Of a stretch of 64,000 bases of DNA, positions 1 to 64,000 are shown one piece after another. The notes under the pieces are model-generated. The model was not told the origin of the DNA. It made no database searches and worked only from the letters and a program-made list of their open reading frames with translations. Numbering within the stretch: position 1 is the stretch's first letter; each line of letters starts with the position of its first letter. Made by a program: the position numbers and the translations under genes. Origin of the DNA: Eledone cirrhosa. Lineage: Eukaryota. The stretch is from positions 8,990,001 through 9,054,000 of the forward strand of contig OZ024761.1 of the NCBI GenBank assembly GCA_964016885.1, written 5' to 3'.

Positions 1-407
1 CGACCCCAGTGTGTTACTGGTATTTAAATCTTAAAATCTCTGCCTCTTCCCTGATACTAAATATAACTGTTTCTAATTTAGACACAAGGCCAGGAAATAG
101 GGGAAGGGGAAAGTCTATTAACCCTTTAACATTTACATTACTCTATATTTACTATTGTATTTTCATGGCAAAGGGTTTACTTCACACAATATAGAATCTA
201 TGGGATTTTGATATTATTTATTTTGAGAACAATACCTTAACATAAGTATGAGTGGCCAGTTATGGCCAATTTAAATGCTGAAGTCTTAAATCAACCTCAG
301 TGTGTCACTGGTATTTAAACCTTAAAATCTCTGCTTCTCCACTCATACTAAATATATGATTGTTTCCTAATTTAGACACAAAGCCAGCAAAATTGTATAA
401 GAGCAAT

Positions 408-687
408 GAATTGACAGAATCAGTAGAGCATCAGACAATATAATTTGTGGTATATAGTTATGGTTCTTTCTACATTCTGAGTTCAAATCCCGCCATGGTC
501 AACTTTACCTTTCATCCTTACGGAAGGTCGATAAAATAAAGTACCAGTAACGCACTGGGGGTTGATTTAATAGACTTTCCCCTCACACACCCTAATTTCA
601 TTACCTTGAGCTAGTTACAGCACCTGGGGTCGAGCTGATTGACTGTCCCCTCCCCACAAAAATTGCTGGACTTGAGCTTATAGGAGG
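408..687 (+). mobile_element. tRNA-derived SINE (degenerate)
   Basis: B-box-like GAGTTCAAATCC, body ctttcatccttacggaaggtcgataaaataaagtaccagt; same family at 3278, 5288, 5501, 5717. Confidence 0.7.
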
Positions 688-1469
688 TCATTTTTTTTTT
701 ATCTCAACATGAAATAAACCTTAAAATCTCTGCCTCTTTCCTCATACTAAATATATAACTGTTTCCAATTTAGACACAAGGCCAGAAAATAGGGGCCGGG
801 AAACTCGATTAAATCGACCCCAGTGTGTTACTAGTACTTAAACCTTAAAATCTCTGCTTCATCCTTAATACAAAAAATATATTATTTTTTTTATTTTTTT
901 ATTTTGCTTCAAGCAAACTTCAATATATAATTGTTTCTAATTTAGACACAAGGCCAGGAAATAGGGAGAGGGGAAAGTCTATTAACCTTTTAACATTTAC
1001 ATTACTCTATATTTACTATTGTAAATGGCAAAGGGTTTACTTAACATAATATAGGATTTTGATATTATATATTTTAAGAACAATACCTTAACATAAGTAT
1101 GAGTGGCCAGTTTAAATGCTGAAGTGTTAAATCAACCTCAGTGCATTACTGGTAATTAAGCCTTTGGCATTTAAACCGGCCATATCCGCTTAGAATTTTT
1201 TCACCTCTATCAGTTCAAACCAGCTGTAACCAGCCACTCATACTGATGTTAAGGTGTTGTTCTCAAAATAAATAATGTTAAAATCTCATAGATTTGATAT
1301 TATGTGAAGTAAAGCTTTTACCACAAAAATATAATAGTATATATAGTGTAATGTAAATGTTAAAGGGTTAAACCTTAAAATTTCTGCTTCTTCACTGATA
1401 CTAAATTTATAACTGTTTCTAATTTCAACACAAAGCCAGCAAATAAGAGGAGGGGAAAGTTTGATTTCC

Positions 1470-1826
1470 AAGTGTCTAACACACGTGGGCATGCCCACAA
1501 AGTCAGAAAATAGCACAGTTCCCATGACTTTCGGAAACATTTTTTCACGCTCAGAGTTGCTGAAGCATGGAACAAACTACCTGCATCGGTTGTTAGCTGT
1601 CGAGACACTGCTTCTTTTAAGGCCTCCATGCTTCCCAAGATTCGCCAACACTACACCTAATGTTCTCCATACACATACACACATGTATATCATGACTCAT
1701 ACATTATTCAATTCCCTGACATTTGTATATTATCCTATGTACTATACATGCACCTTTGATGAGTTGTAGTGCACCTGAGCACTTTACACAATAATTTCAT
1801 TGTTTTTATTATTATTATTATTATTA
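1470..1826 (+). mobile_element. CR1/L2-type LINE 3' end fragment
   Basis: Encodes RKHFFTLRVAEAWNKLPASVV (CR1-type ORF2 C-terminal R..FF..RV...WN.LP..VV motif), then 3' UTR and (ATT)n tail. Confidence 0.75.
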
Positions 1827-2561
1827 AACCGATCCCAGCGTGTTACTGGTATTTAAACCTTAAAATTTTTGCCTCTTCACTCATACTAAATATATAACTG
1901 TTTCTAATTTAGACACAAGGCCAGGAAATAGGGGAAGGGGAAAGTCTATTAACCCTTTAACATTTACATTACTCTATATTTACTATTGTATTTTCATGGC
2001 AAAGGGTTTACTTCACATAATATAGAATCTATGGGATTTTGATATTATTTATTTTAAGCGCAATACCTTAACATAAGTATGAGTGGCCAGTTATGGCCAG
2101 TTTAAATTGTGAAGTGTTAAATCGACCTCAGTGCGTCACTGGTATGTAAACCTTAAAATCTCTGCTTCTCCACTCATACTAAATATATAACTGTTTCTAA
2201 TTTAGACAAAGCCAGCAAATAAGATGAGGGGAAATTTGATTAAATCAACCGCAGTGTGTTACTGGTATTTAAATCTTAAAATTTCTGCTTCTCCACTCAT
2301 ACTAAATATATAACTGTTTCTAATTTAGATACAAGGCCAGCAAATAGGGAGAGGGGAAATTCGATTAACCCTTTAACATTTACATTACTCTATATTTACT
2401 ATTGTAAATGGCAAAGGGTTTACTTCACATAATATAGAATCTATGGGATTTTGATATTATTTATTTTAAGAACAATACCTCAACATAAGTATGAGTGGCC
2501 AGTTATGGCCAGTTTAAATGCTGAAGTGTTAAATCGATATAAGTGCATCACTGGTAATTAA

Positions 2562-2769
2562 CCCTTTAGAATTTAAACCAGCCATATCCGGCCAGAATTC
2601 TTTCACCTCTATCTGTTCAAACCAGCTGTAACCAGCCACTCATACTGATGTTAAGGTGTTGTTCTCAAAATAAATAATATTAAAATCTCATAGATTTGAT
2701 ATTATGTGAGGTAAAGATTTTACCACAAAAATATAATAGTATATATAGTGTAATGTAAATGTTAAAGGG
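2562..2769. mobile_element. piggyBac-like non-autonomous element (MITE), 208 bp, unexpanded copy
   Basis: TTAA|CCCTTTAGAATTT ... AAATGTTAAAGGG|TTAA; related copies near 1160-1367 and 4048-4268, reverse-orientation copies at ~122, 983, 1953, 2369, 2992, 3857. Confidence 0.75.
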
Positions 2770-3277
2770 TTAAACCTTAACATTTCTGTTTCTTCACTGA
2801 TACTAAATATATAATTGTTTCTAATTTCAACACAAAGCCAGCAAATAAGAGGAGGGAAAGTTGATTAAATCGACCCCAGTGTGTTACTGGTATTTAAATC
2901 TTAAAATCTCTGCCTCTTCCCTGATACTAAATATAACTGTTTCTAATTTAGACATAAGGCCAGGAAATAGGGGAAGGGGAAAGTCTATTAACCCTTTAAC
3001 ATTTACATTACTCTATATTTACTATTGTATTTTCATGGCAAAGGGTTTACTTCACACAATATAGAATCTATGGGATTTTGATATTATTTATTTTGAGAAC
3101 AATACCTTAACATAAGTATGAGTGGCCAGTTATGGCCAATTTAAATGTTGAAGTCTTAAATCAACCTCAGTGTGTCACTGGTATGTAAACATTAAAATCT
3201 CTGCTTCTCCACTCATACTAAATATATGATTGTTTCCTAATTTAGACACAAAGCCAGCAAAATTGTATAAGAGCAAT

Positions 3278-3560
3278 GAATTGACAGAATCAGTAGAGCA
3301 TCAGACAATATAATTTGTGGTATATAGTTATGGTTCTTTCTACATTCTGAGTTCAAATCCCGCCATGGTCAACTTTACCTTTCATCCTTACGGAAGGTCG
3401 ATAAAATAAAGTACCAGTAACGCACTGGGGGTTGATTTAATAGACTTTCCCCTCACACACCCTAATTTCATTACCTTGAGCTAGTTACAGCACCTGGGGT
3501 CGAGCTGATTGACTGTCCCCTCCCCACAAAAATTGCTGGACTTGTGCTTATAGGAGAAGT
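3278..3560 (+). mobile_element. tRNA-derived SINE (duplicate of 408-687)
   Basis: Near identical to 408-687 at +2870. Confidence 0.7.
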
Positions 3561-4629
3561 CATTTTTTTTTTTATCTCAACATGAAATAAACCTTAAAAT
3601 CTCTGCCTCTTTCCTCATACTAAATATATAACTGTTTCTAATTTAGACACAAGGCCAGGAAATAGGGGGTAGGGGAAAGTCTATTAAATCAGCCCAGTGT
3701 GTTACTAGTACTTAAACCTTAAAATCTCTGCTTCATCCTTAATACAAAAAATATATTATTTTTATTTTTTTTATTTTGCTTCAAGCAAACTTCAATATAT
3801 AATTGTTTCTAATTTAGACACAAGGCCAGGAAATAGGGAGAGGGGAAAGTCTATTAACCTTTTAACATTTACATTACTCTATATTTACTATTGTAAATGG
3901 CAAAGGGCTTACTTCACATAATATAGAATTTATAGGATTTTGATATTATATATTTTAAGAACAATACCTTAATGTTAAACATAAGTATGAGTGGCCAGTT
4001 TAAATGCTGAAGTGTTAAATCAACCTCAGTGCATTACTGGTAATTAAGCCTTTAGCATTTAAACCGGCCATATCCGCTTAGAATTCTTTCACCTCTATCA
4101 GTTCAAACCAGCTGTAACCAGCCACTCATACTGATGTTAAGGTATTGTTCTCAAAATAAATAATATTAAAATCTCATAGATTTGATATTATGTGAGATAA
4201 TTATGTGAGGTAACACTTTTACCACAAAAATATAATAGTATATATAGTGTAATGTAAATGTTAAAGGGTTAAACCTTAACATTTCTTTTTCTTCACTGAT
4301 ACTAAATATATAATTGTTTCTAATTTCAACACAAAGCCAGCAAATAAGAGGAGGGAAAGTTGATTAAATCAACCGCAGTGTGTTACTGGTATTTAAACCT
4401 TAAAATCTCTGCTTCTCCACTCATACTAAATATATAACTTTCTAATTTCAACACAAAGCCAGCAAATAAGAGGAGGGGAAACTTGATTAAATCAACTGCA
4501 GTATGTTACTGGTATTTAAATCTTAAAATTTCTGCTTCTTCACTCATACTAAATATATAATTGTTTCTAATTTAGACCCAAAGCCAGCAAATACAATGAG
4601 GGCAAAGTTGATTAACCCTTTAATATTTA

Positions 4630-5022
4630 TGAGGACAATCCGAAAATAAGGTCTCCTTCTGATATTGCAACTTTTCCTTTAAAATCCTGTGGATGGTGCT
4701 TCGGGAAACCTCAGGAACCAAAATGCAGAGAGCATGCAGAGCGATCCTCCGTCTTTTACGCATGTTTTCCTCGGAAGGAGACCTTACTTTTGGGATTGAC
4801 CTCGTATATAATAACTGCGTGAAATACGCACTTGGTGGTAGCGTTCAACGGGAGCTCCAATGTCAACGGCTGCCAAGCCAAGATTGAGCATCGCAGTGAA
4901 GCACGTGCATGCTTGTTTGGGAGTGAAGGAAGTACCAAGCACAACAGTGTTGCTAACAGCCGTACGAACAGTTTCTCTGTGTCCCCATCGCTTTGGAGAC
5001 CTTACTTTAGGGACTACCCTCG
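4630..5022. mobile_element. Tc1/mariner-type MITE nested inside a TTAA-MITE
   Basis: TA|TGAGGACAATCCGAAAATAAGGTCTCC ... GGAGACCTTACTTTAGGGACTACCCTCG|TA; extra right TIR ending at 4804; host MITE (starts 4617) resumes at 5023. Confidence 0.65.
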
Positions 5023-5287
5023 TACATTACTCTATATTTACTATTATATTTTCATGGCATAGAGTTTCCTTCACATAATATAGAATCTATGGGATTTTGA
5101 TATTATTTATTTTGAGAACAATACCTTAACATGAGTATGAGTGGCAGGTTTTAAATGCTGAAGTGTTAAATCGACCTCAGTGTGTCACTGGTATTTAAAC
5201 CTTAAAATCTCTGCTTCTCGACTCATACTAAATATATAATTGTTTCTAATTTAGACACAAAGCCAGCAAAAATTTATTAGAGCAATG

Positions 5288-5899
5288 AATTGACAGAATC
5301 AGTAGAGCGTCAGACAATATCATTTGTGGTATATAGTTATGGTTCTTTCTGCATTCTGACTTCAAATCCCGCCATGGTCAACTTTACCTTTCATCCTTAT
5401 GGAAGGTCAGTAAAAAAAAGTACCAGTAATGCACTGGAGTCGATTTAATCGACTTTCCTCTCCCGAAAATTGCTGGCCTTGTGCCTCTATAAGAAAACAT
5501 TATTGACAGTAAGCGGTAGAGCGTCGGACACCATGCTTTGCAACATAGAGTTACTGTCCATTGCGTTCTGAGTTCGAATCCTGCAGTGGTTAGCTTTGCT
5601 TTCATCCTTACGGAAGGTCAGTAAAATAAAGTACCAGTAACGCGCTGAGGTTGATTTGATGGACTTTCCCTTCCTCCAAAATTGGTGGCCTTGTGCCTAA
5701 AGTAGAAACCATTAATTAGTGGATTGGCAGTATCGGTAGAGGGTCGGACGCCATGCTTTCCAGCAGAGTTACGTCCCTTTACGATCTGAGTTCAAATCCC
5801 GCCGAGGTTGACTTTGCCTTTCATCATTACGGGGTCGATAAAATAAAGTACCAGTAATGCACTGGTTAATTGCTGGCCTTGTGCCTAAAGTAGAAACAA
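5288..5899 (+). mobile_element. Three head-to-tail tRNA-derived SINEs (~5288, ~5501, ~5717)
   Basis: Each has a head (gtagagcgtcggac-like), a B-box GTTCRAATCC-like motif, ctttcatc...aaagtaccagt and a tgctggccttgtgcc tail. Confidence 0.75.
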
Positions 5900-5929
5900 T
5901 TAATTAAACCAGATAATTCCAATGTTGGA

Positions 5930-6020
5930 ATCGTTTTTCGATAAGACGTTTAGAGTTACCTCCCCTCTAGTAATTTCCGGTGAGAGATTAAGTTGAAATT
6001 TTGGCCAAGTTCAGACTTGT
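5930..6020 (+). promoter_or_regulatory. Putative promoter of the MIIP-like gene
   Basis: Non-repetitive CpG-containing stretch with TTAGAGTTACCTCCCCT (5950-5966) and ETS-like TTCCGG (5975-5980), ~200 bp upstream of the ATG at 6165. Confidence 0.4.
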
Positions 6021-6164
6021 AAACATACTTTATACTCAACTTGTCGTTACGACGGCATTTAATAGCAATCATTGTCTCTCATGAGGAATTTTAAAGAATT
6101 AATTTTAGCATTTTAACAAATCTGTGTTGTGTTTAGCATGTGAGAAAGATTATTCATAAAAAAT

Positions 6165-6277
6165 ATGGACGTTTTATTAGAAAAAAGAGAAGAAAGTCGA
6201 AAACTTTTGAGTAAATTAGAGATAATCGAGCAGAAAACTGTAGATTCTATACAAGATATCTTCAAAATACTCCACAG
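6165..6277 (+). CDS. MIIP: MIIP-like gene copy A, coding exon 1 (MDVLLEKREESRKLLSKLEIIEQKTVDSIQDIFKILH-R)
   Basis: ATG at 6165, open helical/coiled-coil-like peptide, donor CAG|GTATGT phase 2; AG plus first base A of the exon at 34371 gives Arg in frame. Confidence 0.7.
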
Positions 6278-6904
6278 GTATGTTGTGTAGAAGGTTGTCA
6301 CCTTTGGAATTTTGTGTCATGTTTTATTTATTTAATACGAGTGAAGATGCAGGTATTTGTTTATGTCAAAATTAACCGTTTACCGTGTATTGTTTAGCCC
6401 TCGGCCATCGGTGGCCTCGTACACCTCTGATTTAAAATATTCCTATTATAGCAACTCCAAGGTTTTCCAGCCATAGTGTATCTATTCATCTCGTCTATTT
6501 ATTTTTTATGTCCTTCCATATACTGTACCAATTGTGTTGTTATTTCTGTTTACCTTTTACATATATATATATGTTATATATTTCCGTAGAAACTGAAGTG
6601 AAGTGCTTTTGGATCGCATTAAGCGAATGAGGTCTGATATCTTGTAAATCGACTGTCGATATATATATAATGTTTGGGGGAGCGGAGCCGCTAATTGTGA
6701 GGTTCTTATCTTCACTGGCGGCTCGCCTAAATGGTGATGTTCGTGAGGGCGCCAGCGCATCAGCTTCACCATCACCCGAGGTAACGCTGCGAGTGTGTTG
6801 GCTTGCCTCAAGCATTATTAGGGCGGTTTCCCAGTTCTCCTCGCGATATTTTTATCTTTTGCTCTGGTAGTTGTTCGTTTGTCCACCCCTTTTCGCCTGC
6901 CCTT

Positions 6905-9900
6905 TGTTGTATGTGGTCCTAGATGTGTGTATTGCCTGCTTGTGTGTTCTATGTGGTCCTAGATGCGTGTATTACCTGCTTGTGTGTTCTATGTGGTCCT
7001 AGATGCGTGTATTGTCTGCTTGTGTGTTGTATGTGGTCCTAGATGTGTGTATTGCCTGATTATGTGTTGTATGTGGTCCTAGATGCGTGTATTGTCTGCT
7101 TGTGTGTTGTATGTGGTCCTAGATCTGTGTATTGCCTGATTATGTGTTGTATGTGGTCCTAGATGCGTGTATTACCTGCTGGTGTGTTGTATGTGGTCCT
7201 AGATGCGTGTATTACCTGCTGGTGTGTTGTATGTGGTCCTAGATCTGTGTATTGTCTGCTTGTGTGTTGTATGTGGTCCTAGATGCGTGTATTACCTGCT
7301 TGTGTGTTGTATGTGGTCCTAGATGTGTGTATTACCTGCTTGTGTGTTGTATGTGGTCCTAGATGCGTGTATTACCTGCTTGTGTGTTGTATGTGGTCCT
7401 AGATGTGTGTATTGCCTGCTTCTGTGTTGTATGTGGTCCTAGATGTGTGTATTACCTGCTTGTGTGTTGTATGTGGTCCTAGATGCGTGTATTACCTGCT
7501 TGTGTGTTGTATGTGGTCCTAGATGCGTGTATTACCTGCTTGTGTGTTGTATGTGGTCCTAGATGTGTGTATTGCCTGCTTGTGTGTTGTATGTGGTCCT
7601 AGATGCGTGTATTACCTGCTTGTGTGTTGTATGTGGTCCTAGATCTGTGTATTGCCTGATTATGTGTTGTATGTGGTCCTAGATGCGTGTATTACCTGCT
7701 GGTGTGTTGTATGTGGTCCTAGATGCGTGTATTACCTGCTTGTGTGTTGTATGTGGTCCTAGATCTGTGTATTGTCTGCTTGTGTGTTCTATGTGGTCCT
7801 AGATGCGTGTATTACCTGCTTGTGTGTTGTATGTGGTCCTAGATCTGTGTATTGCTTGCTTGTGTGTTGTATGTGGTCCTAGATGCGTGTATTGTCTGCT
7901 TGTGTGTTGTATGTGGTCCTAGATCTGTGTATTGCCTGATTATGTGTTGTATGTGGTCCTAGATGCGTGTATTACCTGCTGGTGTGTTGTATGTGGTCCT
8001 AGATGCGTGTATTACCTGCTTGTGTGTTGTATGTGGTCCTAGATCTGTGTATTGTCTGCTTGTGTGTTCTATGTGGTCCTAGATGCGTGTATTACCTGCT
8101 TGTGTGTTGTATGTGGTCCTAGATCTGTGTATTGCTTGCTTGTGTGTTGTATGTGGTCCTAGATGCGTGTATTGTCTGCTTGTGTGTTGTATGTGGTCCT
8201 AGATCTGTGTATTGCCTGCTTGTGTGTTGTATGTGGTCCTAGATGCGTGTATTACCTGCTTGTGTGTTGTATGTGGTCCTAGATGCGTGTATTGTCTGCT
8301 TGTGTGTTGTATGTGGTCCTAGATGTGTGTATTACCTGCTTGTGTGTTGTATGTGGTCCTAGATCTGTGTATTGCCTGCTTGTGTGTTGTATGTGGTCCT
8401 AGATGCGTGTATTGTCTGCTTGTGTGTTGTATGTGGTCCTAGATCTGCGTATTGCCTGCTTGTGTGATGTATGTGGTCCTAGATGCGTGTATTACCTGCT
8501 TGTGTGTTGTATGTGGTCCTAGATGCGTGTATTGTCTGCTTGTGTGTTGTATGTGGTCCTAGATCTGTGTATTGCCTGCTTGTGTGTTGTATGTAGTCCT
8601 AGATGTGTGTATTACCTGCTTGTGTGTTGTATGTGGTCCTAGATGTGTGTATTACCTGCTTGTGTGTTGTATGTGGTCCTAGATGCGTGTATTACCTGCT
8701 TGTGTGTTGTATGTGGTCCTAGATGTGTGTATTGTCTGCTTGTGTGTTGTATGTGGTCCTAGATCTGTGTATTGCCTGCTTGTGTGTTGTATGTGGTCCT
8801 AGATCTGTGTATTACCTGCTTGTGTGTTGTATGTGGTCCTAGATGCGTGTATTGTCTGCTTGTGTGTTTTATGTGGTCCTAGATGTGTGTATTACCTGCT
8901 TGTGTGTTCTATGTGGTCCTAGATGCGTGTATTACCTGCTTGTGTGTTGTATGTGGTCCTAGATGCGTGTATTGCCTGCTTGTGTGTTGTATGTGGTCCT
9001 AGATGCGTGTATTACCTGCTTGTGTGTTGTATGTGGTCCTAGATGCGTGTATTACCTGCTTGTGTGTTGTATGTGGTCCTAGATGCGTGTATTATCTGAT
9101 TATGTGTTGTATGTGGTCCTAGATGCGTGTATTGCCTGCTTGTGTGTTCTATGTGGTCCTAGATGCATGTATTACCTGCTTGTGTGTTGTATGTGGTCCT
9201 AGATGTGTGTATTACCTGCTTGTGTGTTGTATGTGGTCCTAGATGCGTGTATTGTCTGCTTGTGTGTTGTATGTGGTCCTAGATATGTGTGCTACCTGCT
9301 TGTGTGTTGTATGTGGTCCTAGATGCGTGTATTGCCTGCTTGTGTGTTGTATGTGGTCCTAGATGTGTGTATTGCCTGCTTGTGTCTTGTATGTGGTCCT
9401 AGATGCGTGTATTGTCTGCTTGTGTGTTGTATGTGGTCCTAGATATGTGTGCTACCTGCTTGTATGTTGTATGTGGTCCTAGATGTGTGTATTGCCTGCT
9501 TGTGTGTTGTATGTGGTCCTAGATGCGTGTATTGCTTGCTTGTGTGTTGTATGTGGTCCTAGATGTGTGTATTGCCTGCTTGTGTCTTGTATGTGGTCCT
9601 AGATGCCGTTATTGTCTGCTTGTGTGTTCTATGTGGTCCTAGATGCGTGTATTACCTGCTTGTGTGTTGTATGTGGTCCTAGATGCGTGTATTGCCTGCT
9701 TGTGTGTTGTATGTGGTCCTAGATGCGTGTATTACCTGCTTGTGTGTTGTATGTGGTCCTAGATGCGTGTATTACCTGCTTGTGTGTTGTATGTGGTCCT
9801 AGATGCGTGTATTATCTGATTATGTGTTGTATGTGGTCCTAGATGCGTGTATTGCCTGCTTGTGTGTTCTATGTGGTCCTAGATGCATGTATTACCTGCT

Positions 9901-12900
9901 TGTGTGTTGTATGTGGTCCTAGATGTGTGTATTACCTGCTTGTGTGTTGTATGTGGTCCTAGATGCGTGTATTGTCTGCTTGTGTGTTGTATGTGGTCCT
10001 AGATATGTGTGCTACCTGCTTGTGTGTTGTATGTGGTCCTAGATGCGTGTATTGCCTGCTTGTGTGTTGTATGTGGTCCTAGATGTGTGTATTGCCTGCT
10101 TGTGTCTTGTATGTGGTCCTAGATGCGTGTATTGTCTGCTTGTGTGTTGTATGTGGTCCTAGATATGTGTGCTACCTGCTTGTATGTTGTATGTGGTCCT
10201 AGATGTGTGTATTGCCTGCTTGTGTGTTGTATGTGGTCCTAGATGCGTGTATTGCTTGCTTGTGTGTTGTATGTGGTCCTAGATGTGTGTATTGCCTGCT
10301 TGTGTCTTCTATGTGGTCCTAGATGCCGTTATTGTCTGCTTGTGTGTTGTATGTGGTCCTAGATGCGTGTATTACCTGCTGGTGTGTTGTATGTGGTCCT
10401 AGATGCGTGTATTACCTGCTGGTGTGTTGTATGTGGTCCTAGATCTGTGTATTGCATGCTTCTGTGTTGTATGTGGTCCTAGATGTGTGTATTGCCTGCT
10501 TCTGTGTTGTATGTGGTCCTAGATGCGTGTATTGTCTGCTTGTTTGTTGTATGTGGTCCTAGATGTGTGTATTGTCTGCTTGTGTGTTGTATGTGGTTCT
10601 AGATCTGTGTATTACCTGCTTGTGTGTTGTATGTGGTCCTAGATGTGTGTATTGCCTGCTTGTGTGTTGTATGTGGTCCTAGATCTGTGTATTACCTGCT
10701 TGTGTGTTGTATGTGGTCCTAGATGCGTGTATTGCATGCTTGTGTGTTGTATGTGGTCCTAGATGCGTGTATTGTCTGCTTGTGTGTTGTATGTGGTCCT
10801 AGATGCGTGTATTTTGTGTTGTATGTGGTCCTAGATGCGTGTATTGTCTGCTTGTGTGTTGTATGTGGTCCTAGATCTGTGTATTGCCTGCTTGTGTGTT
10901 GTATGTGGTCCTAGATCTGTGTATTACCTGCTTGTGTGTTGTATGTGGTCCTAGATGCGTGTATTACCTGCTTGTGTGTTGTATGTGGTCCTAGATCTGT
11001 GTATTGCCTGCTTGTGTGTTGTATGTGGTCCTAGATGTGTGTATTACCTGCTTGTGTGTTGTATGTGGTCCTAGATGCGTGTATTGCCTGCTTGTGTGTA
11101 GTATGTGGTCCTAGATCTGTGTATTGCCTGCTTGTGTGTTGTATGTGGTCCTAGATGCGTGTATTGTCTGCTTGTGTGTTGTATGTGGTCCTAGATCTGT
11201 GTATTGCCTGCTTGTGTGTTGTATGTGTTCCTAGATGTGTGTATTGTCTGCTTGTGTGTTGTATGTGGTCCTAGATGCGTGTATTGTCTGCTTGTGTGTT
11301 GTATGTGGTCCTAGATCTGTGTATTGCCTGCTTGTGTGTTCTATGTGGTCCTAGATGCGTGTATTGTCTGCTTGTGTGTTGTATGTGGTCCTAGATCTGT
11401 GTATTGCCTGCTTGTGTGTTGTATGTGGTCCTAGATGTGTGTATTACCTGCTTGTGTGTTGTATGTGGTCCTAGATGCGTGTATTACCTGCTTGTGTGTT
11501 GTATGTGGTCCTAGATCTGTGTATTGCCTGCTTGTGTGTTGTATGTGGTCCTAGATCTGTGTATTACCTGCTTGTGTGTTGTATGTGGTCCTAGATGCGT
11601 GTATTGTCTGCTTGTGTGTTGTATGTGGTCCTAGATGCGTGTATTGTCTGCTTGTGTGTTGTATGTGGTCCTAGATGCGTGTATTGTCTGCTTGTGTGTT
11701 GTATGTGGTCCTAGATGCGTGTATTGTCTGCTTGTGTGTTGTATGTGGTCCTAGATGCGTGTATTGTCTGCTTGTGTGTTGTATGTGGTCCTAGATGCGT
11801 GTATTGTCTGCTTGTGTGTTGTATGTGGTCCTAGATGTGTGTATTGTCTGCTTGTGTGTTGTATGTGGTCCTAGATGTGTGTATTACCTGCTTGTGTGTT
11901 GTATGTGGTCTTAGATGCGTGTATTACCTGCTTGTGTGTTGTATGTGGTCCTAGATGTGTGTATTATCTGCTTGTGTGTTGTATGTGGTCCTAGATGCGT
12001 GTATTATCTGATTATGTGTTGTATGTGGTCCTAGATGCGTGTATTGCCTGCTTGTGTGTTGTATGTGGTCCTAGATGCGTGTATTGTCTGCTTGTGTGTT
12101 GTATGTGGTCCTAGATGCGTGTATTATCTGATTATGTGTTGTATGTGGTCCAAGATGCGTGTATTGCCTGCTTGTGTGTTGTATGTGGTCCTAGATGCGT
12201 GTATTGTCTGCTTGTGTGTTGTATGTGGTCCTAGATGTGTGTATTACCTGCTTGTGTGTTGTATGTGGTCCTAGATGCGTGTATTGTCTGCTTGTGTGTT
12301 GTATGTGGTCCTAGATGCGTGTATTATCTGATTATGTGTTGTATGTGGTCCTAGATGCGTGTATTGCCTGCTTGTGTGTTGTATGTGGTCCTAGATGCGT
12401 GTATTGCCTGCTTGTGTGTTGTATGTGGTCCTAGATGTGTGTATTACCTGCTTGTGTGTTGTATGTGGTCCTAGATGCGTGTATTGTCTGCTTGTGTGTT
12501 GTTTGTGGTCCTAGATGCGTGTATTGTCTGCTTGTGTGTTGTATGTGGTCCTAGATGCGTGTATTGTCTGCTTGTGTGTTGTATGTGGTCCTAGATATGT
12601 GTGCTACCTGCTTGTGTGTTGTATGTGGTCCTAGATGTGTGTATTGCCTGCTTGTGTGTTGTATGTGGTCCTAGATGCGTGTATTGCCTGCTTGTGTGTT
12701 GTATGTGGTCCTAGATCTGTGTATTACCTGTTTGTGTGTTGTATGTGGTCCTAGATGCGTGTATTGCATGCTTGTGTGTTGTATGTGGTCCTAGATGCGT
12801 GTATTGTCTGCTTGTGTGTTGTATGTGGTCCTAGATGCGTGTATTGTGTGTTGTATGTGGTCCTAGATGCGTGTATTGTCTGCTTGTGTGTTGTATGTGG

Positions 12901-15900
12901 TCCTAGATCTGTGTATTGCCTGCTTGTGTGTTGTATGTGGTCCTAGATCTGTGTATTACCTGCTTGTGTGTTGTATGTGGTCCTAGATGCGTGTATTACC
13001 TGCTTGTGTGTTGTATGTGGTCCTAGATGCGTGTATTGTCTGCTTGTGTGTTGTATGTGGTCCTAGATCTGTGTATTGCCTGCTTGTGTGTTGTATGTGG
13101 TCCTAGATGCGTGTATTGTCTGCTTGTGTGTTGTATGTGGTCCTAGATCTGTGTATTGCCTGCTTGTGTGTTGTATGTGGTCCTAGATGCGTGTATTACC
13201 TGCTTGTGTGTTGTATGTGGTCCTAGATGCGTGTATTACCTGCTTGTGTGTTGTATGTGGTCCTAGATGCGTGTATTGTCTGCTTGTGTGTTGTATGTGG
13301 TCCTAGATGTGTGTATTGACTGCTTCTGTCTTGTATGTGGTCCTAGATGCGTGTATTGTCTGCTTGTGTCTTGTATGTGGTCCTAGATCTGTGTATTGTC
13401 TGCTTGTGTGTTGTATGTGGTCCTAGATGCGTGTATTATCTGCTTGTGTGTTGTATGTGGTCCTAGATGCGTGTATTATCTGCTTGTGTGTTGTATGTGG
13501 TCCTAGATGCGTGTATTATCTGCTTGTGTGTTGTATGTGGTCCTAGATGCGTGTATTACCTGCTTGTGTGTTGTATGTGGTCCTAGATGCGTGTATTACC
13601 TGCTTGTGTGTTGTATGTGGTCCTAGATGCGTGTATTACCTGCTTGTGTCTTGTATGTGGTCCTAGATGCGTGTATTATCTGCTTGTGTGTTGTATGTGG
13701 TCCTAGATGCGTGTATTACCTGCTTGTGTGTTGTATGTGGTCCTAGATGCGTGTATTATCTGCTTGTGTGTTGTATGTGGTCCTAGATGCGTGTATTACC
13801 TGCTTGTGTGTTGTATGTGGTCCTAGATGCGTGTATTACCTGCTTGTGTGTTGTATGTGGTCCTAGATGCGTGTATTATCTGCTTGTGTGTTGTATGTGG
13901 TCCTAGATGCGTGTATTACCTGCTTGTGTGTTGTATGTGGTCCTAGATGCGTGTATTACCTGCTTGTGTGTTGTATGTGGTCCTAGATGCGTGTATTGCC
14001 TGCTTGTGTGTTGTATGTGGTCCTAGATGTGTGTATTGTCTGCTTGTGTGTTGTATGTGGTCCTAGATCTGTGTATTGCCTGCTTGTGTGTTGTATGTGG
14101 TCCTAGATGCGTGTATTACCTGCTTGTGTGTTGTATGTGGTCCTAGATGTGTGTATTACCTGCTTGTGTATTGTATGTGGTCCTAGATATGTGTGCTACC
14201 TGCTTCTGTGTTGTATGTGGTTCTAGATGCGTGTATTACCTGCTTGTGTGTTGTATGTGGTCCTAGATGCGTGTATTGTCTGCTTGTGTGTTGTATGTGG
14301 TCCTAGATGTGTGTATTACCTGCTTGTGTGTTGTATGTGGTCCTAGATGCGTGTATTGCCTGCTTGTGTGTTGTATGTGGTCCTAGATGTGTGTATTGTC
14401 TGCTTGTGTGTTCTATGTGGTCCTAGATGTGTGTATTACCTACTTGTGTGTTGTATGTGGTCCTAGATGTGTGTATTACCTGCCTGTGTGTTGTATGTGG
14501 TCCTAGATGCGTGTATTGCCTGCTTGTGTGTTGTATGTGGTCCTAGATGTGTGTATTGTCTGCTTGTGTGTTCTATGTGGTCCTAGATGTGTGTATTACC
14601 TGCTTGTGTGTTGTATGTGGTCCTAGATGCGTGTATTGTCTGCTTGTGTGTTGTATGTGGTCCTAGATCTGTGTATTGCCTGCTTGTGTGTTGTATGTAG
14701 TCCTAGATGTGTGTATTACCTGCTTGTGTGTTGTATGTGGTCCTAGATGTGTGTATTACCTGCTTGTGTGTTGTATGTGGTCCTAGATGCGTGTATTACC
14801 TGCTTGTGTGTTGTATGTGGTCCTAGATGTGTGTATTGTCTGCTTGTGTGTTGTATGTGGTCCTAGATCTGTGTATTGCCTGCTTGTGTGTTGTATGTGG
14901 TCCTAGATCTGTGTATTACCTGCTTGTGTGTTGTATGTGGTCCTAGATGCGTGTATTGTCTGCTTGTGTGTTTTATGTGGTCCTAGATGTGTGTATTACC
15001 TGCTTGTGTGTTCTATGTGGTCCTAGATGCGTGTATTACCTGCTTGTGTGTTGTATGTGGTCCTAGATGCGTGTATTGCCTGCTTGTGTGTTGTATGTGG
15101 TCCTAGATGCGTGTATTACCTGCTTGTGTGTTGTATGTGGTCCTAGATGCGTGTATTACCTGCTTGTGTGTTGTATGTGGTCCTAGATGCGTGTATTATC
15201 TGATTATGTGTTGTATGTGGTCCTAGATGCGTGTATTGCCTGCTTGTGTGTTCTATGTGGTCCTAGATGCATGTATTACCTGCTTGTGTGTTGTATGTGG
15301 TCCTAGATGTGTGTATTACCTGCTTGTGTGTTGTATGTGGTCCTAGATGCGTGTATTGTCTGCTTGTGTGTTGTATGTGGTCCTAGATATGTGTGCTACC
15401 TGCTTGTGTGTTGTATGTGGTCCTAGATGCGTGTATTGCCTGCTTGTGTGTTGTATGTGGTCCTAGATGTGTGTATTGCCTGCTTGTGTCTTGTATGTGG
15501 TCCTAGATGCGTGTATTGTCTGCTTGTGTGTTGTATGTGGTCCTAGATATGTGTGCTACCTGCTTGTATGTTGTATGTGGTCCTAGATGTGTGTATTGCC
15601 TGCTTGTGTGTTGTATGTGGTCCTAGATGCGTGTATTGCTTGCTTGTGTGTTGTATGTGGTCCTAGATGTGTGTATTGCCTGCTTGTGTCTTGTATGTGG
15701 TCCTAGATGCCGTTATTGTCTGCTTGTGTGTTCTATGTGGTCCTAGATGCGTGTATTACCTGCTTGTGTGTTGTATGTGGTCCTAGATGCGTGTATTGCC
15801 TGCTTGTGTGTTGTATGTGGTCCTAGATGCGTGTATTACCTGCTTGTGTGTTGTATGTGGTCCTAGATGCGTGTATTACCTGCTTGTGTGTTGTATGTGG

Positions 15901-18900
15901 TCCTAGATGCGTGTATTATCTGATTATGTGTTGTATGTGGTCCTAGATGCGTGTATTGCCTGCTTGTGTGTTCTATGTGGTCCTAGATGCATGTATTACC
16001 TGCTTGTGTGTTGTATGTGGTCCTAGATGTGTGTATTACCTGCTTGTGTGTTGTATGTGGTCCTAGATGCGTGTATTGTCTGCTTGTGTGTTGTATGTGG
16101 TCCTAGATATGTGTGCTACCTTCTTGTGTGTTGTATGTGGTCCTAGATGCGTGTATTGCCTGCTTGTGTGTTGTATGTGGTCCTAGATGTGTGTATTGCC
16201 TGCTTGTGTCTTGTATGTGGTCCTAGATGCGTGTATTGTCTGCTTGTGTGTTGTATGTGGTCCTAGATATGTGTGCTACCTGCTTGTATGTTGTATGTGG
16301 TCCTAGATGTGTGTATTGCCTGCTTGTGTGTTGTATGTGGTCCTAGATGCGTGTATTGCTTGCTTGTGTGTTGTATGTGGTCCTAGATGTGTGTATTGCC
16401 TGCTTGTGTCTTCTATGTGGTCCTAGATGCCGTTATTGTCTGCTTGTGTGTTGTATGTGGTCCTAGATGCGTGTATTACCTGCTGGTGTGTTGTATGTGG
16501 TCCTAGATGCGTGTATTACCTGCTGGTGTGTTGTATGTGGTCCTAGATCTGTGTATTGCATGCTTCTGTGTTGTATGTGGTCCTAGATGTGTGTATTGCC
16601 TGCTTCTGTGTTGTATGTGGTCCTAGATGCGTGTATTGTCTGCTTGTTTGTTGTATGTGGTCCTAGATGTGTGTATTGTCTGCTTGTGTGTTGTATGTGG
16701 TTCTAGATCTGTGTATTACCTGCTTGTGTGTTGTATGTGGTCCTAGATGTGTGTATTGCCTGCTTGTGTGTTGTATGTGGTCCTAGATCTGTGTATTACC
16801 TGCTTGTGTGTTGTATGTGGTCCTAGATGCGTGTATTGCATGCTTGTGTGTTGTATGTGGTCCTAGATGCGTGTATTGTCTGCTTGTGTGTTGTATGTGG
16901 TCCTAGATGCGTGTATTTTGTGTTGTATGTGGTCCTAGATGCGTGTATTGTCTGCTTGTGTGTTGTATGTGGTCCTAGATCTGTGTATTGCCTGCTTGTG
17001 TGTTGTATGTGGTCCTAGATCTGTGTATTACCTGCTTGTGTGTTGTATGTGGTCCTAGATGCGTGTATTACCTGCTTGTGTGTTGTATGTGGTCCTAGAT
17101 CTGTGTATTGCCTGCTTGTGTGTTGTATGTGGTCCTAGATGTGTGTATTACCTGCTTGTGTGTTGTATGTGGTCCTAGATGCGTGTATTGCCTGCTTGTG
17201 TGTAGTATGTGGTCCTAGATCTGTGTATTGCCTGCTTGTGTGTTGTATGTGGTCCTAGATGCGTGTATTGTCTGCTTGTGTGTTGTATGTGGTCCTAGAT
17301 CTGTGTATTGCCTGCTTGTGTGTTGTATGTGTTCCTAGATGTGTGTATTGTCTGCTTGTGTGTTGTATGTGGTCCTAGATGCGTGTATTGTCTGCTTGTG
17401 TGTTGTATGTGGTCCTAGATCTGTGTATTGCCTGCTTGTGTGTTCTATGTGGTCCTAGATGCGTGTATTGTCTGCTTGTGTGTTGTATGTGGTCCTAGAT
17501 CTGTGTATTGCCTGCTTGTGTGTTGTATGTGGTCCTAGATGTGTGTATTACCTGCTTGTGTGTTGTATGTGGTCCTAGATGCGTGTATTACCTGCTTGTG
17601 TGTTGTATGTGGTCCTAGATCTGTGTATTGCCTGCTTGTGTGTTGTATGTGGTCCTAGATCTGTGTATTACCTGCTTGTGTGTTGTATGTGGTCCTAGAT
17701 GCGTGTATTGTCTGCTTGTGTGTTGTATGTGGTCCTAGATGCGTGTATTGTCTGCTTGTGTGTTGTATGTGGTCCTAGATGCGTGTATTGTCTGCTTGTG
17801 TGTTGTATGTGGTCCTAGATGCGTGTATTGTCTGCTTGTGTGTTGTATGTGGTCCTAGATGCGTGTATTGTCTGCTTGTGTGTTGTATGTGGTCCTAGAT
17901 GCGTGTATTGTCTGCTTGTGTGTTGTATGTGGTCCTAGATGTGTGTATTGTCTGCTTGTGTGTTGTATGTGGTCCTAGATGTGTGTATTACCTGCTTGTG
18001 TGTTGTATGTGGTCTTAGATGCGTGTATTACCTGCTTGTGTGTTGTATGTGGTCCTAGATGTGTGTATTATCTGCTTGTGTGTTGTATGTGGTCCTAGAT
18101 GCGTGTATTATCTGATTATGTGTTGTATGTGGTCCTAGATGCGTGTATTGCCTGCTTGTGTGTTGTATGTGGTCCTAGATGCGTGTATTGTCTGCTTGTG
18201 TGTTGTATGTGGTCCTAGATGCGTGTATTATCTGATTATGTGTTGTATGTGGTCCAAGATGCGTGTATTGCCTGCTTGTGTGTTGTATGTGGTCCTAGAT
18301 GCGTGTATTGTCTGCTTGTGTGTTGTATGTGGTCCTAGATGTGTGTATTACCTGCTTGTGTGTTGTATGTGGTCCTAGATGCGTGTATTGTCTGCTTGTG
18401 TGTTGTATGTGGTCCTAGATGCGTGTATTATCTGATTATGTGTTGTATGTGGTCCTAGATGCGTGTATTGCCTGCTTGTGTGTTGTATGTGGTCCTAGAT
18501 GCGTGTATTGCCTGCTTGTGTGTTGTATGTGGTCCTAGATGTGTGTATTACCTGCTTGTGTGTTGTATGTGGTCCTAGATGCGTGTATTGTCTGCTTGTG
18601 TGTTGTTTGTGGTCCTAGATGCGTGTATTGTCTGCTTGTGTGTTGTATGTGGTCCTAGATGCGTGTATTGTCTGCTTGTGTGTTGTATGTGGTCCTAGAT
18701 ATGTGTGCTACCTGCTTGTGTGTTGTATGTGGTCCTAGATGTGTGTATTGCCTGCTTGTGTGTTGTATGTGGTCCTAGATGCGTGTATTGCCTGCTTGTG
18801 TGTTGTATGTGGTCCTAGATCTGTGTATTACCTGTTTGTGTGTTGTATGTGGTCCTAGATGCGTGTATTGCATGCTTGTGTGTTGTATGTGGTCCTAGAT

Positions 18901-21900
18901 GCGTGTATTGTCTGCTTGTGTGTTGTATGTGGTCCTAGATGCGTGTATTGTGTGTTGTATGTGGTCCTAGATGCGTGTATTGTCTGCTTGTGTGTTGTAT
19001 GTGGTCCTAGATCTGTGTATTGCCTGCTTGTGTGTTGTATGTGGTCCTAGATCTGTGTATTACCTGCTTGTGTGTTGTATGTGGTCCTAGATGCGTGTAT
19101 TACCTGCTTGTGTGTTGTATGTGGTCCTAGATGCGTGTATTGTCTGCTTGTGTGTTGTATGTGGTCCTAGATCTGTGTATTGCCTGCTTGTGTGTTGTAT
19201 GTGGTCCTAGATGCGTGTATTGTCTGCTTGTGTGTTGTATGTGGTCCTAGATCTGTGTATTGCCTGCTTGTGTGTTGTATGTGGTCCTAGATGCGTGTAT
19301 TACCTGCTTGTGTGTTGTATGTGGTCCTAGATGCGTGTATTACCTGCTTGTGTGTTGTATGTGGTCCTAGATGCGTGTATTGTCTGCTTGTGTGTTGTAT
19401 GTGGTCCTAGATGTGTGTATTGACTGCTTCTGTCTTGTATGTGGTCCTAGATGCGTGTATTGTCTGCTTGTGTCTTGTATGTGGTCCTAGATCTGTGTAT
19501 TGTCTGCTTGTGTGTTGTATGTGGTCCTAGATGCGTGTATTATCTGCTTGTGTGTTGTATGTGGTCCTAGATGCGTGTATTATCTGCTTGTGTGTTGTAT
19601 GTGGTCCTAGATGCGTGTATTATCTGCTTGTGTGTTGTATGTGGTCCTAGATGCGTGTATTACCTGCTTGTGTGTTGTATGTGGTCCTAGATGCGTGTAT
19701 TACCTGCTTGTGTGTTGTATGTGGTCCTAGATGCGTGTATTACCTGCTTGTGTCTTGTATGTGGTCCTAGATGCGTGTATTATCTGCTTGTGTGTTGTAT
19801 GTGGTCCTAGATGCGTGTATTACCTGCTTGTGTGTTGTATGTGGTCCTAGATGCGTGTATTATCTGCTTGTGTGTTGTATGTGGTCCTAGATGCGTGTAT
19901 TACCTGCTTGTGTGTTGTATGTGGTCCTAGATGCGTGTATTACCTGCTTGTGTGTTGTATGTGGTCCTAGATGCGTGTATTATCTGCTTGTGTGTTGTAT
20001 GTGGTCCTAGATGCGTGTATTACCTGCTTGTGTGTTGTATGTGGTCCTAGATGCGTGTATTACCTGCTTGTGTGTTGTATGTGGTCCTAGATGCGTGTAT
20101 TGCCTGCTTGTGTGTTGTATGTGGTCCTAGATGTGTGTATTGTCTGCTTGTGTGTTGTATGTGGTCCTAGATCTGTGTATTGCCTGCTTGTGTGTTGTAT
20201 GTGGTCCTAGATGCGTGTATTACCTGCTTGTGTGTTGTATGTGGTCCTAGATGTGTGTATTACCTGCTTGTGTATTGTATGTGGTCCTAGATATGTGTGC
20301 TACCTGCTTCTGTGTTGTATGTGGTTCTAGATGCGTGTATTACCTGCTTGTGTGTTGTATGTGGTCCTAGATGCGTGTATTGTCTGCTTGTGTGTTGTAT
20401 GTGGTCCTAGATGTGTGTATTACCTGCTTGTGTGTTGTATGTGGTCCTAGATGCGTGTATTGCCTGCTTGTGTGTTGTATGTGGTCCTAGATGTGTGTAT
20501 TGTCTGCTTGTGTGTTCTATGTGGTCCTAGATGTGTGTATTACCTACTTGTGTGTTGTATGTGGTCCTAGATGTGTGTATTACCTGCCTGTGTGTTGTAT
20601 GTGGTCCTAGATGTGTGTATTACCTGCTTGTGTGTTGTATGTGGTCCTAGATGTGTGTATTACCTGCTCGTGTGTTGTATGTGGTCCTAGATGCGTGTAA
20701 TTCCTGCTTGTGTGTTGTATGTGGTCCTAGATGTGTGTATTACCTGCTTGTGTGTTGTATGTGGTCCTAGATGCGTGTATTGCTTGCTTGTGTGTTGTAT
20801 GTGGTCCTAGATGCGTGTATTGTCTGCTTGTGTGTTGTATGTGGTCCTAGATGCGTGTATTGTGTGTTGTATGTGGTCCTAGATGCGTGTATTGTCTGCT
20901 TGTGTGTTGTATGTGGTCCTAGATCTGTGTATTGCCTGCTTGTGTGTTGTATGTGGTCCTAGATCTGTGTATTACCTGCTTGTGTGTTGTATGTGGTCCT
21001 AGATGCGTGTATTACCTGCTTGTGTGCTGTATGTGGTCCTAGATGCGTGTATTGTCTGCTTGTGTGTTGTATGTGGTCCTAGATGTGTGTATTGCCTGCT
21101 TGTGTGTTGTATGTGGTCCTAGATGCGTGTATTGTCTGCTTGTGTGTTGTATGTGGTCCTAGATGTGTGTATTGCCTGCTTGTGTGTTGTATGTGGTCCT
21201 AGATGCGTGTATTGTCTGCTTGTGTGTTGTATGTGGTCCTAGATCTGTGTATTGCCTGCTTGTGTGTTGTATGTGGTCCTAGATGCGTGTATTACCTGCT
21301 TGTGTGTTGTATGTGGTCCTAGATGCGTGTATTACCTGCTGGTGTGTTGTATGTGGTCCTAGATGCGTGTATTACCTGCTGGTGTGTTGTATGTGGTACT
21401 AGATGCGTGTATTACCTGCTGGTGTGTTGTATGTGGTCCTAGATCTGTGTATTGCCTGCTTCTGTGTTGTATGTGGTCCTAGATGTGTGTATTGCCTGCT
21501 TCTGTGTTGTATGTGGTCCTAGATGCGTGTATTGTCTGCTTGTGTGTTGTATGTGGTCCTAGATGCGTGTATTGTCTGCTTGTGTGTTGTATGTGGTCCT
21601 AGATCTGTGTATTACCTGCTTGTGTGTTGTATGTGGTCCTAGATGTGTGTATTGCCTGCTTGTGTGTTGTATGTGGTCCTAGATCTGTGTATTACCTGCT
21701 TGTGTGTTGTATGTGGTCCTAGATGCGTGTATTGCATGCTTGTGTGTTGTATGTGGTCCTAGATGCGTGTATTGTCTGCTTGTGTGTTGTATGTGGTCCT
21801 AGATGCGTGTATTGTGTGTTGTATGTGGTCCTAGATGCGTGTATTGTCTGCTTGTGTGTTGTATGTGGTCCTAGATCTGTGTATTGCCTGCTTGTGTGTT

Positions 21901-24900
21901 GTATGTGGTCCTAGATCTGTGTATTACCTGCTTGTGTGTTGTATGTGGTCCTAGATGCGTGTATTACCTGCTTGTGTGTTGTATGTGGTCCTAGATGCGT
22001 GTATTGTCTGCTTGTGTGTTGTATGTGGTCCTAGATCTGTGTATTGCCTGCTTGTGTGTTGTATGTGGTCCTAGATGCGTGTATTGTCTGCTTGTGTGTT
22101 GTATGTGGTCCTAGATCTGTGTATTGCCTGCTTGTGTGTTGTATGTGGTCCTAGATGCGTGTATTACCTGCTTGTGTGTTGTATGTGGTCCTAGATGCGT
22201 GTATTACCTGCTTGTGTGTTGTATGTGGTCCTAGATGCGTGTATTGTCTGCTTGTGTGTTGTATGTGGTCCTAGATCTGTGTATTGCCTGCTTCTGTCTT
22301 GTATGTGGTCCTAGATGCGTGTATTGTCTGCTTGTGTCTTGTATGTGGTCCTAGATCTGTGTATTGTCTGCTTGTGTGTTGTATGTGGTCCTAGATGCGT
22401 GTATTATCTGCTTGTGTGTTGTATGTGGTCCTAGATGCGTGTATTATCTGCTTGTGTGTTGTATGTGGTCCTAGATGCGTGTATTATCTGCTTGTGTGTT
22501 GTATGTGGTCCTAGATGCGTGTATTACCTGCTTGTGTGTTGTATGTGGTCCTAGATGCGTGTATTACCTGCTTGTGTGTTGTATGTGGTCCTAGATGCGT
22601 GTATTACCTGCTTGTGTGTTGTATGTGGTCCTAGATGCGTGTATTATCTGCTTGTGTGTTGTATGTGGTCCTAGATGCGTGTATTACCTGCTTGTGTGTT
22701 GTATGTGGTCCTAGATGCGTGTATTATCTGCTTGTGTGTTGTATGTGGTCCTAGATGCGTGTATTACCTGCTTGTGTGTTGTATGTGGTCCTAGATGCGT
22801 GTATTACCTGCTTGTGTGTTGTATGTGGTCCTAGATGCGTGTATTATCTGCTTGTGTGTTGTATGTGGTCCTAGATGCGTGTATTACCTGCTTGTGTGTT
22901 GTATGTGGTCCTAGATGCGTGTATTACCTGCTTGTGTGTTGTATGTGGTCCTAGATGCGTGTATTGCCTGCTTGTGTGTTGTATGTGGTCCTAGATGTGT
23001 GTATTGTCTGCTTGTGTGTTGTATGTGGTCCTAGATCTGTGTATTGCCTGCTTGTGTGTTGTATGTGGTCCTAGATGCGTGTATTACCTGCTTGTGTGTT
23101 GTATGTGGTCCTAGATGTGTGTATTACCTGCTTGTGTATTGTATGTGGTCCTAGATATGTGTGCTACCTGCTTCTGTGTTGTATGTGGTTCTAGATGCGT
23201 GTATTACCTGCTTGTGTGTTGTATGTGGTCCTAGATGCGTGTATTGTCTGCTTGTGTGTTGTATGTGGTCCTAGATGTGTGTATTACCTGCTTGTGTGTT
23301 GTATGTGGTCCTAGATGCGTGTATTGCCTGCTTGTGTGTTGTATGTGGTCCTAGATGTGTGTATTGTCTGCTTGTGTGTTCTATGTGGTCCTAGATGTGT
23401 GTATTACCTGCTTGTGTGTTGTATGTGGTCCTAGATGTGTGTATTACCTGCCTGTGTGTTGTATGTGGTCCTAGATGTGTGTATTACCTGCTTGTGTGTT
23501 GTATGTGGTCCTAGATGTGTGTATTACCTGCTCGTGTGTTGTATGTGGTCCTAGATGCGTGTAATTCCTGCTTGTGTGTTGTATGTGGTCCTAGATGTGT
23601 GTATTACCTGCTTGTGTGTTGTATGTGGTCCTAGATGCGTGTATTGCTTGCTTGTGTGTTGTATGTGGTCCTAGATGCGTGTATTGTCTGCTTGTGTGTT
23701 GTATGTGGTCCTAGATGCGTGTATTGTGTGTTGTATGTGGTCCTAGATGCGTGTATTGTCTGCTTGTGTGTTGTATGTGGTCCTAGATCTGTGTATTGCC
23801 TGCTTGTGTGTTGTATGTGGTCCTAGATCTGTGTATTACCTGCTTGTGTGTTGTATGTGGTCCTAGATGCGTGTATTACCTGCTTGTGTGCTGTATGTGG
23901 TCCTAGATGCGTGTATTGTCTGCTTGTGTGTTGTATGTGGTCCTAGATGTGTGTATTGCCTGCTTGTGTGTTGTATGTGGTCCTAGATGCGTGTATTGTC
24001 TGCTTGTGTGTTGTATGTGGTCCTAGATCTGTGTATTGCCTGCTTGTGTGTTGTATGTGGTCCTAGATGCGTGTATTACCTGCTTGTGTGTTGTATGTGG
24101 TCCTAGATGCGTGTATTACCTGCTTGTGTGTTGTATGTGGTCCTAGATGCGTGAATTGTCTGCTTGTGTGTTGTATGTGGTCCTAGATGTGTGTATTGCC
24201 TGCTTGTGTGTTGTATGTGGTCCTAGATGCGTGTATTGTCTGCTTGTGTTTTGTATGTGGTCCTAGATCTGTGTATTGTCTGCTTGTGTGTTGTATGTGG
24301 TCCTAGATGTGTGTATTACCTGCTTGTGTGTTGTATGTGGTCCTAGATGTGTGTATTGCCTGCTTGTGTGTTGTATGTGGTCCTAGATGCGTGTATTACC
24401 TGCTTGTGTGTTGTATGTGGTCCTAGATGCGTGTATTACCTGCTTGTGTGTTGTATGTGGTCCTAGATGCGTGTATTACCTGCTGGTGTGTTGTATGTGG
24501 TCCTAGATGCGTGTATTACCTGCTTGTGTGTTGTATGTGGTCCTAGATGCGTGTATTACCTGCTTGTGTGTTGTATGTGGTCCTAGATGCGTGTATTACC
24601 TGCTTGTGTGTTGTATGTGGTCCTAGATCTGTGTATTGCCTGCTTGTGTGTTGTATGTGGTCCTAGATGCGTGTATTACCTGCTTGTGTGTTGTATGTGG
24701 TCCTAGATGTGTGTATTGTCTGCTTGTGTATTGTATGTGGTCCTAGATATGTGTGCTACCTGCTTCTGTGTTGTATGTGGTCCTAGATGCGTGTATTACC
24801 TCCTTGTGTGTTGTATGTGGTCCTAGATGCGTGTATTGTCTGCTTGTGTGTTGTATGTGGTCCTAGATGTGTGTATTACCTGCTTGTGTTGTTGTATGTG

Positions 24901-27900
24901 GTCCTAGATGCGTGTATTGCCTGCTTGTGTGTTGTATGTAGTCCTAGATGTGTGTATTGTCTGCTTGTGTGTTCTATGTGGTCCTAGATGCGTGTATTAC
25001 CTGCTTGTGTGTTGTATGTGGTCCTAGATGTGTGTATTACCTGCTTGTGTGTTGTATGTGGTCCTAGATGTGTGTATTACCTGCTTGTGTGTTGTATGTG
25101 GTCCGAGATCTGTGTATTACCTGCTCGTGTGTTGTATGTGGTCCTAGATGCGTGTATTGCCTGTTTGTGTGTTGTATGTGGTCCTAGATGTGTGTATTAC
25201 CTGCTTGTGTGTTGTATGTGGTCCTAGATATGTGTGCTACCTGATTCTGTGTTGTATGTGGTCCTAGATGCGTGTATTACCTGCTTGTGTGTTGTATGTG
25301 GTCCTAGATGCGTGTATTGCCTGCTTGTGTGTTGTATGTGGTCCTAGATGCGTGTATTGTCTGCTTGTGTGTTGTATGTGGTCCTAGATGCGTGTATTGT
25401 CTGCTTGTGTGTTGTATGTGGTCCTAGATGCGTGTATTGTCTGCTTGTGTGTTGTATGTGGTCCTAGATCTGTGTATTGTCTGCTTGTGTGTTGTATGTG
25501 GTCCTAGATCTGTGTATTACCTGCTTGTGTGTTGTATGTGGTCCTAGATGCGTGTATTGCCTGCTTGTGTGTTCTATGTGGTCCTAGATGCGTGTATTAC
25601 CTGCTTGTGTGTTGTATGTGGTCCTAGATGTGTGTATTACCTGCTTGTGTGTTGTATGTGGTCCTAGATGCGTGTATTGTCTGCTTGTGTGTTGTATGTG
25701 GTCCTAGATATGTGTGCTACCTGCTTGTGTGTTGTATGTGGTCCTAGATGTGTGTATTGCCTGCTTGTGTGTTGTATGGGGTCCTAGATGCGTGTATTGC
25801 CTGCTTGTGTGTTGTATGTGGTCCTAGATGTGTGTATTGCCTACTTGTGTGTTGTATGTGGACCTAGATGCGTGTATTGTCTGCTTGTGTGTTGTATGTG
25901 GTCCTAGATATGTGTGCTACCTGCTTGTGTGTTGTATGTGGTCCTAGATGTGTGTATTGCCTGCTTGTGTGTTGTATGTGGTCCTAGATGCGTGTATTGC
26001 TTGCTTGTGTGTTGTATGTGGTCCTAGATGTGTGTATTGCCTGCTTGTGTCTTGTATGTGGTCCTAGATGCGTGTATTACCTGCTTGTGTGTTGTATGTG
26101 GTCCTAGATCTGTGTATTGTCTGCTTGTGTGTTGTATGTGGTCCTAGATCTGTGTATTGTCTGCTTGTGTGTTGTATGTGGTCCTAGATCTGTGTATTGT
26201 CTGCTTGTGTGTTGTATGTGGTCCTAGATGCGTGTATTGTCTGCTTGTGTGTTGTATGTGGTCCTAGATCTGTGTATTGTCTGCTTGTGTGTTGTATGTG
26301 GTCCTAGATGCGTGTATTACCTGCTGGTGTGTTGTATGTGGTACTAGATGCGTGTATTACCTGCTGGTGTGTTGTATGTGGTCCTAGATCTGTGCATTGC
26401 CTGCTTCTGTGTTGTATGTGGTCTTAGATGTGTGTATTGCCTGCTTCTGTGTTGTATGTGGTCCTAGATGCGTGTATTGTCTGCTTGTGTGTTGTATGTG
26501 GTCCTAGATGCGTGTATTGTCTGCTTGTGTGTTGTATGTGGTCCTAGATCTGTGTATTACCTGCTTGTGTGTTGTATGTGGTCCTAGATGTGTGTATTGC
26601 CTGCTTGTGTGTTGTATGTGGTCCTAGATCTGTGTATTACCTGCTTGTGTGTTGTATGTGGTCCTAGATGCGTGTATTGCATGCTTGTGTGTTGTATGTG
26701 GTCCTAGATGCGTGTATTGTCTGCTTGTGTGTTGTATGTGGTCCTAGATGCGTGTATTGTGTGTTGTATGTGGTCCTAGATGCGTGTATTGTCTGCTTGT
26801 GTGTTGTATGTGGTCCTAGATCTGTGTATTGCCTGCTTGTGTGTTGTCTGTGGTCCTAGATCTGTGTATTACCTGCTTGTGTGTTGTATGTGGTCCTAGA
26901 TGCGTGTATTACCTGCTTGTGTGTTGTATGTGGTCCTAGATGCGTGTATTGTCTGCTTGTGTGTTGTATGTGGTCCTAGATCTGTGTATTGCCTGCTTGT
27001 GTGTTGTATGTGGTCCTAGATGCGTGTTTTGTCTGCTTGTGTGTTGTATGTGGTCCTAGATGTGTGTATTGCCTGCTTCTGTCTTGTATGTGGTCCTAGA
27101 TGCGTGTATTGTCTGCTTGTGTCTTGTATGTGGTCCTAGATCTGTGTATTGTCTGCTTGTGTGTTGTATGTGGTCCTAGATGTGTGTCTTACCTGCTTGT
27201 GTGTTGTATGTGGTCCTAGATGTGTGTATTGCCTGCTTGTGTGTTGTATGTGGTCCTAGATGCGTGTATTACCTGCTTGTGTGTTGTATGTGGTCCTAGA
27301 TGCGTGTATTACCTGCTTGTGTGTTGTATGTGGTCCTAGATGCGTGTATTTGCTTGTGTGTTGTATGTGGTCCTAGATGCGTGTATTACCTGCTGGTGTG
27401 TTGTATGTGGTCCTAGATGCGTGTATTACCTGCTTGTGTGTTGTATGTGGTCCTAGATGCGTGTATTACCTGCTTGTGTGTTGTATGTGGTCCTAGATGC
27501 GTGTATTACCTGCTTGTGTGTTGTATGTGGTCCTAGATGCGTGTATTACCTGCTTGTGTGTTGTATGTGGTCCTAGATGCGTGTATTACCTGCTTGTGTG
27601 TTGTATGTGGTCCTAGATGCGTGTATTGTCTGCTTGTGTGTTGTATGTGGTCCTAGATGCGTGTATTACCTGCTTGTGTGTTGTATGTGGTCCTAGATGC
27701 GTGTATTGCCTGCTTGTGTGTTGTATGTGGTCCTAGATGTGTGTATTGTCTGCTTGTGTGTTGTATGTGGTCCTAGATCTGTGTATTGCCTGCTTGTGTG
27801 TTGTATGTGGTCCTAGATGCGTGTATTACCTGCTTGTGTGTTGTATGTGGTCCTAGATGTGTGTATTACCTGCTTGTGTATTGTATGTGGTCCTAGATAT

Positions 27901-30900
27901 GTGTGCTACCTGCTTCTGTGTTGTATGTGGTCCTAGATGCGTGTATTACCTGCTTGTGTGTTGTATGTGGTCCTAGATGCGTGTATTGTCTGCTTGTGTG
28001 TTGTATGTGGTCCTAGATGTGTGTATTACCTGCTTGTGTGTTGTATGTGGTCCTAGATGCGTGTATTGCCTGCTTGTGTGTTGTATGTGGTCCTAGATGT
28101 GTGTATTGTCTGCTTGTGTGTTCTATGTGGTCCTAGATGTGTGTATTACCTGCTTGTGTGTTGTATGTGGTCCTAGATGTGTGTATTACCTGCTTGTGTG
28201 TTGTATGTGGTCCTAGATGTGTGTATTACCTGCTTGTGTGTTGTATGTGGTCCTAGATGTGTGTATTACCTGCTCGTGTGTTGTATGTGGTCCTAGATGC
28301 GTGTAATTCCTGCTTGTGTGTTGTATGTGGTCCTAGATGTGTGTATTACCTGCTTGTGTGTTGTATGTGGTCCTAGATGCGTGTATTGCTTGCTTGTGTG
28401 TTGTATGTGGTCCTAGATGCGTGTATTGTCTGCTTGTGTGTTGTATGTGGTCCTAGATGCGTGTATTGTCTGCTTGTGTGTTGTATGTGGTCCTAGATCT
28501 GTGTATTACCTGCTTGTGTGTTGTATGTGGTCCTAGATGTGTGTATTGCTTGCTTGTGTGTTGTATGTGGTCCTAGATGCGTGTATTGTCTGCTTGTGTG
28601 TTGTATGTGGTCCTAGATGCGTGTATTGTGTGTTGTATGTGGTCCTAGATGCGTGTATTGTCTGCTTGTGTGTTGTATGTGGTCCTAGATCTGTGTATTG
28701 CCTGCTTGTGTGTTGTATGTGGTCCTAGATCTGTGTATTACCTGCTTGTGTGTTGTATGTGGTCCTAGATGCGTGTATTACCTGCTTGTGTGCTGTATGT
28801 GGTCCTAGATGCGTGTATTGTCTGCTTGTGTGTTGTATGTGGTCCTAGATGTGTGTATTGCCTGCTTGTGTGTTGTATGTGGTCCTAGATGCGTGTATTG
28901 TCTGCTTGTGTGTTGTATGTGGTCCTAGATCTGTGTATTGCCTGCTTGTGTGTTGTATGTGGTCCTAGATGCGTGTATTACCTGCTTGTGTGTTGTATGT
29001 GGTCCTAGATGCGTGTATTACCTGCTTGTGTGTTGTATGTGGTCCTAGATGCGTGTATTACCTGCTTGTGTGTTGTATGTGGTCCTAGATGCGTGTATTG
29101 TCTGCTTGTGTGTAGTATGTGGTCCTAGATGTGTGTATTGCCTGCTTGTGTGTTGTATGTGGTCCTAGATGCGTGTATTGTCTGCTTGTGTTTTGTATGT
29201 GGTCCTAGATCTGTGTATTGTCTGCTTGTGTGTTGTATGTGGTCCTAGATGTGTGTATTACCTGCTTGTGTGTTGTATGTGGTCCTAGATGTGTGTATTG
29301 CCTGCTTGTGTGTTGTATGTGGTCCTAGATGCGTGTATTACCTGCTTGTGTGTTGTATGTGGTCCTAGATGCGTGTATTACCTGCTTGTGTGTTGTATGT
29401 GGTCCTAGATGCGTGTATTACCTGCTTGTGTGTTGTATGTGGTCCTAGATGCGTGTATTACCTGCTTGTGTGTTGTATGTGGTCCTAGATGCGTGTATTG
29501 TCTGCTTGTGTGTTGTATGTGGTCCTAGATGCGTGTATTACCTGCTTGTGTGTTGTATGTGGTCCTAGATGCGTGTATTGCCTGCTTGTGTGTTGTATGT
29601 GGTCCTAGATGTGTGTATTGTCTGCTTGTGTGTTGTATGTGGTCCTAGATCTGTGTATTGCCTGCTTGTGTGTTGTATGTGGTCCTAGATGCGTGTATTA
29701 CCTGCTTGTGTGTTGTATGTGGTCCTAGATGTGTGTATTACCTGCTTGTGTATTGTATGTGGTCCTAGATATGTGTGCTACCTGCTTCTGTGTTGTATGT
29801 GGTCCTAGATGCGTGTATTACCTGCTTGTGTGTTGTATGTGGTCCTAGATGCGTGTATTGTCTGCTTGTGTGTTGTATGTGGTCCTAGATGTGTGTATTA
29901 CCTGCTTGTGTGTTGTATGTGGTCCTAGATGCGTGTATTGCCTGCTTGTGTGTTGTATGTAGTCCTAGATGTGTGTATTGTCTGCTTGTGTGTTCTATGT
30001 GGTCCTAGATGTGTGTATTACCTGCTTGTGTGTTGTATGTGGTCCTAGATGTGTGTATTACCTGCTTGTGTGTTGTATGTGGTCCTAGATGTGTGTATTA
30101 CCTGCTTGTGTGTTGTATGTGGTCCTAGATGTGTGTATTACCTGCTCGTGTGTTGTATGTGGTCCTAGATGCGTGTATTGCCTGCTTGTGTGTTGTATGT
30201 GGTCCTAGATGTGTGTATTACCTGCTTGTGTGTTGTATGTGGTCCTAGATATGTGTGCTACCTGCTTCTGTGTTGTATGTGGTCCTAGATGCGTGTATTA
30301 CCTTCTTGTGTGTTGTATGTGGTCCTAGATGCGCGTATTGTCTGCTTGTGTGTTGTATGTGGTCCTAGATGTGTGTATTGCCTGCTTCTGTCTTGTATGT
30401 GGTCCTAGATGCCGTTATTGTCTGCTTGTGTGTTGTATGTGGTCCTAGATGCGTGTATTACCTGCTTGTGTGTTGTATGTGGTCCTAGATGCGTGTATTA
30501 CCTGCTTGTGTGTTGTATGTGGTCCTAGATGCGTGTATTACCTGCTTGTGTGTTGTATGTGGTCCTAGATGCGTGTATTGTCTGCTTGTGTGTTGTATGT
30601 GGTCCTAGATGTGTGTATTACCTGCTTGTGTGTTGTATGTGGTCCTAGATGCGTGTATTGCCTGCTTGTGTGTTGTATGTAGTCCTAGATGTGTGTATTG
30701 TCTGCTTGTGTGTTCTATGTGGTCCTAGATGTGTGTATTACCTGCTTGTGTGTTGTATGTGGTCCTAGATGTGTGTATTACCTGCTTGTGTGTTGTATGT
30801 GGTCCTAGATGTGTGTATTACCTGCTTGTGTGTTGTATGTGGTCCTAGATGTGTGTATTACCTGCTCGTGTGTTGTATGTGGTCCTAGATGCGTGTATTG

Positions 30901-31347
30901 CCTGTTTGTGTGTTGTATGTGGTCCTAGATGTGTGTATTACCTGCTTGTGTGTTGTATGTGGTCCTAGATATGTGTGCTACCTGCTTCTGTGTTGTATGT
31001 GGTCCTAGATGCGTGTATTACCTGCTTGTGTGTTGTATGTGGTCCTAGATGCGCGTATTGTCTGCTTGTGTGTTGTATGTGGTCCTAGATGTGTGTATTG
31101 CCTGCTTCTGTCTTGTATGTGGTCCTAGATGCGTGTATTACCTGCTTGTGTTTTGTATGTGGTCCTAGATGCGTGTATTGCCTGCTTGTGTGTTGTATGT
31201 GGTCCTAGATATGTGTATTACCTGCTTCTGTGTTGTATGTGGTCCTAGATGCGTGTATTGCCTGCTTGTGTGTTGTATGTGGTCCTAGATGTGTGTATTG
31301 CCTGCTTCTGTGTTGTATGTGGTCCTAGATATGTGTGTTACCTGCTT
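6905..31347. repeat. 40-bp satellite array, ~24.4 kb, ~610 monomers, intronic
   Basis: Consensus TGTGTGTTGTATGTGGTCCTAGATGCGTGTATTACCTGCT repeated without interruption; occasional 32-bp deletion monomers. Confidence 0.99.
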
Positions 31348-31493
31348 TATATTTGTAATATTATGTTGACAGTTATGCCTTAATAAAATATATATACACA
31401 GACCCAGGACTAGAACTGTTTCATTTGGATGAAAATATGAGGGCATCAAATAATCTCTTTTCCACGTATAGGCAGGAATTTGAATAATTATGC

Positions 31494-31645
31494 AGTGGTG
31501 GTGGTGGTGGCGGCGATGATACCAGTGATGGTGACGATGGTGGTGATGATGCCAGTGATCATGATGGTGATGGTGATGGTGGTGGTGATGATGCCAGTGA
31601 TCATGATGGCGATGGTGGTGGTCGTATTGGTGATGGTGGTGGTGA
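31494..31645. repeat. (GTG/GAT)n trinucleotide low-complexity tract
   Basis: gtggtggtg...gatggtgatg runs. Confidence 0.85.
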
Positions 31646-31880
31646 AGGGAGATGAGGTTTCGTGATATTCATACATTTTTACTCTAATTAAGACCATGTT
31701 ATACCATTCTTACTCTGGTGCCCTCAAGACAGCAATATTTTAGGGACCATGCATGGGTCTGTTTCTTTTGAATGAAAGTTCTAGTTCTGTAGAAGCGCCA
31801 TTTCTATATTAAATTCATTGTTTATACTCTACTAATGTATGAAGTACCTTACTGTGGTTACCTCTGATTGAACCCAGGAC

Positions 31881-31933
31881 TCACACACACACACATACAC
31901 ACACACACACACACACATACACACACACACACA
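31881..31933. repeat. (CA)n microsatellite
   Basis: Direct reading. Confidence 0.9.
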
Positions 31934-32232
31934 TAAATAATATATATGCAGACCCAGAAAAACCTGGGACGAGCTGATAAATTCCGACCTCACACACTTA
32001 CACCTCTCCAAGACAATGTCACTGGACCGAGACCTTTGGCGGTACTCAGTAATAGAGAAGACCCGCCTTACCTAAATACAAAGTAAAATCTACTACAGCC
32101 AGTAGGCATCTCTAACAAAATACTCCCTCGTCCCACCCCATCCACACCGCCCCTTCAATGTAAAGTTATGTTGGCGCCACAACATCCAGGCCGAAACAAA
32201 TGAGATCGTGTAGATGTCACGACAAAAAAACA

Positions 32233-33462
32233 CACAGTCCACGCTGTAATGTGGCCGTGTAGGCAACACGGTAAAAACCTCCCAGCCCCACACTGTAAAT
32301 GTGGTTGGTGTTAGGAAGGGCATCCAGCTGTAGAAAACCCACCAGACAGTCCACGCTGTAATGTGGCCGTGTAGGTAACACGGTAAAAACCTCCCAGCCC
32401 CACACTGTAAATGTGGTTGGTGTTAGGAAGGGCATCCAGCTGTAGAAAACCCGCCAGACAGTCCACGCTGTAATGTGGCCGTGTAGGCAACACGGTAAAA
32501 ACCTCCCAGCCCCACACTGTAAATGTGGTTGGTGTTAGGAAGGGCATCCAGCTGTAGAAAACCCGCCAGACAGTCCACGCTGTAATGTGGCCGTGTAGGT
32601 AACACGGTAAAAACCTCCCAGCCCCACACTGTAAATGTGGTTGGTGTTAGGAAGGGCATCCAGCTGTAGAAAACCCGCCAGACAGTCCACGCTGTAATGT
32701 GGCCGTGTAGGTAACACGGTAAAAACCTCCCAGCCCCACACTGTAAATGTGGTTGGTGTTAGGAAGGGCATCCAGCTGTAGAAAACCCGCCAGACAGTGC
32801 ACGCTGTAATGTGGCCGTGTAGGCAACACGGTAAAAACCTCCCAGCCCCACACTGTAAATGTGGTTGGTGTTAGGAAGGGCATCCAGCTGTAGAAAACCC
32901 GCCAGACAGTCCACGCTGTAAATGTGGCCGTGTAGGCAACACGGTAAAAACCTCCCAGCCCCACACTGTAAATGTGGTTGGTGTTAGGAAGGGCATCCAG
33001 CTGTAGAAAACCCGCCAGACAGTCCACGCTGTAAATGTGGCCGTGTAGGCAACACGGTAAAAACCTCCCAGCCCCACACTGTAAATGTGGTTGGTGTTAG
33101 GAAGGGCATCCAGCTGTAGAAAACCCACCAGACAGTCCACGCTGTAATGTGGCCGTGTAGGCAACACGGTAAAAACCTCCCAGCCCCACACTGTAAATGT
33201 GGTTGGTGTTAGGAAGGGCATCCAGCTGTAGAAAACCCGCCAGACAGTCCACGCTGTAATGTGGCCGTGTAGGCAACACGGTAAAAACCTCCCAGCCCCA
33301 CACTGTAAATGTGGTTGGTGTCAGGAAGGGCATCCAACTGTAGAAACCCCGCCAGACAGTCCTATGCGAGCAAGACAACCACTCTTGCCTCAAGTGGGAA
33401 AACTCCCGTCCAAACCCATGCAAGCGTGGAACATGGACGTTAAACGATGATGATGATGATGA
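32233..33462 (+). repeat. 112-bp tandem array (~10 copies) built from a SINE/RTE-type 3' segment, ending in a (GAT)n tail
   Basis: ORF starts 32435/32547/32659/32771 are 112 apart; unit contains ggtgttaggaagggcatccagctgtagaaa, shared with the SINE at 33727-34075; ends ggacgttaaacgatgatgatg. Confidence 0.9.
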
Positions 33463-33726
33463 TATAAAGAACAAAGAAGGTGTGGTAAGATACCAGGTGG
33501 ACCATAACGCACCAGAGTACTCAATACTTGGGGTAGTAGAGTGGGTAATAGGAAAAGGGTGAGGACCCCGACGACTGAGGTCTGGCCACTTCTACAGCTA
33601 CATTCGGATCATTCGAATCTAGCTGTTGTAATGGCCGGAGCTCATTTCCTATACATCTATACATAATATATGAAAAGATTCAGGAGCCCAACGGCTGAAA
33701 TCCGGCCGTTCTGACAGTTATATATA

Positions 33727-34075
33727 TCATCATCATCATCATCATCATCATTTTACGTCCGCTTTTTCCTTGCTTGCAAGGGTGGGACGGGAACTGGTTC
33801 TGGCTTGATTTCTACAGCTGGATGCCCTTCCTAACACCAACCTCATTTACACTGAGTGCTGGGTGCTTTTTTACTGTGGCACCTCCACGACCACTTTGCA
33901 GTGGAATGATAGGGACCCCACTCCCTATCATCTCATTTCTACAGCTGAGTAAACTGGAGCAATGTGAAATAAAGTGTCTTGCTCAAGGAAACAACACATC
34001 ACCCGGTCTGAGAATTGAACTCACAACCTTTTGATTGCAAGGCCAATGCTCTAACCACTAAGCCATGTGCCTCCA
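33727..34075 (-). mobile_element. Full-length tRNA-derived SINE with (GAT)n tail
   Basis: On - strand: A-box TGGCTTAGTGG, B-box GAGTTCAATTC, central ccttgagcaagacacttt...ttgctccag domain, tail ggacgtaaaatgatgatg. Confidence 0.85.
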
Positions 34076-34103
34076 TACACATATATATATATCATCATCA
34101 TCA

Positions 34104-34362
34104 TTCTGTTTTCTACCTATATATATATATATATATATATATCTGTTTTCTACTTATATATATATATATATATTCTGTTTTCTACTTATATATATATATA
34201 TTCTGTTTTCTACTTATATATATATATATATTCTGTTTTCTACTTATATATATATATATTCTGTTTTCTACTTATATATATATATATTCTGTTTTCTACT
34301 TATATATATATATATATTCTGTTTTCTACCTATATATATATATATATATTCTATTTTCTACT
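34104..34362. repeat. Compound repeat [TTCTGTTTTCTACTT(AT)n] x ~9 just upstream of the exon 2 acceptor
   Basis: Direct reading; fewer units in the mirror at ~63320-63490. Confidence 0.85.
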
Positions 34363-34370
34363 TGCTTCAG

Positions 34371-36046
34371 AGACCATTCCAAAGACTGCTCCAGTTTGTC
34401 CAGTTCCAACCAGGCTGAAAGATTAGAGGATTTAAAACCATCCAGGTATCATGACAAAAGCTCAGTGCAGACATCAACATTGCCAGCAGCTAAGATGGAT
34501 ATCTCTAGAATCAAACCAGCACTGAAACCTTCAGAAATTTCACCAATGAAGGGTTTGCAGTTTTTGCGTGAAAACGGAGGACCATGTTCTGAGAATGACA
34601 GAGTTTCTGTCAGCAAAACAGGTTTTGTCAGTACTGGCTCCATTAGTTGTGTTGATGGTGTTAGTAATGGCTGTGGCGGTGGTAGAACTTCTATAAATGC
34701 CAGAGATAGTGTGGATGGTGTCACTGATTGGGACATTCTGACAAAGTGTATTGATGATTGTGTCAGTGATAGAGCCACTGGCAAGGGCAAGGTCAAGAGT
34801 GGATTGATTTGTGATGATGATGATGATGTTGATGATGATGATGGTTGTGGTGGTGGTGATATTTATGTAAGTGGCAGTGGAGGAGTTGAAGAGTATGGTG
34901 TCTGTGGAGGTTATAAGTATGGTGGTGGTCGCAGTGGGGCTTGTAAGTATGGTGTTGGTGGTGGAGGTGATGCGTATGGTGTTGGTGGTGGTGACGGTTA
35001 TGAGTATGGTGGTGGTGGTGGTGGTGGTCGAGACAATAACTATGGTGTCGTTGGCAGCAGTAGAAGATATGAATATGGTGGTGGTGGTGGTGGTGATGCG
35101 TATGGTGTTGGTGTTGGTGGCGGTGACGGTTATGAGTATGGTGGTGGTGGTGGTGGAGACAATAACTATGGTGTCGTTGGCAGCAGTAGAAGATATGAAT
35201 ATGGTGGTGGTGTTGGGGGCAATGAGTATGGTGTTGGTGTTGGTGGCGGTGATGGTTATGAATATGGTGGTGGTGGTGGAGGCAATGAGTATGATGTTGG
35301 TGGCGGTGATGGTTATGAGTATGGTGGTGGTGGTGGTGGAGGCAATGAGTATGGTGTTGGTGTTGGTGGCGGTGTTGGAGGCAATGAGTATGGTGTTGGT
35401 GTTGGTGGCGGTGATGGTTATGAATATGGTGGTGGTGGTGGTGGAGGCAATGAGTATGATGTTGGTGTTGGTGGCGGTGATGGTTATGAGTATGGTGGTG
35501 GTGGTGGAGGCAATGAGTATGATGTTGTCACCAGCAGATTGTCTTTGGAAACTGCTCGATCCATTTGTGATGACCATCGAGACACAATGAGACCTTCCAT
35601 GTCTAATAAAGGACCATGTTACAAAACACTGAATGTCACACGGGGCGCGAAATATTCTCCATTGACCCCAGAGCCTTATAACTCTGTTCTACACATTACC
35701 AGGGACGATAAATTCTCAAAGGGGTTAGCAGAAAAAGAGGAACATGAACCAAGAAGTCCCCTAAAAATTTTGAGATCTGATCACCACACCAGCATTTGGC
35801 ATGGGGGTTCAACTAACATTTATAATGATGATGATGATGATTGGAATGATCGACTAACTAATGTTTATAATGATGATGGTTGTGGTGGTATTGATGAGGA
35901 TGCTGGCCTTAGGAATGATGGACTAACTAATGTTTATAATGATGATGGTTTTGGTGGTGATGATGATGATGATGGTGTTGGCCCTAGGCATGATGGTGAG
36001 GATGATGGTGATGGTGGCATTTGGCATGATAGATTAACTGGCGTTT

Positions 36047-36077
<31 letters not shown>

Positions 36078-36417
36078 TGACATTGGTGATGATGATGATT
36101 TCGAAGTGAGGATTGATAAGTGCTGTGACATCTGGAAATTTGGAGACAACAACAAAAGCAACCAAGCTAACTCTGGTTTTGAAGGAAAGGCAAGCTGGCA
36201 AGATGATGCTGATGATGATGTTGCTACTGGAAGACAAGAGCCTGAAGTGGGACGAGGTTTTATAAAAAGCCCACATGTACGTAAAGGGGGTCGACAGTAT
36301 AGTTGGCAACTCAACGAGAGGGGGAACCAAATAACGGCCAGTACTTCTGTCAGACATTCTAGAAATAATAAAGAAAATGTTAAGAGAGAAGTGCCAAGAG
36401 TTGGACACAAAAGTCAG
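34371..36417 (+). CDS. MIIP: MIIP-like copy A exon 2 (2047 nt; low-complexity, Gly/Tyr- and Asp-rich repeats)
   Basis: Acceptor cttgcttcAG, open frame throughout, donor CAG|GTGAGT phase 0 matching exon 3. Confidence 0.75.
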
Positions 36418-36444
36418 GTGAGTAATGAACTGGTATATGTTATA

Positions 36445-36730
36445 TGATGGTAGTGGTGGGGTGGTGGTAGTGGTCGTTGTGGTGGTGATGGTGGTGGTAG
36501 TAGTGGTGATTGTGGTAGTGGTGGTGGTAGTGGTAGTGATGGTGGTAGTGGTAATGGTGGTGGTAGTGGCAGTGTGGCGGTGATGAGATGGTTGTGGCAG
36601 AAGTGATGATAATGGTGGTGGTGGTGGGGAGGTAGTGATGGGATGGTTGTGGCAGAAGTGATGATGGTGGTGGTATTGGTAGTGATGGTGGTGGTGCTGG
36701 TAGCAGTAGTGGCAACAATCGTGGTAGTGT
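36445..36730. repeat. (GGT/GTA)n intronic trinucleotide tract
   Basis: Direct reading; shorter in the mirror at 61200-61342. Confidence 0.85.
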
Positions 36731-36922
36731 TAATATAATCAACCCCCTCTGCCGTCTCAGTAGGGGGGACAACTCTGAAATAAATTCAGTAGAAAGGGAG
36801 GGGAAAGGCAAGGAGGGAGAGTGATGGGCTCCAGGACATGGCAGTAGTGTCTGTCTCTCAGTCTGTTTTTTTTTATTTTGGTTATCCCCTTCTCGCTCTC
36901 ATTTTGATGTCGTGTCTTTCAG

Positions 36923-37074
36923 AAAGAGAAGTTGCTAGGATACGACTGGATAGCTGGTATCCTTGACAACCAGGAGCACCATTCAGCGATGCAATTGTCC
37001 AATGATTATTTTGAAGAACTCAAGACTTTCTGGAAGGAATATCAAGCCAGACCATTAACAGATGCCAACCAAGT
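36923..37074 (+). CDS. MIIP: MIIP-like copy A exon 3 (KEKLLGYDWIAGILDN...YFEELKTFW...)
   Basis: LGYDWIAG.LD motif, recognised as the MIIP domain; acceptor gtctttcAG, donor GT|GTATGT phase 2. Confidence 0.85.
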
Positions 37075-37187
37075 GTATGTAGAAGCAGGAAGAGATACAC
37101 TTTCCAACATTATTTTCTGCAATCAATTATTGTAGTTCTGTTCTTTTTATTACAAATATTGCACATTCCTGCAATCATATTCTACTA

Positions 37188-37625
37188 TACATCTGTTCTC
37201 TACACCTCTACATTACATCTGTTCTCTACACCTCTACATTACGTCTGTTCTCTACACCTCTACATTACATCTGTTCTCTACACCTCTACATTACATCTGT
37301 TCTCTACACCTCTACATTACATCTGTTCTCTACACCTCTGCATTACATCTGTTATCTACACCTCTACTGTATATATCTACTTTACATCTGTTCTCTACAC
37401 CTCTACTGTACATCTATACTCTACACCTCTACTGTACATCTCTCCTACACATCTGTTCTCTACATCTATACTTTACACCTCTACTGTACATATCTACTTT
37501 ACATCTGTTCTCTACACTTCTACTGTATATATCTACTTTACATCTGTTCTCTACACCTCTACTGTATATCTCTACTTTACATCTGTTCTCTACATCTTTT
37601 ACATACATTTGTACTTTACATCTGT
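37188..37625. repeat. ~26-bp minisatellite (ACATCTGTTCTCTACACCTCTACATT)
   Basis: Direct reading; mirror at ~60235-60770 is longer. Confidence 0.9.
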
Positions 37626-37875
37626 ATTCTTCGTCTGTCACATTCAGAGGCTAGACCAGTCAGATGACCATGTTTTGCTAATATGAATTATATATGTTAT
37701 CATTGTCTCATGTCTGTTTTGCCTCTATATTTTAGACTAGGTAGATCAGGCAGTTAGCCACTGTCAACTATATTACCTTCAAGATAATTAATTTAAAAAA
37801 AATAATTAAACTCCTGTCAGTTCTTTCACCTCTTTTCACTCCTCTTCCTTTTCTTCTCTTTCTCTTGTTTTTAAG

Positions 37876-37937
37876 GAAGAACTTTGTGGATGAAACTCGG
37901 GAGCCTCAGTTGATCCAAGACATACTCACAGAATCAA
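37876..37937 (+). CDS. MIIP: MIIP-like copy A exon 4 (KNFVDETREPQLIQDILTES)
   Basis: Long pyrimidine tract plus ttaAG, donor A|GTGAGT; phases 2 and 1 fit both neighbours. Confidence 0.75.
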
Positions 37938-38007
37938 GTGAGTAAGCTCTTTATATTCTTAGGATTTAGAGGCAGTGTGTCGTGGCAGTGACACTGGATG
38001 GTGTGCC

Positions 38008-38465
38008 ATCATCATCATCATCATCATTTTACATCCGCTTTCCCTTGCTTACAAGGGTGGGACGGATCCTATTCAGCACAGCATCTCTCCTCTTGTCACG
38101 GTCCTTCGTCATCTCCGTGAGCTTCAGTGATCTGAGCTCTGCTCTCACCTCACCACTTCCGCCCATGTTCTTTGTGGTCTTCTTCTACGGCATCTTCCGT
38201 CTACTGGGATTTCTTGGCACTTCTTTACCAAGCGGTCATCCTCCATGCACATCACATGTCCATACCATCTCAGCCTTCTCTCCCGCACACCATAACTTAT
38301 CCCTCTTATACCCAGTTTCTTTCTCAACTTGTCCATGCTTGGTCGTTCACGCACATTAACATAGCACATCCAACGGAGCGTGCTTGCTTTGTTTCTCTTC
38401 AGCCATCGCATATCCTCCACAGTTGCTGCCCATGGCTCACTACCATGCAGCATCAGGCATGCCAT
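38008..38465 (-). mobile_element. RTE-clade LINE 3' fragment with (GAT)n tail
   Basis: LHGSEPW...LRWMC...RERRLRWYGHV...GR.RRRRP..TW.EVV, typical of the RTE ORF C-terminus. Confidence 0.85.
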
Positions 38466-38789
38466 CTCCGAATCAATTCTATTCTCTGTTAATATTTGCC
38501 GTAATCCAGTAATTTATTACTTAACCCCTTCAGTGCCATAGACGAGATAGCTCACCCTAACATGTATGCATCCAGTGCCACAGATGAGATAACTCGTCCT
38601 AACGTATTTGAACTCTTTTCCATCTGTCATAACTTCTAAGTTATGAGCTCGTTTCCAACAGTTCAGAAATACCATATGTCAATACAGCATCCCTAATAAC
38701 ACCATCAGGCGTTACATGACCATACATACATATAAGTTGAACCCCACCCCCCATTTTACCATTGTTTTTTTGGTTACATTTTTTTCTAG

Positions 38790-39300
38790 GGTGTATTAGT
38801 TCTCTCCAGTGGTCTCTGTCTTTCATCCTCGCCGCTATGTCCTGCATCTCCAAGAGACAGGTGTCTGTCCTTAGGGTATCAATATATGTCAACCTCGTTC
38901 TCCCTCTTCTAGTGTGTCCATGTAGGGGCTCCCACAGGAGCACTGAGTGCAGTGTCAACTCTGGATGCCGGTGAGCATGTCCAGCTAACCTCAGTCTCCT
39001 CTGTGTCATTTTTGAGAGGCTCACGTACAGCTCTGAGTTCTTCATCCTCAGTGTATACTGATTAATGTTCAAAGCCATCCTCAGCATTCTCGTGTAGCAC
39101 CCATTCACCATCTGAGTGAGTCTCAGACCTGTACAGAAGCACAGACTCCACCATCCACCAAACCAACCAACCATCCATCGATGGTGCCAAAGAGTGAACC
39201 ATCTCGTGGTTGGGATGCTAGATTTTCCTAGAAATAGCAGCCAAAATTCCACCATATCGACACATACAGCAGCACAGATTCCACTGAAGCGATGAAGAGA
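38790..39300 (-). mobile_element. Second non-LTR (RTE/RTE-X-like) fragment, degenerate
   Basis: RMLRMALNI...NSELY...RRLRLAGHAHRHPE...LLWEP..G..RRGR..LTYID. Confidence 0.75.
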
Positions 39301-39463
39301 TGGTCCTTGATTTATATTTAAGTATATATATATACTCTTTTAGTCTTTTACCTGTTCCAGCCATCCGACTGAGGCCATGCTGGGGCACCACTCTGTATGG
39401 CAATTATTGTAAAGAATCTTTTGTCTGATTGTTTTGTTTCATTTTCTTTCTTTCCATTGAAAG

Positions 39464-39608
39464 AGATCAAGTCATTTTACGTGAATAATCGGTTATTTTC
39501 GGAGCCTATCAAGAAGAAGTCGATCTTAACTTCTAAAGAATCGTCTAAAGTCAATCGCAGCAACATTGCTAAAAGTAAAACTACCTTTACTTCTCCAAGA
39601 TATGTCAG
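39464..39608 (+). CDS. MIIP: MIIP-like copy A exon 5 (IKSFYVNNRLFSEP...SPRYV-R)
   Basis: Y.VN.RLF..P and P..VR motifs of the MIIP domain; acceptor after pyrimidine tract, donor AG|GTAAAT; phases 1 and 2. Confidence 0.8.
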
Positions 39609-39629
39609 GTAAATCTGAAAATTTCTTGT

Positions 39630-40775
39630 TCATACATACACACACAACACATACATACATACACAAGACATACATACATACACACACACTGACATAGTGA
39701 CATACATATACACACAACACATACATATAGTGACATATACACACAACACATACATACACACACACATATATACACAAATACACACACATGCACATACACA
39801 CACACATATAGTGACATATGCATACATACACACACAACACATACAGACATACACACACACATACACATACATATAGTGACATACACACACAACACATACA
39901 TACATACACTGACATACACACACATGCACATACACACACAACACATACATACACAAATACACACACATGCACAACACATACATACATTACATACATACAC
40001 TGACATACGCACACATACACAAATACACACACATATAGTGACATACACACACAACACATACACACACTCACATACATATATTCATATGCACACACATACA
40101 CGCACTCACATACATATATTCATATACACACACTCACATACACCTGCAACACATACACGCACTCACATATACACACATACATATATTCATATACACACAC
40201 ATACACGCACTCACATACATATATTCATATACACATATGCACACACACACATACATATACACACACTCACATACACCTGCAACACATGCATGCACACACA
40301 TACATATATTCTTATACACATATGCACACACACCTGCAACACATACGCACACATTCACATACACACACTCATACATATACACACACATACACATATGCAT
40401 ACATACACAACACATACACTGACATACACACACAGCACCTACATACATAGTGACATACACACACAACACATATATACATTACATACAGACACACACAACA
40501 CATATGCACACACTCATATACACCTGCAACACATACACATATGCACACATTCACATACACCTGCAACACATACACACACTCATACATATATTCATATACA
40601 CATATGCACACACATACATATATTCTTATAAGCATATGCACACACTCACATACACCTGCAACACATACATATATTCATATACACACACTCACATACACCT
40701 GCAACACATACATATATTCATATACACACACATACACATATGCACACACTCACATACACCTGCAACACATACAGG
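39630..40775. repeat. Complex (CA/TA)-rich microsatellite
   Basis: Direct reading; mirror at 56885-58202. Confidence 0.95.
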
Positions 40776-40861
40776 TCTAACTGATGCTAATGTGGAAGAT
40801 AGACGTTAAATGATGATGATGATGATACTTTATTTTAATTGTTTCATTTTGTCTGTTGTAG

Positions 40862-40961
40862 AATCACGATGCCACAGAATCTGTTGGTAACAAAACCCAA
40901 AGTCAGTAAAACTCCTCGGGTGGGTACCTGTAACCCCACTGAGAGTTTATCTCTTGGAAAG
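40862..40961 (+). CDS. MIIP: MIIP-like copy A exon 6 (ITMPQNLLVTKPKVSKTPRVGTCNPTESLSLGK)
   Basis: Acceptor gtctgttgtAG, donor AAG|GTCTGT; phases 2 and 0; resembles MIIP V.IP...L and D.L.L segments. Confidence 0.75.
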
Positions 40962-41024
40962 GTCTGTCTTCTTACATTTTAAGACGATGTTTGGTTGTTT
41001 GAACGTTTAAGTGGAATTGTTTAA

Positions 41025-42843
41025 CCCTTTAGCATTTAAACTGGTTGTATCTGGCCAGAATTATCTCACCTCTTTCTGCTTAAACCAGTTGTATCTGGCC
41101 AGAATTATCTCACCTCTTTCTGCTTAAACCAGTTGTATCTGGCCAGAATTATCTCACCTCTTTCTGCTTAAACCAGTTGTATCTGGCCAGAATTATCTCA
41201 CCTCTTTCTGCTTAAACCAGTTGTATCCGGCCAGAATTCTCTCATCTCTTTCTGCTTAAACCAGTTGTATCCGGCCAGAATTATCTCACCTCTTTCTGTT
41301 CAAACCGGTTGTATCCGGCCAGAATTATCTCACCTCTTTCTGTTCAAACCAGTTGTATCCGGCCAGAATTATCTCACCTCTTTCTGTTCAAACCAGTTGT
41401 ATCCGGCCAGAATTATCTCACCTCTTTCTGCTTAAACCAGTTGTATCCGGCCAGAATTATCTCACATCTTTCTGCTTAAACCAGTTGTATCTGGCCAGAA
41501 TTCTCTCACCTCTTTCTGCTTAAACCAGTTGTATCTGGCCAGAATTCTCTCACCTCTTTCTGTTCAAACCAGTTGTATCCGGCCAGAATTCTCTCACCTC
41601 TTTCTGTTCAAACCAGTTGTATCCGGCCAGAATTATCTCACCTCTTTCTGCTTAAACCAGTTGTGTCTGGCCAGAATTATCTCACCTCTTTCTGTTCAAA
41701 CCAGTTGTATCTGGCCAGAATTATCTCACTTCTTTCTGTTCAAACCAGTTGTATCCGGCCAGAATTATCTCACCTCTTTCTGCTTAAACCAGTTGTGTCT
41801 GGCCAGAATTATCTCACCTCTTTCTGTTCAAACCAGTTGTATCTGGCCAGAATTATCTCACCTCTTTCTGTTCAAACCAGTTGTATCTGGCCAGAATTAT
41901 CTCACCTCTTTCTGTTCAAACCAGTTGTATCTGGCCAGAATTATCTCACCTCTTTCTGCTTAAACCAGTTGTATCTGGCCAGAATTCTCTCACCTCTTTC
42001 TGTTCAAACCAGTTGTATCTGGCCAGAATTATCTCACCTCTTTCTGTTCAAACCAGTTGTATCTGGCCAGAATTATCTCACCCCTTTCTGTTCAAACCAG
42101 TTGTATCTGGCCAGAATTATCTCACCTCTTTCTGTTCAAACCAGTTGTATCTGGCCAGAATTATCTCACCTCTTTCTGTTCAAACCAGTTGTATCTGGCC
42201 AGAATTATCTCACCTCTTTCTGTTCAAACCAGTTGTATCCGGCCAGAATTATCTCACCTCTTTCTGTTCAAACCAGCTGTATCTGGCCAGAATTCTCTCA
42301 CCTCTTTCTGTTCAAACAAGTTGCATCTGGCCAGAATTATCTCATCTCTTTCTGCTTAAACCAGTTGTATCTGGCCAGAATTATCTCACCTCTTTCTGTT
42401 CAAACCAGTTGTATCTGGCCAGAATTATCTCACCTCTTTCTGTTCAAACCAGTTGTATCTGGCCAGAATTATCTCACCTCTTTCTGCTTAAACCAGTTGT
42501 ATCTGGCCAGAATTATCTCACCTCTTTCTGATTAAACCAGTTGTATCTGGCCAGAATTCTCTCACCTCTTTCTGTTCAAACAAGTTGTATCTGGCCAGAA
42601 TTATCTCATCTCTTTCTGCTTAAACCAGTTGTATCTGGCCAGAATTCTCTCACCTCTTTCTGTTCAAACTGGCCATATCCGGCCAGAAATTTCTCACCTC
42701 TTTCTGTCCAAACCAGCTGTAACTGGCCACTCATACTGATGTTAAGGTATTGTTATCAAAATATCTTTGATTCGATATTGCGAAATAAAGCCTTTACCAT
42801 GAAAATACAAAAGTAAATATAGAGTAATGTGAATGCTATAGGG
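41025..42843. mobile_element. piggyBac-like MITE with an internal 44-bp tandem array (~38 units)
   Basis: TTAA|CCCTTTAGCATT ... AATGCTATAGGG|TTAA; unit aaaccagttgtatctggccagaattatctcacctctttctgttc is present about once in the copy at 2562-2769. Confidence 0.85.
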
Positions 42844-43153
42844 TTAATGTGAGATGATGACTATTGCTTCTCTCCATTTCCAACTCTACGTCCATCTATC
42901 TCTATCTTTCACTATATCCATCTATCTTGATATACACCCCTCTATATCTCTCTCTCTATATATATCTATATATATATTCCTCTTTCTCTATATCCCTCTA
43001 TCTATCTATCTCAGTATCCATCTAGCTCTCTCCGTATCCATCTATCTCTATCTCTCACCTTTCTATATGTTGTCATCCATTAATCCAGTGACAATTGTTT
43101 CAACCATTTTTCTTTCTTTCTTCTTCTCCTGCCCCTCCTCTTCCTGCTGGCAG

Positions 43154-43255
43154 CACTGTGTAATGGGATGGGATAACACCCAGCATGGCAAACAGTTCAC
43201 ATCTTCCAACATCAGCATCAAACATGCTTCAGGAGGCAGAACCAAGGAAACACTG
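43154..43255 (+). CDS. MIIP: MIIP-like copy A exon 7 (HCVMGWDN...KETL)
   Basis: HC..GW motif closing the MIIP domain; acceptor cAG after pyrimidine tract, donor CTG|GTAAGT phase 0. Confidence 0.85.
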
Positions 43256-43499
43256 GTAAGTTTGGGTAAGTTGGGCGGGCAGGTGGGGAACAATATTCAA
43301 GGCAAGACAAGCTGGGGACCACCACAACAACATCAGCCACCTTATCAACTTCCTGAAAATTTGGCACCCATGTTGTCCGAAGTATAGTCGTCTAATTTTC
43401 ATTGATGTAATGGCTGGAGTTTTGTAATGTAATTACTACTGTGGGGCCCTGGAAAATGCCATAGATTTAGATAGAGTTCCATCAGAGTGTCGGCTCTTT

Positions 43500-43632
43500 A
43501 CCAGATTGATAGTCCCATGAGAATGTCAGGTTTTACCGCTCCCAAACTGATAGTCCTATGAGAACATCAGGTCTTACCTCTCCCAAATTGATAGTCCCAC
43601 CAGAATGTCAGGTCTTACCTCTCCCAAATTGC
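43500..43632. repeat. ~39-bp degenerate tandem repeat
   Basis: aaattgatagtccc..agaatgtcaggtcttacctctccc units; more copies in the mirror at 54478-54685. Confidence 0.7.
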
Positions 43633-43772
43633 AGTTTATGATGTCTGTTATCATATCATAACAATTAATTTATATTAAATTTATTTCGGCGTATATGAAC
43701 TGAGACCCATCTTTTATTTAGTAAAAAAATACACCAAATTCTAATTCGATTTACAAATAATTTTACTTTCAG

Positions 43773-44210
43773 ATGATGGAAGAAGCAGAACATTTGGCAT
43801 CCATGACCACATCACTGTTTCAAACAAGAGGCCGCTATCAACAGCTAACTCAAACACCAACAAACTATCAGATTCCAACCGCTGCCAGTGGAGGAAGATG
43901 TCATAAGAAGGACTCCTCGAGAGAACGGAAATCACTGCAACATCAACCTGGATTGTTGAACTCCAAGTCATACTCGGAGAAGAAGTCTTCAAGCTCATTT
44001 CTGCGTCATGTTACCAATGCTGTAGCAACTTGTTCTGTTGTCACACCATCAACCCCTCACTCTTCGAGAGCGATGACGAGCAGCACACTGTCGACTAGTG
44101 AGCTGTTGGACAACACTTACTCTCTCATCACTGACTTGGATCGATTGAAGGCAAAATACGAGAACAAAGAACTGGAACGACAACAGCAGCTTCAAAATAT
44201 GACTCCATAA
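43773..44210 (+). CDS. MIIP: MIIP-like copy A terminal exon 8
   Basis: Acceptor ttttactttcAG phase 0, 145 codons to TAA, C-terminal coiled-coil-like segment; ORF retained in copy B. Confidence 0.7.
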   Translation: MMEEAEHLASMTTSLFQTRGRYQQLTQTPTNYQIPTAASGGRCHKKDSSRERKSLQHQPGLLNSKSYSEKKSSSSFLRHVTNAVATCSVVTPSTPHSSRAMTSSTLSTSELLDNTYSLITDLDRLKAKYENKELERQQQLQNMTP

Positions 44211-44484
44211 TTACCTTGATCAACCTTCACACCTCCATAATTACCTGAAAATCACGTCAACACATTCCATAATCACCTGAAAAGCAGCCCCTTCACCTCT
44301 ATGATCACCTCAACCAATTGCCACACATCCAATAATAACCTAAAAATCATGTCAACCAACTGTGACACATTCCATAAACACCTGAAAATCAGACCCTTCA
44401 CCTCCATAACTACGAATTAAAAAAATTCTGTTTCCATCCCGATTGTCTTGTTATTTCAGTTGACGTCAGCAAAGATGTATATAA

Positions 44485-44771
44485 CCCTTTAGCGTGTACA
44501 TTACTCTATATATACTATTATATTTTCATGGTAAAGGCTTTATCTCACATTACTCTCTATATATACTATATTTTGACGGTAAAGGCTTTATCTCACATCA
44601 AATTTGCATTACTCTATATATATATGCTATTGTATTTTGACGGTAAAGGCTTTACCTCACATAGTACCGAATCTATGAGATCTGATAACTTAACATCAGT
44701 ATGAGTGGCCGGTATAGCCAGTTTCAATAGTAAAAGGTGAGAGGTTTCTGGCCAGTTTAAATGCTAAAGGG
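44485..44771. mobile_element. TTAA-MITE family copy with ~3 internal ~51-bp units
   Basis: CCCTTTAGC...AATGCTAAAGGG|TTAA; mirror at ~52980-53402 has ~6 units and has lost one terminus. Confidence 0.7.
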
Positions 44772-44976
44772 TTAATATATAAATTATATGTATATACACA
44801 CACTATATTTACGTAGAATTTGGTGAAAATCATCAAACTATTGACTCCGTATATAAGTCAACTATCGATTCTTTGGTTACATATTCCTCGATTTCTATTC
44901 GAATATATCCTGTTATATATGTACAAAATACTAGTAGTTCTTCAATGGCTATATATCCTATTATATTTATATATAG

Positions 44977-45046
44977 AAACGGAAAGACAGCGAGATAACA
45001 CTCGGAATATATCGTGTTATCTCGCTGTCTTTCCGTTTTTTTTTTT
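44977..45046. other. Perfect 25-bp inverted repeat (12-nt loop) followed by a T run
   Basis: AAACGGAAAGACAGCGAGATAACAC-tcggaatatatc-GTGTTATCTCGCTGTCTTTCCGTTT then more Ts. Confidence 0.9.
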
Positions 45047-45094
45047 AAAAAAGAAAGAAAACTTTAGCTATAAGTATGACTATTTGACTCAGTA

Positions 45095-45448
45095 GAATTG
45101 CGGCTTGTGCGTGGCGCTGCACGTAGCGTTTCTGGCTTCGCTGTCGTACTTCGGTATGGCATGACCACTCTATCGCGTCTGAAGTTCGAATCGTTGCGGG
45201 GTCGGCCGGGACTATTAGCAGGCTGGCTTTATGCTGGCCTGCGTCCCCCTCGCATGAGTTTTTACTAAAAATTCAATTAGAGTTATCTCCCCCTTAATTG
45301 AATTATTTGTCGAATTACTTCCCCTTTCTGGAACTCTTCTTTCTCTGTCGTCATTTCTCTTTCGTGTGGCGAAGCGTTAACATCATTTGATTTACACTCG
45401 GACTATTGACAACACCACTCTGGATTTTACCCTCGTGTAAAGAGCTAA
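45095..45448 (+). promoter_or_regulatory. CpG-rich promoter-like module with a putative non-coding first exon
   Basis: CpG-dense 45095-45255; TTAGAGTTATCTCCCCC at 45277-45293; TCT/TOP-like CTCTTCTTTCTCT at 45334; possible donor AA|GTAATG at 45449. Confidence 0.45.
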
Positions 45449-46278
45449 GTAATGTTTTATTTTCCATTAATTAATTCTAACACACATATTATTGAGATAT
45501 AAGAATACGTTTTTCTATATACAAGAAGACACTTTTTCTTTTTGGAAACATACATACATACACAAAGCTACATTTGTAAATATATATATCCTCTGAATAA
45601 GGCGGTAAATTCAATTTAAACATACGCCTATCTTTCATGTACACATGAAACTACATTATATACTGGCAGAATAAAGTTACACTTATATACATATTACCAG
45701 AGCTACATTTTATTATCTAACGAAGTCTTCTCAACACTATACACTTTTGTTTATTGTGGAGCAATAAAGTTACATTTATATATAAATGGTGTATAAACCC
45801 TCAGAGACTATATACATACTTCCATTGAGAAAATAAACCATACGGCTGTATTTTATTATCTAACGAAACATGGTAGCCACATGTCGTGTGTGGAGCTCTC
45901 TAAACTCCTTACCACCTTCTCTCTCAGACTATATACAGAGCTACATTTATCTCTTGAGAAAATAAACCATACGGTTATATTTTATCTAACGAAACATGGT
46001 AGCTTCATATCTTTGCCATGTATGGAGCTCTCTAAACTCATTACCACATTATCTACTATGTATAAACCTTCTCTCTCAGACTATATACAGAGCTACATTT
46101 ATCTCTTGAGAAAATAAACCATACGGTTATATTTTATCTAACGAAACATGGTAGCTTCATATCTTTGCCATGTATGGAGCTCTCTAAACTCCTTACTACA
46201 TTTAGCTATATTATCTATGTATAAACACTCTTCACTAAATACAAAATTAACCTATTTTATATTCCTAACAAACAACTA

Positions 46279-46459
46279 CAGGCTGGTCCGAAAATCTTGT
46301 CACTGCCTACGAAAAAGTAATAAGAAACAGTTTATGTCCCCATCGCAGTGAAGTCATGTCAGACATTCTCTTACCAGAATACACACGATCATGTGTCCAT
46401 ACACTCCCAGATAATTATATTATCAAAACAATATGTGACAAGACTCTCGGACCACCCTG
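46279..46459. mobile_element. Tc1/mariner-type MITE, 181 bp
   Basis: TA|CAGGCTGGTCCGAAAATCTTGTCAC ... GTGACAAGACTCTCGGACCACCCTG|TA. Confidence 0.85.
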
Positions 46460-47364
46460 TACATCTTATTTCGAAGAAGAAACCTAAATAAACGAATAAA
46501 CCAAACTTTTTCTTTGTTGCTTATTATTGTGTTCTGTATATATGTACACATACATTTATATAATTTCTTCACTAGACACAAACTACTGTATACATAAATC
46601 CCCTCTGTACAGGAGTAATGTTATTGTCTAGATAGATTCCTATTAGAAAGAAGTTGTACCCTATAGCAACTAAACCCACATTATGTGTGCCTGTTTATTA
46701 TACTAGACATATACTTCGAAGTAAACATCATATACATACAAGATGAGAAGTCTAATAATACAACTATATCATATAGATGTTATTTCCACCTTAAGAAACT
46801 ATATATATTCTTTGTCAAAATAAACAACACTAGTTTCATTTGTAGACATATAATGATATACCTTACTTGCTATATAAATAACTGTTATTGTCTAGGTACA
46901 AGTAAGCCAACACTATATACACATATGCCTATAGGAAGTTGTATTCTATATTTACATTCAGTTTCTTTCTTTAGAAACTTCGTATACACTTGTTCTTTTT
47001 AGTACGTTTTACCCAGCCTCTTTATTCATAATACTAGTTTCATTCTTTCTTAAGAAACCTCATCTACATATGATATGCTTTAACCTCACTATTATCTAGA
47101 CACACACCTTACTACAAGGTGTATCCTATAGAATACAGCATCTAAACTCACATTATGTGTGTCTGTTTATATTATGCTATACACTTGCTTGCGTATAAAA
47201 TAGGTAACACCATACAGATGTTATTTCCTTGCTAAGAAGGAAATTCTATCCTCATATAGCTTACTACTACATAAATAAATGAAACACAATTCGTATATAA
47301 CATGTAAACTAAACCTTCCCTATATAGAAGAAATGTTATTGTCTAGATACAATTAAGCATCTAT

Positions 47365-50300
47365 ATTGTATAGATGTTATTTCCTCCTTAAGAAACTCTA
47401 TATACAATCTTTGTCAAAATAAACAACACTAGTTTCATTTGTAGACATACCTTACTTGCTATATAAATAACTGTTATTGTCTAGGTACAAGTAGGCCAAC
47501 TCTATATACACACACGTCTATAGGAAGTTGTATTCTATATTTATATTCAGTTTCTTTCTTTAGAAACTTCATATACACTTACGTTCTTCCTACTCAGGAC
47601 ATTACTTACTAATATGTAAGTAATGTTTAGACACACACACACACTGTTTATAAGAATTTGTATTCTCAGACAGGCATATAGTGATATACCTTAACCCTAC
47701 TAGTTTTCTATTAAACAAAACATACATTCTTAGTATCTTTATTAAATCCTGCCTATACCGAAGAAATATTATTGTCTAGATACATGCCTATTGGAAACAG
47801 TTAAGCTAACTATAGATATGGATCTCTTGTGAGAAAGTAAACATTGTGTATACTATTATATTATAGACACATAAACTACTATTCCTAATGTCCAGATACA
47901 GGGAAATAGCAACTAAATCTCTATGAGGTATTTTTTATTTTATATTTAGCACGTCTTACTCAGTTTCTTCACTCATATAGGCCTTATATGTAGAATTAAG
48001 TAAACCCTATGTATACAGCATTCATACGTTCTGAGTTTCTTTATTTAGAAGCCCCATATGGATACATACCTCGATCAGTGTAAGAAACACTAGTTCAATT
48101 AAGGAAACTCTGTTGTAGTAGTATTCATACATTGTGGGTTTCGTTAGAGACTTCATATATACATCTTCCTTAGTTTCTAGTTCTAAGAAGCCGTACTTTA
48201 TAGCATCCATGTGTGTCTTATAAACATGTAAGTAAGCCGTGAGTGTATATATATACACTGCTTCATTTATAATGATATAGGTAAACATTACTACTACTAC
48301 TTTTGTATTACATTACAAGTAAGTAAGCTTTGTACATTATGTGTCTCTTTATATATACACACTCTTAGTTTCTTTCTTTCGAAACAAACTATCTCTGATA
48401 GGTAAGTAAGCCATATATACATTTATGTGTGTCTCTAACGCACACGTATGTATATATAGATTATTATTTACAATAGGTGGTATGTAAGCTCTATATATAC
48501 ACATGTTATGTGTATATAAATAAATGTTTTCTATAGAGAAGAAACGATTGAGTAGGTAAACCATATAATATACACTCCTTTAGAGAGGAGAAATGTAAGT
48601 AGGTAAACCCTTTCCATATATATATATATACACGCACCTTTAGAAACTTCATAGATAGGTGAGTAAACTGTATATACCACGTTTAAGAAACATTCCTAGT
48701 TTCTTCTATTATACATACCTCCATTACTGTAGGAAAAAGCTTCTATATATAATAAAGGACACAAAATAGGAAGAGTTTTATATTCTTTTTATTGATAACG
48801 TATATAAATGATTTCCTTTTATAGATGTTCAGCCTTGAAGTCGTGTGTGGGAATAACCAAGTTCCTGTTAATAAAGAAAGTTTACATATGTGTGTTTAGT
48901 TGTTTTTTTAAAAGGTGTACTGAAGAGAATGTAAGTATATATAAAGTTTCTAAAGGAAAGAAACTAGGAGTATAATGGTAAGTGTGGGTATATAGAGAGA
49001 TAGCTTCTATAGAGATGTGCCTCTTCTCTATACACAGAGTATGAATGCTGTATTCTATACAATATGTGTATAGAGAGAGAGATTACTTACATACATCATG
49101 TTTCTAAATAAAGAAACAAGCACTGTATTCTATAGAATACTACGGAGGTTGCTGTGTGTATATAGAGAAGATCTATTTATATGCATATAATATATAGGGT
49201 TTACTTTCCCACTAGACACTTCTACATAGAGAAGCTAAGAATGTGTACCTACTGTATTCTCCTGAGTATTACAGCAGTGGCTGTATGTGTATATATAGGG
49301 GTTTTACCTACCTAATTATTTCTTCTCTATAGAGAATATTTATAGAGGTTAATTGTTTCTATATATACAGTTACACTTCCTAAAGGAATGTATTCTATAG
49401 AATACTACAGCAGTAGCTGCGTGTATATAATATATATGGTTTATTTCTCCTCTACAGGGAAGACCTATTTATGTACATATAATATATAGGTTTTACTTGC
49501 CTACTAGAAACACTTACAATCTATGAAGCTTCTAAATACAGAATGTATATCTACTGTATTCTTTGGAGTATTACAGCTGTATGTGTATATAGGGGATTTA
49601 CCTACGTAGTTATTTCTTCTCTATAGAGAAGATTTATTTGTGTGTATATACAGCTTAATTGTTTCTATATATATATTCAGTTACATTTCCTAAAGTAATA
49701 AACTAGGAATGTATATAGAGGCACACACAGTGTATAAGTACTGTATTCTATAGAATGCTACAGTAGTAACTGTGTGTGTGTATATATATATAGAGGGTTT
49801 ACTTACTTGTTTATCTCTCCTCTGCAGAGAAGATCCATTTATATATAGGGTTTACTTGCCTACTAGAAACAATTATGTATCTATGAAGCTTCTAAAGAAA
49901 GAAGCCAAGAATGTGTCCCTACTGTATTCTGTTGAGTATTACAGCAGTAGCTGTGTGTATATATATATATAGGGTGTTTGCCTACCTAATTATTTCTTCT
50001 CTATAGAGAAGATTTATTTGTGTATATACAGCTTAATTGTTTCTATATAGTTACATTTCCTAAAGGAACAAACTAGGAATGTATAGAGGCGCACACGGTG
50101 TATAAGTACTATATTCAATACAATACTACAGCAATAAGTGTGTGTATATAGAGTTTACTTACTCAATTATATATATAGTGACAAAGGGTTTAGTTTCTTA
50201 GAGAAGCCTACATAATTTCTTATGGTATGTGAGGTGCCTAAAGAAAATAATGTATATAGCATAGTGTTTACATGTCTATTAGAAATAATTATCTAGGCAA

Positions 50301-50595
50301 TAGCGCTTCCTGTATGTAGAGAAACTTTATAACTAGGGAAGTATATAGGGTTTCTTAAGTCTGGATCTATATGGGGTTTACTTACTTGGTTGTTTCTTCT
50401 GTATAGAGAAGATTCATAATGTGGTGAATCTAAATAATAACACTGCTTCTGGATACAAAAGATTTGTTTACTTTCAGTATATACATACGTGTGTATAATG
50501 GGCACACGTCGATGGAGTAGCAAACCTTCTTATAGGCAGCATTAAGCGTGTATATAATATAGAGGGGATTTGTTTCTGAATATAGAATACACCTT
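47365..50595. other. AT-rich non-coding spacer of the palindrome, built of degenerate repeats
   Basis: No colinear mirror; direct duplication 46770-47000/47368-47595; three degenerate units starting ~49110, ~49390, ~49740. Confidence 0.75.
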
Positions 50596-51471
50596 ATAGA
50601 TACTGAAGTGCTTAATTATTTCTAACAGCTATCTAGACAATAACATTTCTTCTATATAGGGAAGGTTTAGTTTACATGTTATATGCGAATTGTGTTTCAT
50701 TTATTTATGTAGTAGTAAGCTATATGAGGATAGAATTTCCTTCTGAACAAGGAAATAACATCTGTATGGTGTTACCTATTTTATACGCAAGCAAGTGTAT
50801 AGCATAATATAAACAGACACACATAATGTGGGTTTAGATGCTGTATTCTATAGGATACACCTTGAAGTAAGGTATATGCCTTTGTGTGTATCTAGATAAT
50901 AGTAAGGTTAAAGCATATCATATGTAGATGTTTCTTAAGAAAGAATGAATAAAGAGGCTGGGTAAGACGTACTAAAAAGAACACAAGTGTATATGAAGTT
51001 TCTAAAGAAAGAAACTGGATGTAAATATAGAATACAACTTCCTATAGACATGTGTGTATATAGTGTTGGCTTACTTGTACCTAGACAATAACAGTTATTT
51101 ATATAGCAAGTAAGGTATATCATTATAGGTCTACAAATGAAACTAGTGTTGTTTATTTTGACAAAGATTGTATATAGAGTTTCTTATATCTATATGATAT
51201 AGTTGTATTATTAAAATGAATTCTTGTATAAATAATAAACAGGCACACATAATGGGTTTAGATGCTATAGGGTACAACTTCTTTCTAATAGGAATCTATC
51301 TAGACAATAACATTACTCCCGGACAGAGGGGATTTATGTATATAATAGTTTGTGTCTAGTGAAGAAATTATATAAATGTATGTGTACATATATACAGAAC
51401 ACAATAATAAGCAACAAAGAAAAAGTTTGGTTTATTCGTTTATTTAGGTTTCTTCTTCGAAATAAGATGTA

Positions 51472-51652
51472 CAGGGTGGTCCGAGAGTCTTGTCACATAT
51501 TGTTTTGATAATATAATTATCTGGGAGTGTATGGACACATGATCGTGTGTATTCTGGTAAGAGAATGTCTGACATGACTTCACTGCGATGGGGACATAAA
51601 CTGTTTCTCATTACTTTTTGGTAGGCAGTGACAAGACTTTCGGACCAGCCTG
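51472..51652. mobile_element. Tc1/mariner-type MITE (mirror of 46279-46459)
   Basis: TA|CAGGGTGGTCCGAGAG...CGGACCAGCCTG|TA. Confidence 0.85.
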
Positions 51653-52324
51653 TAGTTGTTTGTTAGGAATATAAAATAGGTTTAGTTTTGTGAAGAGTGT
51701 TTATACATAGATAATATAGCTAAATGTAGTAAGGAGTTTAGAGAGCTCCATACATGGCAAAGATATGAAGCTACCATGTTTCGTTAGATAAAATATAACC
51801 GTATGGTTTATTTTCTCAAGAGATAAATGTAGCTCTGTATATAGTCTGAGAGAGAAGGTGGTAAGGAGTTTAGAGAGCTCCATACACGACATGTGGCTAC
51901 CATGTTTCGTTAGATAATAAAATACAGCCGTATGGTTTATTTTCTCAATGGAAGTATGTATATAGTCTCTGAGGGTTTATACACCATTTATATATAAATG
52001 TAACTTTATTGTTCCACTATAAACAAAAGTGTATAGTGTTGAGAAGACTTCGTTAGATAATAAAATGTAGCTCTGGTAATATGTATATAAGTGTAACTTT
52101 ATTCTGCCAGTATATAATGTAGTTTCATGTGTACATGAAAGATAGGCGTATGTTTAAATTGAATTTACCGCCTTATTCAGAGGATATATATATTTACAAA
52201 TGTAGCTTTGTGTGTGTATGTATGTTTCCAAAAAGAAAAAGTGTCTTCTTGTATATAGAAAAACGTATTCTTATATCTCAATAATATGTGTGTTAGAATT
52301 AATTAATGGAAAATAAAACATTAC

Positions 52325-52678
52325 TTAGCTCTTTACACGAGGGTAAAATCCAGAGTGGTGTTGTCAATAGTCCGAGTGTAAATCAAATGATGTTAACGCT
52401 TCGCCACACGAAAGAGAAATGACGACAGAGAAAGAAGAGTTCCAGAAAGGGGAAGTAATTCGACAAATAATTCAATTAAGGGGGAGATAACTCTAATTGA
52501 ATTTTTAGTAAAAACTCATGCGAGGGGGACGCAGGCCAGCATAAAGCCAGCCTGCTAATAGTCCCGGCCGACCCCGCAACGATTCGAACTTCAGACGCGA
52601 TAGAGTGGTCATGCCATACCGAAGTACGACAGCGAAGCCAGAAACGCTACGTGCAGCGCCACGCACAAGCCGCAATTC
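52325..52678 (-). promoter_or_regulatory. Mirror CpG-rich promoter-like module
   Basis: Essentially identical reverse complement of 45095-45448. Confidence 0.45.
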
Positions 52679-52734
52679 TACTGAGTCAAATAGTCATACT
52701 TATAGCTAAAGTTTTCTTTCTTTTTTAAAAAAAA

Positions 52735-52796
52735 AAACGGAAAGACAGCGAGATAACACGATATATTCCGAGTGTTATCTCGCTGTCTTTCCGTTT
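52735..52796. other. Mirror perfect 25-bp hairpin
   Basis: Reverse complement of 44977-45038. Confidence 0.9.
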
Positions 52797-53762
52797 CTAT
52801 ATATAAATATAATAGGATATATAGCCATTGAAGAACTACTAGTATTTTGTACATATATAACAGGATATATTCGAATAGAAATCGAGGAATATGTAACCAA
52901 AGAATCGATAGTTGACTTATATACGGAGTCAATAGTTTGATGATTTTCACCAAATTCTACGTAAATAAAGTGTGTGTATTTAGCATTTAAACTGGCCAGA
53001 AACCTCTCACTGGCTATACCGGCGACTCATACTGATGTTAAGTTATCAGATCTCATAGATTCGGTACTATGTGAGGTAAAGCCTTTACCGTCAAAATACA
53101 ATAGTATATATATATAGAGTAATGTAAATTTTATGTGAGATAAAGCCTTTACCGTCAAAATATAAGAGTATATATAGAAAGTAATGTGAGATAAAGCCTT
53201 TACCGTCAAAATATAATAGTATATATAGAGAGTAATGTGAGATAAAGCCTTTACCGTGAAAATATAATAGTATATATAGAGAGTAATGTGAGATAAAGCC
53301 TTTACCGTCAAAATATAATAGTATATATAGAGAGTAATGTGAGATAAAGCCTTTACCGTGAAAATATAATAGTATATATAGAGTAATGTACACGCTAAAG
53401 GGTTATATACATCTAGGCTGACGTCAACTGAAATAACAAGACAATCGAAATGGAAACAGAATTTTTTAATTCATGGTTATGGAGGTGAAGGGTCTGATTT
53501 TCAGGTGTTTATGGAATGTGTCACAGTTGGTTGACATGATTTTCAGGTTATTGGATGTGTGGCAATTGGTTGAGGTGATCATAAGGGTGAAGGGGCTGCT
53601 TTTCAGGTGTTTATGGAATGTGTCACAGTTGTTTGACATGATTTTCAAGTTATTATTGGTTGAGGTGATCATAGAGGTGAAGGGGCTGCTTTTCAGGTGA
53701 TTATGGAATGTGTTGACGTGATTTTCAGGTAATTATGGAGGTGTGAAGGTTGATCAAGGTAA

Positions 53763-54200
53763 TTATGGAGTCATACTTTGAAGCTGCTGTTGTCGTACCA
53801 GTTCTTTGTTCTCGTATTTTGCCTTCAATCGATCCAAGTCAGTGATGAGAGAGTAAGTGTTGTCCAACAGCTCACTAGTCGACAGTGTGCTGTTCGTCGT
53901 CGCTCTCGAAGAGTGAGGGGTTGATGGTGTGACAACAGAACAAGTTGCTACAGCATTGGTAACACGACGCAGAAATGAGCTTGAAGACTTCTTCTCCGAG
54001 TATGACTTGGAGTTCAACAATCCAGGTTGATGTTGCAGTGATTTCCGTTCTCTCGAGGAGTCCTTCTTATGACATCTTCCCCCACTGGCAGCGGTGGGAA
54101 TCTGATAGTTTGTTGGTGTTTGAGTTAGCTGTTGATAGCGGCCTCTTGTTTGAAACAGTGATGTGGTCATGGATGCCAAATGTTCTGCTTCTTCCATCAT
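53763..54200 (-). CDS. MIIP: MIIP-like copy B exon 8
   Basis: 145-aa ORF with 5 aa differences from copy A; acceptor retained. Confidence 0.7.
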   Translation of the reverse strand: MMEEAEHLASMTTSLFQTRGRYQQLTQTPTNYQIPTAASGGRCHKKDSSRERKSLQHQPGLLNSKSYSEKKSSSSFLRRVTNAVATCSVVTPSTPHSSRATTNSTLSTSELLDNTYSLITDLDRLKAKYENKELVRQQQLQSMTP

Positions 54201-54930
54201 CTGAAAGTAAAATTATTTGTAAATCGAATTAGAAGTTGGTGTATTTTTTACTAAATAAAAGATGGGTCTCAGTTCATATACACCGATATCCATCTTTTCC
54301 CCATCCAGTGGGCTTATCCAACCTGTTGTTAAACTATTTTATTTAGTCAAAATCTTCAAATTCTGCTCTGCTTTCTAAACACACAAACATGATTTTTCTT
54401 TTTTTAATTTCCATAAACGGGAAAAAATTAATTGTTATGATTGTAAAATAATATGATAACAGACATCATAAACTGCAATTTGGGAGAGGTAAAACCTGAC
54501 ATTCTGGCCAGACTTTCAATTTGGGAGAGGTAAGACCTGACATTCTGATAGGGCTATCAGTTTGGGAGAGGTAAGACATGGGACTATCAATTTTGGAGAG
54601 GTAAGACCTGACATTCTGGTAGGACTATTAATTTGGGAGAGGTAAGACCTGGCATTCTCATGGGACTATCAATCTGGTAAAGAGCCGATACTCTGATGGG
54701 ACTCTATCTAAATCTATGGCATTTTCCAGGTCCCCACAGTAGTAATTACATTACAAAACTCCAGCCATTACATCAATGAAAATTAGACGACTATACTTCG
54801 GACAACATGGGTGCCAAATTTTCAGGAAGTTCATAAGGGGCTGATGTTGTTGTTGTGGTTGTGGTGGTCCACATCTTGTCTTGCCTTGAATATTGTTCCC
54901 CACCTGCCCGCCCAACTTACCCAAACTTAC

Positions 54931-55032
54931 CAGTGTTTCCTTGGTTCTGCCTCCTGAAGCATGTTTGATGCTGATGTTGGAAGATGTGAACTGTTTGCCA
55001 TGTTGGGTGTTATCCCATCCCATTACACAGTG
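54931..55032 (-). CDS. MIIP: MIIP-like copy B exon 7
   Basis: HCVMGWDN...KETL, splice sites retained. Confidence 0.85.
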
Positions 55033-55378
55033 CTGCCAGCAGGAAGAGCAGGGGCAGGAGAAGAAGAAAGAAAGAAAAATGGTTGAAACAATTGTCACTG
55101 GATTAATGGATGACAACATATAGAAAGGTGAGAGATAGAGATAGATGAATACAGAGAAAGTTAGATGGATACTGAGATAGATAGAGGGATATATATATAG
55201 AGAGAGAGATGGAGGGATAGAGAGAGAGAGGAATATATATATAGAGAGAGTTAGACAGATATATATATATATATAAAGAGAGATGGAGGGATATAGAGAT
55301 AGATAGAGGGGTATATATGGATATAGATGGATGTAGAGTTGGAAATGGACAGAAGCAATAGTCATCATCTCACATTAA

Positions 55379-56633
55379 CCCTATAGCATTCACATTACTC
55401 TATATTTACTTTTGTATTTTCAAGGTAAAGGCTTTATTTCACATAATATCGAATCAAAGAGATTTTGATAACAATACCTTAACATCAGTATGAGTGGCCA
55501 GTTACAGCTGGTTTGGACAGAAAGAGGTGAGAGAATTCTGGCCAGATACAGCTGGTTTGAACAGAAAGAGGTGAGAGAATTCTGGCTGGATGCAACTGGT
55601 TTGAACAGAAAGAGGTGAGTGTGAGAGAATTCTGGCCAGACACAACTGGTTTGAACAGAAAGAGGTGAGATAATTCTGGCCAGATACAACTGGTTTGAAC
55701 AGAAAGAGGTGAGATAATTCTGGCCAGACACAACTGGTTTGAACAGAAAGAGGTGAGATAATTCTGGCCGGATACAGCTGGTTTGAACAGAAAGAGGTGA
55801 GATAATTCTGGCCGGATACAACTGGTTTGAACAGAAAGAGGTGAGAGAATTCTGGCCAGATACAACTGGTTTGAACAGAAAGAGGTGAGATAATTCTGGC
55901 CAGATACAACTGGTTTAAGCAGAAAGAGGTGAGATAATTCTGGCCAGTTATGACTGGTTTAAGCAGAAAGAGGTGAGATCATTCTGGCCAGATACAGCTG
56001 GTTTGTACAGAAAGAGGTGAGATAATTCTGGCCGGATACAGCTGGTTTGAACAGAAAGAGGTGAGATAATTCTGGCCAGATACAACTGGTTTGAACAGAA
56101 AGAGGTGAGATAATTCTGGCCAGATACAACTGGTTTGAACAGAAAGAGGTGAGATAATTCTGGCCAGATACAACTGGTTTGAACAGAAAGAGGTGAGAGA
56201 ATTCTGGCCAGATACAACTGGTTTGAACAGAAAGAGGTGAGATAATTCTGGCCAGATACAACTGGTTTGAACAGAAAGAGGTGAGATAATTCTGGCCAGA
56301 TACAACTGGTTTGAACAGAAAGAGGTGAGAGAATTCTGGCCGGATACAACTGGTTTAAGCAGAAAGATGCGAGATAATTCTGGCCAGATACAACTGGTTT
56401 GAACAGAAAGAGGTGAGATAATTCTGGCCAGATACAACTGGTTTGAACAGAAAGAGGTGAGAGAATTCTGGCCAGATACAACTGGTTTGAACAGAAAGAG
56501 GTGAGAGAATTCTGGCCAGATACAACTGGTTTGAACAGAAAGAGGTGAGAGAATTTTGGCTGGATACAACTGGTTTAAGCAGAAAGAGGTGAGAGAATTC
56601 TGGCCAGATACAACCAGTTTAAATGCTAAAGGG
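55379..56633. mobile_element. piggyBac-like MITE with a 44-bp array (~25 units), mirror of 41025-42843
   Basis: TTAA|CCCTATAGCATT...AATGCTAAAGGG|TTAA; 564 bp shorter than the arm A copy. Confidence 0.85.
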
Positions 56634-56696
56634 TTAAACAATTCCACTTAAACGTTCAAACAACCAAACATCGTCTTAAAATGTAAGAAGACAGAC

Positions 56697-56796
56697 CTTT
56701 CCAAGAGATAAACTCTCAGTGGGGTTACAGGTACCCACCCGAGGAGTTTTACTGACTTTGGGTTTTGTTACCAACAGATTCTGTGGCATCGTGATT
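56697..56796 (-). CDS. MIIP: MIIP-like copy B exon 6
   Basis: 100-nt reverse complement of 40862-40961 with splice sites. Confidence 0.75.
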
Positions 56797-56884
56797 CTAC
56801 AACAGACAAAATGAAACAATTAAAATAAAGTATCATCATCATCATCATTTAACGTCTATCTTCCACATTAGCATCAGTTAGACC

Positions 56885-58202
56885 TGTATGTGTTGCAGGT
56901 GTATGTGAGTGTGTGTATATGTGTATGTGTGTGTATATGAATATATGTATGTGTTGCAGGTGTATGTGAGTGTGTGCATATCAATATATGTATGTGTTGC
57001 AGGTGTATGTGAGTGTGTGTATATGAATATATGTATGTGTTGCAGGTGTATGTGAGTGTGTGCATATGCTTATAAGAATATATGTATGTGTGTGCATATG
57101 TGTATATGAATATATGTATGAGTGTGTGTATGTGTTGCAGGTGTATGTGAATGTGTGCATATGTGTATGTGTTGCAGGTGTATATGAGTGTGTGCATATG
57201 CGTGTATGTGTTGTGTGTGTCTGTATGTAATGTATATATGTGTTGTGTGTGTATGTCACTATGTATGTAGGTGCTGTGTGTGTATGTCACTATGTCAGTG
57301 TATGTATGTATGTGTTGTGTGTGCATGTATGTGTTGTGTATGTATGCATATGTGTATGTGTGTGTATATGAATATATGTATGAGTGTGTGTATGTGAATG
57401 TGTGCATATGTGTATGTGTTGCAGGTGTGTGTGCATATGTGTATAAGAATATATGTATGTGTTGCAGGTGTATGTGAGTGTGTGCATATGTGTATATGTA
57501 TGTGTGTGTATGTGTGTGTGTGCATATGTGTATATGAATATATGTATGTGTTGTATGTGAGTGCGTGTATGTGTGTGCATATGTGTATATGAATATATGT
57601 ATGTGTGTATATGTGAGTGCGTGTATGTGTTGCAGGTGCATATGTGTATATGAATATATGTATGTGAGTGCGTGTATGTGTGTGCATATGAATATATGTA
57701 TGTGAGTGTGTGTATGTGTTGTGTGTGTATGTCACTATATGTGTGTGTGTGTATTTGTGTATGTGTGCGTATGTCAGTGTATGTATGTAATGTATGTGAA
57801 TGTATGTATGTGTTGTCCATGTGTGTGTATTTGTGTATGTATGTGTTGTGTGTGTATGTCACTATATGTATGTGTATGTGTGTGTGTATGTCTGTATGTG
57901 TATGTATGTGTTGTGTGTGTATTTCAGTGTATGTATGTGTTGTGTGTGTATGTCTATGTGTGGGTGTATGTATGTATGCATATGTCACTATATGTGTGTG
58001 TGTATGTGCATGTGTGTGTATTTGTGTATATATGTGTGTGTGTATGTATGTGTTGTGTGTATATGTCACTATATGTATGTGTTGTGTGTATATGTCACTA
58101 TATGTATGTGTTGTGTGTATATGTATGTCACTATGTCAGTGTATGTGTTGTGTGTGTATGTATGTATGTATGTGTTGTGTATGTGTTGTGTGTGTATGTA
58201 TG
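56885..58202. repeat. Complex (TG/TA)-rich microsatellite
   Basis: Direct reading. Confidence 0.95.
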
Positions 58203-58224
58203 AACAAGAAATTTTCAGATTTAC

Positions 58225-58369
58225 CTGACATATCTTGGAGAAGTAAAGGTAGTTTTACTTTTAGCAATGTTGCTGCGATTGACTTTAGACGATTCTTTAG
58301 AAGTTAAGATCGACTTCTTCTTGATAGGCTCCGAAAATAACCGATTATTCACGTAAAATGACTTGATCT
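58225..58369 (-). CDS. MIIP: MIIP-like copy B exon 5
   Basis: 145 nt, peptide identical to copy A. Confidence 0.8.
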
Positions 58370-58529
58370 CTTTCAATGGAAAGAAAGAAAATGAAACAAA
58401 ACAATCAGACAAAAGATTCTTTACAATAATTGCCATACAGGGTGGTGCCCCAGCATGGCCTCAGCCGGATGGCTGGAACAGGTAAAAGAGTATATAAATA
58501 TATATACTGAAATATAAATCAAGGACCAT

Positions 58530-59075
58530 CTCTTCATCGCTTCAGTGGAATCTGTGCTGCTGTATGTGTCGATATGATGGAATTTTGGCTGCTATTTCTA
58601 GGAAAATCTAGCATCCCAACCATGAGATGGTTCACTCTTTGGCACCGTCGATGGATGGTTGGTTTGGTTGGTTTGGTGGATGGTGGAGTCTGTGCTTCTG
58701 TACAGGTCTGAGACTCACTCAGATGGTGGATGGGTGCTACACGAGAATGCTGAGGATGGCTCTGATTAATATCAGTATACACTGAGGATGAAGAACTCAG
58801 AGCTGTACAGGAGTCTCTCGAAAGTCAGCTCAAAAGTAACACAGAGGAGACTGAGGTTAGCTGGACATGCTCACCGACATCCAGAGTTGACATTGCACTC
58901 AGTGCTCCTGTGAGAGCCCCTACATGGACACACTAGAAGAGGGAGAACAAGGTTGACATATTGATACCCTAAGGACAGACACCTGTCTCTTGGAGATGCA
59001 GGACATAGCGGTGATGATGAAAGACAGAGACCACTGGAGAGAACTAATACATGGATCTCGGGAATTTTCCCCACC
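58530..59075 (+). mobile_element. RTE/RTE-X-like fragment (mirror of 38790-39300)
   Basis: Reverse complement with several indels. Confidence 0.7.
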
Positions 59076-59400
59076 CTAGAAAAAAAATGTAACCAAAAAT
59101 ACAATGGTAAAATGGGGGGTGGGGTTCAACTTATATGTATGTATGGTCATGTAACGCCTGATGGTGTTATTAGGGATGCTGTATTGACATATGGTATTTC
59201 TGAACTGTTGGAAACGAGCTCATAACTTAGAAGTTATGACAGATGGAAAAGAGTTCAAATACGTTAGGACGAGTTATCTCATCTGTGGCACTGGATGCAT
59301 ACATGTTAGGGTGAGCTATCTCGTCTATGGCACTGAAGGGGTTAAGTAATAAATTACTGGATTACGGCAAATATTAACAGAGAATAGAATTGATTCGGAG

Positions 59401-59858
59401 ATGGCATGCCTGATGCTGCATGGTAGTGAGCCATGGGCAGCAACTGTGGAGGATATGCGATGGCTGAAGAGAAACAAAGCAAGCACGCTCCGTTGGATGT
59501 GCTATGTTAATGTGCGTGAACGACCAAGCATGGACAAGTTGAGAAAGAAACTGGGTATAAGAGGGATAAGTTATGGTGTGCGGGAGAGAAGGCTGAGATG
59601 GTATGGACATGTGATGTGCATGGAGGATGACCGCTTGGTAAAGAAGTGCCAAGAAATCCCAGTAGACGGAAGATGCCGTAGAAGAAGACCACAAAGAACA
59701 TGGGCGGAAGTGGTGAGGTGAGAGCAGAGCTCAGATCACTGAAGCTCACGGAGATGACGAAGGACCGTGACAAGAGGAGAGATGCTGTGCTGAATAGGAT
59801 CCGTCCCACCCTTGTAAGCAAGGGAAAGCGGATGTAAAATGATGATGATGATGATGAT
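59401..59858 (+). mobile_element. RTE LINE 3' fragment (mirror)
   Basis: 106-aa translation identical to 38145-38465; (GAT)n tail. Confidence 0.85.
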
Positions 59859-59928
59859 GGCACACCATCCAGTGTCACTGCCACGACACACTGCCTCTAA
59901 ATCCTAAGAATATAAAGAGCTTACTCAC

Positions 59929-59990
59929 TTGATTCTGTGAGTATGTCTTGGATCAACTGAGGCTCCCGAGTTTCATCCACAAAGTTCTTC
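59929..59990 (-). CDS. MIIP: MIIP-like copy B exon 4
   Basis: 62 nt, splice sites retained. Confidence 0.75.
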
Positions 59991-60234
59991 CTTAAAAACA
60001 AGAGAAAGAGAAGAAAAGGAAGAGGAGTGAAAAGAGGTGAAAGAACTGACAGGAGTTTAATTATTTTTTTTAAATTAATTATCTTGAAGGTAATATAGTT
60101 GACAGTGGCTAACTGCCTGATCTACCTAGTCTAAAATATAGAGGCAAAACAGACATGAGACAATGATAATATATATAATTCATATTAGCAAAACATGGTC
60201 ATCTGACTGGTCTAGCCTCTGAATGTGACAGACG

Positions 60235-60770
60235 AAGAATACAGATGTAAAGTACAAATGTATGTAAAAGATGTAGAATACAGGTGTAGAGAACAGATGT
60301 AAAGTAGATATGTGCAGTAGAGGTGTAGAGAACAGATGTAAAGTAGATATGTACAGTAGAGGTGTAAAGTATAGATGTAGAGAATAGATGTAGAGAACAG
60401 ATGTAGAATACAGATGTATAGTAGTGGTGTAGGAGAGATGTACAGTACAGATATACAGTAGAGGTGTAGAGTATAGATGTACAGTAGAGGTGTAGATAAC
60501 AGATGTAAAGTAGAGGTGCAGAGAACAGATGTAATGTAGAGGTGTAGATAACAGATGTAAAGTACAGGTGTAGAGAACAGATGTAATGTAGAGGTGTAGA
60601 GAACAGATGTAATGTAGAGGTGTAGAGAACAGATGTAATGTAGAGGTGTAGAGAACAGATGTAATGTAGAGGTGTAGATAACAGATGTAAAGTAGAGGTG
60701 TAGAGAACAGATGTAATGTAGAGGTGTAGAGAACAGATGTAATGTAGAGGTGTAGAGAACAGATGTATAG
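60235..60770. repeat. ~26-bp minisatellite (mirror)
   Basis: aatgtagaggtgtagagaacagatgt units. Confidence 0.9.
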
Positions 60771-60881
60771 TAGAATATGATTGCAGGAATGTGCAATATT
60801 TGTAATAAAAAGGACAGAAACTACAATAATTGATTGCAGAAAATAATGTTGGAAAGTGTATCTCTTCCTGCTTCTACATAC

Positions 60882-61033
60882 ACTTGGTTGGCATCTGTTA
60901 ATGGTCTGGCTTGATATTCCTTCCAGAAAGTCTTGAGTTCTTCAAAATAATCATTGGACAATTGCATTGCTGAATGGTGCTCCTGGTTGTCAAGGATACC
61001 AGCTATCCAGTCGTATCCTAGCAACTTCTCTTT
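60882..61033 (-). CDS. MIIP: MIIP-like copy B exon 3
   Basis: 152 nt, LGYDWIAGILDN, identical peptide. Confidence 0.85.
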
Positions 61034-61371
61034 CTGAAAGACACAACATCAAAATGAGAGCGAGAAGGGGATAACCAAAATTAAAAAACAGACTGAGAGC
61101 CCATCACTCTCCCTCCTTGCCTTTCCCCTCCCTTTCTACTGAATTTGTTTCAGAGTTGTCCCCCCTACTGAGACGGAAGAGGGGGTTGATTATATCAACA
61201 CTACCACGACTGTTGCCACCCCACCGCCACTACTGCTACCACCACCACCACTACCACTATCATCACTTCTGCCACAACCATCACCACCACCACCACCACT
61301 ACCATCACCCCGCCACCACCACCACCACCCCACCACTACCATCATATAACATATACCAGTTCATTACTCAC

Positions 61372-61729
61372 CTGACTTTTGTGTCCAACTCTTGGCACTT
61401 CTCTCTTAACATTTTCTTTATTATTTCTAGAATGTCTGACAGAAGTACTGGCCGTTGTTTGGTTCCCCCTCTCGTTGAGTTGCCAACGATACTGTCGACC
61501 CCCTTTACGTACATGTGGGCTTTTTATAAAACCTCGTCCCACTTCAGGCTCTTGTCTTCCAGTAGCAACATCATCCTCATCATCATCAGCATCATCTTGC
61601 CAGCTTGCCTTTCCTTCAAAACCAGAGTTAGTTTGGTTGCTTTTGTTGTTGTCTCCAAATTTCCAGATGTCACAGCACTTATCAATCCTCACTTCGAAAT
61701 CATCATCATCATCACCAATGTCATCAGCA

Positions 61730-61760
<31 letters not shown>

Positions 61761-63313
61761 AAACGCCAGTTAATCTATCATGCCAAATGCCACCATCACC
61801 ATCATCCTCACCATCATGCCTAGGGCCAACACCATGCTCATCACCACCACCACCACAGCCATCATCATTATAAACATTAGTTAGTCCATCATTCCTAAGG
61901 CCAGCATCCTCATCACCACCACCACAACCATCATCATTATAAACATTAGTTAGTCCATCATTCCAATCATCATCATCATCATTATAAATGTTAGTTGAAC
62001 CCCCATGCCAAACGCTGGTGTGGTGATCAGATCTCAAAATTTTTAGGGGACTTCTTGGTTCATGTTCCTCTTTTTCTGCTAACCCCTTTGAGAATTTATC
62101 GTCCCTGGTAATGTGTAGAACAGAGCTATAAGGCTCTGGGGTCAATGGAGAATATTTCGCGCCCCTTGTGACATTCAGTGTTTTGTAACATGGTCCTTTA
62201 TTAGACATGGAAGGTCTTATTGTGTCTCGATGGTCATCACAAATGGATCGAGCAGTTTCCAAAGACAATCTGCTGGTGACAACATCATACTCATTGCCTC
62301 CACCACCACCACCATACTCATATCCATCACCGCCACCAACACCAACATCATACTCATTGCCTCCACCACCACCACCACCATATTCATAACCATCACCGCC
62401 ACCAACACCAACACCATACTCATTGCCTCCACCATACTCATAACCATCACCGCCACCAACATCATACTCATTGCCTCCACCACCACCACCACCATACTCA
62501 TAACCATCACCGCCACCAACACCAACACCATACTCATTGCCTCCAACACCGCCACCAACACCAACACCATACTCATTGCCTCCACCACCACCACCACCAT
62601 ACTCATAACCATCACCGCCACCAACATCATACTCATTGCCTCCACCACCACCACCACCACCATACTCATAACCATCACCGCCACCAACACCAACACCATA
62701 CGCATCGCCTCCAACACCACCACCACCAACACCATACTTACAAGCCCCACTGCGACCACCACCATACTTATAACCTCCACAGACACCATACTCTTCAACT
62801 CCTCCACTGCCACTTACATAAATATCACCACCACCACAACCATCATCATCATCAACATCATCATCATCATCACAAATCAATCCACTCTTGACCTTGCCCT
62901 TGCCAGTGGCTCTATCACTGACACAATCATCAATACACTTTGTCAGAATGTCCCAATCAGTGACACCATCCACACTATCTCTGGCATTTATAGAAGTTCT
63001 ACCACCGCCACAGCCATTACTAACACCATCAACACAACTAATGGAGCCAGTACTGACAAAACCTGTTTTGCTGACAGAAACTCCGTCATTCTCAGAACAT
63101 GGTCCTCCGTTATCACGCAAAAACTGCAAACCCTTCATTGGTGAAATTTCTGAAGGTTTCAGTGCTGGTTTGATTCTAGAGATATCCATCTTAGCTGCTG
63201 GCAATGTTGATGTCTGCACTGAGCTTTTGTCATGATACCTGGATGGTTTTAAATCCTCTAATCTTTCAGCCTGGTTGGAACTGGACAAACTGGAGCAGTC
63301 TTTGGAATGGTCT
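61372..63313 (-). CDS. MIIP: MIIP-like copy B exon 2 (1942 nt)
   Basis: Open frame, 105 nt (35 codons) shorter than copy A, acceptor and donor retained; exon 1 would lie beyond the window. Confidence 0.75.
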
Positions 63314-63422
63314 CTGAAGCAAGTAGAAAATAGAATATATATATATATATAAGTAGAAAACAGAATATATATATATATAAGTAGAAAACAGAATATATAT
63401 ATATATATATAAGTAGAAAACA

Positions 63423-63475
<53 letters not shown>

Positions 63476-63514
63476 TAGAAAACAGAATGATGATGATATA
63501 TATATATATGCGTA

Positions 63515-63860
63515 TGGAGGCACATGACTTAGTGGTTAGAGCATTGGCCTTGCAATCGAAAGGTTGTAAGTTCAATTCTCAGACCGTGTGATGTGTTGTT
63601 TCCTTGAGCAAGACACTTTATTTCACATTGCTCCAGTTTACTCAGCTGTAGAAATGAGATGATAGGGACTAGGGTCCCTATCATTCCACTGCAAAGTGGT
63701 CGTGGAGGTGCCACAGTAAAAAAGCACCCAGCACTCACTGTAAATGAGGTTGTTGTTAGGAAGGGCATCCAGCTGTAGAAATCAAGCCAGAACCAGTTCC
63801 CGTCCCACCCTTGCAGGCAGGGAAAAGTGGACGTAAAATGATGATGATGATGATGATGAT
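63515..63860 (+). mobile_element. Full-length tRNA-derived SINE (mirror of 33727-34075)
   Basis: A-box TGACTTAGTGG, B-box-like AAGTTCAATTC, (GAT)n tail. Confidence 0.85.
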
Positions 63861-64000
63861 ATATATATCTGTCAGAACGACCGGATTTCAGCCGTTGGGC
63901 TCCTGAATCTTTTCATATATTATGTATAGATGTATAGGAAATGAGCTCCGGCCATTACAACAGCTAGATTCGAATGTAGCTGTCGAAGCGGCCGGACCTC

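What the first reader, a model, noticed from the sequence alone, without database searches (positions are those of the whole stretch)
33577..64000. Giant gene-bearing palindrome: two intact MIIP-like genes tail-to-tail
Seen: arms of at least 13 kb (33577-47365 and 50595-64000) are reverse complements around a ~3.2-kb spacer. Exons 2-8 keep open frames and all splice sites in both arms, while tandem arrays differ in copy number. Known: gene-bearing palindromes maintained by arm-to-arm conversion are characteristic of mammalian sex-chromosome amplicons; MIIP is normally single-copy and linked to centrioles/cilia. Inference: an ampliconic, possibly germline-expressed duplication in an invertebrate.
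Basis: partly seen in the sequence, partly recalled or inferred. Interest (0 to 1): 0.75.

Follow-up and report, generated by a model that had tools for sequence, protein, structure and literature searches.

The report
Mirror-image duplication of octopus MIIP gene
In an octopus-type genome, the gene for the centriole protein MIIP sits as two intact, back-to-back mirror copies; they are likely a real, recent duplication on an ordinary chromosome, likely started by DNA folding back at a repeated element between the copies, and not a sex-chromosome amplicon.

Summary
The palindrome is there and is larger than reported. Arm A spans 4188-47349 and arm B 50630-67860, around a 3,280-bp spacer, with no assembly gap in 264 kb. 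Both arms carry a complete 8-exon MIIP gene (1052 and 1017 aa, all introns GT-AG). Arms differ at 130 of 9,482 non-repeat sites (1.37%), very patchily, which suggests some arm-to-arm conversion. Short-read contigs of one sample give about twice single-copy depth on exon 7, and the spacer shows two haplotypes there, so a haplotype misjoin is unlikely. One RNA run holds a spliced transcript. The sex-chromosome reading fails: two Z markers map to contig C28, not C22, arm identity is below 99%, and germline expression is untested. New here: the centre belongs to a non-coding repeat family whose 37-nt motif occurs 80 times, 62 of them as 31 inward-facing pairs 5-13 kb apart, almost all on three small chromosomes. 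At two other copies a flank has also been mirrored across the repeat. Best reading: inverted-repeat-primed fold-back or template switch, later partial conversion. Known kind of event, new instance, with a testable lead.

The parts
4188..47349 (+). Arm A of the inverted duplication (43.2 kb, of which 24.4 kb is satellite)
50630..64000 (-). Arm B, in-window part; it continues beyond the window to L001:3860 (17.2 kb in all) and there holds MIIP-B exon 1 at L001:1905-2017. A third, partial copy (end of intron 7, exon 8, 3' flank) lies further out at L003:3788-5138
47350..50629 (.). Spacer, 3,280 bp, about 31% GC; interior of the inverted-repeat unit; two haplotypes and single-copy depth in sample S1
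6165..6277 (+). MIIP-A exon 1 (ATG)
34371..36417 (+). MIIP-A exon 2, with Gly/Tyr and Asp/Asn repeat expansions absent from the Octopus orthologues
36923..37074 (+). MIIP-A exon 3 (Pfam MIIP match)
37876..37937 (+). MIIP-A exon 4
39464..39608 (+). MIIP-A exon 5
40862..40961 (+). MIIP-A exon 6
43154..43255 (+). MIIP-A exon 7
43773..44210 (+). MIIP-A exon 8, coding part to the stop (protein 1052 aa)
53763..54200 (-). MIIP-B exon 8 (protein 1017 aa)
54931..55032 (-). MIIP-B exon 7
56697..56796 (-). MIIP-B exon 6
58225..58369 (-). MIIP-B exon 5
59929..59990 (-). MIIP-B exon 4
60882..61033 (-). MIIP-B exon 3
61372..63313 (-). MIIP-B exon 2
6905..31347 (+). 40-bp satellite, 612.9 copies, in intron 1 of copy A; about 0.5 kb in copy B (L001:772-1279)
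31945..33461 (+). Arm-A-only insertion with a 112-bp array and a (GAT)n tail, in an (AT)n site; retroposon-like (inferred)
41044..42729 (+). 44-bp array in intron 6 of A (38.3 copies; 25.3 copies at 55495-56614 in B)
44802..47349 (+). Left inverted repeat of the multi-copy non-coding unit; 37-nt family motif at 45092-45128
50630..52970 (-). Right inverted repeat of the same unit; motif at 52645-52681
37697..38765 (.). Longest arm-to-arm identical run, 1,069 sites, covering exon 4 and a genome-wide repeat fragment in intron 4; candidate conversion tract
44806..45558 (.). Second identical run, 710 sites, over the repeat core

Best explanation
This is a 17-kb inverted copy of a whole MIIP gene, likely real and recent, on a likely autosome of an octopod, and it likely arose when a broken or stalled DNA strand annealed between the two halves of a pre-existing inverted-repeat unit just downstream of the gene and copied back through it. 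The 3.3-kb interior of that unit would be the fold-back loop and survives as the spacer. A further template switch, near a 41-bp minisatellite at the outer end of arm B, would have rejoined the chromosome and left the third exon-8 fragment. Since then the arms have drifted 1.4% apart, microsatellites and satellites have changed length, and patches have likely been re-homogenised by gene conversion. Both genes are intact and at least one is spliced into RNA, so the likely effect is extra MIIP dosage, not a new function. Shown: structure, gene models, divergence pattern, repeat family. Inferred: reality outside the assembly, fold-back origin, order of events, conversion, dosage.
For: Structure without gaps, with unrelated sequence beyond both outer ends. 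Depth: exon-7 contigs 10.6, 12.6, 12.1 in runs X1-X3 against a GC-matched single-copy control, pyruvate carboxylase exons, 3.59; 4.4 and 6.0; 8.85 and 3.7, and spacer contigs 2.9-9.0. Ratio 2.7, 2.1, 1.6, pooled 2.0; with 53-65% of 31-mers shared between arms I expect about 1.6 for a real duplication and 0.8 for two haplotypes. Spacer contigs of one sample come in a matching and a differing form (0 vs 4-5 changes plus 7 gap letters over 50020-50659), so the spacer is itself diploid. Contigs break at the inner arm edge: one ends at 47349, and three spacer contigs end 30 nt into arm B. Centre: the motif has 80 exact matches, 31 inward pairs against a shuffle mean of 8.6 and maximum 18 in 10,000. 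A unit 14.7 Mb away on C22 shares the long inner repeats and part of the interior at 68-89%, far more diverged than the arms, so the unit predates the duplication. At C25:14.73 Mb and C22:13.11 Mb the usual unlike flanks (P and Q) are replaced by the same flank on both sides, 96-100% identical. Patchiness: longest identical run 1,069 against a null mean maximum of 391, 0 of 5,000 permutations. RNA: an X4 contig joins exon 8 to exon 7, and X4 also joins two pyruvate carboxylase exons. Precedent: single-copy spacer bounded by inverted sequence in human fold-back duplications (PMC3907307, abstract); widely spaced, diverged repeats fold back in single-stranded DNA in yeast (PMC10164571, abstract).
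Against: No listed contig spans arm-spacer-arm, and the tool warns that contig depth is not a copy number; the control rests on 5 exon values and 12 spacer values, with wide scatter. Sample S1 may be the assembled animal, so fixation in the species is not shown. The MIIP unit shares only about 300 bp outward of the motif with the family's usual flanks, so its state before duplication is inferred. The region 67.9-90.3 kb is a mosaic that I could not resolve into one order of events. Patchy divergence can also come from crossing-over with other alleles. The third copy being closer to B (9 of 11 informative sites) needs either a later event or conversion. No breakpoint signature separates fold-back from ectopic recombination or aberrant transposition. 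In the cited human and yeast work the fold-back gives a dicentric chromosome, so an interstitial product needs extra steps that are only inferred here.
Confidence: 0.6

Rival explanations
1. Assembly artefact: one MIIP locus whose two haplotypes, possibly of an inversion polymorphism, were joined through the central inverted repeat.
For: 1.37% divergence with array-length differences could be allelic. The central repeat offers a place for a haplotype switch. No spanning read was seen. Other giant palindromes in this assembly are unconfirmed by reads (AI notes, unchecked).
Against: Exon-7 depth is about 2.0 times the single-copy level where about 0.8 is expected. The spacer is itself heterozygous. 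No gaps in 264 kb. A third exon-8 copy and unlike outer flanks need further errors.
Confidence: 0.1
2. Real duplication, but made by ectopic recombination or aberrant transposition of a mobile foldback-like or Helitron-related element, not by fold-back priming.
For: The unit is dispersed in at least 31 paired copies; the paired cores compared are 83-100% identical. One side has a shared outer end about 6,055 bp from the motif in 5 of 7 stretches aligned, two of them copies of one event. A Helitron-type Pif1 fragment lies beside the C25:14.73 Mb unit. Galileo makes inversions by ectopic recombination (PMC2775673, search listing).
Against: No transposase-length frame in the MIIP centre. No matching second terminus or target-site duplication found. 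Confinement of 74 of 80 motifs to three chromosomes fits local duplication better than free transposition.
Confidence: 0.2
3. A selected, germline-expressed ampliconic palindrome maintained long term by conversion, as on mammalian X and Y.
For: Both genes intact; exons 3-7 have 0 amino-acid changes in 187 unmasked codons; identical tracts; a centriole protein could matter in sperm (inference).
Against: Z markers are on C28. Identity is 98.6% with many indels. Exons 1, 2 and 8 differ near neutrally (14 non-synonymous, 3 synonymous; pN 0.011, pS 0.008). Named relatives show one locus each, so no long-term conservation is seen. The invariant core overlaps the identical tracts, so selection and conversion cannot be separated.
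Confidence: 0.1

Closest known systems
Human inverted duplications formed by fold-back (PMC3907307, abstract read) and yeast fold-back at inverted repeats (PMC10622511, PMC10164571, abstracts read)
   Same: Inverted duplicate arms around a normal-copy spacer bounded by inverted sequence.
   Different: Here the inverted sequence is a 2.5-kb member of a dispersed family, the product is interstitial with no terminal deletion, both genes stay whole, and the arms have aged to 1.4% divergence.
DUP-TRP/INV-DUP rearrangements (PMC11293582, search listing only)
   Same: One segment (exon 8 region) present three times with the middle copy inverted, next to inverted repeats.
   Different: The inverted segment is mostly two-copy, and 20 kb of mosaic repeat lies between arm B and the third copy; junctions were not resolved.
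Mammalian X and Y palindromes (PMC8327919, passages read; 10.1101/800185 and PMC8981503, search listings)
   Same: Arms over 8 kb, a spacer in the known size range, intact genes in both arms, signs of conversion.
   Different: Likely autosomal, 98.6% rather than >99% identity, unequal arms, no evidence of testis bias or of conservation across species.
Gene-bearing palindromes of the springtail Folsomia candida and the rotifer Adineta vaga (PMC5490193, passages read)
   Same: Inverted gene duplicates in an invertebrate genome (11 and 17 cases reported), so an invertebrate case is not new in itself.
   Different: Those are parthenogenetic species with collinear multi-gene blocks; this is a young single-gene case with a repeat family at the centre.
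Foldback-type elements such as Galileo and Tetris (PMC2775673, PMC4079207, search listings) and primate core duplicons (recalled, no call)
   Same: Long inverted repeats, non-coding AT-rich interior, association with rearrangements.
   Different: No transposase, no terminal pair and no target-site duplication found; the inverted repeats sit inside a larger asymmetric unit.
MIIP family (Pfam PF15734); Octopus sinensis LOC115224402, O. vulgaris CAI9740988.1, O. bimaculoides LOC106876358
   Same: Pfam match over the cut-off, and about 48% identity along the whole protein to the O. sinensis and O. vulgaris proteins.
   Different: About 260-300 extra residues, mostly Gly/Tyr and Asp/Asn repeats in exon 2, and two genes instead of one.

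Membership tests
MIIP family (PF15734) | Match to the Pfam model over the curated cut-off | tested here: met
   Exon 3: 32.6 bits, cut-off 27, E 7.9e-08; the other 5 of 6 exon queries gave no MIIP match
MIIP family (PF15734) | Orthology to named MIIP proteins along the whole length | tested here: met
   48-49% identity, collinear from first to last exon, with O. sinensis and O. vulgaris proteins
MIIP family (PF15734) | Localisation to the centriole A-C linker | not testable with these tools
   Shown for human MIIP only (PMC12290023, passages)
Mammalian-type sex-chromosome palindrome | Arms of 8-10 kb or more around a spacer | tested here: met
   17.2-kb arm, 3,280-bp spacer
Mammalian-type sex-chromosome palindrome | Arm identity above 99% | tested here: not met
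   130 differences in 9,482 non-repeat sites, 98.6%, plus many indels
Mammalian-type sex-chromosome palindrome | Location on a sex chromosome | tested here: not met
   Amnionless and OCIAD1, Z-linked in other cephalopods, map to C28; window is on C22. A third marker search (RH1 domain, for SPAG9) hit C1 and C1420, neither C22 nor C28
Mammalian-type sex-chromosome palindrome | Arm-to-arm gene conversion | tested here: inconclusive
   Strong clustering of differences, 0 of 5,000 permutations; no outgroup or population data to exclude allelic recombination
Mammalian-type sex-chromosome palindrome | Testis-biased expression | not testable with these tools
   One RNA-like run, no tissue on record
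Fold-back inverted duplication | Normal-copy spacer between two-copy arms | tested here: met
   Spacer depth close to the single-copy control, exon 7 about 2x; contig depth is a rough measure
Fold-back inverted duplication | Pre-existing inverted sequence at the spacer boundary | tested here: inconclusive
   A related unit with similar inner repeats and interior exists at C22:23.74 Mb; the ancestral state at this locus is not seen
Foldback or long-TIR DNA transposon (central unit) | Inverted repeats at both termini with a target-site duplication | tested here: not met
   Inverted repeats are internal to unlike P and Q flanks; one shared outer end only; no duplication seen
Foldback or long-TIR DNA transposon (central unit) | Transposase, or an autonomous partner | tested here: inconclusive
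   No non-repetitive frame of 120 aa or more in window 44500-53300; other units carry LINE pieces; a Pif1 fragment lies beside one unit; no genome-wide search for a partner

The most novel reading that the evidence does not exclude
A non-coding inverted-repeat unit, present in at least 31 paired copies mostly on three small chromosomes of this octopod, acts as a core duplicon: it repeatedly mirrors whatever lies beside it, making palindromes that conversion then keeps alike, and the MIIP pair is one whole-gene product of this engine. It could be a local driver of gene-family growth on these chromosomes.
Probability: 0.35. Interest if true: 0.65.

Novelty: new member of a known kind. Interest (0 to 1): 0.42.

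Why it matters
As a single locus it is a young inverted gene duplication, a known kind of event, and not an invertebrate sex-chromosome amplicon. It matters for two reasons. It is a case in this genome where short-read data speak for a giant palindrome being real. And its centre points to a countable family of inverted-repeat units, with mirrored flanks of different ages, which makes it directly testable whether one repeat seeds recurring palindromes and gene copies in cephalopods. It also gives a natural dosage and intron-length contrast (28 kb vs 2.6 kb first intron) for a centriole gene. Searches for a prior description (top 20, 15 and 10 rows seen) listed no paper on cephalopod palindromes or on MIIP in cephalopods; the library lacks most subscription papers.

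Tried and rejected
Sex linkage: rejected on two markers; the RH1/SPAG9 search was uninformative. Reads: no RNA holder was listed by the run search; X4 proved to be spliced only when laid. Read-through hairpin RNA across the spacer: no long X4 contig is listed in the spacer and no A-to-G excess is seen; a part without cover proves nothing, so this stays open. Structured RNA in the centre: Rfam gave 2 weak matches far below the gathering score, taken as chance. A clean transposon with termini and target-site duplication: not found. A single DUP-TRP/INV-DUP path explaining 67.9-90.3 kb: tried by hand and not reached. My first gene model cut exon 6 at 40919; the orthologue showed it runs to 40961. 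The exon-8 protein search returned only 1 relative among 628 candidates. Earlier-finding look-ups by place and by sequence were empty. Supplements of the bioRxiv dosage-compensation paper were not seen and may hold Z gene lists.
Full report
Observation. The window is G000:C22:8990001-9054000, in a 3.0-Gb genome. Self-comparison confirms an inverted repeat from 33577/64000 to 47349/50630. With 100 kb added on each side, the arms run 4188-47349 and 50630-67860 (positions above 64000 are extended window coordinates), and the 264 kb contain no N. Beyond the outer ends the sequence does not continue as a mirror. Arm A is longer because intron 1 holds 612.9 copies of a 40-bp satellite, against about 0.5 kb in arm B, and a 1.5-kb insertion.

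The genes. Eight exons in each arm give open frames of 1052 and 1017 aa, all seven introns GT-AG. Exon 3 matches Pfam MIIP over the cut-off; the other 5 of 6 exon queries did not match that model. The proteins align end to end with Octopus sinensis and O. vulgaris MIIP at 48-49%, which places the animal among octopods by inference. Exon 3 occurs twice in the genome and exon 8 three times. Named relatives show one locus each: the two O. vulgaris entries are identical over 548 aa, so isoforms; O. bimaculoides has two entries with one gene id given, Argonauta one entry. Collapsed assemblies could hide near-identical copies there. Human MIIP is a centriole A-C linker component whose loss breaks centrioles but not ciliogenesis (PMC12290023, passages).

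Real or artefact. Four coded runs hold the sequence, three from one sample. On the palindrome centre, exon-7 contigs have depths 10.6, 12.6 and 12.1, and the 12 spacer contigs I used (the three at 47750-48468 left out, because that part has a partial copy nearby) 2.9-9.0. On a GC-matched single-copy control, exons of the neighbouring pyruvate carboxylase gene, depths are 3.59; 4.4 and 6.0; 8.85 and 3.7. The exon-7 ratios are 2.7, 2.1 and 1.6, pooled 2.0. Since 53-65% of 31-mers are shared between arms there, I expect about 1.6 for a real duplication and 0.8 for two haplotypes. Spacer contigs from the same sample appear in a matching and a differing form, so the spacer is diploid. One arm contig ends exactly at 47349 and three spacer contigs end 30 nt into arm B, as expected at a branch. 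Against this: the tool warns that contig depth is not a copy number, scatter is wide, no listed piece spans the structure, and the sample may be the assembled animal. I put reality at about 0.9.

Expression. One X4 contig of 1,472 nt joins exon 8 directly to exon 7, and X4 also joins two pyruvate carboxylase exons, so X4 is spliced RNA. The contig mixes A-type and B-type letters, so it does not say which copy is transcribed. No tissue is on record.

Divergence. Outside tandem repeats and away from gaps the arms differ at 130 of 9,482 sites, 1.37%. The differences are clustered: identical runs of 1,069 and 710 sites against a null mean maximum of 391, with 0 of 5,000 permutations reaching the observed value. 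The longest run covers a repeat fragment whose other genomic copies are about 90% identical, so selection is an unlikely cause and conversion is likely, though allelic recombination is not excluded. Exons 3-7 have 0 non-synonymous and 2 synonymous changes; exons 1, 2 and 8 have 14 and 3 outside repeats. The third exon-8 copy sides with B at 9 of 11 variable sites.

Chromosome. Amnionless is Z-linked in O. vulgaris (10.1101/2024.12.09.627507, passages) and OCIAD1 is in the conserved Z block (PMC10925132, parts 1-2 of 5 and supplement passages). Both map to C28. A search aimed at SPAG9 hit C1 and C1420 and is uninformative. C22 is therefore likely an autosome.

The centre. The inner 2.5 kb of each arm belongs to a repeat family. 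A 37-nt motif from it has 80 exact matches: C8 2, C22 14, C23 49, C25 11, unplaced 4. Of neighbours within 14 kb, 31 face inward, 2 outward and 1 lie in tandem; strand shuffling gives a mean of 8.6 inward and at most 18 in 10,000. I examined 19 other units in 18 fetched regions. The common form has an inverted repeat of about 1.1 kb, an AT-rich interior and two unlike flanks, P and Q. At C25:14.73 Mb both sides carry P to about 3.9 kb at 96-99%; at C22:13.11 Mb both carry Q to 1.07 kb at 98-100%; at C22:23.74 Mb about 2.1 kb of flank is mirrored at 87%. Most of the other units show little mirroring beyond the standard repeat. The C22:23.74 Mb unit shares the long inner repeats and part of the interior with the MIIP centre at 68-89%, so this architecture is older than the 1.4% arms. 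I found one shared outer end on the Q side, but no terminal pair, target-site duplication or transposase, so I do not file the unit as a transposon. Rfam gave nothing credible.

Mechanism. The simplest reading is that a break or stalled fork beside the unit let one repeat half anneal to the other, looping out the interior, and synthesis ran back through MIIP for 17 kb before switching template near the 41-bp minisatellite at 67858. This matches fold-back duplications with a normal-copy spacer in humans (PMC3907307, abstract) and fold-back at inverted repeats in yeast (PMC10622511 and PMC10164571, abstracts). The rejoining steps are inferred, and the mosaic at 67.9-90.3 kb was not resolved. Ectopic recombination or aberrant transposition is the main rival.

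Comparison and novelty. It works like a fold-back inverted duplication with some conversion. It fails two defining tests of mammalian sex-chromosome palindromes, location and identity above 99% (PMC8327919, passages; listings). Invertebrate gene-bearing palindromes are already reported (PMC5490193, passages). The rows listed by searches showed nothing on cephalopod palindromes or cephalopod MIIP. Two unchecked AI notes describe other giant palindromes in this genome; they are leads only. Verdict: a new member of a known kind, interest 0.42, with the repeat family as the part worth pursuing.

Noticed in passing
G000:C23 about 9.372-9.416 Mb (L032-L035, L078): A second giant palindrome: arms of about 19.5 kb at 99.9-100% identity in unmasked blocks around a 4.4-kb spacer, each arm holding one inverted-repeat unit, with the shared Q-side ends facing each other. 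Very recent or an artefact; no reads laid.
   Followed up: partly
G000:C22, C23, C25, C8 (L021-L079): Family of non-coding inverted-repeat units, 80 motif matches, many units in neighbouring doublets 12-35 kb apart; interiors often hold a (TA)-rich self-complementary satellite.
   Followed up: partly
L019:4174-4515 and L014:2027-2413: Pyruvate carboxylase-like gene upstream of MIIP-A on the + strand, spread over more than 60 kb; used as the single-copy control.
   Followed up: partly
window 1-4490 and L011:4550-10000: Tandem mosaic of about 2.74-kb units built from short inverted-repeat element pieces, 96-99% identical, at the outer end of arm A and absent from arm B.
   Followed up: no
L001:3858 to L003:6324 (extended window 67858-90324): Mosaic with 41-bp minisatellite arrays in both orientations, an older partial copy of the central repeat and spacer (73861-76811, 78-95%), and the exon-8 fragment.
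   Followed up: partly
window 34900-36080: Exon 2 has in-frame Gly/Tyr-rich and Asp/Asn-rich repeat expansions, absent from Octopus orthologues and differing in length between the copies.
   Followed up: no
L043:6270-6797: Pif1 2B-domain fragment (E 2.5e-13), Helitron-like by recall, beside the C25:14.73 Mb unit.
   Followed up: no
L023 about 6800-7700 and L028:1462-2556: A degenerate zinc-finger-like tandem array near the C22:23.74 Mb unit, and a C2H2 zinc-finger frame (recognised by eye) beside a C23 unit.
   Followed up: no
window 45242-46397: RNA contigs of X4 cover parts of the inner arm downstream of exon 8, where nine AATAAA sites lie in 45670-47274; possibly a long 3' untranslated region reaching into the repeat.
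   Followed up: no

What the first reader, a model, noticed from the sequence alone, without database searches (positions are those of the whole stretch)
44977..52796. Inward-facing twin promoter-like modules at the palindrome core: candidate long-hairpin/dsRNA generator
Seen: just downstream of each MIIP 3' end is the same cassette: perfect hairpin plus T run, CpG-rich block, AGAGTTATCTCCCC motif, TCT-like pyrimidine start, possible GT donor. Both cassettes point at the centre and are virtually identical between arms. The ~7 kb between them has no credible ORF, and its outer ~1.9 kb on each side is complementary. Inference: a transcript crossing the centre would fold into a kb-long duplex, or convergent transcription would give dsRNA. 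This could be an endo-siRNA/piRNA source or an ADAR substrate (A-to-I editing is extensive in coleoid cephalopods), and read-through would be antisense to the opposite MIIP copy. This is my best candidate for an undescribed system.
Basis: partly seen in the sequence, partly recalled or inferred. Interest (0 to 1): 0.75.

Follow-up and report, generated by a model that had tools for sequence, protein, structure and literature searches.

The report
Paired inward-facing noncoding gene family
The two inward-facing cassettes are copies of a promoter-like module found over a hundred times in this octopus-like genome, mostly as face-to-face pairs; each likely drives a short spliced non-coding RNA that stops before the middle, so a long hairpin RNA would arise only in a few fully mirrored copies such as this one, and no RNA has been seen.

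Summary
The twin cassettes are real (0 mismatches in 481 bp between arms) but not unique. An exact 17-mer from them has 92 genome hits, 70 of them in 35 convergent pairs 5-13 kb apart; diverged copies lie on at least ten more chromosomes, many again paired. Across subfamilies the CpG block, exon 1, GT donor, acceptor, short exon 2 and AATAAA are conserved while introns are not, and no ORF is shared: a family of likely two-exon noncoding Pol II genes. In 26 of 41 sampled pairs the predicted first poly(A) sites fall 0.6-5.8 kb short of each other; only 5 of 41 interiors are largely self-complementary. Partner cassettes group together in a tree (gene conversion); ends vary, no target-site duplications were seen (core-duplicon-like spread). 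This window's pair is derived: both donors are GT>CT, a MITE interrupts exon 2, and poly(A) signals precede the centre. The 2-kb hairpin needs read-through, and a published survey found no endo-siRNA pathway in molluscs. Transcription is untested. No description was found in the paper searches run or in this scan's earlier notes.

The parts
44977..45038 (+). Perfect inverted repeat (25-bp stem, 12-nt loop) holding two inverted copies of the GTTATCTC motif core; followed by a T run
   Evidence: conserved in diverged copies with some compensatory changes; the arm pattern has 166 genome hits, the 13 checked outside C22/C23 all sit at family cassettes
45090..45260 (+). CpG-rich promoter-like block
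   Evidence: CpG o/e 1.2, GC 58%; most conserved part of the family
45279..45292 (+). AGAGTTATCTCCCC motif, a genome-wide motif not specific to this family
   Evidence: 912 exact genome hits against 12 for the reversed control; one-mismatch copy before MIIP exon 1
45334..45444 (+). Predicted noncoding exon 1 of the left gene (start inferred)
   Evidence: alignment and donor position
45445..45450 (+). Mutated 5' splice site (CTAAGT where the family has GTATGT/GTTTGT/GTAAGT)
   Evidence: 72 GT, 2 GC, 5 CT, 1 GG of 80 recognised donors; a contig covers it without differences
46277..46462 (.). Small TIR element (MITE) inserted in the Q-type terminal exon
46487..46535 (+). Q-type poly(A) signal (two AATAAA) with U/GU-rich downstream element
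   Evidence: conserved in 12 of 12 aligned Q copies
47350..50629 (.). Non-complementary spacer of degenerate AT-rich duplications; C-over-G skew flips sign near 48.5-48.8 kb
48770..48864 (-). Older R-type terminal exon (acceptor at 48864, AATAAA 48793-48788) shared with deeply diverged subfamilies
51396..51444 (-). Q-type poly(A) signal of the right gene
52329..52439 (-). Predicted noncoding exon 1 of the right gene, donor also mutated to CT
52440..52796 (-). Right promoter-like cassette (motif, CpG block, hairpin)
4393..47349 (+). Left arm of the palindrome with a MIIP copy (exon 1 at 6165-6277, last exon about 43774-44210) and a 24.4-kb 40-bp satellite in its first intron
50630..64000 (-). 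Right arm with the inverted MIIP copy; runs on about 3.8 kb past the window end and includes exon 1

Best explanation
The cassettes belong to a multi-copy family arranged mostly as convergent pairs, and each cassette is likely the promoter and first exon of a two-exon noncoding RNA polymerase II gene whose predicted RNA (about 160-210 nt after splicing) ends at its own poly(A) site before the centre. Shown: copy number, pairing, the conservation pattern, lack of a shared ORF, grouping of partner cassettes in the tree, variable unit ends. Inferred: transcription, splicing and cleavage; homogenising of the two cassettes by gene conversion across the inverted pair; spread by segmental duplication with the pair as a core that carries neighbouring genes such as MIIP along. 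The window holds a derived Q/Q copy in which both donors are dead, so it would give an unspliced 1.15-kb RNA per arm or nothing; the 2-kb duplex would form only as a read-through by-product.
For: 92 exact 17-mer hits, control 0; 35 convergent, 3 divergent, 4 same-strand neighbour pairs within 14 kb, shuffled-strand mean 10.5, maximum 22 in 20,000 (copies are kin, so not independent). Diverged copies on C9, 10, 12, 13, 14, 18, 19, 20, 21, 24, 26. Four subfamilies each of P and Q: CpG block, exon 1 and donor 0.76-0.80 identity, exon 2 plus poly(A) 0.70-0.74, acceptor 0.75 (P) and 0.61 (Q), introns and post-poly(A) 0.53-0.59 against 0.52-0.57 shuffled; no ORF shared. Donors 74 of 80 GT or GC. 26 of 41 sampled pairs have both first terminal exons recognised and 0.6-5.8 kb apart. 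P and Q cassettes of one locus are sisters at C8 (100/100), L067 (95/85), L056 (98/93), C23:5.6 Mb (98/87) although their bodies group by type. Shared flanks end at different places among ten young units and among old ones.
Against: No RNA evidence was obtained, so promoter, splicing and poly(A) use are predicted from sequence only. Rapid indel and repeat turnover could make introns unalignable without selection on exons. Several copies have lost donor or acceptor, and the ETS-like motif of the C23 group is mutated here. 11 of 41 pairs show one or no recognised terminal exon, and 4 show crossed ones, which the short-transcript model does not cover. Much of the C23 part of the tree is unresolved (20 of 40 branches open). 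What the RNAs do is not established.
Confidence: 0.6

Rival explanations
1. The pairs are dedicated long-hairpin or convergent-dsRNA generators: poly(A) sites are read through, and the duplexes feed piRNA production, ADAR editing or heterochromatin, with this copy silencing its own family and perhaps MIIP.
For: Convergent pairing is kept across old subfamilies. 5 of 41 pairs have largely mirrored interiors, at four separate loci, some made of inverted satellite arrays. In four C20 pairs the two R exons are crossed by about 1.5 kb. At C12:47.08 Mb the + gene has no recognised terminal exon before a 93%-identical inverted satellite. Donor loss here in both arms. Molluscs have abundant piRNAs (PMC12479628, passages).
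Against: 36 of 41 interiors are not largely complementary; P/Q units have conserved poly(A) signals ahead of the centre. The crossed R exons may instead be served by a central CpG island whose motif copies point outward. No siDicer or endo-siRNA signature in molluscs (PMC12479628, passages). Short first exon and CpG-rich promoter are the reverse of pachytene piRNA genes (PMC7782496, abstract). 15 AATAAA lie on the + strand before the right arm.
Confidence: 0.15
2. The pair is a non-autonomous transposon with long promoter-bearing inverted ends (Mutator/foldback-like or DIRS-like), and the convergent layout is simply its terminal repeats.
For: Unit size 5-13 kb with 0.5-1.4-kb inverted ends more alike than the interior, dispersed over many chromosomes.
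Against: Inverted-repeat boundaries differ between loci and run into old SINE and MITE insertions; no shared terminus or target-site duplication seen. No transposase, reverse transcriptase or recombinase frame belonging to the unit in the interiors scanned. Conserved splice and poly(A) signals. No processed copy of the P junction (one 22-nt pattern, up to 1 mismatch).
Confidence: 0.12
3. The family descends from a once-active noncoding gene pair but is now mostly silent; the inverted cassettes persist through mutual gene conversion and act only as rearrangement hot spots.
For: Dead donors in 6 of 80 copies, both here; LINE and MITE insertions in introns and exon 2; units sit at centres of larger palindromes.
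Against: CpGs are retained (o/e 1.2); acceptors and poly(A) signals are conserved between loci in regions that intra-pair conversion does not homogenise.
Confidence: 0.13

Closest known systems
Primate core duplicons such as LCR16a/NPIP (PMC7419210, passages read)
   Same: A transcribed-looking core found in many interspersed duplication blocks with variable flanking genes and at inversion or palindrome centres.
   Different: The core here is a 5-13-kb convergent pair of noncoding two-exon genes, with no protein family; transcription is not shown.
Drosophila hpRNA loci such as Nmy and Tmy (PMC10292708, passages read)
   Same: Young inverted duplications that could fold into long duplexes against a related gene family.
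   Different: hpRNAs are single transcripts spanning the inverted repeat and need Dcr-2/AGO2; here predicted poly(A) sites precede the centre in most copies, and molluscs are reported to lack siDicer (PMC12479628).
Drosophila Su(Ste) repeats (PMC8412255, passages read)
   Same: Multi-copy locus with convergent Pol II promoters and spliced, polyadenylated sense transcripts.
   Different: Su(Ste) sense and antisense RNAs overlap and match a protein-coding target; most pairs here do not overlap and no target is evident.
Noncoding ampliconic genes in mammalian sex-chromosome palindromes; 5'TOP noncoding snoRNA host genes (both recalled, no call)
   Same: Noncoding spliced genes kept alike by arm-to-arm conversion; short noncoding exons with a pyrimidine-rich start.
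   Different: No conserved intronic RNA was found; only the promoter and exon 1 are usually homogenised, not the whole arm.
Avian 'sequence stuttering' of introns (PMC12954441, abstract read)
   Same: Introns filled by locally expanded short repeats that differ between copies (35-, 40-, 64-bp units and microsatellites).
   Different: Described for protein-coding genes on chicken dot chromosomes, not for a paired noncoding family.

Membership tests
hpRNA / endo-siRNA locus | One transcript spans both arms of the inverted repeat | tested here: inconclusive
   2.0-kb complementarity exists but conserved poly(A) signals precede the centre; no RNA to test read-through
hpRNA / endo-siRNA locus | 21-22-nt siRNAs made by a dedicated siRNA Dicer | not testable with these tools
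   no small-RNA data; PMC12479628 reports no siDicer in molluscs (passages)
Pachytene-type piRNA precursor gene | First exon of 10 kb or more, or long unspliced transcript; low-to-intermediate CpG promoter | tested here: not met
   predicted exon 1 about 100-110 nt, CpG o/e 1.2 against PMC7782496 (abstract)
piRNA cluster (any type) | 26-31-nt 1U reads with phasing or ping-pong | not testable with these tools
   no small-RNA run available
TIR transposon (Mutator/foldback) or DIRS-like element | Fixed termini with target-site duplication or defined inverted terminal repeats | tested here: not met
   boundaries vary between loci
TIR transposon (Mutator/foldback) or DIRS-like element | Autonomous relative encoding transposase or RT/recombinase between the repeats | tested here: inconclusive
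   none in the interiors scanned; only part of the roughly 350 candidates was fetched
snoRNA/miRNA host gene | Conserved structured RNA in the intron | tested here: not met
   no Rfam hit in the window; no shared intronic hairpin in 8 copies; intron identity at shuffled level
Core duplicon | Constant core inside duplication blocks with variable flanks | tested here: met
   ten young units share about 6-12 kb, flanks shared only by subsets
Core duplicon | Core is transcribed | not testable with these tools
   no RNA run available
C2H2 zinc-finger cluster promoter | C2H2 array exon downstream of exon 1 | tested here: not met
   no C2H2 array frame in the fetched regions scanned

The most novel reading that the evidence does not exclude
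Octopus genomes carry a family of more than a hundred paired inward-facing promoters that work as transcription traps for satellites and simple repeats: whatever expands in their introns is transcribed, and pairs that gene conversion has turned into full palindromes (this window, C12:47.08 Mb, C20:24.85 and 35.22 Mb) make kilobase dsRNA that feeds piRNA, ADAR editing or heterochromatin, a small-RNA source layout not described in any lophotrochozoan.
Probability: 0.15. Interest if true: 0.8.

Novelty: new variant of a known kind. Interest (0 to 1): 0.5.

Why it matters
If expressed, this is a large lineage-specific family of tiny spliced noncoding genes with an unusual fixed layout (face-to-face pairs whose promoters are kept alike within each pair). 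It would be invisible to protein-based annotation, appears to seed palindromes and gene duplications on the small chromosomes, and offers a ready list of loci at which to test whether cephalopods turn long dsRNA into small RNAs or edited RNA.

Tried and rejected
Search for RNA runs: no RNA holder listed; this is no evidence either way. The three runs listed are unlabelled, one sample, look like genomic DNA and may be the assembly's source; laid on the core they cover it and show allele-like differences only; laid on the C20 palindrome centre only short contigs were obtained, enough to show the centre sequence exists but not to bridge the palindrome. tRNA and Rfam scans of the window: nothing. 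C2H2-cluster promoter idea rejected. Viral inverted-terminal-repeat origin: one 22-nt pattern gave 0 hits in viral contigs. Free-standing MITE origin of the hairpin: not found among 13 hits checked. Conserved RNA structure in the R exon: none. Intronic motif shared by some P and Q copies is absent from the window and degenerate elsewhere. Sense-strand enrichment of donor-like motifs past the poly(A) site (14 against 3.5 expected) comes from duplicated copies of one motif and is missing in older pairs, so it was not used. Genome-wide PF15734 search was uninformative, its control did not ring. Paper searches for an octopus multi-copy or paired lncRNA family or octopus piRNA loci gave no description; subscription papers and supplements were not seen. 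An early reading that the right MIIP copy lacks exon 1 was wrong.
Full report
Observation. The window is G000:C22:8990001-9054000 in a 3.0-Gb animal genome; 'octopus-like' rests on sequence style and on earlier notes of this scan, not on a call of mine. The two arms match from 44901 to 46067 at 98.8% and from 45954 to 47349 at 89% with indels, leaving a 3.3-kb spacer. Over hairpin, CpG block and exon 1 the arms differ at 0 of 481 positions, against 1.6% in the MIIP last exon and 4.8% behind the poly(A) zone. Indels and substitutions between the arms argue against a fold-back assembly artefact. One exon matches Pfam MIIP above cut-off; the palindrome runs from 4393 to about 3.8 kb past the window end and both arms carry MIIP exon 1. 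No tRNA or Rfam match in the window.

The cassette is a family. A DNA search scored 40 of 328 candidates, all near-full-length copies at 83-100%. An exact 17-mer has 92 hits (C23 59, C22 15, C25 11, C8 2, C26 1, unplaced 4; reversed control 0). Of neighbouring hits within 14 kb, 35 are convergent, 3 divergent, 4 on one strand; spacing 5.0-13.1 kb, median 6.8; shuffled strands give a mean of 10.5 and a maximum of 22 in 20,000 trials. The copies are kin, so this shows that the pair is the unit of duplication, not 35 independent origins. A diverged copy as query scored 40 of 349 candidates at 70-82% on C9, 10, 12, 13, 18, 19, 20, 21, 23 and 24, and many of those fetched are again convergent pairs 5-7 kb apart.

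Anatomy. Behind exon 1 stands a donor: 72 GT, 2 GC, 5 CT and 1 GG among 80 cassettes recognised. Downstream lie short terminal exons with acceptor, AATAAA and a U-rich element, in three types: P (37 exact hits of its acceptor pattern), Q and an older R. Comparing four subfamilies each for P and Q, the CpG block, exon 1 and donor keep 0.76-0.80 identity and exon 2 plus poly(A) 0.70-0.74, while intron and downstream windows sit at 0.53-0.59 against 0.52-0.57 for shuffled sequence; the Q acceptor is weaker (0.61). Predicted spliced RNAs are about 160-210 nt in the six copies whose start could be placed, and share no ORF. No intronic hairpin is common to 8 copies tested and the R exon has no consensus fold. 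The AGAGTTATCTCCC motif has 912 genome hits against 12 for the control; 7 of 20 inspected belong to another repeat, the rest are unrelated sites, and a one-mismatch copy precedes MIIP exon 1. The upstream hairpin contains two inverted copies of the motif core, so I read it as a paired binding site rather than a terminator (inference; one search shows 4 of 31 pairs with double changes).

Do the partners overlap? Of 41 pairs sampled (chosen from top search hits, not at random), 23 are P/Q, 3 Q/Q, 4 have crossed R exons, 9 one recognised R and 2 none. In the 26 P/Q and Q/Q pairs the first terminal exons end 0.6-5.8 kb short of each other. Only 5 of 41 interiors are more than 40% self-complementary: this window, C12:47.08 Mb, C20:24.85 Mb and two at C20:35.22 Mb. 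In the crossed C20 pairs a centre-crossing pre-mRNA is possible, but a central CpG island with outward-pointing motif copies could serve those exons instead. Old subfamilies have introns filled with 35-, 40- or 64-bp satellites, sometimes mirrored, young ones with microsatellite.

Evolution. In a tree of 47 cassettes, P and Q cassettes of one locus are sisters in several supported cases while their bodies group by type; half of the inner branches are open. This is the pattern of gene conversion limited to the cassette. Inverted-repeat ends and shared flanks differ from locus to locus, and no common terminus or target-site duplication was seen. No processed copy of the P junction was found with one pattern. 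Units sit inside larger palindromes. This fits a core duplicon as described for primates (PMC7419210, passages).

This locus. It is a derived Q/Q pair. Both donors read CT, supported by unlabelled contigs that may come from the assembly's own sample. A MITE interrupts the Q exon, but the double AATAAA and downstream element remain at 46487 and 51444; an R exon survives on the minus strand at 48864-48770. A hairpin needs a transcript to pass these and, on the + strand, 15 AATAAA in all; antisense to MIIP needs more than 8 kb of read-through across the opposite cassette. A survey of mollusc small RNA reports piRNAs but no siDicer or endo-siRNA signature (PMC12479628, passages); pachytene piRNA genes have very long first exons and CpG-poorer promoters (PMC7782496, abstract); hpRNAs need Dcr-2 (PMC10292708, passages); Su(Ste) is a convergent, spliced piRNA source but with overlapping strands (PMC8412255, passages).

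Verdict. Best reading: a multi-copy family of likely two-exon noncoding genes in convergent pairs, homogenised within pairs and spread by segmental duplication; this copy is splice-dead and would give a duplex only by read-through (0.6). Rivals: dedicated dsRNA generator (0.15), silent relic (0.13), transposon with long inverted ends (0.12). Expression is untested throughout. Paper searches and look-ups of earlier notes by sequence, place and words gave no description of this family; papers outside the held library and supplements were not seen. Parts of the outputs were cut from view; counts given come from the uncut calls named.

Noticed in passing
window 6905-31347 and about 64750-65280 (window coordinates continued into L047): The 40-bp satellite in MIIP intron 1 has about 613 copies (24.4 kb) in the left arm but only about a dozen in the right arm: a local expansion in one arm, or an assembly collapse in the other.
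   Followed up: partly
window 34012-36447 (+) and 61342-63528 (-): A long low-complexity Gly/Tyr/Asp-rich frame upstream of the conserved MIIP exons, open in both arms with different repeat numbers.
   Followed up: no
L031:5229-5250 and other P copies: The P terminal exon begins with the same six bases as the family donor (AG|GTATGT), so splicing would regenerate a donor, as at recursive splice sites.
   Followed up: partly
L081:5950-6450, L082, L147, L151: C20 palindromic pairs have a central CpG island with outward-pointing copies of the GAGTTACCTCCC motif.
   Followed up: partly
L038:2200-2330, L089:4530-4680, L047:7436: Q-like terminal exons lie 1.2-2.3 kb upstream of some cassettes on the opposite strand, hinting at bidirectional promoters or lost partners.
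   Followed up: partly
window 45.3-52.4 kb and many family pairs: Sense strands behind each cassette are C-rich and G-poor, the skew flipping at the centre.
   Followed up: partly
G000 genome-wide: AGAGTTATCTCCCY occurs 912 times against 12 for its reversed control, in this family, in another repeat and before MIIP: a candidate general promoter motif.
   Followed up: partly
G000:C23:3.94-3.97 Mb and 9.37-9.41 Mb: Two pairs mirrored into higher-order palindromes (13-21-kb arms, 96-97%) centred on an 88-bp satellite.
   Followed up: no
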